Notes: generated from the letters alone by a model not told the origin. A DNA stretch of 64,000 bases from an uncultured Oscillospiraceae bacterium (GCA_947587025.1 CANPXW010000002.1:3567-67566), one strand, 5' to 3'; shown: positions 1 to 64,000, numbered from the stretch's first letter. A program made the numbers and translations.

Positions 1-226
1 TCACGTGGCCGTATTTGGTCACCACCACGCCGCCGTCCACATGGTCCAGCGCGTCCGAGGCGGCCTTGGCCATCTGCCAGGCGGCCTTGCCCACCGCCGC
101 CAGCAGGGTCCTCCCGCCGGCGGGCTCATAGTCCCGCAGCGCCCGGCGCACCGCCTCGTCCGGCAGCACCGCCCGCAGGCTGGCCGACACGATGGCGTCC
201 GCGTGAGCCCGAAGGGTCTTGTCCAT
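1..226 (-). CDS. Glycerate kinase-like protein (MOFRL/DUF4147 family), N-terminal 75 codons only; continues past the left window edge
   Basis: Manual translation of the minus strand from ATG at 226 gives MDKTLRAHADAIVSASLRAVLPDEAVRRALRDYEPAGGRTLLAAVGKAAWQMAKAASDALDHVDGGVVVTKYGHV. This is the typical N-terminus of glycerate 2-kinase/TtuD-type proteins. AGGAGGAG lies upstream of the ATG. The ORF is absent from the track because it is open-ended. Confidence 0.65.
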   Translation of the reverse strand, partial: MDKTLRAHADAIVSASLRAVLPDEAVRRALRDYEPAGGRTLLAAVGKAAWQMAKAASDALDHVDGGVVVTKYGHV

Positions 227-266
227 AGTCCGCTCCTCCTCTAGTCTCCGTATCTTATCTCCCGCT

Positions 267-2138
267 TCATTCCAGCATGGCCAGACGGCGGCGGTACAGG
301 TCCTCGTAAGCATCCGCCGTCCAGCGCTCCAGGTCGGCCCGCAGCCGCTCCCGCCGCTCCGGCGCGGCCAGCAGGTCCACCACGAAGGGGGCGTACCGGC
401 CGCCGGAGCCCTGCCGCAGCTCGTCGTACACCTGCTCCAGGGTCTTGGGGGGATTGTAAAGGCTGCCCACGGTGTCGGTGGCGGCGGTGATGGCGTCGGC
501 GGCGGCCACGATGTATATCATGGCCCGGACCGGGGAGGCGCTGGGGGAAAAGCCCACCGGGTAGCCGCCCTTTTCGTCGTACCGGCAGTGGTGGCCGTAG
601 GCCGCGTCCGCATAGGCGGCGGTGGACTCGTGTTCGATCAGCAGCTTGTGCCCGCAGTAGGCGTGCAGCTGCAGCAGGGCGTACTCGTCCTCAAAAAGCC
701 CCCGGCAGGACAGGATGGCGATGTTGAAGCAGTGGACCATGCCCACGTCGTACAGCCGCCCGGCCCTCTCGGCAAAGGCGCACAGCTCCTCCTTCTTCGC
801 CCGGACCTGATCGGCGTCGGCGCAGCCCAGCAGGCCGGTCAGCTGCTCGGGGCAGTCCTCCGCCGCCCAGGCGCACAGGGCGCGGGCGATCTGCCCGGCA
901 CGCCACAGGCGGGCGTAGCCGGTGGGATGGCGGAAGGCGAACACGTTCTGCACCAGCTCGAAAAAGCTCATGCCCCCCGGGGTCTCCCGGTACACGTACA
1001 GTATCTGGCGCAGATAGAACAGGAACTGCTCGTTGTAGTCGTTGTTGGGCACCCGCGCCATCCAGCGGAACATCCGCCGTATCATCCGGTCGATGCGCCC
1101 GGCGTGGCGGTCCGTCATGGGCTCGTTCTGGGTGCGCATGTATTCCATATACACGGCCGGCACGCTGGCGTGGGAGAACATGCTCTGGGGGTCGTAGCTG
1201 TCGTCCGGCTCGGCAGAGGACAGGGCGTACAGCGCGTCCAGCAGCTCCGTCAGGGTCATGGCCCCGCAGTGGTACAGGGCGGCCAGGTACGCGTACTGCC
1301 ACCGGGGCTGGAGCGGCTCGCCCCGCTCCCGCGCCTGGCGGACCTGCCGGTCCTGGACGATCTGGGCCGACTCCAGCACCTGGGCGAACACCTCCGGCTC
1401 GGCGTGGCCGCTGCGCAGATAGCTGAGCATGGTGGTCCGCTCCTGGTGGGACATGTAAAGATACCGGTCCCAGGGCAGGGACGGGGTCTTGGCCCGCACA
1501 TCCGCATCGGACAGCAGGGCGATGGAGCGCTTCATGGCCGCCAGCTTGGCCCGGGCCGTGGCCGGGTCGTTGCCGTTATAACCCAGGGCGATGTTGCCCA
1601 TGCTCCGGTGGATATAGCCCCGTATCTCCGGGTCGGTGATGTCGTCGTAGGCGGTGTCGTAATAGGACGCGGCCTCGGCAAAGCTCATGCGCATCCGGGC
1701 GGCGAACAGCCGGATGGAGCTGGGGGAGAGCATGGTCTCCATATTGTGCAGGCACATGCCCGTCCAATACAGCTGACGGATGGTCATATCCCGGTCGCCG
1801 GTGCGGCGGGCGTGCTCCAATAGAGCCGTGTGGATGCGGAAGGCCAGCCCCGCGTCCTTCTGGGCCACGCCGGCCATCAGCTCATCGGCAAATTCCCGCA
1901 GCGAGGCCAGCTCCTCCGCCGGGGCGGAGGGCAGATCGTCCAGCACCGGGAACAGCTCCCGGCGCAGCAGCTCGGTGCCCTCGGCCACCCGCTCCAGGGA
2001 CTGGCGGCTGGAAACGCGCACCCCGTCCATGAACGCGGCGGGACCCACCTTCTCCAGGGACAGGTCCGCTCCCTGGCGCATCTGGCCCAGCAGGGCCAGG
2101 TATCGCTGCTGATACGCTCTCATGCCGCGCCCCCTCAC
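267..2138 (-). CDS. HD-GYP-like domain protein with a large uncharacterised N-terminal region; the HD dyad appears degenerate
   Basis: The C-terminal ~200 aa align by eye to the HD-GYP layout: LYDVGM in place of LHDIGK, GHHCRYDEKGGYP in place of HHExxDGxGYP, AADAITAATD in place of aDvfDAlt. Its start overlaps the stop of the upstream kinase by 4 nt. Confidence 0.6.
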   Translation of the reverse strand: MRGRGMRAYQQRYLALLGQMRQGADLSLEKVGPAAFMDGVRVSSRQSLERVAEGTELLRRELFPVLDDLPSAPAEELASLREFADELMAGVAQKDAGLAFRIHTALLEHARRTGDRDMTIRQLYWTGMCLHNMETMLSPSSIRLFAARMRMSFAEAASYYDTAYDDITDPEIRGYIHRSMGNIALGYNGNDPATARAKLAAMKRSIALLSDADVRAKTPSLPWDRYLYMSHQERTTMLSYLRSGHAEPEVFAQVLESAQIVQDRQVRQARERGEPLQPRWQYAYLAALYHCGAMTLTELLDALYALSSAEPDDSYDPQSMFSHASVPAVYMEYMRTQNEPMTDRHAGRIDRMIRRMFRWMARVPNNDYNEQFLFYLRQILYVYRETPGGMSFFELVQNVFAFRHPTGYARLWRAGQIARALCAWAAEDCPEQLTGLLGCADADQVRAKKEELCAFAERAGRLYDVGMVHCFNIAILSCRGLFEDEYALLQLHAYCGHKLLIEHESTAAYADAAYGHHCRYDEKGGYPVGFSPSASPVRAMIYIVAAADAITAATDTVGSLYNPPKTLEQVYDELRQGSGGRYAPFVVDLLAAPERRERLRADLERWTADAYEDLYRRRLAMLE

Positions 2139-4045
2139 ACCAGCTGGGCCCGGAGCACGTCCGCCAGCTGCTGGGGGCTGATGGGCTTGGCCACATGGGC
2201 GTTCATGCCCGCCTGCTCGCAGGCGCGGATGTCCTCCACGAAGGCGTTGGCGGTCATGGCTACGATGGGCACGGTGCCGCTGTCGGACCGGGGCAGTGCC
2301 CGGATGGCCCGCGCTGCGGCGAAGCCGTCCATCTCCGGCATCTGGATGTCCATGAAGATGAGGTCGAAATATCCCTCATCGCTGCCGCTGAACATCTCCA
2401 CGGCCTGGCGGCCGTTCTCGGCGCACTCGGCCGCGACCCCCATCATCTCCAGCAGCTCCACCGCGATCTCCCGGTTGAGCTCGTTGTCCTCCGCCAGCAG
2501 CACCCGCCGGCCGGTGAAATCGTCCCCGCTCTTCCCCTCCGCCTGGGCGGCCTGGCGGCCGGCCTCGGTGAAGCCGGTGAGCACCTGGCACAGGCGGGAG
2601 CGGAACAGGGGCTTGGGCACGAAGGCGCTGATGCCGTATTTGCGCATCTCGTCGGCGCTGTAGGGCCACTCATAGGAGGAGGTGACCAGGATGGGCACGT
2701 CCGGGCCCAGGATGGCCCGCAGCTGGCGGCTGGCCTGCACCCCGTCCAGCACCGGCATGCGCCAGGCCAGCAGGACGGCGAAGTAGTCCCGGCCCTCCAG
2801 ATGGGCCTGGGCGGCCATGTCGATGGCGCTGGCCGTGTCGGTGCACACGTCGCACTGCATGCCCAGATCCTCCGCCAGGTCCTGCAGATGCAGCCGGGCC
2901 GCCTCGTGGTCCGCCGCCAGCAGACGCAGGCCCCGCAGCTGCTCGGCGCCCTCCTCCTGGGCCTCCAGCTGCTCCAGGGGCAGGGTCACGGTGAACCGGG
3001 AGCCCTTGCCCTGGCGGCTGACCACGGAGATGTCGCCGTTCATCATCTCCACCAGGTTGTGGGTGATGGCCATGCCCAGGCCGGTGCCCTCGATGCGGTC
3101 CACGCTGTCGGCCCGCTCGAAGGGCTGGAACAGTCTGGTCAAAAATTCCGGGCTCATGCCCATGCCCGTGTCCTCGACCACGAACTCATAGTAGGCATAG
3201 CTGCCGCTCTTATTGTAGCGCTCGCCGGTCTCCCGCACCCGCAGGGCGACAGTGCCGCCCTCGGGGGTGAATTTGACGGCGTTGCCCAGGATGTTGATGA
3301 GCACCTGCTGGATGCGCAGCTGGTCGCCCCGGACGTGCTCGCAGCGGATGCCGGTGAAATCCAGCTCCACCTTCTGCCGCTTTCTGTCCGCCTGGGGCTG
3401 GAGCACCGCCATCAGCCCGTGCAAAAACTCGTCCATGGTGAACGCCTCGGGATTGAGGGTCATCTTGCCGCTCTCGATGCGGCTCATGTCCAGGATGTCG
3501 TTGATCAGCCCCAGCAGATGGCGGCTGGACAGGCCGATCTTCTCCAGGCAGTCCGCCACCCGGTCGGCGTCGTCCATGTGGGCCTGGGCGATGGTGGTCA
3601 TGCCGATGATGGCGTTGAGGGGCGTGCGGATGTCATGGGACATATGGGAGAGGAAGTCGCTCTTGGCCCGGGAGGCGGCGTTGGCCGCATCCAGGGCGCT
3701 GCGCAGGGCCTCGTTGGCGGCCTCCAGCCGCTCCTGCTGGCGGCGGGTCTCCTCCGTCACGTCCAGCAGCAGCACCAGGCACAGCTCCTCCCCCCAGGGG
3801 GCGGACCGGACGTTGAACTGCTGTCCGGCGCATGTCAGCTCCTGCTCCCCGGCGACGCGGCCCACCATGGTCCGGTCCAGCAGCGCCGTCATCTCGTGTA
3901 GCAGCAGCCCGATCCCCGGCAGGCGCTCAGCCGCCGGGTTGGCATAGACGCACTGCCACTGGCCCTCCCCGTCGGGGCGGGTCAGCAGCACCGGCGCAGG
4001 CAGCCGCTCCAGAGCGGCCTCCGGTCCAAGCTTAGACTGGTCCAT
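2135..4045 (-). CDS. Hybrid sensor histidine kinase / response regulator (PAS-like N-terminus, HisKA, HATPase, two receiver domains)
   Basis: H-box SHMSHDIRTPLN; G-boxes DTGMGM and GTGLGMAI. The C-terminal receiver has DLIFMDIQMPEMDG. The internal receiver-like domain lacks the acceptor Asp (VLLAWRMPVLDG). Start set at ATG 4045 (MDQSKLG), preceded by GGGAGG; the longer track ORF would run into the upstream gene. Confidence 0.9.
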   Translation of the reverse strand: MDQSKLGPEAALERLPAPVLLTRPDGEGQWQCVYANPAAERLPGIGLLLHEMTALLDRTMVGRVAGEQELTCAGQQFNVRSAPWGEELCLVLLLDVTEETRRQQERLEAANEALRSALDAANAASRAKSDFLSHMSHDIRTPLNAIIGMTTIAQAHMDDADRVADCLEKIGLSSRHLLGLINDILDMSRIESGKMTLNPEAFTMDEFLHGLMAVLQPQADRKRQKVELDFTGIRCEHVRGDQLRIQQVLINILGNAVKFTPEGGTVALRVRETGERYNKSGSYAYYEFVVEDTGMGMSPEFLTRLFQPFERADSVDRIEGTGLGMAITHNLVEMMNGDISVVSRQGKGSRFTVTLPLEQLEAQEEGAEQLRGLRLLAADHEAARLHLQDLAEDLGMQCDVCTDTASAIDMAAQAHLEGRDYFAVLLAWRMPVLDGVQASRQLRAILGPDVPILVTSSYEWPYSADEMRKYGISAFVPKPLFRSRLCQVLTGFTEAGRQAAQAEGKSGDDFTGRRVLLAEDNELNREIAVELLEMMGVAAECAENGRQAVEMFSGSDEGYFDLIFMDIQMPEMDGFAAARAIRALPRSDSGTVPIVAMTANAFVEDIRACEQAGMNAHVAKPISPQQLADVLRAQLV

Positions 4046-4077
4046 ATGTCCCTCCCAGTTTCGATACAGCGCGCTCT

Positions 4078-5097
4078 TCAGAAGCGGCAGACGTTGTCCG
4101 GGCCGATGTCGGCCAGGGTGGGCGTGCCGCACATGGTCATGGTGTCCCGCAGCTCGCCGATGAGCTTATCCAGGTACACCGTCAGGCCCTCGGCGCCGGC
4201 GGCGTAGATGAAGGGCACCACCGGCCGGCCCACCAGCACCGCGTCCGCGCCCAGGGCCAGCGCCCGGAACACGTCCACGCCGGAGCGGAGGCCCCCGTCC
4301 ACGAACACGGGGATGCGGCCGTCCACCGCCTTGGCGATGGCGGGCAGCACCTCCGCTGTGGAGGGCACGCCCCCCTGGACACGGCCGCCGTGGTTGGACA
4401 CCACGATGGCCGCCGCGCCGCCCTCGATGGCCTTCTCCGCGCCTCGGGGGGTCATGATGCCCTTGACGATGAAGGGCATTTTGGCGTAGGCCGTGATCTG
4501 GCACAGCTCGTCCACGGACTTGCTGCCGGCGTTGGGGTTATAGGCCTTCAAAAAGGGCAGGCCGGCCCCGTCCACGTCCATGGCGGCGGCGAAGATGCCG
4601 TTGGCGTTGAGGATGTCCAGCTTCTCGAACACGGCCTCCAGGTTCCAGGGCTTGATGGTGGGGATGCCCATGCCGCCCACCTTTATCATGTCCTGGACGG
4701 AGCTCTTCATGATCTCCGGGTCCATGCCGTCGCCGGTGAGGGCGGCCACGCCGTACTCCGCCGCAGCGGGGACCAGGACGCTGTTGTAGGAATAGTCGCT
4801 GTGCTTGTCCCCGTAGTGCAGCTTCAGCCCGCCCAGGGGCGCGATGAACACAGGGGCCTTGAAATCGTGCCCGAACAGGCGGAAGGTGGTGTCGATGGGC
4901 CTGTTGGGGCACAGGGTGTCCATGTTGACGCATATCTGCTGCCACTTGGCGTAATTGCGGGCGGCCACGTTGTCGGGCGCCTTGCAGCCGGGGCCGGGCA
5001 CGGCGTTGCCGCAGGCCCTGCCGTCGCACACCGGGCAGGCCTTGCAGTATGGCCCGATCTGCCCTCTGGCGGCGGTAAGTATCTCGTTGTAGGTCAC
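4078..5097 (-). CDS. FMN-dependent alpha-hydroxy-acid oxidising enzyme (lactate/glycolate oxidase-like TIM barrel) with an N-terminal Cys cluster
   Basis: Family-typical motifs VVSNHGGR and FVDGGLRSG. N-terminal CKACPVCDGRAC. GTG start at 5097 with GGAGGA 7 nt upstream. Confidence 0.8.
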   Translation of the reverse strand: MTYNEILTAARGQIGPYCKACPVCDGRACGNAVPGPGCKAPDNVAARNYAKWQQICVNMDTLCPNRPIDTTFRLFGHDFKAPVFIAPLGGLKLHYGDKHSDYSYNSVLVPAAAEYGVAALTGDGMDPEIMKSSVQDMIKVGGMGIPTIKPWNLEAVFEKLDILNANGIFAAAMDVDGAGLPFLKAYNPNAGSKSVDELCQITAYAKMPFIVKGIMTPRGAEKAIEGGAAAIVVSNHGGRVQGGVPSTAEVLPAIAKAVDGRIPVFVDGGLRSGVDVFRALALGADAVLVGRPVVPFIYAAGAEGLTVYLDKLIGELRDTMTMCGTPTLADIGPDNVCRF

Positions 5098-5129
5098 GGT
5101 CCCATCCTCCGAAATATGTTTTTTCCTTT

Positions 5130-5157
5130 ATTATAATCTATTGGTGGAAAATGTCAA
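5130..5157 (-). promoter_or_regulatory. Sigma-A-type promoter candidate for the oxidase/kinase operon
   Basis: The minus strand reads TTGACA (5157-5152), a 16-nt spacer, then TATAAT (5135-5130). Confidence 0.5.
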
Positions 5158-5277
5158 TCGGCACCCGGCGGGGGCCTGGGTTTGTAAACTGTGACCAAAA
5201 CGGACGCCGCAAACCGGCATAGTGTCGGTGGAATTGATGATGTTGAAAGTTTTGAAAATCGGAATTTCATTTTTCCC

Positions 5278-5306
5278 TTGAAAAATCCGGGAAGAGCCGC
5301 TATAAT
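5278..5306 (+). promoter_or_regulatory. Sigma-A-type promoter candidate for the TAXI-TRAP operon
   Basis: TTGAAA (5278-5283), 17-nt spacer, TATAAT (5301-5306). Confidence 0.6.
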
Positions 5307-5310
5307 ACCC

Positions 5311-5331
5311 CTATCACGAAATTCGCGATAG
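5311..5331. promoter_or_regulatory. Imperfect 21-bp palindrome (operator candidate) just downstream of the -10 box
   Basis: CTATCACGAA A TTCGCGATAG has 10-nt arms with one mismatch and begins 5 nt after the TATAAT. Confidence 0.4.
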
Positions 5332-5368
5332 AAAAAAATGCAAACACATCAACAAGGAGGAACCTAAC

Positions 5369-6412
5369 ATGAAGAACCTGTTCAAGACCCTGGCGCTGGT
5401 CATGGCGCTGGTCATGGTATGCAGCTGCTTCGGCGTGGCCGCCCTGGCGGCCGAGGGCGAGGCCGAGGCCGACGAGGCGGAAGAGGCCGCCGCGCCCGCT
5501 CTGGAGCCCAAGGAAGGCGGCTCCGAGGTCACCTTCACCACCGGCAGCACCACCGGCACCTACTACGGCTTCGGCGGCGTGATGGCCGGCAAGATCAGCG
5601 AGGTCACCAGCACCACCGTCACCGTCGTCTCCAGCGACGGCTCCCAGGCCAACATCTACGCCCTGCAGGACGGCGACGCCGATCTGGGCTTCGTGCAGTC
5701 CGACGTGATGGCCTACGCTTACAACGGCGAGCGCCTGTTCGAGGAGGACGGCGCTGACACCGGCTTCTCCACCGTGGGCGCGCTGTACATGGAGGCCGTC
5801 CAGATCGTCACCCTGGACCCGGACATCAAGACCGTTGAGGATCTGAAGGGCAAGAAGGTCTCCATCGGCGCTCCCGCCTCCGGCGTGTACTTCAACGCCA
5901 TCGACGTGCTGGACGCCTACGGCATGACCGAGGACGACATCGAGCCCTGGCGGCAGAACTTTGACGACTCCGCCGAGTCCCTGCAGGACGGCGAGATCGA
6001 CGCCGCCTTCATCGTGGCCGGCGCCCCCACCACCGCCATCACCACCCTGGCCGAGACGGCCGGCAAGCCCGCGCATCTGGTGAGCCTGGACAAGGAGCAC
6101 ATCGACGCGCTGGTGGAGAGCTCCCCCTTCTATAAGCCCTTCACCGTTCCCGCCGACGCCTACGGCATGGAGGAGGACACCGAGACCATCGCCATGAGCG
6201 CCGTGGTCATCGCCAACGACGACGTGGCCGAGGAGGACGTTTACAACTTCCTGTGCGGCGTGTTCGAGAACCTGGACGACCTGGGCCACGACAAGGCCAA
6301 GGAGCTGAGCCTGGAGTTCGCCGCCTCCGTGGTGGACGTGCCCTATCACCCCGGCGCTGTCGCCTTCTTCGCTGACAAGGGCATCGAGGTCCCCGCGAAG
6401 GAAGCCGAGTAA
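5369..6412 (+). CDS. TAXI-family TRAP transporter solute-binding protein (secreted or lipid-anchored)
   Basis: N-terminal signal peptide MKNLFKTLALVMALVMVCSC. TAXI-typical TTGSTTGTYYGFGG. AAGGAGGA ribosome-binding site upstream. Confidence 0.85.
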   Translation: MKNLFKTLALVMALVMVCSCFGVAALAAEGEAEADEAEEAAAPALEPKEGGSEVTFTTGSTTGTYYGFGGVMAGKISEVTSTTVTVVSSDGSQANIYALQDGDADLGFVQSDVMAYAYNGERLFEEDGADTGFSTVGALYMEAVQIVTLDPDIKTVEDLKGKKVSIGAPASGVYFNAIDVLDAYGMTEDDIEPWRQNFDDSAESLQDGEIDAAFIVAGAPTTAITTLAETAGKPAHLVSLDKEHIDALVESSPFYKPFTVPADAYGMEEDTETIAMSAVVIANDDVAEEDVYNFLCGVFENLDDLGHDKAKELSLEFAASVVDVPYHPGAVAFFADKGIEVPAKEAE

Positions 6413-6547
6413 CATCCCATCTGTGACCGTCTATTATGCCGCAGCGGGCGTGCCCGCTGCGGCATACCACAACTGTGCGCGGCAGATGGATGCGCATCGC
6501 CCATGACGCGCGTCCATGTGTCGCGCCCCGCGAGAAAGGAGCTGCCC

Positions 6548-8545
6548 ATGGCCAAAGAGGAAAAGAAAAAACTGCCCGACCCCGTCCCGGAGGAGGACAC
6601 CTCCACCGGCACCGCCGCCGACGTGGACGAGGTGATGAAGAAATATGACCGGGAGTCCAACGTCCGCGTCTGGGATGGCTGGCAAAAGCAGGCCATCCGC
6701 GCCCTGTGCGCGATCTTTTCCGTATACTGCGTCTGGGTGACCCTGTTCAGCAACATGCTGCCCCAGGAGAAGCTGAACATCTTTCTGGGGCTCATCCTCA
6801 TCATCGGCTATCTGAACTACCCCATCAAAAAGGGCCACGTGAAGGTCAACTCCCTGCCCTGGTATGACATCGTCATCATGGTGGCCGGGGCCATCCCGTT
6901 TTTCTACTTCGCCCTGAACGCGGCGGACATCATCGCCAAGGCCTCCCGCATCACCAAGGACCCCAAGATGGTGATCATGGCCATCGTGAGCATCCTGGCG
7001 TTCATGGAGCTGTGCCGCCGGTGCGTGGGCATCCCCATCCTGTGCGTGGTGGGGGCGCTGGGGGTATATACCTTCGCCAACGTCCGGTTCGGCAAGGTGA
7101 TATACGATCTGTTCTACACCACCAACGGGCTGATGAACACCCCCATCAACGTCTGCGCCAAGTATATCGTGGTGTTCATCATCTTCGGCGCGTTCCTGGA
7201 GCGAACAGGCATCTCCGCCTTCTTCATAAACCTGGCCAACTGCGTGGCGGGCGCCTCCGCCGGCGGTCCGGCCAAGGTGGCGGTCATATCCTCCGCCCTG
7301 TGCGGCATGGTGTCCGGCTCCTCCGTGGGCAACACCGTCACCACCGGCTCGGTCACCATCCCCATGATGAAAAAGACCGGCTACAAGGGCGAGTTCGCCG
7401 GGGCCGTGGAAGCGGCCGCCTCCACCGGCGGGCAGATCATGCCCCCCATCATGGGCGCGGCGGCCTTCCTCATGAGCGAGTACATGGGCATCCCCTACAG
7501 CCAGGTGGCCCTCAAGGCCATCCTGCCGGCGGTGCTGTACTTCGCCGGCATCTACATCGTGGTGCACCTGGAGGCCAAAAAGCTGGGCCTGCGGGGCATC
7601 CCCCGCTCGGAGCTGCCCCGGTTCACCAAGCTGCTGCCGAAGATATATCTGCTGCTGCCGCTGATCGTGCTGGTGTGGCTGGTATCCTCCGGCACCCGCA
7701 CCATGCAGACCTCCGCCGCCATCGCCATCCTGGTGACCGTCGTCATCGGCGTGGTCAACACCATCATCACCAAGGTGACCGGCAGCGGCGACACCACGGA
7801 CAACCTCACGCTGGGCAAGTTCATCGACGCGCTGGAGGCCGGCGCCAAGAGCACCATCACCGTGGCCGTGGCCTGCGCCATGGCGGGCCTGGTGGCCGGG
7901 TGCATCACCTCCACGGGCCTGGCGTCCAAGCTCATCACCGCCGTGGTGGCCATCTCCGGCGGCCGCGCCATCATCGCCCTGTTTTTGACCATGCTGTGCT
8001 GCATCGTGCTGGGCATGGGCGTGCCCACCACCGCCAACTACTGCATCATGGCCTCCACCTGCGCCCCCATCCTGATGAGCGACGCCATCGGCATCGCCCC
8101 GGTGGCCGCCCACTTCTTCGTGTTCTACTTCGGCATCGTGGCCGACATCACCCCGCCGGTGGCCCTGGCGGCCTACGCCGGCTCCGCCATCGCCAAGGCC
8201 CCGCCCATGAAGACCGCCTTCAACGCCACAAAGCTGGCCATCGCCGCCTTCGTGGTGCCCTACATCTTCGCCCTGAACCCGGCCATGCTGCTGGTGGACA
8301 CCACCGCCTTCCAGGTGGTTCAGGTGGTCATCACCTCCATTCTGGGCATCATGGCCCTGGGCATCGGCCTGCAGGGGTATCTGCGGGGGACCGTGGCCTG
8401 GCCGCTGCGCATCGTGGCCCTGGCCGCCGGCCTGTTCCTCATCTACCCCGGCACCGTCAGCGACCTGGTGGGCCTGGCGGTGGTGGTGGGCATCTACCTG
8501 TTCCAGCGGTTCGTGCATAAGAACGACGCCCCCGCCGCAGCGTAA
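6548..8545 (+). CDS. TRAP transporter fused permease (DctQ/DctM-type, TAXI-associated)
   Basis: Highly hydrophobic polytopic protein of about 665 aa immediately downstream of the TAXI receptor. Start set at ATG 6548 (MAKEEKKK), preceded by AGAAAGGAG. Confidence 0.85.
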   Translation: MAKEEKKKLPDPVPEEDTSTGTAADVDEVMKKYDRESNVRVWDGWQKQAIRALCAIFSVYCVWVTLFSNMLPQEKLNIFLGLILIIGYLNYPIKKGHVKVNSLPWYDIVIMVAGAIPFFYFALNAADIIAKASRITKDPKMVIMAIVSILAFMELCRRCVGIPILCVVGALGVYTFANVRFGKVIYDLFYTTNGLMNTPINVCAKYIVVFIIFGAFLERTGISAFFINLANCVAGASAGGPAKVAVISSALCGMVSGSSVGNTVTTGSVTIPMMKKTGYKGEFAGAVEAAASTGGQIMPPIMGAAAFLMSEYMGIPYSQVALKAILPAVLYFAGIYIVVHLEAKKLGLRGIPRSELPRFTKLLPKIYLLLPLIVLVWLVSSGTRTMQTSAAIAILVTVVIGVVNTIITKVTGSGDTTDNLTLGKFIDALEAGAKSTITVAVACAMAGLVAGCITSTGLASKLITAVVAISGGRAIIALFLTMLCCIVLGMGVPTTANYCIMASTCAPILMSDAIGIAPVAAHFFVFYFGIVADITPPVALAAYAGSAIAKAPPMKTAFNATKLAIAAFVVPYIFALNPAMLLVDTTAFQVVQVVITSILGIMALGIGLQGYLRGTVAWPLRIVALAAGLFLIYPGTVSDLVGLAVVVGIYLFQRFVHKNDAPAAA

Positions 8546-8554
8546 AATACACAC

Positions 8555-8595
8555 AAAAAACGCGGGACCCTCGCCACGAGGGTCCCGCGTTTTCC
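8555..8595. terminator. Bidirectional intrinsic terminator
   Basis: CGCGGGACCCTC / GAGGGTCCCGCG 12-bp stem (8561-8572 / 8578-8589), flanked by an A-run and a T-run. Confidence 0.8.
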
Positions 8596-8602
8596 TTTTG
8601 CC

Positions 8603-9259
8603 TCATTCCTCTGTCTGCTCTTCCTCCGAAGGCTCCGGCTCCGGTCTCGGCATGTAGGGGGCGAAGAGGCGCTCGGCGAACAGCGAGCACAAAAGCGCCG
8701 CCAGGCCCGGCGTGAACAGCGCCGGCAAAAACACGTGCCGGTAGGTGAACAGCGCCAGCTCCTCCACCAGCAGCGCCATCACCGCCGCCGACGGCAGATG
8801 CCCCAGCGTCAGCCGCACCGCCGTCTTCAAAAGCGGCCCGGCCGTGAAGGTGAACCGGGACAGGGTGAACATGGCCATCAGCCACACCCCCAGCGGCGCC
8901 AGCAGCAGGATACGGCAGGCGTACAGCCACACCAGCGCCGCCCGGCTGCCCCCCGCCGCCATCACGTAGGATACGTACCACATGGCGTATATCCCCGCCG
9001 CCAGGGCCAGAGCCGGCAGCGTCAGGAGCGTGGCGGGCTTAAAGCTGGAGCGGAAGGTGCGGAAGAACCGGGCATAGTCCCCCAGCTCTCCCCGGCGCAC
9101 GCCGTGGTACACCGCGTCGTACAGAGCCGTGGCGGCCGCGCCCACCGTGAACACCGGCAGAGAGCACACCACCCAGCACACGCTCAGCCCCACCACGTCG
9201 CATACCCTGGCAAATCCCCGCCAGAACCCGTTCATCGGGTCGAACATCCTGCCGAACAT
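8603..9259 (-). CDS. YesL/DUF624-family integral membrane protein
   Basis: N-terminus MFGRMFDPMNGFWRGFARVCDVVGLSVCWVVCSLPVFTVGAA matches the DUF624 pattern. Start set at ATG 9259, preceded by AAGGGGGGAG. Confidence 0.6.
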   Translation of the reverse strand: MFGRMFDPMNGFWRGFARVCDVVGLSVCWVVCSLPVFTVGAAATALYDAVYHGVRRGELGDYARFFRTFRSSFKPATLLTLPALALAAGIYAMWYVSYVMAAGGSRAALVWLYACRILLLAPLGVWLMAMFTLSRFTFTAGPLLKTAVRLTLGHLPSAAVMALLVEELALFTYRHVFLPALFTPGLAALLCSLFAERLFAPYMPRPEPEPSEEEQTEE

Positions 9260-9321
9260 CCCGCTCCCCCCTTCCGCACCCATTATAGCAAAAACATCCC
9301 CGGCCATCAAGGCCGGGGACC

Positions 9322-9397
9322 TGGAGCTAGTGGCCAGACTCGAACTGGCGACCTGCTGATTACGAATCAGCTGCTCTACCGACTGAGCTACACTAGC
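9322..9397 (-). tRNA. tRNA-Thr (anticodon CGT), 76 nt with encoded CCA
   Basis: The minus strand reads GCTAGTG TA GCTC AGTCGGT AGAGC A GCTGA TTCGTAA TCAGC AGGTC GCCAG TTCGAGT CTGGC CACTAGC T CCA. This gives a full cloverleaf with anticodon loop TT-CGT-AA. Confidence 0.9.
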
Positions 9398-9412
9398 GTT
9401 TCGCGCCCATGT

Positions 9413-9441
9413 ATTTTAGCATAGGCACCAGGGGAAGTCAA
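9413..9441 (-). promoter_or_regulatory. Sigma-A-type promoter candidate for tRNA-Thr
   Basis: The minus strand reads TTGACT (9441-9436), a 17-nt spacer, then TAAAAT (9418-9413), about 15 nt upstream of the tRNA 5' end. Confidence 0.6.
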
Positions 9442-9846
9442 CACAAAAAACTGATTACTGACTGTATTATATCCGGGAAAATGCATGTATCATCCCATAC
9501 GTATTTTCATTTTTCCGGCCCCGCGCTGCCGGCCGCCGCCGCGTTCGGTCCGGAAAAAGCCGCTTATCATCCGCCCTTTGTGGAAACTGACGGGACTCGC
9601 ATTTTAGTTTACATAAATTTTATTTTCATTTCTAATGCAGTAAGTTATCGACATTTTCAACAGACATTTCAACATCTGTTCAGCCCGCTTCCCAACTGCG
9701 TCTCACCAGGAATTGGAAAATTCTTCAAATTAATGAATCGTGTCCAGAAACAAATAGTTTCAATTTTTGATTTAACATAATCACCCTATTTTCATTCTCC
9801 TGCGAGCGTCCGCTCCCACTCTGCAGGACCGCTTGCATAAAACCCG

Positions 9847-10554
9847 TCACAAAGGCGGCAGATAGCCGCTGTCCGCCATGGATACGAAGTCGTCTCCGGC
9901 CACCACGATGTGGTCGGTGAGCATCACGCCCACGCTGGCCAGCACGTCGCGGATGTGGACCGTGGCGGCCACGTCCTCCTCCGAGGGGATGGCGAAGCCG
10001 CTGGCGTGGTTGTGGGCCAGCACCACCACCGAGGCGTTTTGCTCCAGGGCGGTCTGGACGATCTGCCGCACGTCCAGGCGCACGGACACGGTGCTGCCCA
10101 CGCCCAGCTGGCGGCAGTCCAGCACCTTCATCTTCGCGTCCATGCACAGCATATAGGCCATCTCGTCCCGGCCGCCGAAAAAGCGCGGCAGCAGATACCG
10201 GCCGATGGCGCCGCTGCTGGTCAGCGCCTGGCCGGGGTCCGTTTTGGCCATGAAATACCGCCGGGCCGCCGCAGGCACCAGCTTTATCAGCGTCACCGCG
10301 CCGGCGGTCATCCCCTCCGCCGCGTTTTTCAGCGCCTCCGGCCGGGCGTCGAACACCCCGTCCAGGCTGCCGAAGGCGTTCAGCAGCTGATGGGCCATGC
10401 GGTTGGTATCCCGCCGGGGCACCGCGAAAAACAGCAGCAGCTCCAGCACGTTGTGGTCGCTGAAGCTGTCCAGCCCGTGCTCCAGGAACCGCTCCTTCAT
10501 CCGCGCCCGGTGGCCGGTGTGGGTCGCGGGCGTCTTGTCATTTTTACCGTTCAT
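9847..10554 (-). CDS. radC: RadC-family JAMM-domain protein
   Basis: GHRARMKERF N-terminus, a helix-hairpin-helix-like region, and the JAMM motif VLAHNHASG. Start set at ATG 10554; the 658-aa track ORF is an upstream read-through artefact. Confidence 0.85.
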   Translation of the reverse strand: MNGKNDKTPATHTGHRARMKERFLEHGLDSFSDHNVLELLLFFAVPRRDTNRMAHQLLNAFGSLDGVFDARPEALKNAAEGMTAGAVTLIKLVPAAARRYFMAKTDPGQALTSSGAIGRYLLPRFFGGRDEMAYMLCMDAKMKVLDCRQLGVGSTVSVRLDVRQIVQTALEQNASVVVLAHNHASGFAIPSEEDVAATVHIRDVLASVGVMLTDHIVVAGDDFVSMADSGYLPPL

Positions 10555-10638
10555 ACATTCTTCACGCCTGAGGCGTTGCCTCTTTCCGCATTTTGTGCTA
10601 TACTTTATTCCTACTTCTGGAGAAAGGGGGACGGGCCC

Positions 10639-11796
10639 TTGCATCTGAAATTCTCCGACATCCGTGATTTCCTCAAGAGAACGGATCTGCTGCTGTTCTT
10701 TTTGAGCCTGGCGGCGGCGATCATGGGGCTGGTGGCCATCTCCAGCGCCACGGCCACCATGGGCCAGTCCTACATATATGTGCAGCTGTTCGCGCTGGTC
10801 ATCGGCATCGTGCTGTTCTTCGTCTTCACGGTCATCGACGCAGACATATTCGCTGACCAGTGGCCGCTGCTGGCGGTGGCGGAATTCGTGCTGATCGGCA
10901 TGCTGGCCATATTCGGCAGCCATGATGACACGGGCAACCGGGCCTGGATACGCTTTCTGGGCATCGGTCTGCAGCCGGCGGAGGTGGTGAAGGTCATCTA
11001 CATCGTGCTGATGGCCAAGCACCTGACATACCTGAAGGAATACCGCAACCTCAGCTCGCCCCTGTCCGTGTTCCAGCTGGTGCTCCATCTGCTGCTGCTG
11101 TTCGGGCTGTACATGGTCATCTCCGGCGATCTGGGCAATGCGCTGGTGTTCATCTTCGTGTTCGCGGTGATGATCTTCGCCGCTGGACTGAAGCTGTATT
11201 GGTTCGTGTTCGGCGCGGCGGCCATGGCGGTGGCCATCCCCCTGGCGTGGAACTACGTGCTCAACGACACCCAGAAAAACCGCATCCTGCTGCCCTATAT
11301 GCAGGACACCATCGACCCCTCCGGCTTTGGCATCAGCTGGGAGCCCACCCGCGCCAAGCTGGCCCTGTCCTCCGGGCGGCTGTGGGGCACGGGCCTTTAC
11401 CAGGGAACCCAGACCCAGACCGCTGTGGGCGGGCTGCGCAGCAAGCACGCGGACTATATCTTCGCCTGCATCGGCGAGGAGATGGGCATGGTGGGCTGCA
11501 TCGCGGTGATATTGCTGCTGACGGCCATCATCCTGCGGTGCGTGTACGTGGGCCTGCACTGTCACAGCACCTTCGGCATGCTGGTGTGCTTCGGCATGGC
11601 GTCCATGCTGTGCTTCCAGCTGTTCAACAGCGTGGGCATGTGCACGGGCCTGACGCCGGTCATCGGCCTGACGCTGCCGTTCTTCAGCTACGGAGGCTCG
11701 TCGCTGTTCACCATGTTCGCCGCCATGGGCATCGTCTCCGGCATCCATTACCGACCTAAACCGGCCCAGTTCCGGGCCTATTCGTCCATGTTCTGA
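10639..11796 (+). CDS. rodA: SEDS-family peptidoglycan polymerase (RodA/FtsW/SpoVE)
   Basis: Polytopic protein with SEDS C-terminal signature LPFFSYGGSS. Probable TTG start at 10639, in frame and preceded by GGAGAAAGGGGGA. The exact start is uncertain. Confidence 0.8.
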   Translation: MHLKFSDIRDFLKRTDLLLFFLSLAAAIMGLVAISSATATMGQSYIYVQLFALVIGIVLFFVFTVIDADIFADQWPLLAVAEFVLIGMLAIFGSHDDTGNRAWIRFLGIGLQPAEVVKVIYIVLMAKHLTYLKEYRNLSSPLSVFQLVLHLLLLFGLYMVISGDLGNALVFIFVFAVMIFAAGLKLYWFVFGAAAMAVAIPLAWNYVLNDTQKNRILLPYMQDTIDPSGFGISWEPTRAKLALSSGRLWGTGLYQGTQTQTAVGGLRSKHADYIFACIGEEMGMVGCIAVILLLTAIILRCVYVGLHCHSTFGMLVCFGMASMLCFQLFNSVGMCTGLTPVIGLTLPFFSYGGSSLFTMFAAMGIVSGIHYRPKPAQFRAYSSMF

Positions 11797-11823
11797 CGCA
11801 GGACCGACGATAAAAAGCAGCAA

Positions 11824-11856
11824 AGCAGCAGACGGCCGGGCCGTCTGCTGCTTTTT
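11824..11856. terminator. Intrinsic terminator after rodA
   Basis: AGCAGCAGACGGC / GCCGTCTGCTGCT 13-bp stem followed by TTTT. Confidence 0.8.
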
Positions 11857-11858
11857 CC

Positions 11859-12668
11859 TCAGTATTCCGGGGGCTGGGGGCCGGGAGAGGGTATATCCTC
11901 CGCCGACCAGGCGGCTCCGGCGATGCGCTCATAGAAGCCGGCGTTGGTGATCTGCTGGTAGGCCGTCAGCCACACCATCAGCGCCAGTCCCAGCACCGGC
12001 ACCAGGCACAGCAGTCCCCAGCCCAGAAAGCTCAGGTCCAGCACGAAGGCCTCCCACCGGTGCCCCCGCATCAGCCGGCGGCTGAGCTGCACGCACTGCC
12101 AGCTGGAGCGGGTGGGGTCGTCCAGCATGATATACGTGGCCAGCCGGTAGGAGTACAGCGCCATGAGCGCCGGGAGCATCAGCGGCAGCCCCAGCACGCC
12201 CCACCACAGCTGACCGGTCATCACGATCATGGTAGAGACCGGCACTGCGTACAGCGCGGACCACAGCCCCACCAGCAGATCGGGCAGCAGCTGGATCCAG
12301 ATGGCCTGGAAGAACACGCCGAAGGAGTCGAACAGATCGCCCACGCCGGCCTTCTGCCGCCGCCAGACCCGCATGGAGTAGAGCACGAAGCCCACCGCCA
12401 GCTCCCAGAACATGATCTGCACCGCCAGGCCCAGCAGCCAGCCCAGCAGGCCGCCGGCTGCCTGAGGCTCCACATACGTTATCCGCCCCTCCAGCGCCTC
12501 GGCGTACATCGCGCGCATCGCCGCGAGCGATCCGTCCAGGCTCATGGCCAGAACGTTGAGTATCACCGCGATGCCGATCAGCGCCAGCGCCACCCAGAAG
12601 GGCGCCGGCCGGGCGGCGGACATGGCCTGCTTTGCCTCGCTTTTGAGCTGTTTTCTGTCAATGGTCAC
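11859..12668 (-). CDS. DUF975-family integral membrane protein
   Basis: N-terminus MTIDRKQLKSEAKQAMS followed by several TM segments. The pattern is typical of DUF975. Confidence 0.65.
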   Translation of the reverse strand: MTIDRKQLKSEAKQAMSAARPAPFWVALALIGIAVILNVLAMSLDGSLAAMRAMYAEALEGRITYVEPQAAGGLLGWLLGLAVQIMFWELAVGFVLYSMRVWRRQKAGVGDLFDSFGVFFQAIWIQLLPDLLVGLWSALYAVPVSTMIVMTGQLWWGVLGLPLMLPALMALYSYRLATYIMLDDPTRSSWQCVQLSRRLMRGHRWEAFVLDLSFLGWGLLCLVPVLGLALMVWLTAYQQITNAGFYERIAGAAWSAEDIPSPGPQPPEY

Positions 12669-12683
12669 TTTTTACGCTCCTTT

Positions 12684-13184
12684 TTATTTCCGGTAACGGC
12701 CCAGGGCCCGCACCAGATACATGCTCCCCAGTCCGGTGAACGCGCCGGTGAGGATGGCCGCCGCCAGCAGCGCCGGGCCGTACCACAAAAGCCCCGGCGT
12801 GCCCGTCACGGCGACGGCCGCCGCCAGCTGCCCGGCGTTGTGGCCGATGGCGCCGAACACGCTCACCACCCACAGCAGCTTCTCCGGGAACAGCCCCAGC
12901 AGGGCCGCCATCACGCACCAGCTGACCACGCCGCCGGTCAGCGAGTACAGCAGCGCCGAGACGCTGCCCGCGAACAGCGCCGACAGCAGCACCCGCGCCA
13001 GCAGGATGCACCCGGCCTCCTTCCGGCCCAGCAGCGCCATGGCCGTGAGCGTGACCACGCTGGCCAGCCCCAGCTTCACCCCCGGCACGGGGATGGGGGC
13101 CGGTATCTGCCCCTCGATGACCCACACCGTCAGCTCGATGGCCGTCAGCAGGGCCATGAATACCAGTTTGCGCGTCTTGCTCAT
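12684..13184 (-). CDS. Gx transporter family protein (heptaprenyl diphosphate synthase component I-like membrane protein)
   Basis: MSKTRKLVFMALLTAIELTVWVIEGQIPAPIPVPGVKLGLA is the family-typical N-terminus. It lies directly downstream of a NusG-II gene, its usual partner. Confidence 0.7.
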   Translation of the reverse strand: MSKTRKLVFMALLTAIELTVWVIEGQIPAPIPVPGVKLGLASVVTLTAMALLGRKEAGCILLARVLLSALFAGSVSALLYSLTGGVVSWCVMAALLGLFPEKLLWVVSVFGAIGHNAGQLAAAVAVTGTPGLLWYGPALLAAAILTGAFTGLGSMYLVRALGRYRK

Positions 13185-13185
13185 C

Positions 13186-13521
13186 TTATCCTTCGATCTC
13201 GATCACAAGCCGGTGGGGCAGGCATACGACAGGGACCAGCCCGTCGGATATGCTCCCCTGCTCCACGCAGTCCTGATTGGGGCAGTCCGCCGCCGCCACG
13301 CCGATGGCTCCCGGCTCCACGCGCACGGTGTTCCAGCCCCATTCGGTCTGGACGGTGAACTCGTAGGGCTCCGTGACCGCGTCCAGGTCCACCGTCCGGT
13401 ACTCCCGGCCGTCCACGGATATGACCGCCCTCGTGCCGCCGCCGTGCAGCAGGGCCAGCCCCGCCGCCAGCAGGAACAGGACCGAGAACAGTCCCGCCCA
13501 AAAAACTGTTTTTCGCTTCAT
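13186..13521 (-). CDS. NusG domain II-containing membrane-anchored protein
   Basis: Signal/TM segment, then CPNQDCV and CLPHRLVIEI motifs typical of this small family. Confidence 0.7.
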   Translation of the reverse strand: MKRKTVFWAGLFSVLFLLAAGLALLHGGGTRAVISVDGREYRTVDLDAVTEPYEFTVQTEWGWNTVRVEPGAIGVAAADCPNQDCVEQGSISDGLVPVVCLPHRLVIEIEG

Positions 13522-13523
13522 AG

Positions 13524-13552
13524 TTTACATTTTAGTTACAATATCGTATAAT
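13524..13552 (+). promoter_or_regulatory. Sigma-A-type promoter candidate for the FHA-SEDS/PBP operon
   Basis: TTTACA (13524-13529), 17-nt spacer, TATAAT (13547-13552). Confidence 0.55.
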
Positions 13553-13631
13553 GTCAATACGAATCTGCCTCTGCGGATGGAGAAAACTTTGCAAACATGC
13601 CTCATTCCCCGGAAAGGAGGGCTATAAGTAT

Positions 13632-15479
13632 ATGGACATCGTATCGGCCATCTTCGGCCAGTCCGCCGCCATGCTGGCGGGCATATCCCGGTACATCCTG
13701 CCGCTGGCGGCGCTGCTGATCGTGGTGCGGTGCATCCGCAGCATGCTCCGGGAGCACTACGAGCCGGAGACCTGGGCCTATCTCTATCTCACCGGCGGCC
13801 AGATGATACCCCTGCGGCACTGGGAGTGCATCCTGGGCCGGGCCAAGAGCGTGGACGCCCAGATCGACGACCCCGCTGTGGAGCGGCTGCACACCTGCCT
13901 GATACGGGACGCCACCGGCCTGTGGCAGGTATATAATCTTGGCAAGGGCGAGACCTACGTCAACGGCGAGCTGGTGCCCACCGGCGGCGCGCTCATCCAG
14001 GACGCAGACGTGCTCTCCCTGGGGCCGGTATCGGCCCGGTTCGTGGACCTGACGGAGGAGGAGCGGGCAAGCCTGCTCAAGTACCGCCACGCCCCCGGAC
14101 GCCAGGTGCGGCCGGGCGTGACGCTGCTGCTGCTGACCTGCTTCCAGATACTTTTGCTGCTGCAGCAGCTGGTGTACAACCCGGACGCGGGCCTGGGCGT
14201 GGCCATCGCCTTCGGTGAGGTGACGGCGATCCAGTGGGTCTACTTCATCGTGCTGCGGGCCTCGGGCCAGACGGGCTTCGAGCCGGAGCTGCTGGCCTTT
14301 TTCCTCAGCTCCGTGGGCATGAGCATGGCCGCCTCCAAAACGCCGGGAGACATGACCAAGTACATCATCCTGTTCGCCGTGTCGGTGGGCCTGTACGTAT
14401 TCCTGTGCCTGTGGATACGGGACCTGAAGCGGGTCAAGTCCGTGCGCCTGTACGCCTTCATCGCGGCGGTGGGCCTGCTGGCGGTGACGCTGGTGCTGGC
14501 CCCGGAGCGCAACGGCGCCCACAGCTGGATCGAGATAGGCTCCTTCACCATCCAGCCGTCGGAGTTCGTGAAGGTGCTGTACATCTACGCCGGCGCGGCC
14601 ACTCTGGACCGGCTGTTCGTCAACCGGAACCTGATATTCTACATCGGCTTTTCCGCCGCCTGCGTGGGCCTGCTGGCCCTGATGGGCGACTTCGGCACGG
14701 CGCTGGTGTTCTTCGTCACCTTCCTGGTCATCTCCTTCATGCGCTCGGGCAGCTTCGCCACGGTGTTTCTGGCCGTGGCCGGGGCGGTGCTGGGCGTGAT
14801 GCTGGTGGTGACCGTCAAGCCCCACGTGGTGGCCCGGTTCCAGACCTGGGGCCATGTGTGGGACGACATATACGGCAACGGCTTTCAGCAGGTGCGGGCC
14901 ATGAGCGCCGCCGCCAGCGGCGGGCTGTTCGGCCAGGGCTCCGGCCACGGCTGGCTGGTGGACATCTACGCCGCCGAGACGGACATGGTGTTCGCGGTCA
15001 TCAGCGAGGAGCTGGGGCTGATAACGGCCCTGTGCTGCGTCGCGTCCATCCTGGCCATGGCCATGTTCGTGGTGAAGAACGCCTCCTCCGGCCGGTCCTC
15101 CTACTTCGTCATCGCCGCCGCCGCCACCATGAGCATGATGCTGGTGCAGGTGATCCTGAACGTATACGGCACCATGGACATCCTGCCCTTCACCGGGGTC
15201 ACGTTCCCCTTCGCCTCGGTGGGCGGCAGCAGCCTGATCGCCTGCTGGATGCTGCTGGCCTTCGTCAAGGGCTCCGACATCCGCGCCAACGCCAGCTTCG
15301 CCGTCAAGCGGCCGGAGCGGTTCTCCGGCGGTATAGGCGTGGAAGAGCCGCCCGTGGACGACGGCTATGACCAGACGTCCTACGACGGAGAGGACTATCC
15401 CGACGACGGGTACTACGATGGGGACGGGTACTACGACGGAGATGACGGCGGGTACTACGACCAGGGGAGGCGCGCATGA
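13632..15479 (+). CDS. FHA-domain-fused SEDS (FtsW/RodA-family) peptidoglycan polymerase with an acidic Tyr/Asp/Gly-rich C-terminal tail
   Basis: N-terminal TM segment. FHA-like segment ILGRAKSVDAQIDDPAVERLHTCLIRD...WQVYNLGKGETYVNGE. SEDS core ending FPFASVGGSS. Tail DDGYYDGDGYYDGDDGGYYD. Start at ATG 13632 after GGAAAGGAGGG. Confidence 0.85.
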   Translation: MDIVSAIFGQSAAMLAGISRYILPLAALLIVVRCIRSMLREHYEPETWAYLYLTGGQMIPLRHWECILGRAKSVDAQIDDPAVERLHTCLIRDATGLWQVYNLGKGETYVNGELVPTGGALIQDADVLSLGPVSARFVDLTEEERASLLKYRHAPGRQVRPGVTLLLLTCFQILLLLQQLVYNPDAGLGVAIAFGEVTAIQWVYFIVLRASGQTGFEPELLAFFLSSVGMSMAASKTPGDMTKYIILFAVSVGLYVFLCLWIRDLKRVKSVRLYAFIAAVGLLAVTLVLAPERNGAHSWIEIGSFTIQPSEFVKVLYIYAGAATLDRLFVNRNLIFYIGFSAACVGLLALMGDFGTALVFFVTFLVISFMRSGSFATVFLAVAGAVLGVMLVVTVKPHVVARFQTWGHVWDDIYGNGFQQVRAMSAAASGGLFGQGSGHGWLVDIYAAETDMVFAVISEELGLITALCCVASILAMAMFVVKNASSGRSSYFVIAAAATMSMMLVQVILNVYGTMDILPFTGVTFPFASVGGSSLIACWMLLAFVKGSDIRANASFAVKRPERFSGGIGVEEPPVDDGYDQTSYDGEDYPDDGYYDGDGYYDGDDGGYYDQGRRA

Positions 15480-16789
15480 GAAAAGTGACTACCCGGGCCT
15501 TCGCGGTGCTGCTGCTGGCGGCGCTGGTGGTGGCCGGCATGGGCGTGTACTTGTTCCGTCTGGTCAAGGACGGCGGCGATTGGGCGGCCTTTTACGCCAA
15601 CGACAGCGTGTACACCAACGGCAAGCTGAACCGGGGCTCCATCACCGACCGGGACGGCGTGGTGCTGGCCTCGGCGGGGGAGGACGGCTTCCGCTATGCC
15701 GACGACAGCTCCGTCCGCCGGGGCTGCCTGCACGTGGTGGGCGACCTGGACGGCAACATCGGCACCAGCATGCTGTCCGTGTTCCGCTCCCGGTTCATCA
15801 ACTACTCCTTCCTCACCGGCACTACCACCGAGGGCGGCGCCATGCAGCTGACCATCGACGCGGAGGTCTCTGCGGCGGCCTATGACGCCCTGGCGGGCAT
15901 GAAGGGCACCGTGCTGGTGTACAACTACCAGACCGGCGAGATCATCTGCATGGTCTCCACCCCCGGCTGGGACCCCCAGGAGGGCGTCACCTTCGATGTG
16001 AACGACTCCGCCTACGAGGGCGCGTTCATCAACCGGGCCATCAGCTCCCGCTTTACCCCCGGCTCGGTGTTCAAGCTGGTGACCATGGCCGCCGCCATCG
16101 AGACCATCCCCGATCTCTGGGACCAGACCTTCACCTGTAATGGCAGCACCATCATCGGCAGCCAGAAGGTCAACTGCACCGGCTACCACGGCACCATCGG
16201 CGTGGAGCAGGGGCTGGCCTGCTCCTGCAACGTGGTGTTCGGTGAGCTGGGCCGGCAGCTGGGCGGGGCGCGCATCAGCCAGTACGCGGAGAAGTACGGA
16301 TTGACCAGCGAGCACACCCTCAACGGCAAGATACCCACCGCCGCCGGCAGCGTGCCCGCCGCCCAGGGGGACGGCGACGCGGCCTGGTCCGCCATCGGCC
16401 AGTACGAGGACCTTATCAACCCCTACTCCTTCCTGCGCTTCATCGGCGCCATCGCCAACGGCGGCGTGGCGGTGGAGCCCACCATCCTGGCGGGCAAGAG
16501 CGCCGGTTCCGAGCGGATCATGGAGCCGGGCACCGCCCAGACGCTCTCGGAGATGATGAGCTACAACGTCTCCTACGAGTACGGCACCTGGGCCTATCCG
16601 GGGCTGGACATGCACGCCAAGACCGGCACCGCCGAGACAAACGGCGGCACCCACGCCTGGTTCGCCGGCTTCATCACCAACAAGCCCCTGGCCTTCGTGG
16701 TCATGGCCGAGCGGGCCGGCAGCGGCTACGGCGTGGCCTCCCCCATCGCCAACACAGTTCTGCAAAAGGCGGTCTCCGTCCTGGACTGA
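15476..16789 (+). CDS. Class B penicillin-binding protein (PbpA-like transpeptidase)
   Basis: N-terminal TM anchor. SxxK (PGSVFK), SxN (SCN) and KTG (KTGTAE) motifs. ATGA overlap with the upstream SEDS gene. Confidence 0.85.
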   Translation: MRKVTTRAFAVLLLAALVVAGMGVYLFRLVKDGGDWAAFYANDSVYTNGKLNRGSITDRDGVVLASAGEDGFRYADDSSVRRGCLHVVGDLDGNIGTSMLSVFRSRFINYSFLTGTTTEGGAMQLTIDAEVSAAAYDALAGMKGTVLVYNYQTGEIICMVSTPGWDPQEGVTFDVNDSAYEGAFINRAISSRFTPGSVFKLVTMAAAIETIPDLWDQTFTCNGSTIIGSQKVNCTGYHGTIGVEQGLACSCNVVFGELGRQLGGARISQYAEKYGLTSEHTLNGKIPTAAGSVPAAQGDGDAAWSAIGQYEDLINPYSFLRFIGAIANGGVAVEPTILAGKSAGSERIMEPGTAQTLSEMMSYNVSYEYGTWAYPGLDMHAKTGTAETNGGTHAWFAGFITNKPLAFVVMAERAGSGYGVASPIANTVLQKAVSVLD

Positions 16790-16803
16790 GACCTGGATAA
16801 GCT

Positions 16804-18675
16804 ATGATCGACATATCCCTGCAAAACGTAAAAAAGAGCTTCGGCGGCGTGGAGATACTGCGCGGCGTCAGCTTCGACGTCCAGGCCGGCGAGCGGGTGG
16901 CGCTCTTAGGCGCCAACGGCGCGGGCAAGACCACCCTGCTGCGCATCCTCACCGGGACGCTGGAGCCGGACGAGGGCACGGTGGTGCTCGCCCCCGGCAA
17001 GCGGGTGGGCCTCATCTCCCAAATACCCGTCTTCCCGGCGGGCTGGACGACCGAGGATGTGCTGCGCTCCGCCCACCGGCACCTGGACGGGATAAAGGGA
17101 AAAATGGCCGCCCTGGAGGCAGCCATGCAGACGGATTCTTCGGCGCAGACGCTGGAAAAATACGACCGGCTGGCGGCGGAGTTCGACCGGCTGGGCGGCT
17201 ACAGCGCCGACTACGAGCGGGAGCGGGTGGCCAACGGCCTGGACCTGTCCCCCGCCATGCGCTCCCAGAGCTTCGAGAGCCTCTCCGGCGGGGAGAAGAC
17301 CCGGGTCAACCTGGCCCGGCTGCTGCTGGAGGACACGGAGATACTGCTGCTGGACGAGCCCACCAACCACCTGGACCTGAAGAGCACCCAGTGGCTGGAG
17401 GACTTTCTGCTGCGCTTCAAGGGCACCGTGCTCACCGTCAGCCACGACCGCTGGTTTTTGGACACCGTGGCCCAGCGGACCGTGGAGCTCGTCGACGGCC
17501 AGTGCCAGTTCTACGCCGGGGCCTACAGCTTCTACATCGCGGAGAAGCAGCGCCGGTATGAGGAGCTGCGCCGCCAGTATGAGAAGAACCAGAAGCAGAT
17601 CGCCCACCTGGAGCAGGCGGCGAAGGATCTGCGGCTATGGGCCTTTCTGGGCAACGACAAGCTCTACAAGCGGGCCTTCTCCATGGAAAAGCGCATCGCG
17701 AAGCTGCAGACGGCCCCCAAGCCCCAAAAGGAGCGGACACTGTCGGCGCGCTTCAGGGAGCGGGAGTTTTTCGGTGACGAGGTGCTGCTCATCGACGATG
17801 TGGGCAAGCGCTTCGGGGAGAAGACCCTCTTCGAGCATCTGCAGCTGCTCATCCGCCCTGGCGAGCGGGTGGCCGTCATGGGCGACAACGGCAGCGGCAA
17901 GTCCACCCTGGTAAAGATCATTTTAGGCGAGGTGACCCCCGACGCGGGCTATACCCGCCTGGGCCCTGCCATCCGCACGGCCTATCTGCCCCAGCAGGTG
18001 CGCTTTGAGCGCCCGGAGCGGACGCTGCTGGACACCCTCATATACGACGACAAGGCCGAGCCCCAGCAGGCCCGGGACCGGCTGGCCGCCTTCAATTTCA
18101 CCGGCGAGGACGTGTTCAAGACCGTGGACAGCCTCTCCGGCGGGGAGCAGAGCCGGCTGCGGCTGTGCATGCTCATGAAGGACGACATCAACTTCCTCAT
18201 CCTGGACGAGCCCACCAACCACTTGGACATCGCCAGCCGGGAGTGGATCGAGCGGGCTCTGGACGACTACGGCGGCACGCTGCTGTTCGTCAGCCACGAC
18301 CGCTGGTTCACCGACCGGTTCGCCACCCGGATATGGGAGCTGAAAAACGGCCGGCTGACGGATTTTGCCGGCGGCTACGCCGAGTACCAGCAGTATAAGG
18401 CCCGGCGCACCGAGCTGGACCTGGCCGCCAAGCACAAGGAGCCCAAAGCCCCCAAAGCCCCCAAAGGCCCCCGGACATCCGACCCGGCCCGGCTGATGGC
18501 CCGGCTGGAGAGCCAGATCGAAAAGCTGGAGTCCGCTCTGGCGGAGGTAGCCGCACGGGAGGAGCAGTTCTCCGCCGACTACCAGAAGCTGATGGAGCTG
18601 GACGAGGAGCGAGCCGCGCTCCAGGCACAGCTGGACGGGCTTTACGAGCAGTGGGAGGCGCTGGCGGAAGGATGA
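16804..18675 (+). CDS. ABC-F family ATPase (tandem ABC domains, C-terminal coiled coil)
   Basis: Two Walker A motifs (GANGAGKTT, GDNGSGKST) and two signatures (LSGGEKTR, LSGGEQSR). No TM domain. Confidence 0.85.
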   Translation: MIDISLQNVKKSFGGVEILRGVSFDVQAGERVALLGANGAGKTTLLRILTGTLEPDEGTVVLAPGKRVGLISQIPVFPAGWTTEDVLRSAHRHLDGIKGKMAALEAAMQTDSSAQTLEKYDRLAAEFDRLGGYSADYERERVANGLDLSPAMRSQSFESLSGGEKTRVNLARLLLEDTEILLLDEPTNHLDLKSTQWLEDFLLRFKGTVLTVSHDRWFLDTVAQRTVELVDGQCQFYAGAYSFYIAEKQRRYEELRRQYEKNQKQIAHLEQAAKDLRLWAFLGNDKLYKRAFSMEKRIAKLQTAPKPQKERTLSARFREREFFGDEVLLIDDVGKRFGEKTLFEHLQLLIRPGERVAVMGDNGSGKSTLVKIILGEVTPDAGYTRLGPAIRTAYLPQQVRFERPERTLLDTLIYDDKAEPQQARDRLAAFNFTGEDVFKTVDSLSGGEQSRLRLCMLMKDDINFLILDEPTNHLDIASREWIERALDDYGGTLLFVSHDRWFTDRFATRIWELKNGRLTDFAGGYAEYQQYKARRTELDLAAKHKEPKAPKAPKGPRTSDPARLMARLESQIEKLESALAEVAAREEQFSADYQKLMELDEERAALQAQLDGLYEQWEALAEG

Positions 18676-19436
18676 GAAAAAAGCTGACCCGCGCCCAGCG
18701 GGCGCTGTTCGCCCTGGCGGCCGTCAGCGTGGCCGCTGCGGCTGTGTTCGGATTTTGCATGATCGGCTTTCTCATGTCCGCCCTGGTGTGTCTGGGCATA
18801 GCCGCCTGCCTGATCTTTTTCGGCGTGCTGGCGCCCTATAAGACGGCCCTGGCCCGCCGGCTGCGCGTCGCCATGGTCCTGCTGCTGATCGTGGGTTTCG
18901 GTCTGTTCATGGCTGCAGAGATACCGGTGCTGAGCCACATCCGGGGCGACGAGGACACCGACGCGCCCTATCTGCTGGTGTGCGGCGCGGGGGTGAACGG
19001 GGGCGTTCCCTCCCGCTCTCTCGTGGACCGGATGGAGCGGGCTCTGACATGGCTGGAGGACGTGCCGGAGGGCGTGGCCGTGCTGTCCGGCTCCCAGGGA
19101 CCCGGCGAGCATATCAGCGAGGCCCGGGCCATGTTCGACTGGCTGACGGACCGGGGCGTGGACCCCGCCCGGCTGCTGTTGGACGAGCAGGCGGACAGCA
19201 GCTATGAGAACATCAAAAACGCCCTGGACATCATCGCCGGCGCCGGAGGCGACCCCGCCGGCCGGCTGGCCATCCTCTCCAGCGAGTACCACCTGTGCCG
19301 CCTGAGCTGGATGGCCGAGCGCCTGGGCTGTCAGCCGGTGCTGGTGGCCGCGCCCACCTCGCGGGTGAGCCTGTTTGTCAACTACGCCATCCGGGAGGCC
19401 TGCGCCATGTGGCATCTCTGGCTGTTCGGCATGTGA
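18672..19436 (+). CDS. YdcF/ElyC/SanA (DUF218) family membrane protein
   Basis: Three N-terminal TM segments, then a DUF218-like core (LLVCGAG...AVLSGSQG...SSEYHLCR). ATG 18672 overlaps the ABC-F stop. Confidence 0.7.
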   Translation: MRKKLTRAQRALFALAAVSVAAAAVFGFCMIGFLMSALVCLGIAACLIFFGVLAPYKTALARRLRVAMVLLLIVGFGLFMAAEIPVLSHIRGDEDTDAPYLLVCGAGVNGGVPSRSLVDRMERALTWLEDVPEGVAVLSGSQGPGEHISEARAMFDWLTDRGVDPARLLLDEQADSSYENIKNALDIIAGAGGDPAGRLAILSSEYHLCRLSWMAERLGCQPVLVAAPTSRVSLFVNYAIREACAMWHLWLFGM

Positions 19437-19448
19437 ATATAAAAATGG

Positions 19449-19480
19449 GGGGCTGCCGCGATCTGCGGCAGCCCCTTTTT
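19449..19480. terminator. Bidirectional intrinsic terminator between ydcF and the phage endolysin
   Basis: GGGGCTGCCGC / GCGGCAGCCCC 11-bp stem with a 5-nt loop, an A-run upstream and TTTTT downstream. Confidence 0.85.
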
Positions 19481-19491
19481 GCATTTTTCTC

Positions 19492-20295
19492 TCACCACAG
19501 CTTGGCGAGCATGGCGGCCCAGGTCTCGGCGCCCACCACGCCGTCCCACTGGCTGCTGTCGCCGGGGAACAGGGTCTTCTGCAGCTTGACCACCGCCTGC
19601 CCTGTGCAGGCGCCGAAGTCCCCGTCCACTTCGATGGCGCGCCCGGCGCCGTCCCGCACGTTCCGGGCGTACAGGATGCGCTGCAGCGTCTTCACCTCCG
19701 CGCCCCTGCACCCGGAGCTGAGCTCATGCGCCTTCACCGTCAGCTCTTTGCCGTACTTCTCCGCCGGCGCGGCCGTGCCGGCCGTTTCGGTGTACTTGGG
19801 GTGGCCGTAGCCGCCGATGTAGCTGGAAGAGCGGCTGTAGGTGTTCTTCTTCACCATATTGGAGCTGTTGCCCTCCACGGTGACGATCTGGGAGCTGGTC
19901 ACCTCCACCACGATGCCGGTGTGCACCAGGCTGCCGTTCTGCTGGAAGAACACCTGATCTCCCACCTTGGGGGTCTTATCGTACCGCCCCTGGGCCTTGT
20001 AATAGCCTGCGCTGTAGGGGCACGCCGCCCCCAAGGTCCCGGTCTGGCACTCCGCCAGCTGTCCCTCGGTCTTGCCGAAGGCCTTATAGAAGCACCAGTC
20101 CACGAACACGTCGCACCAGGCGTAGCCGTTCTTGTTGCCGTTGTAGTACCCGGCGCTGAACAGGTCGCGGGCGTACTTGGTCCAGTTGCCTGTGCCGGCG
20201 TTGGCGGAAGCCAGGTCCAGGCTGGCGTTGCTGGCCTTCTCTTTGTACCCTACCTCCGCCAGGGCGATGGACACCACAGCCGCCGCGTTACTCAT
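19492..20295 (-). CDS. Phage endolysin: N-terminal CHAP amidase/peptidase plus C-terminal peptidoglycan-binding domain
   Basis: CHAP Cys context GYAWCDVFV and His context LVHTGIVV. PG_binding_1-like C-terminus (GAEVKTLQRIL...VDGDFG). ATG 20295 lies 9 nt after GGGAGG and overlaps the holin stop by 8 nt. Confidence 0.85.
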   Translation of the reverse strand: MSNAAAVVSIALAEVGYKEKASNASLDLASANAGTGNWTKYARDLFSAGYYNGNKNGYAWCDVFVDWCFYKAFGKTEGQLAECQTGTLGAACPYSAGYYKAQGRYDKTPKVGDQVFFQQNGSLVHTGIVVEVTSSQIVTVEGNSSNMVKKNTYSRSSSYIGGYGHPKYTETAGTAAPAEKYGKELTVKAHELSSGCRGAEVKTLQRILYARNVRDGAGRAIEVDGDFGACTGQAVVKLQKTLFPGDSSQWDGVVGAETWAAMLAKLW

Positions 20296-20716
20296 GGTCT
20301 TCACCCTCCCTGCTCCTGCCGGACAGCACGTCCACCGCGCCGGTCACAGCGGCGGGCAGAGGCAGGCCCATGAGCCCGGCGTTCTCCACGATGGACAGCA
20401 GCTCGTTGGCGCAGAAGCCCGCGATCACCCCGTCCCGGATGTACCCCGTGCCCAGCAGCAGATCCAGCCGGGCGGCGATGAGCACCACCAGCACGGTCAT
20501 CCCCTTGCGGCACAGGCCCTTGAATCCGGCCCGGCTCTCCAGAGCCCCGCCGCCGGACTTGGGCGAGGCGTGGAACACCCCCGCCACCACCAGTCCGGAC
20601 ACGTAGTCCGCCGCCATGAAAATGAGCAGCGTAGCCGCAGCGGCGTCCCAGCCGCCCAGCAGAGCGCTGGCCGCCCCGCCGATGGCGCCCGCCGCCGCGC
20701 AAAATACCTTCTTCAT
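20288..20716 (-). CDS. Phage holin (holin_4/TcdE-like family)
   Basis: Three TM segments. MAADYVSGLVVA and ELLSIVENAGLMG motifs typical of this holin family. GAGGAGG ribosome-binding site. Confidence 0.8.
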   Translation of the reverse strand: MKKVFCAAAGAIGGAASALLGGWDAAAATLLIFMAADYVSGLVVAGVFHASPKSGGGALESRAGFKGLCRKGMTVLVVLIAARLDLLLGTGYIRDGVIAGFCANELLSIVENAGLMGLPLPAAVTGAVDVLSGRSREGEDHE

Positions 20717-20910
20717 CCAAATACCTCCTCATTCCGCGCTCGCGCGCATCTGTTTTCCTCCGCCGGCTCGTATACCCGGCACGCCTCCCCCGGCGGACAG
20801 GGCCGCCGGCGGCCGGTGCGCAGGATATACACGCAGGCCCGCAGCAGCTCCTCTCCGTCCCCTATGTACACCGGTATGGAGAACCGGCATCCGCCGCATT
20901 TATCGTCCAT
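20713..20910 (-). CDS. Small Cys-rich hypothetical phage protein (65 aa)
   Basis: ATG 20910 preceded by GGTGAGAG. ATGA overlap with the holin start. Contains CGGC and three further Cys. No family recognised. Confidence 0.4.
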   Translation of the reverse strand: MDDKCGGCRFSIPVYIGDGEELLRACVYILRTGRRRPCPPGEACRVYEPAEENRCARARNEEVFG

Positions 20911-20923
20911 ATCTCTCACCTCA

Positions 20924-22729
20924 CTAGGCCGTTCGCCGCCAGCAGTAGGCGGCGATATACGGCGGCATATTGTTGTGCGCCTTTCCGCCGCCGGTCGCGT
21001 TCGTAGAGCCATATGCGTTGCTGCCCGCGTAGTCGGCGCACTGTATATCCGAAAGATTGTCCCGGCATATCCGCCAATACTCGCGCAGGCTGTGCGTGTG
21101 GGACGGCATCTCCGAGACCGTCAGCTTATGGGTCGCCTCGCCGCCGGTCGCGCCCGCCTTGTATGTGCTCCCCGCCGCCAGCACGAACCGGTCCTTGACC
21201 TGCGTCCACTCCCCGCCGAACAGCGCCGCCGGACTGGTGTCCTTTTCAGACCAGTAATAGCTGCCGACAGGATAGATGAAGTCCCGCAGCACGTCCTTCG
21301 CCGTCTGGCTCAGAGCCGGGAAGCCCACCGGCACGTTGAACCGGAAATCATCCTCGCCCCAGTCGAACACAGGCACGCCCCTGTTGAGGGTGAGGGTCCT
21401 GGTGAGGCTCGTCAGCCTGTCCGAGGCGGTCACGGTGATGGAATAGGCGTTGGTATACGCCAGCTCGGACAGCGTCACGGAGGCGGACCAGGTGTTGCCG
21501 TCCCTGACGGTCTCCAGGTCCACATCGCCGCCATCGTCCACTCTGTAGCGCACGGCGAGGGTGTTGTCGGCCGCGCCAAAGGAGCCGCTGAACCAGTTGC
21601 CGGAAAGGGTGAGCACGGCGGTGTTCTCGGTGGGCCCGGTGCGAAGGCAGGAGCCGACGACGGTCAGGGGGATATACTCCACCACCGCCGGCGACACGGT
21701 GGTCTGGGCTGAAAATCCACGGCTGTCTGTAGCGGCGAAGACGAACGAGCCGCTGGTATCGCCGGGATAGTCCACGTACCCGTCCCCCTCCACCGCCGTG
21801 CCGTTGACAGACCGCGCCCGGATGGACGCGCTGTTTCTGGCCGTGGCCGTGATAGAGGCCCTGGCCGTGGAACAGCCTCTGACCAGCACGGCGCTGTCGC
21901 CGGTCAGGGCCGTCGTCACGTCGTTCACGTCCTCCACCCTGCCGCTCACGGTCGGCCCTGACAGAGCGGCCGTGGTGGTCACGGTGATGCTCGCGGTCTT
22001 GGCGCTGCCCAGCTTCGCGCCGCTGGCCTGGTAGGTGGTGATGGTCAGCGTGCACTTGCCGGAGGAGGCGTTGGGTATCTGGTCGTAGAACGCCGTGGGC
22101 ACGGTCCAGTTGACCGTGGTGTTGGAGAACTTCACCTCGGTCGCGCTCACGCCGCCGGCGGCGGTGACATAGCCGGTGAGCGAGCCGAAGGCGTACTTGA
22201 TGGAGTGGGTCGTGTTGGAGACGTTCTTGCTCACCACCAGGGTGGACGCCGCGCCGATATTGGCGTCCGTACCGGACACGGAGGATCCCCTGGGGATATT
22301 GGTCAGCTTGATGGTCGCGCTGCCGTTGATGGTCCATCCGGAGTCCGCGCCGCCGCTGGTGATGTAACCCCGGACGCTGTTGAAGGCGATGGTGATGCTC
22401 TTGGTGCCGTCGGCGTTATGGGCGATGCCTTTTTGGGTAAAGGAGGTCGGCCCCTTGGTCGGGGCCAGCCAGGTGTTCATGGAGCTGGTGTATATCCCAT
22501 AGCCGCCCTGCGCGGAGGACATGCTGGCCACCGTGGTGCCGTCCACCGTATAGCTGCCGTTGAAGTAATAGGTCCAGCCGTACCAGGCGGTGTTCTTGTA
22601 CTGGGGATAGATGGTGACGTTGGAGGTGTTGGTGTCGATGTCGTATGTCTCCACCCACCGGAAGCGCCCCTTCATAAAACCGCTGCCGTACTCGCCGGTA
22701 TAGCCGCTCAGCCCCGATCTCATAGCCAT
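20924..22729 (-). CDS. Phage tail fibre / receptor-binding protein with a collar-like C-terminus
   Basis: The C-terminus GGEATHKLTVSEMPSHTH...GKAHNNMPPY resembles the phage tail collar motif. The N-terminus is beta-rich and Ser/Thr-rich. Start at ATG 22729 after GAGGGGGAAG. Confidence 0.7.
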   Translation of the reverse strand: MAMRSGLSGYTGEYGSGFMKGRFRWVETYDIDTNTSNVTIYPQYKNTAWYGWTYYFNGSYTVDGTTVASMSSAQGGYGIYTSSMNTWLAPTKGPTSFTQKGIAHNADGTKSITIAFNSVRGYITSGGADSGWTINGSATIKLTNIPRGSSVSGTDANIGAASTLVVSKNVSNTTHSIKYAFGSLTGYVTAAGGVSATEVKFSNTTVNWTVPTAFYDQIPNASSGKCTLTITTYQASGAKLGSAKTASITVTTTAALSGPTVSGRVEDVNDVTTALTGDSAVLVRGCSTARASITATARNSASIRARSVNGTAVEGDGYVDYPGDTSGSFVFAATDSRGFSAQTTVSPAVVEYIPLTVVGSCLRTGPTENTAVLTLSGNWFSGSFGAADNTLAVRYRVDDGGDVDLETVRDGNTWSASVTLSELAYTNAYSITVTASDRLTSLTRTLTLNRGVPVFDWGEDDFRFNVPVGFPALSQTAKDVLRDFIYPVGSYYWSEKDTSPAALFGGEWTQVKDRFVLAAGSTYKAGATGGEATHKLTVSEMPSHTHSLREYWRICRDNLSDIQCADYAGSNAYGSTNATGGGKAHNNMPPYIAAYCWRRTA

Positions 22730-22742
22730 GTTTTCTTCCCCC

Positions 22743-24905
22743 TCAGATATAGAAGCAGCCCGTCCGGTCGTTCTCGTACCGCTCGAAGCGGGCATGGGCG
22801 ATGATCAGATAATTCTCCGCCGTCAGGTCTCTGGCCGTGACGCCGCCGGCGTCGGCGGTGAGCATGGTGTCGTACTCGTCGGTACTGCCGGCCTGATACC
22901 GGCGCACCTGCATGCCGGTGCTCTGGATGACGGTGGCGATCTGGGAATTGGCCTGCCATATCTGCAGTCCGTCCTTGTTGAAAGTAAAGCCGTTGGAGGT
23001 GGTGACCTGGTCCACCTCCTGCTCCCGGAACAGGATCTCCAGCTGGGAGGCACGCTGCTCCATGGCGGACTGCCAGGAATAGATGTTGTCCAGGTTGGCG
23101 GCGGTCTGGGACACCTGCTGGGTGATGCGGTCCTGGAGGATATTGATGTCGGAGGCGTTTTTGACCACCGTCTCCTGGATGCCCTCCAGCGCGCCGTTCA
23201 CGGCGCCCTGGGCGACGCCGGACATACAGTACATCCCGGCGTATCCCACCGTGCCGTCCGCGTATGTGATCTTCTGCCGCGTCCAGAGATAGTGCTCCTC
23301 TGGCACGTCGCCGGGCAGCGTCTCCGACCACTGGGCGTCCACCGGCTGTCCGGTGGCCTCGTCCAGGGCGTTGGATACCGACAGGGTATACTCCGCCGTC
23401 ACGGAGCTGACCGCCTGGCCGGACAGGGTCTGCACGCCCTCCACTGCGGCGGTGATGCGCTCCCGGAGCACCTCCATGTTGGAGGCCAGCTCCGGCAGGC
23501 CCTCCACCCGTGCCTGCTCGAAGGTGCCGAACTTCACCCAGTCCGCGCTCAGCCCCTCGGCGCGGATGATGCCCATGATCATCTCCCCGGTGACGGACAG
23601 GCCGAATGGCCAGCTCTCTCCCCCGTCGTCGGAAAAGCCGATGGCCTGGGCCGTGAGCTTCATCACGCTGCGGGACGCGGCCAGGGTGGGCTTATCGTGC
23701 AGATAGTACACGACGCTGCCGTCCTCCTGCTCCTGGGCGGTGCTGTAAAGCCCGCCGCTTTCTGCCAAGGTCCTGGCCAGCTGGTCCACCGCCGTCTGGC
23801 GGGCGGTGCGCTCCCGCTCCACCAGCTTTCGCGCCGCCAGCCGGGCACGGCTCTCCGGCGTCACGTAGCGGCTGCCGTTGCGCACGGCCGGCTCCGCGCT
23901 GTTGGAAAGGGACGTGTAGCCGCCCACGGCGAAGCCCACGTCCGTCAGCACGCTTTTATAGGTCCGTCCCTTCCGGTCCCGGACCAGCACCACGTCCATG
24001 AACTCCGCCATGGGCAGCGCCGCGTGCTCCCCCTGGAAGGGCCGGAAGGGCAGGCCCACCAGCCCCGCGCCCATCAGCGCAAGGGCCGCCTGCTCTCCTC
24101 CTGTAGGCACCAGCGGATTCTCCACCGCCAGCACGTACCCCTCTTCTCCGTACAGCACCGTCCGCTCCGTACCGTCCTCCCCGTCCACGGCCATGGAAAT
24201 GCCTGTCACGATCACGTCGTCGGTGCCCGCCTCCAGGCTGCCCCACTCCGTCAGCTCCAGCGCCGGCTCCGCCGCCATATCATAGGGGATGATGCGCAGC
24301 CGGCCGGTCCGGTCCACACGGGCGCTGCCCCCGGCCAGCATGGCTGTCCAGCCCAGCACCTGCCGGCAGGTGCATTCCCCCTCCGGGGCCGCCTGCACCA
24401 GGTACCCGTCGTTGGGGAACGCCGCCGTATCGTATCCGATGCCGCACCGCTGGCAGACGTCCCGGAACATGCTCCCCAGGGTGGCCGGGAAGGCCAGGTC
24501 CGTCTCATAGTCCCGGTCGGCCCGGTACATGTCGTCCCAGGCGGTCACCGTCACGGTCTCGCCCAGGGTGGCCGGCTCCACCGCCGTGAAGGTGCCCAGC
24601 TCCACCCTCTCCGTGCTCTCCGCAAGCTCCAGGCTCAGCCACACCCGGAACCGCGCGCCGAAAAAGTCCGTGCCGTCCAGGTGCCCGTCGTCGTTGACCA
24701 GCTCCAGCCGCATCTGCCGGCACACCGCCGCCCCCAGGGGCAGGCCGGTGGTCCCGGCCCCGTCTGTGAGGCTGTTGCCCGATATGGTGAAGTCCTCCCC
24801 GTCCAGCGCCAGCTCCGTGCCGTCCGCCAGCGCCGCCTGGGCGAACAGCCGAAAGTCGCGCCGCTCGGCCATCACTTCTTTGAACTCTTCGCTGACGGCG
24901 ATCAT
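22743..24905 (-). CDS. Phage tail tip / tail-associated (endopeptidase-type) protein
   Basis: 720-aa protein after the distal tail protein, with a central coiled-coil region. Position and size fit Tal-like proteins. ATGA overlap with the upstream gene at 24902-24905. Confidence 0.7.
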   Translation of the reverse strand: MIAVSEEFKEVMAERRDFRLFAQAALADGTELALDGEDFTISGNSLTDGAGTTGLPLGAAVCRQMRLELVNDDGHLDGTDFFGARFRVWLSLELAESTERVELGTFTAVEPATLGETVTVTAWDDMYRADRDYETDLAFPATLGSMFRDVCQRCGIGYDTAAFPNDGYLVQAAPEGECTCRQVLGWTAMLAGGSARVDRTGRLRIIPYDMAAEPALELTEWGSLEAGTDDVIVTGISMAVDGEDGTERTVLYGEEGYVLAVENPLVPTGGEQAALALMGAGLVGLPFRPFQGEHAALPMAEFMDVVLVRDRKGRTYKSVLTDVGFAVGGYTSLSNSAEPAVRNGSRYVTPESRARLAARKLVERERTARQTAVDQLARTLAESGGLYSTAQEQEDGSVVYYLHDKPTLAASRSVMKLTAQAIGFSDDGGESWPFGLSVTGEMIMGIIRAEGLSADWVKFGTFEQARVEGLPELASNMEVLRERITAAVEGVQTLSGQAVSSVTAEYTLSVSNALDEATGQPVDAQWSETLPGDVPEEHYLWTRQKITYADGTVGYAGMYCMSGVAQGAVNGALEGIQETVVKNASDINILQDRITQQVSQTAANLDNIYSWQSAMEQRASQLEILFREQEVDQVTTSNGFTFNKDGLQIWQANSQIATVIQSTGMQVRRYQAGSTDEYDTMLTADAGGVTARDLTAENYLIIAHARFERYENDRTGCFYI

Positions 24906-25279
24906 AGCGGGTCCACTCCTATCATGTTGAAGCTCAGCTCGTCCACGGTCTCCTCCTCGGCGTTCAGCCGGCCGATGGAAAGGGACCCCTTGCCCACGTA
25001 GAACCGGCCGTCCCGCCACCTGCCGTAGTGCAGCGAGTAGTAGTGCAGCGTGAAGGGCCGTCCCCGGTCCACGATCTGCAGGATGCGGCTGACCTCCGCC
25101 GCCGGCAGCCAGCTGGCCTTGTAGCTGAGCGACTCCACCGTGAACATGGCCGAGGCGTGCAATGTGCCGCTCTGTACGCGGGTGGAGTCCTCCGTATAGG
25201 TGGTCTCAAAGTCATAGCCCAGCCCCTCGTCGGGTTGGGCTATGAGCGTACCGTTCAGTTTGATGTATTCCTGCGCCAT
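24902..25279 (-). CDS. Phage distal tail protein-like component
   Basis: 125-aa ORF directly after the tape measure gene, with a GGGAGG ribosome-binding site. The call is by position. Confidence 0.55.
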   Translation of the reverse strand: MAQEYIKLNGTLIAQPDEGLGYDFETTYTEDSTRVQSGTLHASAMFTVESLSYKASWLPAAEVSRILQIVDRGRPFTLHYYSLHYGRWRDGRFYVGKGSLSIGRLNAEEETVDELSFNMIGVDPL

Positions 25280-25282
25280 GGC

Positions 25283-27760
25283 TCAACCTCCCAGCAGAAA
25301 GGGATTTTTCCCGCTCTGGCCCCGCCGCAGCTGGGCCTCGTCCAGCACCTGGCGGAACAGCACCTTCCTGTCGATCTGCCCGATGAACGTATACTGGGCC
25401 TGTCCGCTCCGCCCCTGACCGCCGGCCAGCAGCTGCCGCAGCAGGCTCTCCGTCCCGGCCAGGCCCTGTACCGGTCCGTCCGCGTATAGCGCCCTGGGCG
25501 GGATAACCGTACCGGAGGCCATCACCGGCGTCGGTGCCCGCCCGATGGCAAGCCCCAGCCGGTCGATGGACACGGCCAGCTCGCCCAGCCTGTCCGCCAC
25601 AGCGCCCAGCCTGCCAGGCCGCTCCTGTCCTTCCAGCAGCTCGGCCAGCCGTCCGGCCACCGCGTCTATCCACTGGGTGTGCCGCTCCAGAGGGATGATG
25701 GCCTCGCGCCCTGCCTCCCCGGCGCCGATGAGGGTAGCCCCGTCCACGATGCCGCCCCTTTTGTACCAGTCCACCGACAGGCGGGGCACCGAGAGCGGCG
25801 AGAGACTGAACTGGCCGGAGATGGAGAAGTGGGGCAGTTTGATGTTGGGCAGGCTCCAGCTGAAATCGAAAAAGCCCTTGATGGCGTCGATGGCGCTGCG
25901 GACCTTCTGCTTGGCTTTGTCCAGCTTCTCCGCGATGGCGGAGCGGATGTTCTCGAAAATGCCGGTGACGGACTTCCAGGCTGCCGTCAGCTTCTCCTCC
26001 ACGGCGCTGCGGATGCCCTCGAACTTCTCCGTCACCGCCTGCCGGGCTGAAGTGACAGCGGCGCTTATCCGGTCCCTGATCGCGCCGAACACGCTGGAGA
26101 TCTTCGTCCACACAGCGCCCGCCTTATCGCTCACGGCCTGTTTTATCTCGTCCCACTTCTGGCTGATGTACGTCCTGACCGCGCTCCAGATGCGGACGGT
26201 GGCCGCCTTGATCTCATCCCACCGGGCCGCCACCGCCGCCGCCAGGGATGCCGCCGCCGCGATGACAAGGGGTATCCACGTCCCGGTGAGCAGGCTGACA
26301 GCCCCGCCCAGCAGCATGATGCCGCTCACCAGCGTGCCCAGGCCCTGACCGGTCAGCTCCCCGGTCTTTATCCACTCCTTCAGGGACGTGACCACCATAG
26401 CCACCGCGCCGATGATGCCTCCCGCCGCGCCGCCGACCATGCCGAACTGCAGCGCCAGCCCGCCGGCCAGCGCCGCCGTACCGGCCAGCTGCTCGGCCAG
26501 CGTCCCCCAGCTGGGGCCGTTGGCCCAGGCGTCCGTGGAGCCCTTGGCCAGCAGCACCGCGCCGCCCGCGTCCAGCGCCAGGCCCGCCGCCGTTTTGAGG
26601 CTCGCGCCCAGGCTCCGGGCCAGCTTCCAACTCAGCAGCCCCGCCGCGACGGCGGTCACCGTGTCCAGGATGCCGTCCATGTGCTCGGCCAGCCACCCGA
26701 TCTTCTCGGCGAAAGCCGGGTCGATGGGGACCTCCTCAAAGGCGAATCCGCCCCCGTCCTGAATATCCAGCCCGCCGCCGGCCCCGGAGCCGCCTCCCCC
26801 GCCGGAGGAGCCCCCGCCGGAGCCTGCGCCCTCCTGCTTCACTTTCCATATGTTCATCTCGTCCAGTCCGGACAGATTGCGCTCGGCGTCCTTCACCGCC
26901 TTGCCGATAGTCCGTATGCCGCCCACGGCCGTATCTGCCGCGCCGGACACGCCGTTGATGGCCCGGACGGTCTTGCCGCCGAACGCGTCGGTCTCCACAG
27001 ACGCCACCTTCACCGCCTCGCCCAGCTGGGCCACTCCGCCGGCGGCGGTGCCGGCCGCGCTGCCCACGGCGGAGATGCCAGACGCGGCGGAGGACGCGCC
27101 GGTGACCACCCGTTTATAGGTGCTCTTCCCGCTCAGGAGGGCGAAGAACATAGCCACGTAGTTGGCCGCCGTGACCAGCATGGAACACAGCCGGCTCAGG
27201 GCCGGAGCCACTGCGGCGGCCACAGGAGCGAAGGCCGTCACCAGCGCGCCCTGCACCCCGGTCAGCGCGCCGCGCAGCTGGCCCAGAGAGGCGGCCGCCT
27301 CCCGGTCACAGGCCGCCAGGCTCTCCATGCCCTGGCGCAGGGTACGGCCGAACCCGGCGCACAGCGCGGTCAGCGCCTGCAGGCCCATGCCATAGCGCGC
27401 CAGGCCGCCCAGACCGCCGGCCAGCGCCAGACCGGCCGCGCCCAGGGCAAGATCGGTCTGATTGAGCCCGTCGGCGGCGGAGCCGGCGCTGCCGCCCAGG
27501 CTCTCCAGCTCTTTTCCGAACCGGACCGTATCCGCGCTCCGGGCCTTATCCGTCAGCGCATCCACGCCGTCCGCCAGCGTGCGCATCTGCCGCCCGGCGG
27601 AACGCGCCGTCCGGTCTATCCGCAGCCGGGCCACGTTTTTGCCCATCCGGGAGGCCGCCTCTCCTGCCCGCCGGCAGCCGGCCTCTATATCGCCCACGCC
27701 CCGGTCCACGTCGCCGGTCTCAAAGCTCACTCTGATGATAACGGAGCCGTCCTCCGCCAT
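25283..27760 (-). CDS. Phage tail tape measure protein
   Basis: 825 aa, Ala/Gly-rich helical repeats, hydrophobic central segments, canonical position after the chaperone pair. Confidence 0.85.
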
Positions 27761-27773
27761 AGCCGCTCACCCC

Positions 27774-28337
27774 TCACACAAATAGTTTCTTCAGTGCCGC
27801 GCGCTGCGCCTCGTCCTCCGGCGTCCGGCGCTTGTGCAGCTCCACCAGCGCCCGGTTCTCCTTCAAAAACTCCTGCTCGTATTTCTCCAGCTTCTTTCCC
27901 TTAGCCCGCTTCTGCCGCAGGCCCAGCACCGTGCTGAACAGGCACTCCCCCAGCTCCATGTACGCGCCCAGGAACGTCCACCAGTGAATGTACTCCGCCG
28001 CCCGGACCTCCTGTCCAAGGACCCGGTTCACCGCCGGAATGATGATCGGCCCGTCCTGCTGCCAATCCACCAGCCGGGGGCTGCGGCGCTTTCCGTCCAC
28101 GGGCACGCCGCCGTCGATGAACCCCACCGCCGCGTCCACCGCCGCCTGCTGCAGCTGCTGCGGGATGCTCTCCCAGTCAGGGTACATCACTCGCAGACAC
28201 ACCGCCGCCTTCTCGTCCGGCTCATACTCTGGGTCCGCGAACACGTCCAGCAGATGCAGCACGTCCCGGAAGTCCGTCCGGATGGCATAGGCCCTCCCGC
28301 CTACGGTGAGCTCCTTCGGCAAGCGCCACAGGCTCAT
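27774..28337 (-). CDS. Phage Gp15-family protein (second tail-assembly chaperone position)
   Basis: MSLWRLPKELTVGGRAYAIRTDFRDVLHLLDVF resembles the bacteriophage Gp15 family. ATGA overlap with the preceding ORF. Confidence 0.6.
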   Translation of the reverse strand: MSLWRLPKELTVGGRAYAIRTDFRDVLHLLDVFADPEYEPDEKAAVCLRVMYPDWESIPQQLQQAAVDAAVGFIDGGVPVDGKRRSPRLVDWQQDGPIIIPAVNRVLGQEVRAAEYIHWWTFLGAYMELGECLFSTVLGLRQKRAKGKKLEKYEQEFLKENRALVELHKRRTPEDEAQRAALKKLFV

Positions 28338-28762
28338 TTCCGGTATCCGGCGGTGGCCTTGTTGATCCTGGCCAGCTTCTTGTCCAGGCGCTTCTTGGTG
28401 GTCTGCTCGATGAGCGAGCCGATGCCCTCCAGCACCTTCTCGAAGAAGAAGTCCCCGTTCTTGGTCACCGTCAGGGGCCCGCACTTGGCGAAGATGCCCT
28501 CGGACACATGGCCGCCCAGCAGCAGGTCGAACTGGCCGGCTATGTCGTCCGCCAGCTTGTTCATGGCCTCCAGCTGCTGCTCGTCGCTGCCGGTGCCGTC
28601 ATAGGAAAGGCTGTTGAAAAAGTCCACCGCCGCGCCGTAGCGCTTGAGGATGTTGGAGTCGGTGGGATTGAAGTCGAAGGAGCCGATCACCTGGCCCCGC
28701 TCGTCCTGCACCTCTACCGTGACCGCCCCGGTCTCCACCTGCAGCTTCATCACGTCTGCCAT
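28334..28762 (-). CDS. Phage tail assembly chaperone
   Basis: 142-aa acidic protein between the major tail and Gp15/TMP genes. ATG 28762 follows AGAAAGGAG. Confidence 0.55.
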   Translation of the reverse strand: MADVMKLQVETGAVTVEVQDERGQVIGSFDFNPTDSNILKRYGAAVDFFNSLSYDGTGSDEQQLEAMNKLADDIAGQFDLLLGGHVSEGIFAKCGPLTVTKNGDFFFEKVLEGIGSLIEQTTKKRLDKKLARINKATAGYRK

Positions 28763-28826
28763 TTTTATCTCCTTTCTGTATTCCGAAAATGAGGGAGAGA
28801 CCATCGTCTCTCCCTCCGTCTGTCGT

Positions 28827-29354
28827 TCAGCCGCCGACGCCGGGGATCGCACCCTCGGTGAAGGTGGGATTGCCCGTCTTCATGCTCTCAGCGGACACAT
28901 AGCCCTTCTGGCTGTCCCCGTCCTCGCTGACGGTGAAGGGGATGTTGAACCCCTCGGTGGAGCCGCCGTAGCTGTTGGGCTTGACCATCACCTCACGCAG
29001 CCACGCCAGGTGGTTGGCCGCCTCGGTATCCTCCACGATGACCTCCAGCATCAGGGTCTTGCACTCGTCGCCCTTGAGCCTGCCCATGGCGATGTCCCGC
29101 AGCTTGGGGTACAGCTTCTTGTCCGGGTCGGCATAGAAGGGGTCGGCCTCCATGCTGGGGGTATAGCCGTTGTCCTTCGTCTTGGTCTGGCCCAGGATGT
29201 TCTTGATCTGCTCGGTGTCGGAGTTGAGCTCCACGCTCATCTCCTCGATGTCGTCGCCGATGATCTCAAACTGCGCCTCGGCCGCCTCGCTGACCTTGGT
29301 GTGGAAGTCCGTGTCCAGGTAGTGGCCCAGGGCCTCACGGTTGAGCTTTGCCAT
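28827..29354 (-). CDS. Phage major tail protein
   Basis: 175 aa (MAKLNREALGHYLDTDF...). Position is upstream of the chaperones and TMP. GGAGGT ribosome-binding site. Confidence 0.7.
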   Translation of the reverse strand: MAKLNREALGHYLDTDFHTKVSEAAEAQFEIIGDDIEEMSVELNSDTEQIKNILGQTKTKDNGYTPSMEADPFYADPDKKLYPKLRDIAMGRLKGDECKTLMLEVIVEDTEAANHLAWLREVMVKPNSYGGSTEGFNIPFTVSEDGDSQKGYVSAESMKTGNPTFTEGAIPGVGG

Positions 29355-29370
29355 TTGTGTTACCTCCATA

Positions 29371-29880
29371 TCAAAGATAGAAAATGTTCTCATACCGGGC
29401 GGCCATCTCCACCGCCCAGGTCTCGGTCTGATGCTCGTCCCGCTGTGCAAGGCAGGCGGGGCTCTGGATGGAAAAGCCCAGCAGCCGCCTTCCTCCCGCC
29501 AGCGGGGGATATGTCTCCAGCCGGTACGAGCCGCCGTCCGCCGTCACCGGCTGGCGGCCCAGCCATCGGCCCAGTGCGTCCAGCCGCTCCTTCACGGCGG
29601 ACCGGCTCTGTTCGGTCAGACCACCGCCCCGCCACACCGCCGCGAAGGGATACCGGCACACCTGACGCACCCGCCCGGTGACGGAGCGCGTCTCGCTCTC
29701 GATGACCGCCCCGTCTCCGGGGAACATGGCCATGCCGTCCCCGGCCCCCAGGGTGGCGAAGGCGAACCGCTCCGCCGGTCCCAGGCCGGGGTATTCGTCC
29801 AGCAGCCGGCATATGACGCCGGTGAGCGCCTGGGCTCCCTCCGGGTCATACCGGAGCTGCTCCTTTTTATTTTCCGCCAT
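29371..29880 (-). CDS. Phage head-tail joining / tail completion protein (minor capsid-type)
   Basis: Positional call; intact 169-aa ORF overlapping its upstream neighbour by 14 nt. Confidence 0.45.
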   Translation of the reverse strand: MAENKKEQLRYDPEGAQALTGVICRLLDEYPGLGPAERFAFATLGAGDGMAMFPGDGAVIESETRSVTGRVRQVCRYPFAAVWRGGGLTEQSRSAVKERLDALGRWLGRQPVTADGGSYRLETYPPLAGGRRLLGFSIQSPACLAQRDEHQTETWAVEMAARYENIFYL

Positions 29881-30337
29881 TGATGATCCTCTGCACCTCG
29901 CTCGTCCAAACACCGATGCGCCGGGCCTTGGCGTTCTCGAACCATGCCGGCTGGGCTCCTGCGGCGGAGTAGCGCAGGGGCCTGTCCGTGACGGTCAGGC
30001 TTGCGCCCCGTGCAAAGCGGGGCCCCACGCCGGGTATCATGGCCGGTCCCCGGCCGGTGGCGGCGTCCGCCATCGCCCGGCCCCGGTAGAGATACCGCCC
30101 CATGGGCCCCACGCCGGCGTAGATATGCCCGGACCCTGCTATGGCGGCGTTGGCCGCCCTTGTCCGCTCCCGGAAGCCGCCGGTGCGGGCGGGCATGTAG
30201 GGCAGCATATCCTCCGCCGCCATCTGATGCAGCCTGACATAGGCCCTCGTGGCCCGCACGGAGGGCCTGGTCATATCCAGACGTGCCCGCACGCCCTTTT
30301 CCGTCAGGGAGAACCCCTTGAAATGGATACCGCTCAT
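29867..30337 (-). CDS. Phage minor capsid / head-tail joining protein
   Basis: 156 aa. LPYMPARTGGF-type segment as in minor capsid proteins of A118-like phages. Positional support. Confidence 0.5.
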   Translation of the reverse strand: MSGIHFKGFSLTEKGVRARLDMTRPSVRATRAYVRLHQMAAEDMLPYMPARTGGFRERTRAANAAIAGSGHIYAGVGPMGRYLYRGRAMADAATGRGPAMIPGVGPRFARGASLTVTDRPLRYSAAGAQPAWFENAKARRIGVWTSEVQRIINGGK

Positions 30338-30780
30338 CTTCCAGTTACCTCATAGTGCGGCAGCGCGTCGTACCGGCATACGGAGGCCACGGCGAACACC
30401 CCGTCCCTCGTCCGGGCCATATAGCCGTAAAAGCCCCCGTTGTAGTCCTCGTCCGCCACCGGGTCGGTGCTCTGCCAGTCCTCCGTGACGAAGAAGTCGA
30501 AGTCCTCGCCCCCGGCGAAGGTGAGGTACATCTCCGGCGTGTCCACCCGCCGCCACAGCTTTGGCGGCAGCACCAGCTTTCCGGCCACGGCGGGCGCCCC
30601 TTCCAGCCGGATATAGGGGATGAGCACCGCCGCTCTGCAGTCCCGGCTCCGTCCGTATCCGGCCTCTCCGGCGGAGAAGGATGCGTCCACATGCACCCCC
30701 TCGATCACGGTGGGATACCATACGGTCTTCCCGTCCTCCGTCCGCCGCCGGTCAAACACCGTCACCACGTCCTCATACAT
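30334..30780 (-). CDS. Phage head-tail adaptor protein
   Basis: Positional call; 148-aa ORF from ATG 30780, overlapping both neighbours. Confidence 0.45.
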   Translation of the reverse strand: MYEDVVTVFDRRRTEDGKTVWYPTVIEGVHVDASFSAGEAGYGRSRDCRAAVLIPYIRLEGAPAVAGKLVLPPKLWRRVDTPEMYLTFAGGEDFDFFVTEDWQSTDPVADEDYNGGFYGYMARTRDGVFAVASVCRYDALPHYEVTGR

Positions 30781-31228
30781 CGCGTCTGTCCCCCACCGCA
30801 GGGTATCGCCCCGCATACAGCAGATTCACCCCGTTTGCGTCGGGCACCCCGGCCAGGTAGCGCTCCACGGTCCGGGCCAGCGCCGCCTGCCGCTGCTGCT
30901 CCGACGCTGCGGCGGGAGCGGCGTAGCTGACCGACTCGCTGCCGGCGGTGACCGCCGTCACCACCCGCCCGGCCACGCTGCCGTCGGCCCTCTTGGCGTA
31001 TCCCTCCGCCTGCTCCTGCTGCCACAGCAGATGCACCAGCGCCGCCTGGCACCGCTCCACCGCCTGCACGGCGGCGCTCTCCTTCGGCGGGGCGGCGGTG
31101 AGCTTGCACACCCCGTCCACGCCGGTGGCAGCCTGCTCCATCACCCGCCGGGCCTCCCAGCCGAGCCGGTCAAAGCCGCTCTCATCCGGCCCATCCGGGT
31201 ACAGGGCCGCGTACTGCGCCCAGTTCAT
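30773..31228 (-). CDS. Phage head-tail connector (gp6-like) protein
   Basis: 151-aa ORF immediately after the major capsid gene, with a TGATG junction at 31226-31230. Confidence 0.5.
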   Translation of the reverse strand: MNWAQYAALYPDGPDESGFDRLGWEARRVMEQAATGVDGVCKLTAAPPKESAAVQAVERCQAALVHLLWQQEQAEGYAKRADGSVAGRVVTAVTAGSESVSYAAPAAASEQQRQAALARTVERYLAGVPDANGVNLLYAGRYPAVGDRRDV

Positions 31229-32085
31229 CACGCGCCGATGGTGGCCTTGACGATGCCGTCCAGCTTCTCGGCCAGCAGCCGCATGCCGCACACCACCGTA
31301 TCGGCGGCGGTCATGTTGGCGTAATCGGCGGCCTCATGGATGCCGATGTAGCCGGTGTCGTCGCTGGTGAAATCGAAGGCCTCGCCCAGGTCCGCCCCGT
31401 TGACCGGCACATAGTACAGCACCAGATTGTCCTTGGCGGTGGCGTAGATGGTGCCCTTGGGCACGGAGCTGTTGAGGATGACGGTGCCCAGGCCCATGAA
31501 GCTGTCCACGTAGCTCAGCCCGAAGGCGGTCTGCATGGCGATGGGGGCGCTGGCCAGGTAGTCGGCCGCGTCCAGCGGGTTCATGAAGTACACGCAAGGC
31601 ACCGCGTCGTCGTCGAACAGCACCTGCAGCTGTCCCCAGGCCTGGGCGATGGCGGCCTGGAAGGTCTCGCCGGAGGCGGTGCCGGTACCGGTGCCCAGAA
31701 AGTCGAAAAAGTCCTTGCGGACGGTCTTCTGCACGTCCCGGAGCATCTCGTCGGTGACCATATCCACGGCCTGGTCGTAGCCCCGGTCGATGATGGCCTC
31801 GGCGGTGGCGGCCTTGCGCCACTTCTTGAGGGTGATCTCGCCCACGTCCACCGCCTCGGTCTGATAAAGGCTCAGGGGGATGGTCTCGCCCTCTGCCACG
31901 TCGCCGGAGGCCAGCGTGCCCTTGGCCTTGTAGCTCTTGAGCACGGCGCCCGCCTGCTTGGGCACCTTCCGGGTCACGCCGATGGCCTCCATGAGCTTTC
32001 CGATGGACCCGGCGAAAGCGGACACGAACTCGATCTCCCGCACCCGCGCCAGGCTGCTCTCCTGGATGATGTTTTCCTCTGCCAT
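31228..32085 (-). CDS. Phage major capsid protein
   Basis: 285 aa. Position after the scaffold gene. AAAGGAGAAG ribosome-binding site. Sequence style matches A118/SPP1-type coat proteins. Confidence 0.8.
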   Translation of the reverse strand: MAEENIIQESSLARVREIEFVSAFAGSIGKLMEAIGVTRKVPKQAGAVLKSYKAKGTLASGDVAEGETIPLSLYQTEAVDVGEITLKKWRKAATAEAIIDRGYDQAVDMVTDEMLRDVQKTVRKDFFDFLGTGTGTASGETFQAAIAQAWGQLQVLFDDDAVPCVYFMNPLDAADYLASAPIAMQTAFGLSYVDSFMGLGTVILNSSVPKGTIYATAKDNLVLYYVPVNGADLGEAFDFTSDDTGYIGIHEAADYANMTAADTVVCGMRLLAEKLDGIVKATIGA

Positions 32086-32100
32086 TTTCTCTTCTCCTTT

Positions 32101-32382
32101 TCAAAATAAGTCCAGATTGTCCGCGATAGCCTGCCGGCGGCGGGACCGGTCGGGGATGGCCATGATCTGCTCCCGCGTCAGGCTCCCGTCCCCCTCCGGT
32201 CCCAGCCGGTCTGTGAACCGCACCCCGCCGGACTGCCGCCAGGCGTAAAAGGCGGCCAGCTCCTTCTCGTCGGGGTACTTTTTCCGTTCCCTGGCTAGGC
32301 GCTGGGCGATGAGCCCATCCACCTCCGCCTGGGTGAACGTCTTTTCCTGCTGCTGTGCAGCGGTGTCGGTGGTCTGTTCCAT
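32101..32382 (-). CDS. Phage scaffolding protein
   Basis: 93-aa helical, charged protein (QAEVDGLIAQRLARERKK) between the portal and capsid genes. Confidence 0.6.
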   Translation of the reverse strand: MEQTTDTAAQQQEKTFTQAEVDGLIAQRLARERKKYPDEKELAAFYAWRQSGGVRFTDRLGPEGDGSLTREQIMAIPDRSRRRQAIADNLDLF

Positions 32383-32395
32383 ATGGTCTCCCCGT

Positions 32396-33778
32396 TTAAG
32401 GCCCGTCGGCCGTAAGATCACACTCCATCGGCCTGGCCGCAGCCTCCACGGCCTTAGCCTGCTCTTCCGAATACCCCTCGAACTTCGTCAGGTAATACCA
32501 GAACGGGGCCTTCCCGTCGGCCACGTACCCGTACCACCGGGCCCTGTCCTCCTCCCGGTTGTAGGTCACGTCCCCGAAGTCATAGACCGCCTCATACGCC
32601 CCCGCCGGCGTGAGGGCGTACCCCTCCGCCAGCCGGTCCAGGGCGTAGATGAGCCCGTCCAGCGCCGTCTCCAGCTTGTCCCGCACATCCTTTACCAGCT
32701 GCACGGTCCGCCGGTCGTCGGCCTCCACCTGGGTGGCGGTGACCAGGCCGGAGCGCTGGTTGAACACGAAATAGCCGTTGGAGAACCCGCACTTGAAGCC
32801 GATCTGGCTCAAAAGGGCGTCTATCCCCTTCAGCCGCGTCTCGGTGTTCAGCGCCGGGTCGATCTCCTGGTAATACTCCGACGCGCCGGAGCCGAAGGCC
32901 CGCTTGATGAACCGGGGCAGCTTTATCCGCCTGGCCGCGCCCACCGGCACGCCGGCCTGCTCGGTGAGCCGGTCGTCCAGCAGTGCCAGCCGCCGGCTGT
33001 CGTAGATCTCAGAGGCGTTGCGGCTGTAGGCCACATCCAGGTCCCGCAGCTCCTCCAGCGCGTCGGCGAACACCGGCAGCCCCATGGGCGAGGCCGGGTC
33101 CAGATAGTTGGCCGCCGGCATGCGCAGCACGCCGAACAGGGGCCGCTCCACCCCCTCGGCGATCACGTCCTCCGCCAGGGCCGCCCAGGGCGTGGCCTCT
33201 ATAGCCACTTCCCTGCCCGCCTCCGACGGGGAGTCCGCCATCAGACACCGGTTGGACACCCCGTACCGCCCGTCGGGCAGAAAGCGGTGATACTCCATCC
33301 GGGTGAAATACTTCCCCCGCTGCTGATCGTACCGGCGGGAGAAGAACACCGCCCCGGTCACGCTTCCCCCGTCGGTGTCGGTGATGAAAAACTGCTCCGG
33401 GGTGAGCAGCTCCACGTCCCTGCCGTTGGGCTTGAGGATGACCGTGCCATAGGCGCAGCCCTGCTCCGCCCAGTGGCGCAGGCTGAAATAACACCGGTCG
33501 ATCTGCTGCTGCAGCCACGCCGCCCGCTCCGTGCCGCCGCCCACGGTCACCCCTGCCGCCAGCACGGCCAGCCGGGCCGTCTCCGAGCATATGCTCCGGG
33601 CCATGCCCACCGTCCGTATCTGGTTTTCCGGGTCCTCGTCCAGCCATTCCGGCCTGCCCCGGTACACCGCCGCGCACCGGCGCAGCAGCCGCCGGGTCTG
33701 CACGCTCTCCAGCGGCCGCACACCGAACACCTCCCGCGCCTTCGCCTCCAGCGCTCCATAGTCTCTCGCATCTCTCAT
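32396..33778 (-). CDS. Phage portal protein (SPP1 Gp6-like)
   Basis: 460 aa directly after terL, with an ATGA overlap at 33775-33778. Confidence 0.85.
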   Translation of the reverse strand: MRDARDYGALEAKAREVFGVRPLESVQTRRLLRRCAAVYRGRPEWLDEDPENQIRTVGMARSICSETARLAVLAAGVTVGGGTERAAWLQQQIDRCYFSLRHWAEQGCAYGTVILKPNGRDVELLTPEQFFITDTDGGSVTGAVFFSRRYDQQRGKYFTRMEYHRFLPDGRYGVSNRCLMADSPSEAGREVAIEATPWAALAEDVIAEGVERPLFGVLRMPAANYLDPASPMGLPVFADALEELRDLDVAYSRNASEIYDSRRLALLDDRLTEQAGVPVGAARRIKLPRFIKRAFGSGASEYYQEIDPALNTETRLKGIDALLSQIGFKCGFSNGYFVFNQRSGLVTATQVEADDRRTVQLVKDVRDKLETALDGLIYALDRLAEGYALTPAGAYEAVYDFGDVTYNREEDRARWYGYVADGKAPFWYYLTKFEGYSEEQAKAVEAAARPMECDLTADGP

Positions 33779-35013
33779 GCCATCGCACCTCGTCTGTTGA
33801 ATAGTGATTCATAGGCGTACCGCAGGGCGGATATGGCGTGGTCGTCCCTATCCGGATACCCGCTGATGAGGTTCCCCTCACTATCCCTGGCGTACTCATA
33901 CCCGGCCAGTTCCCGGTACGCATTGGGCGTCCGTACCGGGTCGGCCACGATGGTCCGCCCCTGCAGCCACTTGAAGCCGTAATCCACGCTCCCCGGTCCC
34001 TTCACCGCGCCCCGTGCCGGCAGGCCCATATCCCGCCAGTCGGCGACGCTCTTTGGCTCGGCGCTGTCGCACACGATGGGGTAGTCGCCGTAGCCCTTGT
34101 CCAGGACCCACCGGGCCGTCTCCCGGTTGCTTTTGCAGTTTACATAATATTCATCCAACAGGTATATCCGCTCCTGCGCCGCGTCGTATGCCGTGCGCAG
34201 GAAGGCAAACTTGTCCGGGTACCAGCCCCAGTCCGCCCCCTGGAAGATGCGGTCGAACCGGGCCAGCTCTTCGTCGGAGATGGCCCGCGCCTCCAGACGT
34301 GTGAATACGCTGGCCCCGGTGCCCACAGCCTCGCCCAGGTACTCGTGCCGGTATGCCCGCTCGTCCCGGGCCCGCAGCCGCTCCGCCTCGGCAAAGAACG
34401 CCTCCCCCAGCCACGCCCTGGGCGCGTCCAGGTAGGTGCTTTTGTGCCGCAGCCGGTCCGGCCGGTCCTCCAGCGCATCCCGGTTGGCCCAGTTGTCCCG
34501 GGATATGGGTGGGTTGTAGCTCTCGAAATTCCAAAAGAGCTCCCCGCCCCGCATGGTGGACTGCAATATGGAGCGTATCTCCTCCCTGCCGGCGAACTGG
34601 TCCTTCTCCTCGAAATGGGTCACGGCGATGTATCCGAAGGGGACCTTGAGGGACTTCAGCTTCATGGGGTCGTCCGCTCCCCGGAAGAGGATGCGCTGCC
34701 CTGTGGGCCGGTATATGAGCTCCGGCGGCGACATCCTGGCCTCCCACAGCGCCCCCATCCCCAGCTTGTCCACGGCCCACATGTACTGGGCGAACACGCT
34801 GTCCCGCAGGGTGTTGCCCACCTTGCGCAACACCAGCGCGTGGGCCTCCGGGTGCTGCACCAGCAGCAGCGGCACAAAAAGGGAGACGGCGGAGCTCTTC
34901 AGGCTCCCCCGTCCCCCGCTGAGATCGTAATGTGTATGTCCGTGCCGGAACACGTCCCGTTCCAGCTCCAAAAACGCGGGACCCAAGAGCTCCCGCAGCC
35001 TGATCTCACCCAT
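33775..35013 (-). CDS. Phage terminase large subunit (PBSX-type)
   Basis: Walker A-like GGRGSLKSS; C-terminal nuclease region with conserved acidic residues. 8-nt overlap with terS. Confidence 0.9.
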   Translation of the reverse strand: MGEIRLRELLGPAFLELERDVFRHGHTHYDLSGGRGSLKSSAVSLFVPLLLVQHPEAHALVLRKVGNTLRDSVFAQYMWAVDKLGMGALWEARMSPPELIYRPTGQRILFRGADDPMKLKSLKVPFGYIAVTHFEEKDQFAGREEIRSILQSTMRGGELFWNFESYNPPISRDNWANRDALEDRPDRLRHKSTYLDAPRAWLGEAFFAEAERLRARDERAYRHEYLGEAVGTGASVFTRLEARAISDEELARFDRIFQGADWGWYPDKFAFLRTAYDAAQERIYLLDEYYVNCKSNRETARWVLDKGYGDYPIVCDSAEPKSVADWRDMGLPARGAVKGPGSVDYGFKWLQGRTIVADPVRTPNAYRELAGYEYARDSEGNLISGYPDRDDHAISALRYAYESLFNRRGAMA

Positions 35014-35347
35014 CCACGATCACCGTTACCGGCTCGCAACCATCCTCCGTTTTCTCCTTGGGATGCTCCTGCCACTTGTCGCCCCGCCGGTTGTTCAGCC
35101 AGTACATCTGGGCCCGCAGGTCGCCCCCCAGGGCCTTGTCCAGCAGCGCCGCCTCCACCTGATAGTCCACCAGCTCCCGGCCTTTGCGCAGCGCCTGGGC
35201 GATCTGGGGGTACTTCTTCTGCCATGTATAGAACGTGCTCAGGCCGATGCCCATCTGCCCGGCGATCTGCTCTCTCGTCATACCGTCCCTGGCCCAGCCC
35301 TCCAGCAGGGTCAGCCCGTCCTCCTCCAGCCACTTTTCCGCTCTCAC
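35006..35347 (-). CDS. Phage terminase small subunit (HTH)
   Basis: 113 aa. HTH segment MTREQIAGQMGIGLSTFYTWQKK. GTG start with GGAGGTGGA about 10 nt upstream. Confidence 0.75.
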   Translation of the reverse strand: MRAEKWLEEDGLTLLEGWARDGMTREQIAGQMGIGLSTFYTWQKKYPQIAQALRKGRELVDYQVEAALLDKALGGDLRAQMYWLNNRRGDKWQEHPKEKTEDGCEPVTVIVDG

Positions 35348-35365
35348 CGACCCCGTCCACCTCCA

Positions 35366-35397
35366 TAAAAAGACCCCGGCGGTGTCCCGCCGGAGTC
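35366..35397 (-). terminator. Intrinsic terminator about 20 nt upstream of the terS start (downstream of the LRR lipoprotein gene)
   Basis: The minus strand reads GACTCCGGCGG GACA CCGCCGGGGTC TTTTTA: an 11-bp stem with one G-U pair. Confidence 0.75.
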
Positions 35398-35476
35398 CCG
35401 TTTCTTATTTCACTGTGCCCATGATACACCCGCAAACGGTAAAAATCGCCTCATAATTTTATCATTTTCGGAAAAC

Positions 35477-36847
35477 TCATTCCGCCACAAAGGGTATCCC
35501 GTTTTCCGCCGCGTACACCTCCGCTGCGCTGCCCGCCTTGCCGTATATGGTCAGCGCCGGGCAATCTTCAAAAGCGCCCTCTTCGATCTCCGTCACGCTC
35601 TCCGGGATCGTGATCTTCTCCATATCTGTGCAGGAATAGAACGCCCCGGTCTTGATGACCTGCAGGCTCTCCGGCAGCTCCACGGAGGTGAGCGGGCCGC
35701 ACCTCGTAAACGCCAGCGTGCCTATGGTGGTGATCCCCTCTTCGATCACCAAACGCTCCAGCTTACCGTTGGTGCCGATACTGCCCCAAGTAACAGACCC
35801 CTTCCATTTTTCTGCGTCCTCCTCATCCAGGGCATCTGAGGGAAGTAAATGAAGACCACTCATATTTGGATATGCGTCTCTGCTGTTCCAGATCGGCCCG
35901 CTGCCGCTGACGGTCACCGTTCCCGCTCCGTCCCAGCTCCATACCGCGTCGTCCCCGCATCGCCAGCCCGGCTCTGCCTCGGCCATGAACACCATCTGAA
36001 GGTCTTGTCCCTCCTCCTCGTTGGGAAGATCGACGACATGGCAGGTGGCCCCCTCATCCATATCCACGATCAGATCATAGGGGTGCCAGCCGTCCTCAGA
36101 AACGATGGTGTACTTCCGCACCGTCCCATCCCCCTGCTCGCTCAAGTCCTCAACGAGGCTTTCCCGGAGCATGGAGAGGACAGTTCCGACGATCGTGCCG
36201 TTCGTGCCGTCCAGCTCCCCGCTCTCCGTTGGCACGAAAGTCACACCCGCATTGCCGCCGACCGCCAGGTAATGTCCCACCAGCTTCCAGTTCTCCGCCC
36301 GCTCCTCTGCCGGCGCGCCCACCGTCCACTGCTCCGTATCCATGTCGAAGGCGGCCTCCACCTGCCACGTCCTGGTCACGTCGCAGTATGTGTGCTCCTC
36401 CTCTGCCCTGTACGTGGCCGTGTCCCGGCCATCCTCCAGCGCCAGCTCCTCGCTCACCAGTTCCGCCTCCGCCGGGATGTCCGCCCGCATCATCTCCGCC
36501 GTGGGCCCCGCCAGCGGTTCGACCTTCCAGCTCTCCGTTTCGTATGCCTCCGTCTCATCCAGCAGCCATCCCTCATTGTACAGCCCGTAGGTCAGCGCAT
36601 AGCTCTCCCTATACGCCGCTGCCGGGCTCTCGTACGTCACCGCCACATACACCAGATCGGTCTTTTCCTTCTTGTCGGTCTGCCGCTTGATGATCTCCAT
36701 CCCGGTCATATCCACATCCCCGCTGGGCTTTGTCAGCTCCGCCGCCAGATCGGCCTTTATGTCCTCCTCCGACGCCGGCTCCTTTCCACACCCCGTCAGG
36801 CACAGCGCCGCCAGGACCGCCAGGACCAGAAGCACGCTCTTTTTCAT
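35477..36847 (-). CDS. Lipoprotein with C-terminal BspA-type leucine-rich repeats
   Basis: Lipobox LAALCLTGC. C-terminal repeats (ITTIGTLAFTRC, LQVIKTGAFYSC, VTEIEEGAFEDC). Confidence 0.7.
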   Translation of the reverse strand: MKKSVLLVLAVLAALCLTGCGKEPASEEDIKADLAAELTKPSGDVDMTGMEIIKRQTDKKEKTDLVYVAVTYESPAAAYRESYALTYGLYNEGWLLDETEAYETESWKVEPLAGPTAEMMRADIPAEAELVSEELALEDGRDTATYRAEEEHTYCDVTRTWQVEAAFDMDTEQWTVGAPAEERAENWKLVGHYLAVGGNAGVTFVPTESGELDGTNGTIVGTVLSMLRESLVEDLSEQGDGTVRKYTIVSEDGWHPYDLIVDMDEGATCHVVDLPNEEEGQDLQMVFMAEAEPGWRCGDDAVWSWDGAGTVTVSGSGPIWNSRDAYPNMSGLHLLPSDALDEEDAEKWKGSVTWGSIGTNGKLERLVIEEGITTIGTLAFTRCGPLTSVELPESLQVIKTGAFYSCTDMEKITIPESVTEIEEGAFEDCPALTIYGKAGSAAEVYAAENGIPFVAE

Positions 36848-36934
36848 GGTCGTTCTCCTTTTTTAGTTTTTCTGCATTATACCCCCCCGACGCTTTTACG
36901 CAAGTCTCTGTGAAAAGCGCCCCGCGCCAGCCGA

Positions 36935-36969
36935 CAAAAAACCGGGGACGTGACCGTCCCCGGTTTTTC
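36935..36969. terminator. Bidirectional intrinsic terminator after proS
   Basis: ACCGGGGACG TGAC CGTCCCCGGT 10-bp stem, flanked by AAAAAA and TTTTT. Confidence 0.85.
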
Positions 36970-36992
36970 CAATTTCTGCTCTTGTATCAGGT

Positions 36993-38423
36993 TTAATACG
37001 CCACGCCCCAGATGATCATGTGCTTGGCCGGCCGGCTGCAGCAGGGGCACACGTCCCCCAGCTTCTCCTGCTCGAAGGGGATGCACCGGCTGGAAACGCC
37101 GGCCAGCTCCTTCATCTTCTCCTCACAGGCGGTATCGCCGCACCACATGGTCTTGACGAAGCCGTCCATGGCCTTTTCCTTCACTTCCTCCACGGTCTGG
37201 GCGGGCCAGGTGTGGCTGTCCAGATTGGCCTTGGCCTTGTCGTATAGGCCCTTCTGCACGTCCTCCAGCAGCGCGGGGACCTTCTGCTCCAGCTCATCCA
37301 GGGGGATGAACGTCTTCTCGCCGTTGTCCCGGCGCACGGCTACGGCCTGGCCGCTCTCCAGGTCACGGGGCCCGATCTCCAGGCGCACAGGCACGCCCTT
37401 CATCTCGTACTCGGCGTACTTCCACCCGGGGCTGTTGTCGGAAAAGTCGCCCTTGGCCCGGATACCGGCATCCTGCAGCCGCTGCACGATCTGCTCGGCC
37501 GCCTCGGTGACGCCAGGCTTATGGGCGGCGATGGGCAGCACGATGACCTGCACGGGGGCCACATGGGGCGGCAGCACCAGGCCCCGGTCGTCGCCGTGGG
37601 TCATGATGAGCCCGCCGATGGTGCGGGTGGACAGGCCCCAGCTGGTCTGGTGGGGATAGCTGGCCTGATTGTTCTTATCCTGGAAGGTGATGTCGAAAGC
37701 CCTGGTGAAGCCGTCTCCGAAGTAGTGGCTGGTGCCGGACTGGAGGGCCTTGTGGTCATGCATCATGCACTCGATGGTATAGGTGTTCTCCGCCCCGGCG
37801 AACTTCTCCTTCTCGGTCTTGTTGCCCTTGATGACGGGCATGGCCAGCAGCTCCTCACAGCACCGGGCGTAGATGTCCAGCATCTGCAGGGTCTCCTCCC
37901 TGGCCTCGGCCTCGGTGGCGTGCAGGGTATGGCCCTCCTGCCAGAGGAACTCCCGGCCCCGCAGGAAGGGGCGCGTGGTCTTCTCCCAGCGCATGACGCT
38001 GCACCACTGGTTATACTTCATAGGCAGGTCCCGCCAGGAGTGGAGCACGTTTTTCCAGTGGTCGCAGAACAGCGTCTCGCTGGTGGGCCGCACGCACAGC
38101 CGCTCGGGCAGCTGCTCGCTGCCGCCCATGGTGACCCAGGCGCACTCGGGTGCGAAGCCCTCCACGTGGTCCTTCTCCCGCTGCAGCAGGCTCTCGGGGA
38201 TGAGCATGGGCATGGACACGTTTTCGTGTCCGGTGCGCTTGAACTCTCTGTCCAGCCACGCCTGGATATTCTCCCAGATGGCGTAGCCATAGGGCCGCAG
38301 CACGAACAGGCCCTTCACGCCGGAGTAATCTATCAGCTGCGCCTTGGTGCACACGTCGGTGTACCACTGGGCAAAATCGTCCTCCATGGAGGTGATCTGG
38401 GTCACCTGTTTATCCTTCGCCAT
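36993..38423 (-). CDS. proS: Proline--tRNA ligase (archaeal/eukaryote-like type)
   Basis: 476 aa. MAKDKQVTQITSMEDDFAQWY N-terminus, class II core, C-terminal Cys-containing domain ending WGVAY. Confidence 0.95.
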   Translation of the reverse strand: MAKDKQVTQITSMEDDFAQWYTDVCTKAQLIDYSGVKGLFVLRPYGYAIWENIQAWLDREFKRTGHENVSMPMLIPESLLQREKDHVEGFAPECAWVTMGGSEQLPERLCVRPTSETLFCDHWKNVLHSWRDLPMKYNQWCSVMRWEKTTRPFLRGREFLWQEGHTLHATEAEAREETLQMLDIYARCCEELLAMPVIKGNKTEKEKFAGAENTYTIECMMHDHKALQSGTSHYFGDGFTRAFDITFQDKNNQASYPHQTSWGLSTRTIGGLIMTHGDDRGLVLPPHVAPVQVIVLPIAAHKPGVTEAAEQIVQRLQDAGIRAKGDFSDNSPGWKYAEYEMKGVPVRLEIGPRDLESGQAVAVRRDNGEKTFIPLDELEQKVPALLEDVQKGLYDKAKANLDSHTWPAQTVEEVKEKAMDGFVKTMWCGDTACEEKMKELAGVSSRCIPFEQEKLGDVCPCCSRPAKHMIIWGVAY

Positions 38424-38459
38424 AGCACGAGACCTCTTTTTCCTGAATTTGACCCATCT

Positions 38460-38488
38460 ATTTTATAGTTGCCAAAGCGCATTGTCAA
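38460..38488 (-). promoter_or_regulatory. Sigma-A-type promoter candidate for proS
   Basis: The minus strand reads TTGACA (38488-38483), a 17-nt spacer, then TAAAAT (38465-38460). Confidence 0.5.
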
Positions 38489-38496
38489 GCCAAGAC

Positions 38497-38525
38497 TTGA
38501 CCGGGCGGCCATTTCACTTTATAAT
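38497..38525 (+). promoter_or_regulatory. Sigma-A-type promoter candidate for the 38570 gene
   Basis: TTGACC (38497-38502), 17-nt spacer, TATAAT (38520-38525). Confidence 0.6.
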
Positions 38526-38569
38526 ATGTGATGTATGGCCGCATTTCGCGGCGTTGAAAGGAACTGCCT

Positions 38570-39571
38570 ATGAACAAGCCCCAATACCTGGCGGAGCTGA
38601 GCCAGCTTCTCATCTTCATGACCCGCGCCGACCGGGAGAAGACCCTGGGCCGCTACGGCGCGCTGTTCGACGCAGCCGGTCCGGAGGGACAGCAGGCGCT
38701 GCTGGAAAAGCTGGGCTCCACCACCCGCCAGGCCATTCGCCTGAGCCGCATATACGATGCCGACGGCTATGAGGACGAGCTTCTGGACGCGCTGGAAGCC
38801 CAGGCCCCCGCCGCACCGACGCCGGAGGCCGAGGCCGCGCCGGAGACCGAGGCGGAGCAGCTGGCCGCCCGCATCAGGGAGGATCTGCCCCAGTTCGATC
38901 TGGACGATCTGCCCGACCTGGCCGCCCTGCCGGACGAGCCGGCTCCCGCCCCGGAGCCTGAGCCGGAGCCCGCGCCCGAGCGGAAGCCCGAGGCCGCCAA
39001 GGAGCCGGAGCAGAAGCCCGAGGCTGAAAAGTCCGCGCCCGAGCAGACCGCGCCGGCCAAGCCGGCCGCCGACCCTGCATACGAGGAGCTATGGGGCAAG
39101 CGCCCCGAACCGGCCAAGCCGGCGGAGACCTCCGCCCCCGGACCGGAGCCCGTGCCCGCCGACGCGCCGGAGGAGTCCCGGCAGGCTCCCGCTCCCGCCG
39201 CGCCCCAGACCTTCCAGGCGGTGGAGCGGGTGATACCCCTGTGGGCCGGACTGCCGCTGTTCCTGCTGTCCGTCATTTTCCTGGTGTTACCGCTGGTGCT
39301 GTTGGGGCTGCTGCTGATACCGGCGCTGCTGATACCGGGCGCCGTGATACTGCTGGGCGCATTCCTGGCGGTGATAGGCGGCCTGTGGTGCATCAGCATC
39401 ATCGCAGACGCGGCGGTGCTTTTCGGCGCGGCGCTCATACTGCTGGCCCTGGGCCTGATCGTCCTGTGGCTCGGTCTGTGGACAGACGTGGCCATGGTCA
39501 CGGGCTTTTCCAAGGCCCTGCTGGGTCTGGCGGACCTGACCCTGGGAAAGAAGGTGACCATCCATGCGTAA
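38570..39571 (+). CDS. Membrane protein with a DUF1700-like N-terminal domain, Pro/Glu/Ala-rich linker and C-terminal TM bundle
   Basis: MNKPQYLAELSQLLIFMTRADREKTLGRYGALF resembles DUF1700. Low-complexity PEPEPEPAPE region. Three or four C-terminal TM segments. Confidence 0.55.
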   Translation: MNKPQYLAELSQLLIFMTRADREKTLGRYGALFDAAGPEGQQALLEKLGSTTRQAIRLSRIYDADGYEDELLDALEAQAPAAPTPEAEAAPETEAEQLAARIREDLPQFDLDDLPDLAALPDEPAPAPEPEPEPAPERKPEAAKEPEQKPEAEKSAPEQTAPAKPAADPAYEELWGKRPEPAKPAETSAPGPEPVPADAPEESRQAPAPAAPQTFQAVERVIPLWAGLPLFLLSVIFLVLPLVLLGLLLIPALLIPGAVILLGAFLAVIGGLWCISIIADAAVLFGAALILLALGLIVLWLGLWTDVAMVTGFSKALLGLADLTLGKKVTIHA

Positions 39572-39812
39572 GAACTCCGTCATGCGCAGGGGTTGGCGCG
39601 TGATCACCGGCATCGCCCTGGTGTGCTTTCTGGTGGGCATAGTCGCCGTGGCGGTAGGCTTTTTCACCGGCAGCTCTCCCACAGCGCTGCGGGCCCACGG
39701 CTCCCTGACCGAATACGGCAGCCGTCTGGAGACCAACTGGGCCATCCTCAGGCAGGACCTGGAGAGCATCCGCCAGTCCCTGGTCCGTCTGCTCAGCTAT
39801 CTCCCGTTCTGA
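39564..39812 (+). CDS. Small membrane protein (82 aa), hypothetical
   Basis: 8-nt overlap with the upstream gene. One TM segment (ITGIALVCFLVGIVAVAVGFF). Confidence 0.45.
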   Translation: MRKNSVMRRGWRVITGIALVCFLVGIVAVAVGFFTGSSPTALRAHGSLTEYGSRLETNWAILRQDLESIRQSLVRLLSYLPF

Positions 39813-39819
39813 CGCAAAA

Positions 39820-39843
39820 GGCGCGGTGCTCACGCACCGCGCC
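39820..39843 (+). terminator. GC-rich hairpin after the small membrane gene (probable terminator, weak T-tract)
   Basis: GGCGCGGTGC TCAC GCACCGCGCC 10-bp stem. Confidence 0.5.
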
Positions 39844-39884
39844 TTACCATATTTTACAGGCCGATCTGCGCGCCCCATTATCCG

Positions 39885-39939
39885 GCCCCCTCTGACGAGG
39901 GGCTGTCAGCGCCATTGGCGCTGACTGGGGGAGAGATAC
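39885..39939. repeat. Intergenic nested-palindrome repeat, copy A
   Basis: GCCCCCTCTGACGAGGGGCTGTCAGCGCCATTGGCGCTGACTGGGGGAGAGATAC. A near-identical copy lies at 46046-46102. It contains a GTCAGCGCC/GGCGCTGAC 9-bp stem and a CCCTC/GAGGG stem. Confidence 0.8.
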
Positions 39940-39963
39940 GCCCCTCTCCGGCGCGTCTGTATG

Positions 39964-40731
39964 CTATTCGTACTTCTTTCCCGGTACGTACACCGCCGCC
40001 AGCAGTCCGGCCAGGGACGCCATGGGCAGCCACTGGGCCAACGGCCCCGGCCCCAGCAGCGCTTTGGCCAGCATGCATACCGCCCCGCTGCCGGTCATGG
40101 TCAGCAGGCACCACACCCGCACCCAGCGCAGGATATGGGGCCAGTTCCGGTTGTTGAAGCGCACCCCCGGCACATTCATGCGCATGGGTCCGTCGTAATA
40201 AAACCCCAGCCGGTCCACGTCGTGGTACCAGGGCAGGCGGGTCTTTGCCAGCAGGCAGAAGTACAGCCCGAACCCGGCGGCCAGGCCCGTCAGCAGCGCC
40301 GCCGGGTAGTACACGGCCCAGTGGGCGGCGTCATAAAGCATCCCCCGGACCAGCCACGCTCCCTCCGCCAGGGCCGGCGCCAGGCACAGTCCGTACCGCA
40401 GGCCCCACTTTTTCCGGTCCGGTCCGCCCCGGGCCGTTTTTTCCCCGGACAGGGCCAGGGCTCTGCGCACCAGCGCCTCCGCCTCGTCGGCGCTCACCGG
40501 CTCCGACCGCTCCAGCCGCCGGCCCTCCAGCAGCTCCGTCACCGTCACCTCCAGGGCCTCTGCCAGGGGGATGAGCAGGGTTATATCGGGCAGTCCCGCG
40601 CCCCGCTCCCATTTGGAAACGGCCTTGTCGGAGACGTATATCCGGTCCGCCAGCTGCTTTTGTGTCAGACCCTTTTCCCTTCGCAGCTGGGCCACGAAAG
40701 CCCCCAGCTTTGCCCGGTCGAGCTCCTGCAT
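39964..40731 (-). CDS. XRE-family HTH transcriptional regulator fused to a C-terminal membrane domain
   Basis: LRREKGLTQKQLADRIYVSDKAVSKWERG HTH motif. Four predicted TM segments. ATG 40731 follows GAGGTGAGG. Confidence 0.8.
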   Translation of the reverse strand: MQELDRAKLGAFVAQLRREKGLTQKQLADRIYVSDKAVSKWERGAGLPDITLLIPLAEALEVTVTELLEGRRLERSEPVSADEAEALVRRALALSGEKTARGGPDRKKWGLRYGLCLAPALAEGAWLVRGMLYDAAHWAVYYPAALLTGLAAGFGLYFCLLAKTRLPWYHDVDRLGFYYDGPMRMNVPGVRFNNRNWPHILRWVRVWCLLTMTGSGAVCMLAKALLGPGPLAQWLPMASLAGLLAAVYVPGKKYE

Positions 40732-40795
40732 ATGCCTCACCTCGCGCCCATCATACCCGGCCGCGCCCCTCTTCGCAACCGACGGAGCGTAGAGC

Positions 40796-41500
40796 TCACC
40801 CCAGCAGGGGCTTTTTCTTGATCTGGGCCCACCGGCGGGGGTACTGGACCGGCGTGGCCCTCACCTTCTCCATGACCACCAGCGCGTGGACCACTTCCGT
40901 GCCCGGCACGGTATAGCGCTTTATATCCCGTATCCGTCCCCCCAGGGCGCGGACGGCAAAGTCCCCCCGGCCGACCTCCTCGTCGCAGTCGGGCTTTTTC
41001 ATGGCCAAAAACAGCCCGCCCGCCTTCACCAGGGGCAGGCACAGCTCTGCCAGCAGGGGCAGCTCCGCCACCGCCCGGCTCACGGCGATGTCGAAGCTCT
41101 CCCGCAGCCGGGGAAGCTCCTCCGCCCGGCCCCACAGGCACGTCACGTCCTCCAGCCCCAGGGCGGCGCAGCTATCCCGCACGAAATCCACCTTCTTGCC
41201 CACGCTGTCCACCACGGTCAGGCGCACGTCCGGCCGCAGGATGCGCAGGGGCACGCCGGGAAAGCCTGCCCCGGAGCCCACGTCTATCACGCTTTTGCCG
41301 GCAAAGTCCGCCAGCGTCAGCAGCGCGGCGCTGTCCAGAAAGTGCAGCCGGGCCGCCTCGTCCGCGTCCCGGATGGCGGTCAGGTTCGTGACCCGGTTGA
41401 CGTCCATCAGCCGCGCGCCGTACGCCGCCAGCGCGTCGAGCTGCCCCTCGTCCGCCGGCACGCCCAGGTCCGCCAGCCCCTGTCTGAGAAGTTCCTTCAT
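40796..41500 (-). CDS. rsmG: 16S rRNA (guanine527-N7)-methyltransferase
   Basis: VNRVTNLTAI and the SAM motif IDVGSGAGFPG. Confidence 0.9.
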   Translation of the reverse strand: MKELLRQGLADLGVPADEGQLDALAAYGARLMDVNRVTNLTAIRDADEAARLHFLDSAALLTLADFAGKSVIDVGSGAGFPGVPLRILRPDVRLTVVDSVGKKVDFVRDSCAALGLEDVTCLWGRAEELPRLRESFDIAVSRAVAELPLLAELCLPLVKAGGLFLAMKKPDCDEEVGRGDFAVRALGGRIRDIKRYTVPGTEVVHALVVMEKVRATPVQYPRRWAQIKKKPLLG

Positions 41501-41514
41501 ACTGTCCCTCACAG

Positions 41515-41544
41515 AAAAAAGCACGCCCTCCGGCGTGCTTTTTT
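41515..41544. terminator. Bidirectional intrinsic terminator
   Basis: GCACGCC CTCC GGCGTGC stem, flanked by AAAAAA and TTTTTT. Confidence 0.75.
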
Positions 41545-41595
41545 ATTTCGTTATCCTTACGCCTGTCGGCAGTATACCACAGGCCCCGGCCGCTA

Positions 41596-42516
41596 TCAAG
41601 CGTCCGCGCTGTAGAACTGCAGATCGCCCACGCTGGCCACCTGCTCGAACCCCGCGCCCATATCGTTCTGGGCCACATAGGCCGCGCCGTTGGTCAGGTC
41701 GTACCCCTCCAGCGCCAGCTTGGCGGCGATGACGGAGGCCTCGTCCGGCTCCACATAGATCATGCCGGTGGTGACCACCTCGAACTGGTTCTTGGCGAAG
41801 ACCACCTCGTAGATGTTGCTCTGCCCGGCGAAGCGCTCGTCCCCCAGCCGGTTGACGCATACATCGCCCACGGCGATCTTGGCATCCATGGGCTCGTCAG
41901 CGGCCATGGCGAAGATCAGCCGGCTGAGCCAGTAGACGTCCGCCTCGTTGTAATACGCGGTCCCCTCGGCAATGGGATCGACGTCGACGCTGTCCAGGTC
42001 GATGGTCCACTTTGCCCGGTCCCAGTAGGCCGTCAGGCCCATGCACCGCACCAGCTGCTCCATAGGCAGGGCCACGGCCCCGTCGACGAGGCGCACGCCG
42101 TGCTCCAGATAGAGGTACCGGCCGTTGCACATCAGGTAGTTCTGGTCCGTCTGGGCCAGGAGCATGAGCTTGTCCATGGCGAGGGACACGCCCATGCCGT
42201 TATCCACGATCTGGGCGTCCAGGCCCAGCGCCTGACAGAAGTCCGCCACGCCCATGTAGGGCTCGCCGTCTATCACGGCGCACACGCCGGCCTGCTCGCC
42301 CATGACGTACAGCGGTACGCTCATGCGGTTATCGGCGGCGGTGGGGGCGGGGGACGCCTCGCCCAGCACCACGAAGGTGGCCTCCGGCTGCTCGGCCACA
42401 TAGGCGGTCTCGTCGATAGCGTCCGCTCTGGTAAAGACCGTCTGGCTCATCACGCCCAAGGCAAGGCAGACCGCGCATACGATCGCCGCTATTTTCACGA
42501 ACCACCGACTCTTCAT
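41596..42516 (-). CDS. Cell wall hydrolase (SleB/CwlJ Hydrolase_2 domain) with an N-terminal copper-amine-oxidase-like stalk domain
   Basis: C-terminal LSRLIFAMAADEPMDAKIAVGDVCVNRL...FAKNQFEVV matches the SleB-type domain. Signal peptide present. Confidence 0.75.
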   Translation of the reverse strand: MKSRWFVKIAAIVCAVCLALGVMSQTVFTRADAIDETAYVAEQPEATFVVLGEASPAPTAADNRMSVPLYVMGEQAGVCAVIDGEPYMGVADFCQALGLDAQIVDNGMGVSLAMDKLMLLAQTDQNYLMCNGRYLYLEHGVRLVDGAVALPMEQLVRCMGLTAYWDRAKWTIDLDSVDVDPIAEGTAYYNEADVYWLSRLIFAMAADEPMDAKIAVGDVCVNRLGDERFAGQSNIYEVVFAKNQFEVVTTGMIYVEPDEASVIAAKLALEGYDLTNGAAYVAQNDMGAGFEQVASVGDLQFYSADA

Positions 42517-42845
42517 ACGGGCTGCCTCCCTTCACAGATACCAAAATGCAGGAACTAATATCCCAAAATTCATTTTCAGTAACTGTATTATATCTGAAAG
42601 GAAAGCAATAAAACAATCGGCATTGTGTCAAAAAGACAGCTTTTTAAATTGGAAATTGTAACAAACGCACAATAGATTGTGTCATTTTTCTGCAAATACG
42701 CCGAATTTTCTTCTATATCTTGTGTTTTGCAATTGGAAAAATTTGGTATTCGTCCAAAAATTCGACAGAAATTTCCAATAAATCGCCATCCGACTGGTGC
42801 CGGGACGCCGGATTATGTCTACAAAAATACAATTTTTCTTGCAGA

Positions 42846-43088
42846 TTATGTTAACTGTTTCAGCGCCTTTGCAAGCTGATCGGGGCAGGAAGTGGGCTTT
42901 GAGCCGCAGCGGATGCCCTCCAGGCGGGATATGGCCTCTTTCACGTCCATTCCCTCCACCAGCCGGGTGATTCCCTGGAGATTCCCGTTGCAGCCCCCCA
43001 CCACCTCCACACTTTTGATAACGCCGTCTTCGGCCTCGATGGTCATCTGGCGGGAGCAAACGCCCTGGGGCCTGTAAGTCACTTTCAT
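42846..43088 (-). CDS. TIGR03905-family TSCPD-domain protein
   Basis: 80 aa; GGCNGNLQGI and CGSKPTSCPDQLA motifs. Confidence 0.8.
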   Translation of the reverse strand: MKVTYRPQGVCSRQMTIEAEDGVIKSVEVVGGCNGNLQGITRLVEGMDVKEAISRLEGIRCGSKPTSCPDQLAKALKQLT

Positions 43089-43187
43089 TTTTTATGTTTT
43101 CTCCTTTCTGTTGTTCACATCTTTGGTATATTCTCCCTCCGGCGCGCATATACATATATGTCTATACATCCGAAAGGGGGCTTCCCT

Positions 43188-44426
43188 GTGAAGTTCAAGC
43201 TGTTTTCTCTGGTCCTGCTGCTGGTCTGCTTTGCCCTTTTGGGGGTATTGTCCGGCGTGATACCGGTGACGGACCGGGACGCGGTCCAGGTGTTCCGCCA
43301 GGTACTGGATCCCGACGGCTCACCCGTTGCGGAGGACGCGCGGCCCTCTGCCACGCCCCGGGCGGTGGTACCGCCCACGCCCCGGCTGGCGGGAACGGCC
43401 GCGCCCATCTCCACCGCCGTCATCGCCGCGCCCACGGCGGTGCCCGTCACGGCCACGCCGGCGCCGGCCAGACGGACGGTCTCCGTGAGCCAGAGCCCGT
43501 CGCCTTCCCCGGAAAACACAGCCCCATCCTCCCCGGCGCCATCCGCCGCTGGCGGCGAAGATGAGCCGGAGCCTCTTCCCGTCACCGCCGCGCCCACACG
43601 CACGCCCGCGCCTTCGGCGGAGCCAACGGCCACGCCGGCGGCCGTCGTCCACGGCTGGGAGCCGGAGGCGGAGGTGGTCGCCACCACCATCACCTGGCAG
43701 GATCCGGTACGGAACGACACGGACATAGACCTGCAGGACATATCTCTTCCGGAGCAGGAGGGCCTGCCGATCACCCTGCCCGATCACGGCGCGCAGATCC
43801 TGATCATCCACACCCACGGCACGGAGGCGTACACCCCCGACGGAGAGGACCAGTACGAGGCCACCGCCGACTACCGGACCATCGACCCCGGCCACACGGT
43901 GATACGGGTGGGCCAGGCGCTGGCCCAGGCGCTGGAGAACTACGGTCTGCGGGTCGTCGTGGACACGGAGCTGTACGACTGGCCCAGCTACAACGGCTCT
44001 TACGGCCGGGCGGAGCAGGCCATACGGCAGTACCTGGAGCAGGACCCGGACATCGCCATGATCATCGATCTGCACCGGGACGCGCTGGGGACCGACGAGG
44101 TGATGTACAAGACCGTGTCGGACGAGCTGGACGAGAGCGCCGCGCAGCTGATGTTCGTGGTAGGCACGGACGAGAACCTGGAGCACCCCAACTGGCGGCA
44201 GAACCTGGCCTTCGCCCTGAGCCTGCAGGAGCTGGTGGAGGAAAAGTACCCCCATCTGACCCGTCCCACGCTGGTGTGTCCCTATCGGTACAACCAGCAG
44301 TTCACCCCCGGCAGCATCCTGCTGGAGATCGGCACGGCGGGCAACACCCTGCAGGAGGCGATCACGGCGGCGGAGCTGTTTGCCGACGCGGTGGGGCCCG
44401 CGCTGGCCGGACAGACGGATGAATAA
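43188..44426 (+). CDS. spoIIP: Stage II sporulation protein P
   Basis: ILIIHTHGTEAY, IIDLHRDA and PGSILLEIG motifs. Probable GTG start at 43188 after GAAAGGGGG; an upstream in-frame ATG at 43158 is the alternative. Confidence 0.85.
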   Translation: MKFKLFSLVLLLVCFALLGVLSGVIPVTDRDAVQVFRQVLDPDGSPVAEDARPSATPRAVVPPTPRLAGTAAPISTAVIAAPTAVPVTATPAPARRTVSVSQSPSPSPENTAPSSPAPSAAGGEDEPEPLPVTAAPTRTPAPSAEPTATPAAVVHGWEPEAEVVATTITWQDPVRNDTDIDLQDISLPEQEGLPITLPDHGAQILIIHTHGTEAYTPDGEDQYEATADYRTIDPGHTVIRVGQALAQALENYGLRVVVDTELYDWPSYNGSYGRAEQAIRQYLEQDPDIAMIIDLHRDALGTDEVMYKTVSDELDESAAQLMFVVGTDENLEHPNWRQNLAFALSLQELVEEKYPHLTRPTLVCPYRYNQQFTPGSILLEIGTAGNTLQEAITAAELFADAVGPALAGQTDE

Positions 44427-44498
44427 AAACCGCCTGCCCGGGGCATACTGTGAACGGGACCGCTGGCTGTTACATAGTATACCATAGGGAGGCGCAAA

Positions 44499-44930
44499 AT
44501 GAAAGTAGCAGAGATCATGAGCCGGAACGTGGTGTCCGTCGACCAGAGGGAGCCGGTGACGGCGGCGGCGCGGCTGATGAAGCGGCACAACCTGGGGGCG
44601 CTGCCGGTGTGCGACGGCGAGGGCCGTCTGCGGGGGCTGGTGACGGACCGGGACATCGTGACCCGCTGCATCGCCATGGACTACGACCCCACAGACACCA
44701 TGCTGCGGGAGATCATGACCCGGGGCATCACCACCTGCGCCCCGGAGGACGCCGCCGACGCGGCGGCAGCCCGGATGGGCCGGGAGCAGATACGCCGTCT
44801 GCCGGTGACGGCGGACGGCAAACTGGTGGGGATGCTGAGCCTGGCGGACGTAGCCCGCCGGGGTCGGCTGACCATGGAGGCGGCCTCCGCCCTGGCCGAC
44901 CTGTCCGCCAACATCCGCCGGGGCCAATAA
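44499..44930 (+). CDS. CBS-pair domain protein
   Basis: Two CBS repeats (MSRNVVSV...LPVCD; MTRGITTC...LPVT). Confidence 0.85.
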   Translation: MKVAEIMSRNVVSVDQREPVTAAARLMKRHNLGALPVCDGEGRLRGLVTDRDIVTRCIAMDYDPTDTMLREIMTRGITTCAPEDAADAAAARMGREQIRRLPVTADGKLVGMLSLADVARRGRLTMEAASALADLSANIRRGQ

Positions 44931-44959
44931 AAAAACAAGCCCGAATGGGCTTGTTTTTT
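44929..44959. terminator. Bidirectional intrinsic terminator
   Basis: AAAAAA CAAGCCC GAAT GGGCTTG TTTTTT. Confidence 0.85.
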
Positions 44960-45236
44960 ACTGTCCGCTGTCGTAAAAGATCTTTTCCTCCGGCATGACC
45001 AGGCCCAGCTTATCCCTGGCGATGTCCTCGATGGTGGAGGGGTCGTCCTGGTGCTCGATGGCGTACTGGAGCGCGGCGTTTTCCTCCTGTATCTTCTCCA
45101 CCTGCTTTTGCAGCGACGCCTGGGTCTCGTTGGCGTTGGCCACTTTTGTCCGCATATTCATCAGGGTGATACAGGCGTACGCGATCAGCCCTACGATGAC
45201 CAGCGCGGTCATCCAGCTGCTCCTGCGAAACCTCAC
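44958..45236 (-). CDS. divIC: Septum formation initiator (FtsB/DivIC family)
   Basis: TM segment, then coiled coil (LQKQVEKIQEENAALQYAIE) and the DPSTIEDIARDKLGLV motif. GTG start after AAGGAGG. Confidence 0.8.
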   Translation of the reverse strand: MRFRRSSWMTALVIVGLIAYACITLMNMRTKVANANETQASLQKQVEKIQEENAALQYAIEHQDDPSTIEDIARDKLGLVMPEEKIFYDSGQ

Positions 45237-45696
45237 GGCGGACGCCTCCTTTCCTGTGACGGGTGGTTTGTTTCCAATGTGTAACTATTATTGTAAACCA
45301 TTTCCGCCCATTTGAAAAGAGTTTTTTGCCGATTTTTCTGAAAAAAGCCCACATTCGTCCCAGCGGCGCGCTCAAAAGGGCCGCCAGCCAGGCCGCCCGG
45401 CCCCAAACGCAGGCGAAAAACGACCGGCTCACCGGCGACGCCGCGCCCAGCCACAGGGCCAGCCCCAGCGCCATGGTCAGGGCCATGTACAGCCGGGGCC
45501 TGCCCTCCAGGGAGGCCATGCCCCCCGCGAACAGGACCGCCGCCGCTGTCAGGGCGAACAGCCCGTCTCCCGCCCAGGCGGGCAGCCGAGCCCGGTCTCT
45601 GGCGCCGCCCAGCGCGTCGTAGAAAAGGCCCAGCGCCGCGCCCAGCAGCAAAAACCATCCGGCCTGGACCAGCTGCGCTTTGGCTGGAAGCGCCAT
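45010..45696 (-). CDS. yabQ: Spore cortex biosynthesis protein YabQ-like membrane protein; the ORF extends 227 nt into divIC in another frame
   Basis: Position between yabP and divIC, as in the Bacillus yabP-yabQ-divIC order. Four TM segments in the first ~130 aa. The tail is basic, non-membrane and of doubtful function. Confidence 0.6.
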   Translation of the reverse strand: MALPAKAQLVQAGWFLLLGAALGLFYDALGGARDRARLPAWAGDGLFALTAAAVLFAGGMASLEGRPRLYMALTMALGLALWLGAASPVSRSFFACVWGRAAWLAALLSAPLGRMWAFFRKIGKKLFSNGRKWFTIIVTHWKQTTRHRKGGVRREVSQEQLDDRAGHRRADRVRLYHPDEYADKSGQRQRDPGVAAKAGGEDTGGKRRAPVRHRAPGRPLHHRGHRQG

Positions 45697-45980
45697 CAGC
45701 GGAAAAGCCGCCCCAGCAGGCCGCCCCGGCCGGCCTGCCGGTCGTATTCCAGCGCGGCGATCTGCCCGGAGATGTTCAGCTCCCCGCTGGTCTTCTCCAG
45801 CTTATCCACCCGCAGGCCCTCGCCCCGCACGTACAAAAGGCCTTTGGCGGTGCGCACGGCCACCTCGCCCTCGTCGAAGCTCTGCACCTCCTCCACCCCG
45901 CTCATCCACAGCCGGCTGCACTCGTCCATGGTCAGCTTATGGGGCGTCTGGGGCGCCTGCTTCTTTTCCTCATAGGCCAT
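45696..45980 (-). CDS. yabP: Sporulation protein YabP
   Basis: HKLTMDECSRLWMSGVEEVQSFDEGEVAV...GEGLRVDKL matches the YabP pattern. ATG 45980 follows GGGAGGG. Confidence 0.8.
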   Translation of the reverse strand: MAYEEKKQAPQTPHKLTMDECSRLWMSGVEEVQSFDEGEVAVRTAKGLLYVRGEGLRVDKLEKTSGELNISGQIAALEYDRQAGRGGLLGRLFR

Positions 45981-45982
45981 GA

Positions 45983-46026
45983 AAAACCCTCCCATATCTT
46001 TTACCACAAAGATATGGGAGGGGTTT
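45983..46026 (-). terminator. Long hairpin plus T-tract: metG terminator whose 3' arm contains the yabP Shine-Dalgarno
   Basis: The minus strand reads AAAACCCCTCCCATATCTTT GTGGTA AAAGATATGGGAGGGTTTT TC ATG: a 19-bp stem with one bulged C. Confidence 0.7.
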
Positions 46027-46045
46027 TCAATTTATGACCGCTTAG

Positions 46046-46102
46046 GCTCCCTCTGACGAGGGAACTGTCAGCGCCATAAGGCGCTGACTGAGGGAGAGAC
46101 AC
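46046..46102. repeat. Intergenic nested-palindrome repeat, copy B
   Basis: GCTCCCTCTGACGAGGGAACTGTCAGCGCCATAAGGCGCTGACTGAGGGAGAGACAC; same orientation as copy A. It lies between the metG stop and the yabP-proximal hairpin. Confidence 0.8.
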
Positions 46103-46107
46103 TTATA

Positions 46108-48087
46108 TCAGCAAAGCTTCGCTCCCGCCGGGATGGCGTCGTCCACCATCAGCAGATCCAGCTTCTCCTCGCCGTGCTCTTTGTGCACGGCGGAGATGAG
46201 CATGCCGTTGGACGCCAGGCCCATCATCTTCCTGGGCGGCAGGTTCACGATGGCCACCAGGGTCTTGCCCACCAACTGCTCCGGCTGGTACCACTTGGCG
46301 ATGCCGGAGAGGATCTGCCTATCGGTGCCGGTGCCGTCGTCCAGGGTGAAGCACAGCAGCTTCTCGCTCTTTTTCACGTGTGTACAGGCCTTCACCTTCA
46401 CCGCCCGGAAGTCGGACTTGCAGAAGGTGTCAAAATCCACCGGCTCCTCCGCCAGCGGCTCGATCTCCACGGCGGGCAGAGCGGCCTTTTTCGCCGCCTC
46501 CGCTGCGGCGTCCAGTTCGCGGATAGCCGCCTCCATGTCGATGCGGGGGAACAGGTTCTCGCCCTTTTTGGGGGATACCGTCTCCGGCAGAGCGCCCCAC
46601 ACCGCAGCACTGTCCCAAGTCTGGACGGCCTCCGGCGCGTCGATCTGGGCGAAGAGCTTAGCCATGCTCTCCGGCATGAAGGGCGTCAGCAGGATGCCGC
46701 AGATGCGGGTGGTCTCCAGCAGATCATACAGCACATGGGCCAGCCGGGGACCGTTGGCGTCCATATCCTTGGCCAGGGCCCAGGGGGCGTTCTCGTCGAT
46801 ATACTTGTTGGCCCGCTGGATGACCTTGAATATCTCCTCCAGGGCGTTCTGGAACTGGAAGTTCTCCATCTCGGCCTCATACCGGCCCCGCAGGCCGGAC
46901 GCCAGGCCGATGAGCTCCCCATCCGCCTGGGTGGGCTCGTCCCAGTTGCCGCAGCCGGCGGGCAGCTTCCCGCCGAAGTACTTGCCCACCATGGCGGTGG
47001 TGCGGCTGACCAGGTTGCCCAGGTCGTTGGCAAGGTCGGTGTTGATGGTCTGGATCAGCAGCTCGTTGGTGAAGTTGCCGTCGGAGCCGAAGGGGAAGGT
47101 ACGCAGCATGAAGAACCGCAGCGCGTCCACGCCGAACTTCTCCGCCAGGATATAGGGGTCCACCACGTTGCCCCGGCTCTTGGACATCTTCTCCCCGCCG
47201 AAGTTGAGCCAGCCGTGGCCGTAGACCTTTTTGGGCAGGGGCAGGCCCATGCTCATGAGCATGGCCGGCCAGATGATGGAGTGGAACCGGACGATCTCCT
47301 TGCCCACGAAGTGCACGTCGGCGGGCCAGTATTTGTCATAGTCGTCGTACGCATCGTTGTCGAAGCCCAAAGCGGTGATATAGTTGGACAGCGCGTCTAT
47401 CCACACGTACACCACGTGGCCCGGGTCGAAGTCCACGGGGATGCCCCAGGTGAAGCTGGTGCGGGACACGCACAGATCCTCCAGCCCAGGCTTAATAAAG
47501 TTGTTGACCATCTCGTTGACGCGGGAGCGGGGCTGGAGGAAGTCGGTGTTCTCCAGCAGATCGCGCACCCGGTCGGCGTACTTCGACAGCCGGAAGAAGT
47601 ATGCCTCCTCCTCGGCGTCCACCACCTCCCGGCCGCAGTCGGGGCACTTGCCGTCCTTAAGCTGGCTCTCGGTCCAGAAGCTCTCGCAGGGCTTGCAGTA
47701 CTTGCCCTTGTAAGTGCCCTTATAAATATCGCCGTTGTCGTACATCCGGCGGAAGATGCGCTGGATAGCCTTGACGTGATAGCCGTCGGTGGTGCGGATG
47801 AACCGGTCGTTGGAGATGTTCATCAGCTTCCACAGGTCCAGCACGCCCCTGGGGCCGGTGACGATACGGTCCACGAAGGTCTGGGGGTCCACCCCGGCGT
47901 CTCTGGCCTTATCCTCGATCTTCTGGCCGTGCTCGTCGGTGCCGGTGAGGAACATCACGTCGTACCCGCACAGGCGCTTGTACCGGGCCATGGCGTCGGT
48001 GGCCACGGTGCAGTAGGCATGGCCGATATGCAGCCGGTCGGACGGGTAATAGATCGGCGTGGTGATATAGAACTTTCCCTTGCTCAC
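46108..48087 (-). CDS. metG: Methionine--tRNA ligase with C-terminal tRNA-binding (EMAP/Trbp111-like) domain
   Basis: HIGH motif (RLHIGHAY), KMSKS motif (GEKMSKSRGN), Zn knuckle CKPC...CPDC. Confidence 0.95.
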   Translation of the reverse strand: MSKGKFYITTPIYYPSDRLHIGHAYCTVATDAMARYKRLCGYDVMFLTGTDEHGQKIEDKARDAGVDPQTFVDRIVTGPRGVLDLWKLMNISNDRFIRTTDGYHVKAIQRIFRRMYDNGDIYKGTYKGKYCKPCESFWTESQLKDGKCPDCGREVVDAEEEAYFFRLSKYADRVRDLLENTDFLQPRSRVNEMVNNFIKPGLEDLCVSRTSFTWGIPVDFDPGHVVYVWIDALSNYITALGFDNDAYDDYDKYWPADVHFVGKEIVRFHSIIWPAMLMSMGLPLPKKVYGHGWLNFGGEKMSKSRGNVVDPYILAEKFGVDALRFFMLRTFPFGSDGNFTNELLIQTINTDLANDLGNLVSRTTAMVGKYFGGKLPAGCGNWDEPTQADGELIGLASGLRGRYEAEMENFQFQNALEEIFKVIQRANKYIDENAPWALAKDMDANGPRLAHVLYDLLETTRICGILLTPFMPESMAKLFAQIDAPEAVQTWDSAAVWGALPETVSPKKGENLFPRIDMEAAIRELDAAAEAAKKAALPAVEIEPLAEEPVDFDTFCKSDFRAVKVKACTHVKKSEKLLCFTLDDGTGTDRQILSGIAKWYQPEQLVGKTLVAIVNLPPRKMMGLASNGMLISAVHKEHGEEKLDLLMVDDAIPAGAKLC

Positions 48088-48115
48088 GGTGGTTTACCTC
48101 CAAAACGATGTATTG

Positions 48116-50011
48116 TCAAGCGGCGTCGGCAGGCGGCGCCTCGGGGGGCGCCTGCATCTCTGTGTCGGTCTCGGTCTGGATGTCGCCCTGGGTATCGTCC
48201 TCCGGCTCGGTGTATTCCGGCTCGGTATACTCCGGCTCGGTGACGGCAGGCGGCACGTACACATCCTGCTCCTGAACGGGCTCCTGGACCGGCGCCTGGG
48301 TGGGCTCGGGAGTCGCCTGGACTGCCTCCTCCTTGTCATAGGAGCTGTAGGCCTCCTTGGTGGAGCTGATGAGGTTGCCATTGGCGTCATAGACGTTCCG
48401 GTAGGTCTGGGCGTAGTAGTGGGTATCGTCCTCCCAGGTCTCGTTTGTCAGATCCACATAGCTGCCGTCCACGTTGGTGCCCATCAGCCGGATGTTCAGG
48501 TTCCCGTCGGACACCCACGCCTCGATGCGGATGGGGAAGGTGCGGTCGTTCACGAATTTGAAGTTGGGGAAGCCCCAGCTGACGGTGGCGTCCATGCCCC
48601 TGGGCAGATAGGTGACCACGAACTGGTGGCAGTACCGCTCGGTGATGGCGAGATTGGCCTTGACGGCGCAGTAGTACAGGGTAGAGCTGCCCTGGCAGAT
48701 ACCGCCGCCGATGCTCATCACGTGCTTGCCGCCCTCGAACGCGCCGGCCTCCTGATAGCCCTTGGCGGCGGTGCGCTGGCCCAGGCAGGCGTTGTAGTCG
48801 AACTCCTGTCCCGGCTGCAGCACGGTGCCGTTCATGGCCTGGGCGGCCAGGGTGATGTTGTTGATACGGGCGGGGATGGAGCCGTAGAGGGTAGTGCTCT
48901 TTTCCGCCAGCACGTCAGCGAAGAGCATGCCGCCCAGCTTCTCGCTGGTGAGGGCGGGCTCCTCCTTTATAAGGGGTATCACCACGTCCGCGCCGGGAGC
49001 GGCCGCGTCCCAGATCTGCCGGGCCTGGTCCATATCGAAGCGCACCCCGGTGACGCTGTCGGTGATGCCGCCGGTGACCGGGTCGTACATGGCGTCGGCC
49101 GCCTCGGCGTACACCGCGTCGTACAGCTGCTGGAGCACGGCGTCCCGGTCCACGGTCTGGCCCTGCTGCATGCCCTGGGCGATGGGGTCGTATTCGATGT
49201 CGGCGTAGTCCTCCCGCTCAAAGGCGTCCTGGACCATGGCGCACACAGCGGCCACGTCCACGGTCTGCCCGCCGGCGTCCTTGACCAGGGTGATCTCGTT
49301 CTCCCCGATCTGCGCCTGGGTGGCGCCCAGCTTCTCGTCCACCTGCTGGGCCACGGGCGCCACCAGCGCCTCGATGGCGTTCACATCCACCCCGCCGGCG
49401 TCGGCCAGATCCACCCGCATCTGCATCCCGTCGCTGCGGCAGGATAAGTAATCCTTCATATTGGCCAGCAGACTTCCGTCCCGGCCGTAATCGTAGGCCG
49501 CCTGGGCGAACGCGGTGCCGTCCACGGGCTCCAGGCCCAGCTGCTGGGCGGTGACGGTGACGCTCTCCCCGGTGGAGAATTTCACCGTGACGGCGGCGTT
49601 GTCGTATTTATCCGGCGCGTCGCCCAGCAGGGCGGCCGCCTGGTCCACGGTCATGCCGCCCACGGCCACGCCGTTGACGGACACGTTGGGATAAATGGTC
49701 TCGATCTTCGCGACCTTGCTGGCGTAGGCGAACCCGGCCGCCAGGGCCATCACGCCCAGCAGCAGCACCGCCGTCAGGGCGATGAGGGGTATCTTCCACT
49801 TATCCCACAGGCCGGACGGCGCTCTTTCCGGCGCAGGCCGAGGCGCGTCCGGCTGTACGCGCACGGCGGGCCTGGCAGGCGCGGGCCGCTGGCTCTGCAC
49901 ACGGCGGCTCTGGCCGCCGGCGGGACGCTGGGTCTGCCGCTCCGCCGATTCTATCTGTCTCTTTTCCCGGTCCAGCCACTCGTCAAAGCTCAGTCCGTCT
50001 ATCTCCGACAT
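48116..50011 (-). CDS. VanW/YoaR-family membrane-anchored protein
   Basis: Single TM segment after a basic N-terminus. VanW core GGGICQGSSTLYYCA. C-terminal acidic PEYTEPEYTEPE repeats. Confidence 0.8.
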   Translation of the reverse strand: MSEIDGLSFDEWLDREKRQIESAERQTQRPAGGQSRRVQSQRPAPARPAVRVQPDAPRPAPERAPSGLWDKWKIPLIALTAVLLLGVMALAAGFAYASKVAKIETIYPNVSVNGVAVGGMTVDQAAALLGDAPDKYDNAAVTVKFSTGESVTVTAQQLGLEPVDGTAFAQAAYDYGRDGSLLANMKDYLSCRSDGMQMRVDLADAGGVDVNAIEALVAPVAQQVDEKLGATQAQIGENEITLVKDAGGQTVDVAAVCAMVQDAFEREDYADIEYDPIAQGMQQGQTVDRDAVLQQLYDAVYAEAADAMYDPVTGGITDSVTGVRFDMDQARQIWDAAAPGADVVIPLIKEEPALTSEKLGGMLFADVLAEKSTTLYGSIPARINNITLAAQAMNGTVLQPGQEFDYNACLGQRTAAKGYQEAGAFEGGKHVMSIGGGICQGSSTLYYCAVKANLAITERYCHQFVVTYLPRGMDATVSWGFPNFKFVNDRTFPIRIEAWVSDGNLNIRLMGTNVDGSYVDLTNETWEDDTHYYAQTYRNVYDANGNLISSTKEAYSSYDKEEAVQATPEPTQAPVQEPVQEQDVYVPPAVTEPEYTEPEYTEPEDDTQGDIQTETDTEMQAPPEAPPADAA

Positions 50012-50062
50012 GGTCTGACCCTCCTCTTTCTCTATGGCGCAAAGGCCCGTATCTCTGTCTTC

Positions 50063-51301
50063 TCACATCCGGGGGCCGCCGCCGGCCGCGCCGGCCAGCT
50101 CGCCCACGTCCACATCCAGATTCTCCTCTATCCAGGGGTTGCCGCTGATGCGGTACTGGGCCTGGGCCTCCCACAGGGAGCCGATGAGGATATTGCTCAG
50201 CAAAAAGCCCTGGGGAGTGAAGCACCACCGGCCGTCGAATTTCTTCGTCCAGCCGTCCTTCTCGTATTCCTGCAGCAGCGCCTCGATGGGGGCGAAGTCG
50301 CTGCGGTATATCTTTTTGTACTCCTCCTCGCTGATGCCCCGGCTGCGGCGCATGCCCAGCATCAGGTACTCCGCCGCCCGGTCCAGCTCGTCCAGCTTCT
50401 CGTGCTCGTCCAGTATATCGCCGCCCTCGGTGACGCCCTTGATGTAGGCCCGCAGATCCTTGACGAAGCTGAAGCGGGTATTGCCCATACAGGAGTGGGC
50501 TCCGGGGCCGAAGCCCAGGTAATCCTCCATGTCCCAGTACTTCATGTTGTGCCGGCAGGCATGGCCCCGCCGGGCGAAGTTGGACACCTCGTACTGCTGG
50601 TAGCCGTAGTGGGTGAGGGTCTCCACCGTGTACAGATACATATCCGCCTGGTCGTCGTCGGTGGGGATGACGGGACTGTCCTTGTAGTCCCGGTACATGG
50701 GGGTGCCCTCCTCCAGCTTCAGCCCGTAGCAGCTCAGATGGTCCGGCTCCAGGTCCAGCACCTTGGCCAGGGTCTCGGCCCAGTCGGCCTTGGTCTGGTT
50801 GGGCAGGCCGTAGATAAGGTCCATGCTCAGATCGTCGAACCCTGCGGCGCGGATGAGCTTGACGGCCCGTTTGACCTGGGTGAAGTTGTGCCGCCGGCCG
50901 ATGATCTTCAAAAGGTCGTCGCTGGCGGACTGGACCCCCAGGGAGATGCGGTTGACGCCCTCCTTGCGCAGCAGATGCATATCCCGGCTCTTCACGCTGT
51001 CGGGATTGCACTCCACGGTGACCTCGGCGCTCTTGAGCACCTTGCCGGCCCGCTTCAGGCCGTTGAACAGCTCCGCCAGGCGCTTGCCGCCGTAGTAGCT
51101 GGGGGTGCCGCCGCCGAAGTACACGGTATCTATATAGTATGGCGCCATGGTGCTGGCGGCCTCCTGGATATGGCGCAGCAGCGCGTCCTGATACTTGCCC
51201 ATGCTCTTGTCGCAGTTGGCCAGGGAGTAAAAGTCGCAGTAGCCGCACTTGGAGGCGCAGAAGGGGATGTGGATATATATCCCTAGGTGCTTATCTTCCA
51301 T
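50063..51301 (-). CDS. hemW: Radical SAM heme chaperone HemW (coproporphyrinogen III oxidase-like)
   Basis: IHIPFCASKCGYCDF radical-SAM CxxxCxxC motif near the N-terminus. Confidence 0.9.
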   Translation of the reverse strand: MEDKHLGIYIHIPFCASKCGYCDFYSLANCDKSMGKYQDALLRHIQEAASTMAPYYIDTVYFGGGTPSYYGGKRLAELFNGLKRAGKVLKSAEVTVECNPDSVKSRDMHLLRKEGVNRISLGVQSASDDLLKIIGRRHNFTQVKRAVKLIRAAGFDDLSMDLIYGLPNQTKADWAETLAKVLDLEPDHLSCYGLKLEEGTPMYRDYKDSPVIPTDDDQADMYLYTVETLTHYGYQQYEVSNFARRGHACRHNMKYWDMEDYLGFGPGAHSCMGNTRFSFVKDLRAYIKGVTEGGDILDEHEKLDELDRAAEYLMLGMRRSRGISEEEYKKIYRSDFAPIEALLQEYEKDGWTKKFDGRWCFTPQGFLLSNILIGSLWEAQAQYRISGNPWIEENLDVDVGELAGAAGGGPRM

Positions 51302-51307
51302 AGACGT

Positions 51308-52765
51308 TCATTCCAAACTCTTTGTTTCCGCCGGGTCCTCCTCCGGCAGAAAATCCGCCTTTGTGAACCGGACCAGGTCCTCCTTGGAGGGGGCCTCCAT
51401 GGCCGCCACCCGGTCGGCCTGGCGGACCACCATGTCCTCGAACTGGTTGCGCACGTCCCGGCCGTTGCCAAAGTTTTCGTCCCGGCCGGCGTACATCTGG
51501 TCAAAGAACTCCCTGGCGAAGGCCTCCGCCTCCTCGTCCAGCTCGTAGCCGTTCTTTTTGCACTGCATGTGGAAGATGGCGTTGAGCTCTTCCCCGTCGT
51601 AATCGTCGAAAAAGATGTACTTGTTGAAGCGGCTCTCCAGGCCCGGATTGGAGTCGAGGAATTTCTCCATGGGCCCGGTGTACCCGGCCACGATCACCAC
51701 CAGCTCGTCCCGGTGGTCCTCCATGGCCTTCAGCACGGTCTCGATGGCCTCCCGGCCGAAATCGTTCTCTCCGCCGCTGGCCAGGGAGTAGGCCTCGTCG
51801 ATGAACAGCACCCCGCCCAGGGCGGAGGCGATGACCTCCTGGGTCTTGATGGCGGTCTGGCCCACATAGCCGGCCACCAGGCCGGAGCGGTCCACCTCCA
51901 CCAGCTGGCCCTTGGTCAGCGCGCCGATGGCGGCGTACAGCCCGCCCACCAGCCGGGCCACGGTGGTCTTGCCGGTGCCAGGGTTGCCCAAAAAGACCAT
52001 GTGCAGGCTCAGGGGCGGCACGGGCAGGCCGTTATCCCGCCGCAGCTGCCGGACCTTCACCAGGTTCATCATGCTTTTTACGTTTTTCTTGACCTCTTCC
52101 AGCCCCACCAAGCCGTCCAGCTCGGCCATGAGCGCGTCCAGGTCGGGCTTCTCCGCCGGCGCCTCGCCGGCAGCCTTATCCTGTCCCTGGCCCTGGGCGG
52201 AGCCGGTCTGGCCGGCGGCCTGGGGCGGGTTTTTCTCCAGGAAGGAGGGCTGAGCGCTGGTGACGAAGTCCGCCGCCCGCAGACCGGGCTTGCCCTTTTT
52301 CACCCCCGCGCTGTCGCACAGGGCGGTGAGCTTGTCCGCGCACTCGGTGATGTACTCCGCCTCGGCATAAGTCACGTCGTCGTCCACCGCCGCCAGGCAC
52401 AGCAGGATGTTGGTCAGCATCCGCACGAACACCCGTGAGCAGTCGGTGCCCCGCTTGGCGTCCTGCTCGGTGAGGGACCAGAAGAACAGCGGCGGCAGGA
52501 ACGCGCCGCTGTCCGCCACGGCGGACGTGAGCGCCCACAGCAGCCACTTGGGCGGCTGCGCCCCCTTGGAGTATATGGCGTTGAGGGCCTCGGCGTGTTC
52601 CTCGGTCAGACAGGCGCTGCGCGCGAACAGCTGTAGGGCGCAGGCGGTGCAGAACTCGTCCATCTGCCCGGCCAGGCCCCGGCCGGCCGTCTTGTAGAAG
52701 GCCTCCGTATTGGCGATATAGGTCTTGTGCAGCTGCTCCGGAGAGCGCTTCCATTGGGTCGGCAT
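51308..52765 (-). CDS. AAA+ ATPase of the SpoVK/CbxX family with an uncharacterised ~230-aa N-terminal domain
   Basis: Walker A GNPGTGKTT, Walker B VLFIDEAY, and VIVAGY typical of SpoVK/CbxX. Confidence 0.8.
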   Translation of the reverse strand: MPTQWKRSPEQLHKTYIANTEAFYKTAGRGLAGQMDEFCTACALQLFARSACLTEEHAEALNAIYSKGAQPPKWLLWALTSAVADSGAFLPPLFFWSLTEQDAKRGTDCSRVFVRMLTNILLCLAAVDDDVTYAEAEYITECADKLTALCDSAGVKKGKPGLRAADFVTSAQPSFLEKNPPQAAGQTGSAQGQGQDKAAGEAPAEKPDLDALMAELDGLVGLEEVKKNVKSMMNLVKVRQLRRDNGLPVPPLSLHMVFLGNPGTGKTTVARLVGGLYAAIGALTKGQLVEVDRSGLVAGYVGQTAIKTQEVIASALGGVLFIDEAYSLASGGENDFGREAIETVLKAMEDHRDELVVIVAGYTGPMEKFLDSNPGLESRFNKYIFFDDYDGEELNAIFHMQCKKNGYELDEEAEAFAREFFDQMYAGRDENFGNGRDVRNQFEDMVVRQADRVAAMEAPSKEDLVRFTKADFLPEEDPAETKSLE

Positions 52766-52870
52766 CGTTCCTGTCCTCTTTTTCCCATCGCGCTGAAATG
52801 TGCGGTTATGTCTATTATATTACAAAAATTACAAAAAACAAGTATTTTTGTTTCCAAATTGCAAAAAATA

Positions 52871-52899
52871 TGAAAAGTGGACGGCCAGGCCGTCCACTT
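52871..52899 (-). terminator. Intrinsic terminator after the 52917 lipoprotein gene
   Basis: AAGTGGACGGC / GCCGTCCACTT 11-bp stem, followed on the minus strand by TTTTCATATTTTTT. Confidence 0.75.
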
Positions 52900-52916
52900 C
52901 GCATGCTCTATGCCCT

Positions 52917-53729
52917 TCAATCGGCTGTCCTGGCCTGGGGGACCACGTCGGTGATGGGCACGTAGGCGTCCACCGCCGCCTGGGCCAGGGCCATGAAGCC
53001 CTCGTAGGTGGTGGTGTCGTACTGCCGCTCGCCCCAGCGGAACGCGCCCTTGGCCTCATAGCCGGAATCCGCCGCCTCCTGCAGCGCATCCGCCGCCGCC
53101 TGGAAGGCGGACTGGTCGGCCTGCGCGCCGTCCACGATGTACTCCTGGCGCACCACGGCGCCGGTCTCCGGGTCGCTCTCCAGATACTGCTGGCACACGC
53201 TCACCGGCACGAGGATACCGCCCTGGTCGTCGAAGCGGACGAACTCGTCCCAGGCCGTCTCCATGGTGCCGTTGGTGCTGTCCACCCAGAAGCGCCAGCC
53301 GTCGGCCGTATGGCTCAGGCGGAAGGACTCGAAGAAGCTGGCGCACACGCTCACGTCGCTCATATAGTCGGGGGAGAAAGCGCCGGCGGCGCTGTCCAGC
53401 CCGCTGGACACGCACCAGACCCACCCGTCGGACAGGTCGAACAGATGCGCCCCCATATTGGCGGACGCGCCCTGGTCGAACACCACCAGCTCCGGGGTGC
53501 CGTCCAGATCCAGGTCGATGAAGCCGAAGCCGCTGACGCCGTCGGGCCACAGGGCGGAGAAAATATCGAAGCAGTCCTCCAGGAAGGTCAGATACCCCTG
53601 CTGCCAGTCCTCAGCGGGCCGGGGCAGGGTCAGCGTGTCCTCCGCCGCCGGCGGGGCCGAGGCCCCACAGGCCGCCGCCATGCACATGACCAGCACCGCC
53701 ACCGTCAGCACCGCGCCCAAAGCTCGCAT
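52917..53729 (-). CDS. Hypothetical lipoprotein
   Basis: Signal peptide with lipobox-like MAAAC. No family recognised. Confidence 0.5.
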   Translation of the reverse strand: MRALGAVLTVAVLVMCMAAACGASAPPAAEDTLTLPRPAEDWQQGYLTFLEDCFDIFSALWPDGVSGFGFIDLDLDGTPELVVFDQGASANMGAHLFDLSDGWVWCVSSGLDSAAGAFSPDYMSDVSVCASFFESFRLSHTADGWRFWVDSTNGTMETAWDEFVRFDDQGGILVPVSVCQQYLESDPETGAVVRQEYIVDGAQADQSAFQAAADALQEAADSGYEAKGAFRWGERQYDTTTYEGFMALAQAAVDAYVPITDVVPQARTAD

Positions 53730-53863
53730 CGGACTCGCCTCCTACAGGATTATGTAAATTGACTTATCTGTATTATATCCGCCGCCGCCGGGAAAAGTAA
53801 AGGGCCGCCGGGAAACTGTAATAACTTGTAATTAACATAATCCCGCAATCTCTGCCTCAGGGC

Positions 53864-53892
53864 TTGACAGCGGGGGAAAAACGTGGTAGATT
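53864..53892 (+). promoter_or_regulatory. Sigma-A-type promoter candidate for htpG
   Basis: TTGACA (53864-53869), 17-nt spacer, TAGATT (53887-53892). Confidence 0.6.
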
Positions 53893-53917
53893 AGCACTCG
53901 GATAAAAAGAGTGCTAA
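53891..53917 (+). promoter_or_regulatory. CIRCE element (HrcA operator)
   Basis: A perfect match to the consensus TTAGCACTC-N9-GAGTGCTAA, overlapping the -10 box. Confidence 0.9.
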
Positions 53918-53942
53918 TCGCCTGGAAAGGAAGCGTATCTAT

Positions 53943-55850
53943 ATGGCGAAGAAACAGTTCAAGGCGGAGTCGAAGCGGCTGCTGGACCTGATGATCAACT
54001 CCATCTACACCCACAAGGAGATATTCCTGCGGGAGATCGTCTCCAATGCCTCGGACGCCATCGACAAGCTGTGCTACAAGTCCCTGACGGACGAGACCGT
54101 GGGCATGGCCCGCGAGGATTTCCGCATCCAGCTGGATGTGGACAAGGACGCGCGGACCCTGACGGTGCGGGACAACGGCATCGGCATGACCCGCGAGGAG
54201 CTGGAGAACAACCTGGGCGTGATCGCCTCCAGCGGCACGCGCATGTTCCGGGACAGTCTCTCCGAGGACGAGGCCGCCGCAGACGTGGACGTGATCGGCC
54301 AGTTCGGCGTGGGCTTCTACTCGGCCTTCATGGTCTCCGACAAGGTGACGGTGCTCACCCGCGCCTTCGGTGAGGACCAGGCCTGGAAGTGGGAGTCCGC
54401 CGGCGCGGACGGATACACCATCACCGCCTGCGACAAGGCAGACGTGGGCACGGACGTGGTCATGCACATCAAGCCCGACGCCGACGAGGAGGACTACAGT
54501 TCCTATCTGGAAAGCTGGAAGCTGAAGGAGCTTATCAAGAAGTACTCCGACTACGTGCGCTGGCCCATCCACATGCAGGTGGAGCGCCGGGAGTGGGACG
54601 AAAAGGGCGGCGAGGACGGCAAGGGCGCCTACAACACCATCGTGGAGGACCAGGTGGTCAACACCATGGTGCCCATCTGGCAGCGGCCCAAGGCCGAGGT
54701 GTCCGACGACGACTGCAAGGCGTATTATATGGAGCACTTCCATGACGCCTCCGACCCGGTGGGCGTGATACGGGTCAACGCCGAGGGCCTGACCTCCTAC
54801 CGGGCCATGCTGTTCATCCCGGCCCAGGCCCCCTACGACTACTACACCCGGGACTACCAGCCGGGGCTGCAGCTGTATTCCGCCGGCGTGATGATAATGG
54901 ACAAGTGCGCGGACCTGGTGCCGGAGCACTTCCGGTTCGTCCGGGGCGTGGTGGACTCCCCCGACCTGAGCCTGAACATCTCCCGTGAACTTTTGCAGCA
55001 CGACCGGCAGCTGAAGGTCATCGCCGGCAACCTGGAGAAGAAGATACAGGCGGAGCTGAAGCGCCTGATGGACGAGGACCGGGACAAGTACCTGACCTTC
55101 TACAACGCCTTCGCCCCCCAGCTGAAGTACGGCGTGGTGGGCCAGTACGGCATGCACAAGGACCAGCTGAAGGACCTGCTGCTGTTCTACAGCGTCAGCC
55201 AGGACAAGCTGATAAGCCTCAAGGAATACGTGGATGCCATGGGCGCGGAGCAGAAGAAGATATACTACGCCTGTGCCGAGACCACCAAGCGGGCGGCAGC
55301 TCTGCCCCAGGCGGAGACGGTGAAGGCCGCCGGCTTCGACATGCTGTGCCTGACGGACAGCGTGGACGAGTTCGTGATGCAGATGCTGGGCGCCTACGCC
55401 GAGAAGGAATTCTGCAACGTGACCAACGACGACCTGGGCCTGGAGAGCGAGGACGAGAAGAAGCAGGCCGAGGAGAAGGCCGAGGCCTCCAAGGAGCTGC
55501 TGGACTTTGTCAAGGAGAGCCTGGGCGGCGCGGTGGAAACGGTGCGCATCAGCCACAAGCTGAAGAGCCAGCCGGTGTTTTTGACCACGGACGGCGAGGT
55601 GACCCTGGAGATGGAGAAGTATTTCCAGAGCCTGCCCGGCGTGCCCGAGGCGGAGCGGATAAAGGCCAAGCGAGTGCTGGAGCTCAACGGCGCCCATCCG
55701 GCCTTCGCTGCCCTGGAAAAGGCATATGCCGAGGACAAGCCCCGGGCCGCGCGCCTTGCCATGGTGCTGCTGGCCCAGGCCCAGCTGATCGCGGGCCTGC
55801 CCCTGGACGACCCCGCTGCTTACACGGAGCTGGTCTGCGGTCTGTTCTGA
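53943..55850 (+). CDS. htpG: Molecular chaperone HtpG (Hsp90)
   Basis: Hsp90 signature KEIFLREIVSNASDAIDK; GQFGVGFYSAFMV. Confidence 0.95.
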   Translation: MAKKQFKAESKRLLDLMINSIYTHKEIFLREIVSNASDAIDKLCYKSLTDETVGMAREDFRIQLDVDKDARTLTVRDNGIGMTREELENNLGVIASSGTRMFRDSLSEDEAAADVDVIGQFGVGFYSAFMVSDKVTVLTRAFGEDQAWKWESAGADGYTITACDKADVGTDVVMHIKPDADEEDYSSYLESWKLKELIKKYSDYVRWPIHMQVERREWDEKGGEDGKGAYNTIVEDQVVNTMVPIWQRPKAEVSDDDCKAYYMEHFHDASDPVGVIRVNAEGLTSYRAMLFIPAQAPYDYYTRDYQPGLQLYSAGVMIMDKCADLVPEHFRFVRGVVDSPDLSLNISRELLQHDRQLKVIAGNLEKKIQAELKRLMDEDRDKYLTFYNAFAPQLKYGVVGQYGMHKDQLKDLLLFYSVSQDKLISLKEYVDAMGAEQKKIYYACAETTKRAAALPQAETVKAAGFDMLCLTDSVDEFVMQMLGAYAEKEFCNVTNDDLGLESEDEKKQAEEKAEASKELLDFVKESLGGAVETVRISHKLKSQPVFLTTDGEVTLEMEKYFQSLPGVPEAERIKAKRVLELNGAHPAFAALEKAYAEDKPRAARLAMVLLAQAQLIAGLPLDDPAAYTELVCGLF

Positions 55851-55861
55851 GCGGCCGCTGC

Positions 55862-55900
55862 AGCAAAGAAGCGTCCCCTGCGGGGACGCTTCTTTGCTTT
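55862..55900 (+). terminator. Intrinsic terminator after htpG
   Basis: AGCAAAGAAGCGTCCCC TGC GGGGACGCTTCTTTGCT: a perfect 17-bp stem. Confidence 0.8.
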
Positions 55901-55907
55901 GTGCATC

Positions 55908-55936
55908 TTGTTTTCTCCCGCAACTCATGCTATAAT
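55908..55936 (+). promoter_or_regulatory. Promoter candidate (extended -10) for the TPP-riboswitch operon
   Basis: TTGTTT (55908-55913), 17-nt spacer ending in TGC, TATAAT (55931-55936). Confidence 0.55.
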
Positions 55937-55939
55937 ACC

Positions 55940-56040
55940 CTCCGACAACAGGGGAGCCCGACAGAGGGGCTGAGAAACGGCTGGTCTGCCGTGACCCTTG
56001 AACCTGATTTGGGTAATGCCAACGTAGGGATGATACCGGG
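55940..56040 (+). promoter_or_regulatory. TPP (THI-box) riboswitch aptamer
   Basis: GGGGAGC...GGGGCTGAGA...ACCCTTGAACCTGAT..GGGTAATGCC.ACGTAGGGA matches the conserved THI-box core elements. Confidence 0.9.
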
Positions 56041-56047
56041 CTTTCAG

Positions 56048-56080
56048 GCCGTGGACGCTCTGCGTGTCCACGGCTTTTCG
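56048..56080 (+). terminator. Riboswitch expression-platform terminator
   Basis: GCCGTGGAC GCTCTGCGT GTCCACGGC TTTTCG. Confidence 0.8.
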
Positions 56081-56204
56081 TTCCCTGTTGAAAACTTTAT
56101 ACGCGGCGTCTTGGGGGCACCACCTGACGCCGTGCCGTCCGCGAGGACGGCGAACAAATGCCGCCCCAGGCGCGAGCCGGGGAAAACGTGAAGGAGGAAC
56201 TATC

Positions 56205-57260
56205 ATGGGAGCATTTGACATTGCGGGCCGCACCCGCAAAGGCGCCGATACCCATCGCAGGGGACAGCCCCGGCAGCGTATCGGCAGGAGGCTGGCCGCC
56301 TTGGCGCTGGTCCTGGCGGTGGTACTGGCCCTGGGCGGGGCCGCGTGGGCGGACGAGCCGACGCGGGTGGTGATCTACACCCCCACCGAGGACTATCTGA
56401 TCGAGTACATGCAGCAGCGGCTGGACGAGGCCTTCCCCGACTGGGACATCTCCATCGAGTACTACCACACCGGCGACCTGGCGGCCAAGGTGAAGGCCGA
56501 GGGCGCCGACACGGAGTGCGACATCATCTTCGACTGCGAGTACGGCTATCTGCAGAGCCTGGCGGACCTGCTGGTGCCCATCGACTTCGTGGACGAGAGC
56601 CAGTTCGTGGAGGATATGCTCTCCGACGACGGCACCTATATGCCCGTGGACCGGTATTCCGGCTCCATCATCGTCCGGGACGACATCCTCCAGGAGAAGG
56701 ACCTGCCGGTGCCGGAGAGCTACGAGGACCTGCTCAAGCCGGAGTACAAGGGCCTTATCGAGATGCCCGACCCGGCCGCCTCCTCCACCGGGTTCCTGTT
56801 TTTGAAGAGCCTGGCCAACGCCTGGGGCGACCAGGAAGCGGTGGACTACTTCCACGCCCTGGACGAGAACATCCTGCAGTATCCCGGCGGCGGCTCCGGT
56901 CCGGTGAAGGACGCGGCGGCCGGCGAGTGCGCCATCGCCCTGAGCCTGACCTTCAAGGCGGCGGAGCTGATCACCGAGGGCTACCCCCTGTCCATCCACT
57001 TCTTCGAGGAGGGCGCGCCCTACACCCCCGCCGGCCTGGCCATCGTCAAGGGCCATGAGGCCAACGACGCCGTCATAGAGGTGGTCAAATACTTCTACAG
57101 CGACATCATCGACGACTATCTGGACACCTATCTGCCGGAGCTGGTGAAGGTGGGCCAGGAGAACAATATCCCCAACTACCCGGACCCCATCCCCTACGCG
57201 GACATGTCCAACAATACGCCGGAGGTCAAAGAGGCCCTGATCAGTCTGTATGAGGACTGA
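56205..57260 (+). CDS. ABC transporter substrate-binding protein (ThiB/AfuA-like; thiamine or thiamine-precursor uptake inferred from the riboswitch)
   Basis: Start at ATG 56205 after AAGGAGGA; the longer track ORF would overlap the riboswitch terminator. Signal peptide RRLAALALVLAVVLALGGAAWA. Confidence 0.8.
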   Translation: MGAFDIAGRTRKGADTHRRGQPRQRIGRRLAALALVLAVVLALGGAAWADEPTRVVIYTPTEDYLIEYMQQRLDEAFPDWDISIEYYHTGDLAAKVKAEGADTECDIIFDCEYGYLQSLADLLVPIDFVDESQFVEDMLSDDGTYMPVDRYSGSIIVRDDILQEKDLPVPESYEDLLKPEYKGLIEMPDPAASSTGFLFLKSLANAWGDQEAVDYFHALDENILQYPGGGSGPVKDAAAGECAIALSLTFKAAELITEGYPLSIHFFEEGAPYTPAGLAIVKGHEANDAVIEVVKYFYSDIIDDYLDTYLPELVKVGQENNIPNYPDPIPYADMSNNTPEVKEALISLYED

Positions 57261-58047
57261 TACCGACGAGCCCGCGCCCATCCTGGAGCTGCGGGACTGC
57301 ACCGTATCCTTCGGCGGGGAGAGGCCGGTCCTGGACGGGCTGAGCTTTTCGGTGCGGGAGGGTGAGTTTTTGTCCGTGCTGGGTCCCTCCGGCTGCGGCA
57401 AGACCACCCTGCTGCGCCTCATCGCGGGGCTGCTGCGCCCGGACGCCGGACGCATTTATAAAAGAGGACAGGACATCACGGACCACCCGCCGGACAAGCG
57501 GGGCGTGGGCGTGGTGTTCCAGAATTACGCCCTTTTCGAGCGCATGACGGCGCTGAAAAACGTCGCCTACGCCCTGCGCTTCCACAAGCAGTACCGGGGC
57601 CGGGAGCGGCAGATCGCGGCGGATATGCTCGCACGGGTGGGTTTGGACGGACAGATGGATAAGCTGCCCTCCCAGCTGTCCGGCGGGCAGCAGCAGCGGG
57701 TGGCCATCGCCCGCACGCTGGTGCTCTCCCCGGACCTGGTGCTGTTCGACGAGCCCATGGCCGCCCTGGACGCGGAGACCCGCCTGGTGCTCCAGGACGA
57801 GATACGCCGCCTGCAGCGGGAGTTCTCCGCCACGGTGATATACGTCACCCACGACCAGGAGGAGGCCTTCGCCCTGTCCGACCGGATCATGGTGCTGGAG
57901 CGGGGGGCGCTGCACCAGCTGGACACGCCGGAAAAGCTGCTGTGGGAGCCGGCGGACGAGTACGTGCGCCGGTTCGTAGGGGACAATCTGCGCCGGCGGG
58001 CCCGGTCGCTGGCACGCTTTGCCGGCACGGGGGAGGACGCGCCATGA
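57250..58047 (+). CDS. ABC transporter ATP-binding protein (ThiQ-like)
   Basis: Walker A GPSGCGKTT, signature LSGGQQQR, Walker B LVLFDEP. Confidence 0.9.
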   Translation: MRTDTDEPAPILELRDCTVSFGGERPVLDGLSFSVREGEFLSVLGPSGCGKTTLLRLIAGLLRPDAGRIYKRGQDITDHPPDKRGVGVVFQNYALFERMTALKNVAYALRFHKQYRGRERQIAADMLARVGLDGQMDKLPSQLSGGQQQRVAIARTLVLSPDLVLFDEPMAALDAETRLVLQDEIRRLQREFSATVIYVTHDQEEAFALSDRIMVLERGALHQLDTPEKLLWEPADEYVRRFVGDNLRRRARSLARFAGTGEDAP

Positions 58048-59615
58048 CCGCCGCCCATCCCCCCTTCGTCCGGCGGTCTGGGCCGGTGCTGCTGGCCCTG
58101 TTCGGCTTTTTCGTGGTCTGGCCCCTGGGGTGCATGTTCTCCCAGCTGCTGCAAACGGACGTGGGAGCCATCCTGGCCTCCCGGTCCTTCCGGGAGGCGG
58201 CGGGAGCCACGGTGCTGTCCGCGTCCCTGGTGACGGTGTGCTCCCTGGCGGCAGCGCTTTCTATGGCGCTGCTGCTGTACCGCACGGCGGTGCGGGGAAA
58301 GGGGCTGTGGCGGACGCTGTTCATCCTGCCCATGCTTCTGCCCTCCATCTCCAACGGCACCGGCCTGGTGCTGCTGTTCGGCAACAACGGCTTTCTCACC
58401 CGGGCGCTGCATCTGCCGGGCAATATCTATGGCATACAGGGCATCGTGCTGGGCCAGATGCTCTACACCGCCCCGGCGGCGTTCCTGCTGCTGTACCAGG
58501 CCTTCGCCGAGGAGGACTGGACGGCCCACGAGGCGGCGGCGGTGCTGGGCTTTTCTCCCGCGCGGCGTTTTTTCGCCCTCACCCTGCCCTATCTGCGCCG
58601 GGACCTGATCGCGGCGGGCTTTCTGGTGTTCTCCATGTCCGTGACGGACTACGGCATCCCCCTGGCGGTGGGCGGCAAAGTGCAGACCCTGGCGGTGATC
58701 ATGTACGCCAAGGTGGCCGGGCGGCTGCAGTTCGACAAGGGCAGCTTCATCGGCCTGTGCCTGCTGCTGCCGGCGGTGCTGTCCTTTCTGGCGGACAGCC
58801 GGCGACGTGGCCGGGTGCGGGTGCAGCCGCTGCCCTTCACGCCCCGGCCGGACCGGCGGCGGGACCGGCTGGCGCTGGCCGGATGCGCCGCTCTGGCGGC
58901 GGTGATGGTGCTGCCCATCCTGGCCTTCACGGCCCTGATGCTGATGGAGGACTACCCTCTGCATATGGGCCTCACCCTGCGCCACTTCGCCCGTGTCTGG
59001 ACGGACCGGGGCCGGGCCGGCATGGTCAATTCCCTGCTGCTGGCCGCCGGTACCGCCGCTTTCGGCTCCGTGATCGCCTGCCTGGCCGCCTATGTGGCCG
59101 CCCGCCGGCGGGGCCTGCTGTCCCGGCTGGTGCACATCCTGGCTCTGCTGGTGCTGTCCGTGCCCGGCCTGGTGCTGGGCCTTTCCTACGCCATGGCCTT
59201 CCGGCGGCTTCCCCTTTACGGGACGCTGTGGCTGCTGATCGCCGCCAGCGTGGTGCACTTTTTCACCACGCCCTACCTGATGCTCTACCAGAGCCTTTCC
59301 AAGCTGGACCGGGACCTGGAGACCACCGGGGCGCTGCTGGGCATACCGCCGCTGCGGCTGTTCACGGACGTGATGCTGCCCTGCTGCCGGGACGCGCTGC
59401 TGGACATGGTGTCCTTCTTCTTCGTCAACAGCATGGTGACCATCTCGGCGGTGGTCTTCCTGGCCAGCGCCGCCACCCGGCCGCTGTCCCTGCTGGTGAC
59501 CCAGTACAGCGACCAGCTGGACCTGGAGGCGGCGGCGGTGCTGTCCTTCCTGATACTGGCGGTGAACTTCACCGTGCGCACCGCGCTGCTCGGTTTAAAG
59601 GAAAGACGGGGCTGA
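58044..59615 (+). CDS. ABC transporter permease with duplicated membrane domain (ThiP-like)
   Basis: 523-aa polytopic protein with two similar halves. ATGA overlap with the ATPase gene. Confidence 0.85.
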   Translation: MTAAHPPFVRRSGPVLLALFGFFVVWPLGCMFSQLLQTDVGAILASRSFREAAGATVLSASLVTVCSLAAALSMALLLYRTAVRGKGLWRTLFILPMLLPSISNGTGLVLLFGNNGFLTRALHLPGNIYGIQGIVLGQMLYTAPAAFLLLYQAFAEEDWTAHEAAAVLGFSPARRFFALTLPYLRRDLIAAGFLVFSMSVTDYGIPLAVGGKVQTLAVIMYAKVAGRLQFDKGSFIGLCLLLPAVLSFLADSRRRGRVRVQPLPFTPRPDRRRDRLALAGCAALAAVMVLPILAFTALMLMEDYPLHMGLTLRHFARVWTDRGRAGMVNSLLLAAGTAAFGSVIACLAAYVAARRRGLLSRLVHILALLVLSVPGLVLGLSYAMAFRRLPLYGTLWLLIAASVVHFFTTPYLMLYQSLSKLDRDLETTGALLGIPPLRLFTDVMLPCCRDALLDMVSFFFVNSMVTISAVVFLASAATRPLSLLVTQYSDQLDLEAAAVLSFLILAVNFTVRTALLGLKERRG

Positions 59616-59635
59616 TACCAGTCCCGTCTTTTTTC
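59602..59635 (+). terminator. Intrinsic terminator after the ABC permease
   Basis: AAAGACGGG / CCCGTCTTT 9-bp stem followed by TTTT. The stop codon lies in the loop. Confidence 0.8.
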
Positions 59636-59705
59636 ATGCCGCCGCGCCCAGCATCTCGCCGATGAATATCCCATACCCACGCGGTATTCGTGTTCATTTT
59701 TCGCG

Positions 59706-59743
59706 GTCAATTATATCATTTTTGCAAAAATGATATAATTGAC
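59706..59743. repeat. Perfect 38-bp AT-rich palindrome 3 nt upstream of the Fic promoter -35 box
   Basis: GTCAATTATATCATTTTTG CAAAAATGATATAATTGAC: 19-nt arms, no spacer, no mismatch. Confidence 0.9.
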
Positions 59744-59745
59744 CG

Positions 59746-59775
59746 TTGACATTCATGTATTTCAGGCTGTATAAT
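59746..59775 (+). promoter_or_regulatory. Promoter candidate (extended -10) for the Fic / type I R-M operon
   Basis: TTGACA (59746-59751), 18-nt spacer ending in TG, TATAAT (59770-59775). Confidence 0.6.
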
Positions 59776-59808
59776 ACGTGTGTAACAGTATTCACCAAAG
59801 GTGATCTT

Positions 59809-60867
59809 ATGCGCAATTACGACTTTACAAGCACATATCGCGCCCTTCTCTCCCCCGACATCGTGGCGCTGCTGGGCCAGATACACGAGTTTAAGGGCAG
59901 GCAGATCCAGCTCATGGCCGCAAAGGAGGACACTCTCACGCAGCTGGTGGAGCTCGCCAAAGTCCAGAGCACGGAGGCGTCCAACAAGATCGAGGGCATC
60001 TACACCTCGGATGAGCGGCTGAAGAAGATCGTGCGGGAGAAGACCATGCCCAGGACCCGCAGCGAGAAGGAGATCGCTGGGTACAGGGACGTATTGGCCA
60101 CCATCCACGAAAGCCATGACTATATCCCCCTCCGGGCCTCCGTCATCCTGCAGCTGCACCGGGACCTCTACAAATACAGCGGTCTCTCCATTGGCGGGCA
60201 CTATAAAAATTCCGATAACATTATCGAGGAGACGGACGCCGCCGGGAACAGGGCGGTGCGCTTTCAGCCAGTCCCCGCCTGGGAGACATCCGAGGCTATG
60301 GAGCGGCTGTGCGCGGCCCATGACGAGGCCCTGCGGGACCCGGCGCTGGATCCGCTGCTGCTCATGCCCATGTTCATCCTGGATTTTCTCTGCATCCACC
60401 CTTTCAACGACGGCAATGGCCGCATGAGCAGGCTGCTGACGCTACTGCTCCTCTACCGGGCCGGCTATGCCGTGGGGCGATACATCTCCATCGAGCAGCT
60501 CATCGAGACATCCAAAAAGACCTACTACGAGGCGCTGCGGGATAGTTCTGTCGGCTGGCACGATGGCGCCAACGACTACGCTCCCTTTGCCCGGTATATG
60601 CTGGGCGTGGTGGCGGCGGCCTATCGGGAGTTTGACCAGCGGGCACGGCTGCTGACCGCCCCGGAATTGTCCAAGCCCGACCGGGTGCGGGAGGTCATCA
60701 AGGGAACGCTGGGGAAGATCACCAAGGCGCAGATCATGGAAAAGTGCCCGGACATCGCCCAGATCACCGTACAGCGGGCACTGAGTGAGCTGGTGAAGTC
60801 CGGCGAGATCATCAAGCTGGGCGGCGGGCGCTACACCACATACACTTGGAACAGGGAGAGAGACTGA
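59809..60867 (+). CDS. Fic-family protein (AMPylase-type active site) with C-terminal winged-helix domain
   Basis: Fic motif HPFNDGNGRMSR, fitting HxFx(D/E)GNGRxxR. ATG 59809 follows AAAGGTGAT. The stop is 1 nt before the hsdM ATG. Confidence 0.9.
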   Translation: MRNYDFTSTYRALLSPDIVALLGQIHEFKGRQIQLMAAKEDTLTQLVELAKVQSTEASNKIEGIYTSDERLKKIVREKTMPRTRSEKEIAGYRDVLATIHESHDYIPLRASVILQLHRDLYKYSGLSIGGHYKNSDNIIEETDAAGNRAVRFQPVPAWETSEAMERLCAAHDEALRDPALDPLLLMPMFILDFLCIHPFNDGNGRMSRLLTLLLLYRAGYAVGRYISIEQLIETSKKTYYEALRDSSVGWHDGANDYAPFARYMLGVVAAAYREFDQRARLLTAPELSKPDRVREVIKGTLGKITKAQIMEKCPDIAQITVQRALSELVKSGEIIKLGGGRYTTYTWNRERD

Positions 60868-60868
60868 T

Positions 60869-62365
60869 ATGGTGACAGGCGAGCTGAAAAACAAGATAGA
60901 CGGCCTCTGGGAAATATTCTGGACCGGCGGTCTGACCAACCCTCTGGACGTGATCGAGCAGATGACTTACCTCATGTTCATCCACGATCTGGACGAGGCG
61001 GACACCCTCCGGGCCAAAGAGAGCGCCATGCTGGGCCTGCCCTACAAGAGCATATTCCCCCCGGAGGTACATATCGGCGGCCGCACCGTCGAAGGCAGTC
61101 AGCTCAAATGGAGCGTGTTCCACGACTTCCCCGCCGGGAAGATGTACTCCGTTGTCCAGGAATGGGTGTTCCCCTTCATCAAGGAGCTGCACGGGGATAA
61201 GGAAAGCGCCTATTCCAAGTATATGGGCGACGCCATCTTCAAACTGCCCACGCCGCTGAGCCTGGACAAGGTGGTCACGGCCATGGACGACATCTATGCG
61301 CAGATGGAGCAGGTCAAATCGACCGACGTGCGGGGCGACGTATATGAATACCTGCTGTCCAAGCTCTCCACCGCCGGCGTCAACGGCCAGTTCCGCACGC
61401 CCCGGCACATCATCCGCATGATGGTGGACATGCTCCAGCCCCAGCCGGACGACACAGTGTGCGACCCGGCCTGCGGCACCTCCGGGTTCCTGGTGGCAGT
61501 CAGCGACTACCTCAAGGAAAACCGCAAGGCGGAGGTGTTCTTCGACCGCCGGCGCAAGGACCACTATATGAACCACATGTTCCACGGCTATGACATGGAC
61601 CGGACCATGCTCCGCATCGGCGCCATGAACATGATGACCCATGGCGTGGACAACCCCTTCATCGAGTACCGGGACAGTCTCAGCGATCAGAACCCGGACC
61701 GGGATAGATACTCCCTCATTCTGGCCAATCCCCCCTTCAAGGGCAGTCTGGACGCGGACATCGTCAGCGCGGACCTTTTGAAGGTGTGCAAGACGAAAAA
61801 GACGGAGCTGCTGTTTCTGGCGCTGTTCCTGCGGATGCTGAAGGTGGGCGGCCGCTGCGCCTGCATCGTCCCGGACGGGGTGCTGTTCGGCTCCTCCACC
61901 GCCCACAAGGCCATCCGGAAGGAGCTCATCGAGAACAACCGCCTGGAGGCCGTGATCTCCATGCCCTCCGGGGTGTTCAAGCCCTACGCCGGCGTGTCCA
62001 CCGCCGTGCTGGTATTCACCAAGACCGGCCACGGCGGCACGGATAAGGTCTGGTTTTACGACATGCGCTCCGATGGCTTCAGCCTGGACGACAAGCGCAC
62101 GCCCACGAAGGACAACGACATCCCCGACATCGTGGCCCGGTTCCACGACCTGGCCGCCGAGGAGTCCCGCGCCCGCACAGACCAGAGCTTCCTGGTCCCC
62201 AAGGACGAGATCGCAGGGAACGACTACGACCTGTCCATCAATAAGTACAAAGAGACCGAGTACGTCCCCGTCCAGTACCCGCCCACCAGCGAGATATTGG
62301 CGGAACTAAAACAATTGGAAGCCGATGTCGCCAGGAGTTTGGATGAACTGGAGGCGATACTGTGA
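60869..62365 (+). CDS. hsdM: Type I restriction-modification system methyltransferase subunit
   Basis: SAM motif DPACGTSGFL, catalytic LANPPF, and HsdM N-terminal domain (LWEIFWTGGLTNPLDVIEQ). Confidence 0.95.
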   Translation: MVTGELKNKIDGLWEIFWTGGLTNPLDVIEQMTYLMFIHDLDEADTLRAKESAMLGLPYKSIFPPEVHIGGRTVEGSQLKWSVFHDFPAGKMYSVVQEWVFPFIKELHGDKESAYSKYMGDAIFKLPTPLSLDKVVTAMDDIYAQMEQVKSTDVRGDVYEYLLSKLSTAGVNGQFRTPRHIIRMMVDMLQPQPDDTVCDPACGTSGFLVAVSDYLKENRKAEVFFDRRRKDHYMNHMFHGYDMDRTMLRIGAMNMMTHGVDNPFIEYRDSLSDQNPDRDRYSLILANPPFKGSLDADIVSADLLKVCKTKKTELLFLALFLRMLKVGGRCACIVPDGVLFGSSTAHKAIRKELIENNRLEAVISMPSGVFKPYAGVSTAVLVFTKTGHGGTDKVWFYDMRSDGFSLDDKRTPTKDNDIPDIVARFHDLAAEESRARTDQSFLVPKDEIAGNDYDLSINKYKETEYVPVQYPPTSEILAELKQLEADVARSLDELEAIL

Positions 62366-63507
62366 TCAAAAGATTAGGGGATGTATGCGAGATACTAAAT
62401 GGATATGCATTCAAAAGCGAAAACTATGTTAACGACGGTATTAGAATTATCCGAATCGCAAATGTACAAAAAGGATATATTGAAGATTCAAGCCCTGTGT
62501 ACTATCCTTCTGATGGTAACGAGGTAAAGAAATACTCGCTTCTCGACGGCGATCTGCTCATGTCGCTCACAGGAAACGTGGGAAGAGTCGCTCTACTGTC
62601 GGCGGAATTTCTACCTGCCGCTCTCAATCAACGAGTAGCCTGCCTAAGAATAAAAGATCCCAATAACGTTGATAAAGCCTTTTTATTCCATCGGTTGAAT
62701 TCAAATCGCTTTGAAAGCGAGTGCATTGTGTCCTCAAAAGGCGTCGCACAGAAGAACATGAGCACAGAGTGGTTAAAAGAATATAAATTTCTTCTGCCGC
62801 CAATAGACGAACAGAAAACTATCGTCAAAACCTTGGATAAGGTCACCAGCGTTGTGAACACAAGAAAACAGCAGCTCGTCAGACTGGACGAACTCATAAA
62901 ATCCCGATTTATCGAGATGTTCGGCGATACAGAGAGCAATCCTTACGGATGGTCACAGGCCACCATAGGGTCCAGTTGTACGCTCAAAAGCGGAACATCC
63001 CTGCCCGCTGAAAAGGAGAACGAAGGGGGGACCATACCGTACATCAAGGTAGGAGATATGAACTATCCTGGTAACGAGCATTACATCACAACATCCTCAC
63101 ACTTTGTCTCCATAGAAACCGCAGGTGCCGGCATTTTCCCTGCTGGAACAGTTATTTTTCCAAAGAGAGGCGGCGCAATCGGGACCAACAAGAAGCGTCT
63201 GACATCATTGCCGATCTGTGCTGACCTTAATGTTATGGGCGTGACCGCCGGGGATCAATTAACACCGCAGTACTTAATGGCTTATTTTAGTATGGTCAAT
63301 CTCGGAATGTTGGATAATGGATCGTCCGTGCCACAGATCAACAACAAGGATATTGCGCCTCTGGTGATTTCCATCCCTCCTTTGCCTCTTCAGAACCAAT
63401 TCGCCGCTTTTGTTGTTCAAGTAGATGAATCAAGAACCGTCGTACAGCGTTCACTGGACAAGGCCCAGCTGCTCTTCGACAGCCTGATGCAGAAATATTT
63501 TGGATGA
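62362..63507 (+). CDS. hsdS: Type I restriction-modification system specificity subunit
   Basis: Two TRD halves separated by the conserved helical spacer (LPPIDEQKTIVKTLDKV... and LPLQNQFAAFVVQVD...). GTGA overlap with hsdM. Markedly AT-richer than its neighbours. Confidence 0.9.
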   Translation: MIKRLGDVCEILNGYAFKSENYVNDGIRIIRIANVQKGYIEDSSPVYYPSDGNEVKKYSLLDGDLLMSLTGNVGRVALLSAEFLPAALNQRVACLRIKDPNNVDKAFLFHRLNSNRFESECIVSSKGVAQKNMSTEWLKEYKFLLPPIDEQKTIVKTLDKVTSVVNTRKQQLVRLDELIKSRFIEMFGDTESNPYGWSQATIGSSCTLKSGTSLPAEKENEGGTIPYIKVGDMNYPGNEHYITTSSHFVSIETAGAGIFPAGTVIFPKRGGAIGTNKKRLTSLPICADLNVMGVTAGDQLTPQYLMAYFSMVNLGMLDNGSSVPQINNKDIAPLVISIPPLPLQNQFAAFVVQVDESRTVVQRSLDKAQLLFDSLMQKYFG

Positions 63508-64000
63508 GGATAAGAAAAAACATGGGAGAAGATGTAGCAAAAGAAGTAGTAAAGGCCGTTGCAAAAGAAGCCTATGAAGATGCCGCAAAACCTGTTGTAA
63601 AACCAACAGGTGAGCTGGCAAGTCTCGTTCCCAGGGCGGTCAAAGCCGCTCTCCAACCATTAGAGCTATGGATCATGCAAAAGGAGTATAATATAGAAAG
63701 GACAAGACTTCTTTTAGAAAAGAAACTTAAAGACGTTCCACCAGAGCACATTGTTCCTCCTGAAGCGCATATTGCCGTTCCTGCATTACAATACATAAGC
63801 TATTGCATGGATAACGAAGAGTTGCGAAACATGTATGCTAATTTACTGGCGCAATCTATGAATGTTATCACAAAGACAGGTGTCCATCCCAGCTTTGTGG
63901 AAATTATCAAGCAAATGTGTCCTGATGAGGCCAAGATTTTGAGATACATGTCCTCCAACAAAACTGTACCAATAATATCGCTTCGGCATGAGAATAAATC
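63504..64000 (+). CDS. DUF4393 / Abi-alpha-like protein, partial (runs off the right window edge)
   Basis: Manual translation gives (MRIRKN)MGEDVAKEVVKAVAKEAYEDAAKPVVKPTGELASLVP...ELRNMYANLLAQSMNVITKTGVHPSFVEIIKQMCPDEAKILRYM. The xLxxMWANLLA and HPSFVEIlKQLsPxEAKiL segments are as remembered for DUF4393. ATG 63504 overlaps the hsdS stop (ATGA); ATG 63522 is the alternative start. The ORF is absent from the supplied track because it is open-ended. Confidence 0.7.
   Translation, partial: MRIRKNMGEDVAKEVVKAVAKEAYEDAAKPVVKPTGELASLVPRAVKAALQPLELWIMQKEYNIERTRLLLEKKLKDVPPEHIVPPEAHIAVPALQYISYCMDNEELRNMYANLLAQSMNVITKTGVHPSFVEIIKQMCPDEAKILRYMSSNKTVPIISLRHENK

Follow-up and report, generated by a model that had tools for sequence, protein, structure and literature searches.

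Does a block of phage packaging, head, tail and lysis genes that stands alone among host genes represent the debris of a prophage, or a locus that its host has kept for making particles? This question is raised by a stretch of 64,000 nucleotides from an uncultured Oscillospiraceae bacterium (hereafter the window, meaning the whole of the DNA analyzed), in which 19 co-oriented, closely coupled ORFs run from terS to the endolysin gene on the minus strand (19492-35347). An initial annotation had proposed that the cluster is not a decaying prophage but a domesticated morphogenesis-plus-lysis locus, and the intact ORFs, the dN/dS values and the shared position beside proS described below support that proposal. 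With a probability of roughly 0.7, we read the locus as a domesticated, host-resident late operon of the gene transfer agent (GTA)/VSH-1/PBSX kind, with particle production predicted from its genes.

Extent and borders of the locus

The cluster is bordered by ordinary chromosomal genes, as first described, with YdcF/ABC-F on one side and an LRR lipoprotein and ProS on the other. The following genes of the window lie outside it:

16801-18675, ABC-F, host-flank gene (Pfam scan)
18651-19436, DUF218/YdcF, host-flank gene (Pfam scan)
35477-36847, LRR_5 lipoprotein, host-flank gene (Pfam scan)
36993-38423, ProS, host-flank gene (Pfam scan)
39964-40860, generic XRE-HTH protein
60869-62365, HsdM N6-methylase, belonging to the type I R-M system at the end of the window

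None of the 19 ORFs is interrupted. ATGA junctions at 20713/16, 24902/05, 28334/37 and 33775/78 and a TGATG junction at 31228 were found exactly where the initial annotation had placed them, and the remaining intergenic gaps range from -44 to +64 nt. The GC content of the cluster (0.668) is host-like, as had been claimed, when compared with the flanks (0.655 and 0.637), and so is its GC3; the GC of co-resident prophages falls below that of the host, whereas that of the element equals it. Among all other large ORFs of the 64 kb, Pfam detected neither an integrase or recombinase gene nor one for replication, Rec or a phage repressor. The earlier description of the window as devoid of such genes and of methylases stands for these classes but has to be amended for the HsdM methylase and the generic XRE-HTH protein listed above. 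The reported lack of flanking direct repeats agrees with our search, in which no exact repeat of at least 9 bp joined the two immediate flanks. The span first proposed (19492-35397) captured a real cluster but was too short, as the functional unit, with its conserved leader, reaches 35469.

Packaging, head, tail and lysis genes

Profile searches of the 19 genes against PHROGs, Pfam and NCBIfam upheld every gene call made for the cluster and revealed no hidden regulator among the ORFs. The features, from terS to the end of the operon, are:

35006-35347 (-), terS, small terminase, 113 aa; phrog_309 at 1.8e-36
33775-35013 (-), terL, large terminase, 412 aa; Terminase_3 and Terminase_3C, PHROG terL match
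32396-33778 (-), portal, 460 aa; phrog_533 at 7e-79, A118-type portal match below cut-off
32101-32382 (-), short scaffold-like protein, 93 aa; weak N-terminal matches to scaffold PHROGs
31228-32085 (-), major head protein, 285 aa; phrog_544 at 1.7e-50
30773-31228 (-), head-tail adaptor; phrog_541
30334-30816 (-), head-tail region protein, function not assigned; phrog_3366, intact and conserved in all loci
29867-30337 (-), minor head/connector protein; phrog_556, type-A elements only
29371-29880 (-), tail completion protein; phrog_3266
28827-29354 (-), probable major tail protein; phrog_3099, role from position
28334-28762 (-), tail assembly chaperone-like protein; phrog_11299
27774-28337 (-), Phage_Gp15-family tail protein; PF06854 at 6e-17, phrog_706
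25283-27760 (-), tape measure, 825 aa; phrog_1535 at 1.6e-51
24902-25279 (-), Dit-like distal-tail protein, 125 aa; phrog_1194, role from position
22743-24905 (-), Tal-like tail protein, 720 aa; phrog_6616 at 2e-125
20924-22729 (-), tail or receptor-binding protein, 601 aa; DUF859 and Gp10_C
20713-20910 (-), 65-aa Cys-rich ORF, same position kept in other loci
20288-20716 (-), holin, 142 aa; Phage_holin_4_1, phrog_199, TIGR01593 at 71.9 bits (above cut-off)
19492-20295 (-), endolysin, 267 aa; CHAP and PG_binding_1
19449-19475 (-), operon-closing intrinsic terminator; 11-pair stem, then CCATTTTTAT

The small terminase retains its N-terminal HTH (Pfam HTH_23, 26.2 bits against a gathering score of 24.6). 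It is 72-90% identical to its class-1 orthologues, with a dN/dS of about 0.1, and alignments with the TerS of the other class-1 loci cover 97-100% of it, L026 being the only locus with a truncated, HTH-less TerS. The large terminase is a near-threshold match to the PBSX family (TIGR01547, 103.4 bits; cut-off 105.05). The major head protein is 74% identical to an MCP found on IMG/VR contigs that reach about 43 kb.

Conservation varies along the tail genes. The putative major tail protein is 75-87% identical between loci (dN/dS 0.05-0.3) and the Dit-like protein 66-88%; the Tal-like protein varies by species (26-72%), and in L079 and L425 a Peptidase_S74 protein takes the place of the DUF859/Gp10_C protein. 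The tail chaperone-like gene showed no slippery frameshift site, and the 65-aa Cys-rich ORF matched no family in the profile searches. Sheath and baseplate-wedge genes had no matches in PHROGs or Pfam, and the tail set is of the siphovirus type, non-contractile. An equivalent, non-homologous terminator follows the endolysin gene in L076-L079.

A conserved leader upstream of terS

A non-coding leader of ~125 bp (35348-35469) is conserved in 19/19 aligned loci. This leader, with its two boxes, -10-like hexamer and terminator, is a new finding of this analysis. Its features are:

35459-35469 (-), box 1, GAAAATGATAA (AAATGATA invariant); alignment of 19 loci
35446-35452 (-), box 2, GAG(G/A)CGA; invariant columns, alignment A1
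35421-35426 (-), -10-like hexamer TATCAT; conserved columns 54-59 of A1
35365-35399 (-), leader intrinsic terminator, 13-bp GC-rich hairpin and U-tract; placed after the -10-like site and before the terS RBS

Box 1 is the sharp 5' limit of the element's conservation and is invariant in 19/19 loci whatever gene lies upstream; this left boundary is the same in all loci. Box 2 occupies the -35 position yet is unlike TTGACA, which makes it a candidate activator or alternative-sigma site. The -10-like site reads TATnaT across all loci, often with TGn in front, and was left uncalled by a promoter consensus scan because there is no -35; the putative promoter is assigned by resemblance only. The hairpin has an MFE of -25.9 kcal/mol here and of -21 to -30 kcal/mol across the 19 loci, with compensatory stem changes in L003/L006, L004 and L005. 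The leader had no Rfam match. Given the boxes and the terminator ahead of terS, expression of the operon probably depends on a trans-acting factor.

Distribution and selection

The same late-operon-only element was found in about 20 species-level Oscillospiraceae MAGs from the rabbit gut. As in the window, proS immediately precedes it in 12 other species-representative MAGs, with ProS 84-94% identical and lying 135-1760 bp from terS, and about 8 further orthologues occur in other contexts, where the upstream neighbor is DivIC, an LRR/fn3 protein or rplM-rpsI. In outgroups, the element was absent downstream of ProS (0/80 proS loci, 68-83% identity), and in some members of the clade it is not at proS. 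Four other full-length species copies finish with holin and endolysin genes followed by unrelated host genes; in these species, host genes adjoin both ends of the element and no early genes are found at either end. The initial annotation had suggested looking for an orthologous cluster at a ydcF-proS locus: the proS side is shared, but the lysis end meets different host genes in each species and the ydcF junction is specific to the window's lineage. All the genomes compared are incomplete MAGs, and a distant regulator or an early region could lie elsewhere in them.

Next to the lysis end lie a gene for tRNA-Ser in L078 and the 3' fragment of a tRNA in L076, both resembling old att sites.

The comparisons proposed earlier, a search for frameshifts or stops and a dN/dS test across related species, both favored a maintained locus. 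The genes examined are single intact ORFs in all 20 loci despite 10-50% protein divergence, where 0.1 neutral substitutions/site would introduce about 49 stop codons; one type-B copy lacks the lysis cassette. The dN/dS of the cluster genes is 0.05-0.6 and below 1 for every gene (ProS, 0.08-0.2), with terS, terL and portal under the tightest constraint (0.05-0.3) and the distal tail genes (Tal, RBP) the most variable (0.3-0.6, with whole-gene replacement of DUF859 versus Peptidase_S74). Cluster and ProS have similar dS (in L003-L005, 0.26 for ProS and 0.26-0.38 for cluster genes). Comparison of the ProS tree with that of terL gave partial congruence (Mantel r=0.46, p=0.002), and the window and L058 combine a type-A cluster with a type-B-like ProS; this discordance suggests exchange besides vertical descent.

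Complete temperate relatives

Relatives that possess an early region do exist, a possibility raised by the initial annotation, yet these class-2 prophages are separate from the element and sit at other sites in the same MAGs. Right upstream of terS and its homologous leader, they encode an integrase of the serine type, a CI-like repressor, an initiator of replication and a late activator (e.g. L024), and the element starts exactly past the point where these early and regulatory genes end. Neither the window nor any class-1 locus contains a homolog of the late activator; the relative L019 retains a repressor-like gene and the activator beside host genes. The prophages L023/L024 and Blautia phage Montmirail (ON453898) share with the element a homologous late operon (TerL 57-74%, MCP 72-76%, MTP 81-87%) and the same promoter-hairpin-terS layout, but differ in having their own integrase, repressor, initiator and activator of the kinds just listed, as well as a gp7-like minor head protein, absent from the element, and a full-length scaffold (187-213 aa), shortened in the element and its orthologues to 81-125 aa. 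Where relatives share 70-74% identity in TerL or MCP, their genomes or viral contigs measure 40-46 kb, so the head of the element may be full-sized, against the classical GTA hallmark of a head smaller than the locus.

Alternative explanations

Three classes of element were rejected. An intact temperate prophage does not fit, as the 64 kb hold no integrase, repressor/antirepressor or replication module and no flanking repeats, whereas the class-2 prophage L024 has all these genes. A phage satellite or capsid-forming PICI does not fit a full head, tail and lysis set in which int/rep genes were not found. A tailocin would lack capsid and packaging genes, whereas this locus has terS, terL, portal and MCP, and these are under the tightest constraint of all its genes.

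The product of the operon could instead be a PBSX-like killer particle, a bacteriocin released by lysis against receptor-bearing competitors, with packaged DNA incidental and not productively delivered. The variability of Tal and RBP, including gene swaps, would be expected under receptor arms races, and the near-threshold PBSX-family match of TerL and the architecture of a late operon with lysis genes, like that of PBSX, point the same way. However, the tail is of the non-contractile kind, with genes for tape measure, Dit and Tal and none found for a sheath, an adjacent xre/xpf-type switch is absent, and the constraint on terS, terL and portal is hard to square with irrelevant DNA packaging. 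We consider this explanation unlikely.

Somewhat less probable again is a helper-dependent late module, silent until the late activator or antiterminator arrives from a temperate phage of the same family, whether resident in the same cell or superinfecting it. Such a module would add to or compete with the structural proteins of that phage; it would hitch-hike, act as a decoy or store tail and host-range genes, and would not be a host-controlled GTA. In three MAGs a proS-linked element coexists with a class-2 prophage (L003+L024, L006+L023, L014+L037), the structural proteins of the two classes are 44-87% identical, and the element has no activator of its own, while that of class 2 lies directly upstream of a leader with the same, partly homologous layout (an ATGA(T/G) box, a -10-like site, a GGCA..TG.AATA stretch and a hairpin). 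Against this, the class-1 boxes (AAATGATA ... GAGRCGA) are unlike the class-2 sequence at the same position, terS is just 30-34% identical between the classes, no class-2 copy was seen in most of the (incomplete) element-bearing MAGs, and selection at the level of the host fits both the equality of dS with proS and the conservation in about 20 species.

A functionless cryptic prophage remnant, recent or decaying after deletion of the early region, is very improbable here and already in effect refuted across the whole clade. Lysogeny and replication genes are indeed missing, old-att-like tRNA sequences occur near some lysis ends, one relative has no lysis cassette and another a truncated TerS; but 19/19 genes of the window are intact, as are the genes examined in the 20 diverged loci, dN/dS is well under 1 for every gene, the left boundary is constant, and the leader, although non-coding, is conserved with compensatory changes. 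A MAG assembly or binning artefact fusing phage and host contigs is a negligible prospect, even though every sequence is a metagenome assembly, since the YdcF-endolysin junction recurs in 3 independent sample assemblies, the ProS-leader junction is present in 12 MAGs from different samples, and GC and GC3 are host-like.

Proposed origin and mode of action

We therefore return to a domesticated particle-producing operon, for which the following course of events can be proposed. The element would derive from the complete late operon (packaging, head, tail and lysis) of a temperate siphovirus with an SPP1/PBSX-type terminase, whose integrase-repressor-replication-late-activator half was presumably lost in the ancestor of this rabbit-gut Oscillospiraceae clade; purifying selection would have kept it since as a host-resident particle maker. 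The operon would be off by default, because every transcript has to cross the leader terminator. In a subpopulation, read-through might be permitted by a trans-acting factor encoded elsewhere, either an activator or antiterminator acting at the two invariant boxes or a host signal. TerS and TerL would then fill capsids by headful packaging, tails would join, and holin and endolysin would release the particles, which might give DNA to recipient cells, as GTAs do, or kill them in the manner of PBSX. As the element is unable to excise or replicate, the packaged DNA would have to be chromosomal, and with the HTH of TerS kept, packaging may begin at a preferred site instead of randomly.

GTA-like, phage-less packaging of ~35 kb of Oscillospiraceae DNA has been observed, with no source locus found (PMC12946183; bioRxiv 10.64898/2026.07.08.737213). 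A Faecalibacterium GTA operon has also been reported, again with no locus found for Oscillospiraceae (PMC12946183), which makes the earlier remark that no GTA was described in this lineage dated. The locus is a good candidate source of the GTA-like particles reported in Oscillospiraceae.

Comparison with known particle-producing systems

Two properties of GTAs are recognizable in the element. It is a structural cluster free of integration, replication and lysogeny-control genes, as judged from the 19 genes and the flanking ORFs of the 64 kb, and it is maintained by its hosts (12 proS-linked and about 8 other orthologues, intact ORFs, dN/dS 0.05-0.6), with partial tree congruence and a variable right-hand junction. 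A property of RcGTA-like agents specifically, a TerS devoid of a DNA-binding domain and hence sequence-independent packaging, is not shared, HTH_23 being above its gathering score.

VSH-1, the GTA of Brachyspira hyodysenteriae, packages 7.5 kb of random host DNA. In gene organization, both it and the element are head, tail and lysis blocks of ~16 kb in one orientation with bacterial genes at the flanks, and both lack integrase, replication and repressor genes. VSH-1 differs in its host, a spirochaete from an unrelated phylum; the HTH-bearing TerS and the terminator-containing conserved leader are features of the element.

PBSX of Bacillus is likewise a chromosomally fixed, non-replicating late operon with holin and endolysin genes and a terminase of the family that the element's TerL approaches (TIGR01547, 103.4 vs 105.05), and particle production would in both cases be lethal to the producer. 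Its contractile tail contrasts with the siphovirus-type tail of the element, and its adjacent xre repressor and Xpf sigma-like activator contrast with an element devoid of a cis regulator: xre/xpf-like switch genes were found neither between ProS and terS nor in the flanks, and an activator homolog is absent.

RcGTA is, like the element, a structural cluster (~15 kb) conserved across species under purifying selection, with a regulation that must come from elsewhere in the genome. Unlike the element, it has a TerS without a DNA-binding domain, unlinked lysis genes and a small, T=3-like head; in the element, TerS carries HTH_23, the lysis genes lie inside the operon, and the relatives of the MCP belong to phages of 40-46 kb.

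The Faecalibacterium FpGTA is podovirus-like and split into loci of 10.5 kb and 5.5 kb, with a TerS devoid of a DNA-binding domain and particles that hold about 8.5 kb (PMC12946183), whereas the element is a single 16-kb siphovirus operon. The two nevertheless have in common a gut Oscillospirales host, a structural-only, phage-derived locus conserved across species, and a proposed role as the origin of GTA-like packaging in the gut (PMC12946183).

A 19-gene late operon between host genes

The phage-derived element comprises 19 minus-strand ORFs in an unbroken series from terS to the endolysin gene, and searches with PHROGs, Pfam and NCBIfam profiles gave phage structural and lysis calls for the cluster.

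Genes of the element, all on the minus strand, in order from terS
35006-35347: small terminase (TerS), HTH_23 domain above the Pfam gathering score
large terminase (TerL), Terminase_3/3C
portal
short scaffold-like protein
31228-32085: major head protein (MCP)
adaptor
two small head-tail proteins
tail completion protein
probable major tail protein (MTP)
chaperone-like protein
Phage_Gp15 protein
tape measure, 825 aa
Dit-like protein
tail protein, 720 aa
DUF859/Gp10_C tail protein
20713-20910: 65-aa Cys-rich ORF
holin
19492-20295: CHAP+PG_binding endolysin

TerL scored 103.4 bits against TIGR01547 ("PBSX family"), for which the cut-off is 105.05. The 65-aa ORF (CGGC...C...C...C), which lies at a conserved position after the tail genes and before the holin gene, had no family match; related ORFs were found by tblastn in the early regions of temperate-prophage relatives (for example L024:5216-5419 and L023:1109-1333). 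A programmed G/GT tail-chaperone frameshift from 28334-28762 into the Gp15 gene was rejected, no convincing slippery site being present, and the ATGA overlap of these two genes suggests simple coupling.

On one side the element adjoins ABC-F and DUF218/YdcF genes, and on the other side genes for an LRR_5 lipoprotein and ProS. Pfam scans of all other large ORFs of the 64 kb found host genes only, the single tRNA lies 10 kb from the cluster, no direct repeats linking the cluster flanks were found, and the cluster has the G+C content of the host (window about 65%). The initial annotation, which had described such a cluster from the sequence, is confirmed in the ORF count, gene calls, host-gene flanks, lack of flanking repeats and host-like GC, and the gene overlaps it quoted are exact. 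Elsewhere in the window, a Fic-domain protein with HsdM and HsdS (type I R-M; 59746-63507), at a low-GC end (0.45-0.50) 24 kb away, appears unrelated to the cluster. An XRE-family HTH protein of up to 298 aa, stop to stop (39964-40860), between RsmG and a ProS-divergent gene, had no tblastn counterpart in 12 syntenic loci and only generic HTH matches in NCBIfam.

Twelve relatives share the proS side of the locus

A TerL search with one genome per GTDB species yielded 68 loci, mostly from rabbit-gut Oscillospiraceae metagenome-assembled genomes (MAGs). A tblastn synteny map divided them into window-like late-operon-only elements (class 1, terS at least 72% identical to that of the window) and temperate-prophage relatives (class 2). 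In 12 class-1 MAGs (L002-L007, L014, L016, L021, L025, L027 and L058), the gene for ProS (84-94% identical) precedes terS at a distance of 135-1760 bp, and no phage gene intervenes. YabP-DivIC takes its place in four others (L008, L010, L011 and L012), and an LRR/fn3 surface protein gene lies upstream in L001. Locus L026, with a terS identity of only 55%, has the same leader and rplM-rpsI upstream; its TerS (L026:1775-1978) is a 67-aa protein without the N-terminal HTH, and the upstream non-coding DNA holds three CTCC(T/C)G(A/G)TATCTC-like direct repeats.

Gene order is identical in four full-length class-1 species, and different host genes follow directly after holin-endolysin in each, so the ydcF junction of the window is lineage-specific. 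YdcF homologs elsewhere do not adjoin the element, even in a MAG with a proS-linked copy, and synteny on this side was rejected. The initial annotation had asked whether an orthologous cluster sits at the same ydcF-proS locus in relatives: the proS half of this holds in 12 MAGs, whereas the ydcF half does not. No sequence after the endolysin gene was conserved across species. The YdcF-endolysin junction itself was found again in three independent assemblies. In L425 (10375-17772; type B, DivIC-linked, same species as L008), the 65-aa ORF is followed not by holin or endolysin genes but by a FIVAR surface protein of 1183 aa and an NTP_transf_2/HEPN pair; the lysis genes may have been lost or may lie elsewhere.

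Among 80 metagenomic loci with a ProS of 68-83% identity, none carried the element downstream. Within the clade, ProS without it was seen in MAGs with a DivIC-linked copy, in one MAG where only a class-2 copy was found, and in a fourth MAG.

Between the upstream host gene and the leader, almost every species has a different insert: the LRR lipoprotein (window 35477-36847), an ECF sigma and anti-sigma pair (L016:8118-9468, L025:8045-9395), a 150-aa protein with no named function (L002:9026-9481, L021:8917-9375) or a membrane protein (L027:8855-9298). The inserts of L008 (3146-5685) and L011 (7336-9540) are low-GC cassettes in which a recombinase (tyrosine or serine) accompanies the same STAS/kinase-like gene; as these recombinases belong to such cassettes and are absent from the near-identical L012 element, they were not counted as the element's integrase. 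This left boundary behaves, from the sequences compared, as an insertion hot spot. Junctions are also swapped reciprocally: DivIC adjoins CBS and ProS adjoins the element in the window (44478-45284 and 36993-35348), and DivIC adjoins the element and ProS adjoins CBS in the MAG of L012 and L242 (L012:9058-9487 and L242:6001-8035), which points to recombination right at the left boundary. At the other end, L078 has a complete tRNA-Ser(GGA) (15957-16049, opposite strand) 75 bp past the endolysin gene, and L076 has a tRNA 3'-end-like fragment (GGCGGAAGCGGTGGGATTCGACC) at the same place (~15640-15680). Nothing comparable was seen in the window; these features may be what remains of an original attachment site in a tRNA gene.

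The coding sequences are retained under selection

Across all of the 20 class-1 loci examined, each gene of the cluster forms one full-length ORF, even where protein identities fall to 26-60%. Since 3.1% of random substitutions in these genes create stops, 0.1 neutral substitutions per site would yield about 49 stops over 15.7 kb. The frameshifts or stops that the initial annotation had named as contrary evidence were not found to break any gene, and dN/dS (pairwise NG86), for which its test had been a value well below 1, was below 1 throughout: 0.05-0.3 for terS, terL, portal, MCP, MTP and Dit, and 0.2-0.6 for most remaining genes, including the tail protein genes Tal and RBP. The highest single value, 0.85, came from the tape measure of the window-L058 pair, of which only 59% of the protein aligned; ProS gave 0.08-0.2.

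Within a given genome pair, dS of the cluster genes ranged from about the value for the adjacent proS to roughly double that value (L003-L005: ProS 0.26, terS 0.26, terL 0.36, MCP 0.29; L007-L014: ProS 0.16, portal 0.16), as co-divergence with the chromosome predicts. Several clades are common to the ProS and TerL/portal trees (Mantel r=0.46, p=0.002). In the window and L058 the cluster is of type A, but their ProS groups with that of species carrying type B, so some allelic replacement or recombination has happened. The element is clade-restricted, old and selectively kept, yet not immobile.

A conserved leader precedes terS

Conservation begins abruptly at GAAAATGATAA in 19/19 aligned class-1 loci, regardless of the upstream gene.

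Features of the leader, all on the minus strand
35469-35348: leader, about 125 bp up to terS (19 aligned class-1 loci)
box 1: AAATGATA, invariant
box 2: GAG(G/A)CGA, invariant, 7 nt beyond AAATGATA
hexamer: TATnaT, often with extended-10 TG
conserved stretch: GGCAC..TGAAA
hairpin: 10-15 bp, G+C-rich, -21 to -30 kcal/mol, then a U-tract, then the RBS

Compensatory substitutions keep the hairpin stem paired in L003/L006 (three pairs), L004 and L005. The hairpin call rests on per-sequence folding; a consensus scan missed both the leader promoter, which has no -35, and the hairpin, the latter, in our reading, by greedy G-T stem extension that consumed the U-tract. In Rfam the leader had only sub-threshold matches, read as chance. 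Leader-pattern matches in IMG/VR (101) were not taken as relatives and are read as chance, because none adjoins a terS or terL relative.

No promoter-like sequence can be placed in the interval from the hairpin to the start codon, and in several loci the upstream host gene is followed by a terminator of its own, so any operon transcript must read through the leader terminator. The operon would be off by default, and its expression would need a trans-acting activator or antiterminator. Such control would be logically like that of lambda Q at tR'.

Genes missing relative to complete prophages

Class-2 loci have terS genes 30-34% identical to that of the window; among them are second copies in three MAGs where a proS-linked element is also present. 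A complete temperate prophage is found at L024, with genes for a serine integrase, CI-like repressor and replication initiator and for a late transcriptional activator of 136 aa (L024:9015-9425; phrog_36/248), after which come a promoter-like site, a hairpin and terS. In nine class-2 loci a homolog of this activator immediately precedes terS, and none was found in the window or any class-1 locus. Class-2 phages encode a gp7-like minor head protein (414-559 aa) and a scaffold of 187-213 aa; class-1 elements have no gp7-like protein and a scaffold of 81-125 aa. That of the window (32101-32382, 93 aa) is about half the length seen in complete relatives, and in L077 the portal-MCP interval holds only a 189-aa PBECR2/3 nuclease-domain ORF. 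The short scaffold and missing gp7-like protein may bear on capsid size. Classical GTAs are recognised by their packaging of small, random pieces of host DNA; genome sizes of related phages suggest a full-size head for this element. The closest viral records, 40-46 kb long, are related through TerL (no more than 70% identity) or MCP (74%) only, and IMG/VR protein searches with MCP and TerL returned only mosaic relatives at no more than 74% identity, from lower-GC hosts.

The class-2 locus L019 (7695-9826; MAG Lapin-032__bin100) has an HTH+Peptidase_S24 (CI/LexA-like) gene and a late-activator homolog directly upstream of terS, with host genes (acetyl-CoA hydrolase, DUF4015) just past them. It resembles a PBSX-type element made up of a switch and a late operon, and could represent an intermediate step in domestication. 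One bacterial clade has a series, useful for studies of phage domestication, from complete prophage (L024) through repressor, activator and late operon (L019) to late operon only (window).

Discussion

Two recent virome studies report that Oscillospiraceae chromosomal DNA is abundantly packaged into gut particles in a GTA-like or phage-less manner, and neither found the genes responsible (PMC12946183; bioRxiv 10.64898/2026.07.08.737213). GTA-like packaging is reported to be prominent in Ruminococcaceae and Oscillospiraceae; the characterised Faecalibacterium FpGTA is podovirus-like and two-locus, the Oscillospiraceae MAG examined (Onthomonas) yielded no operon, and one Oscillospiraceae genome was packaged uniformly, at 34.9 kb, without induced phage (PMC12946183). 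A mouse study found no cluster in Pelethomonas, and in Coprocola a 14-kb terS/terL cluster with a separate lysis cluster. We found no description of the present late-operon-only family in the literature, and propose it as a testable candidate for the reported packaging. As a concrete, sequence-defined locus family, it gives peptides to seek in proteomes of virus-like particles (VLPs) and a start point and direction for VLP read coverage, and its 125-bp leader is a sequence on which the control mechanism can be examined. Even if inactive, the element clearly shows a 16-kb phage late operon that selection has retained over a long time.

Among other explanations, it is possible that the element is a module activated by a helper, or that its particles have a killer role. 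A more specific and, in our view, improbable proposal is that it is a dedicated in-situ packaging (lateral-transduction) engine, pac-started, not a random-packaging GTA. A pac site within or close to the conserved leader or terS would be recognised by TerS through its HTH, and a trans-acting antiterminator acting on the leader terminator would be the on-switch. As the element cannot excise or replicate, full-size headfuls of ~35-45 kb would be filled processively from a fixed chromosomal point, the first holding the 16-kb element and ~25 kb of downstream host DNA, and later ones successive chromosome segments. If true, this could explain the phage-less ~35-kb packaging of Oscillospiraceae genomes in gut viromes, the lysis-side flank that differs in every species, and the exchange of cluster alleles between species at the conserved proS anchor. 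Neutral decay, with the stops it would bring, and an assembly artefact, set beside the junction seen in three assemblies, are effectively excluded.

The locus fits a domesticated late operon making phage-like particles, of the kind of VSH-1, PBSX and GTAs. Within this kind it differs from RcGTA-like elements in that its TerS keeps the HTH, and from PBSX proper in its non-contractile tail and in having no adjacent xre/xpf switch.
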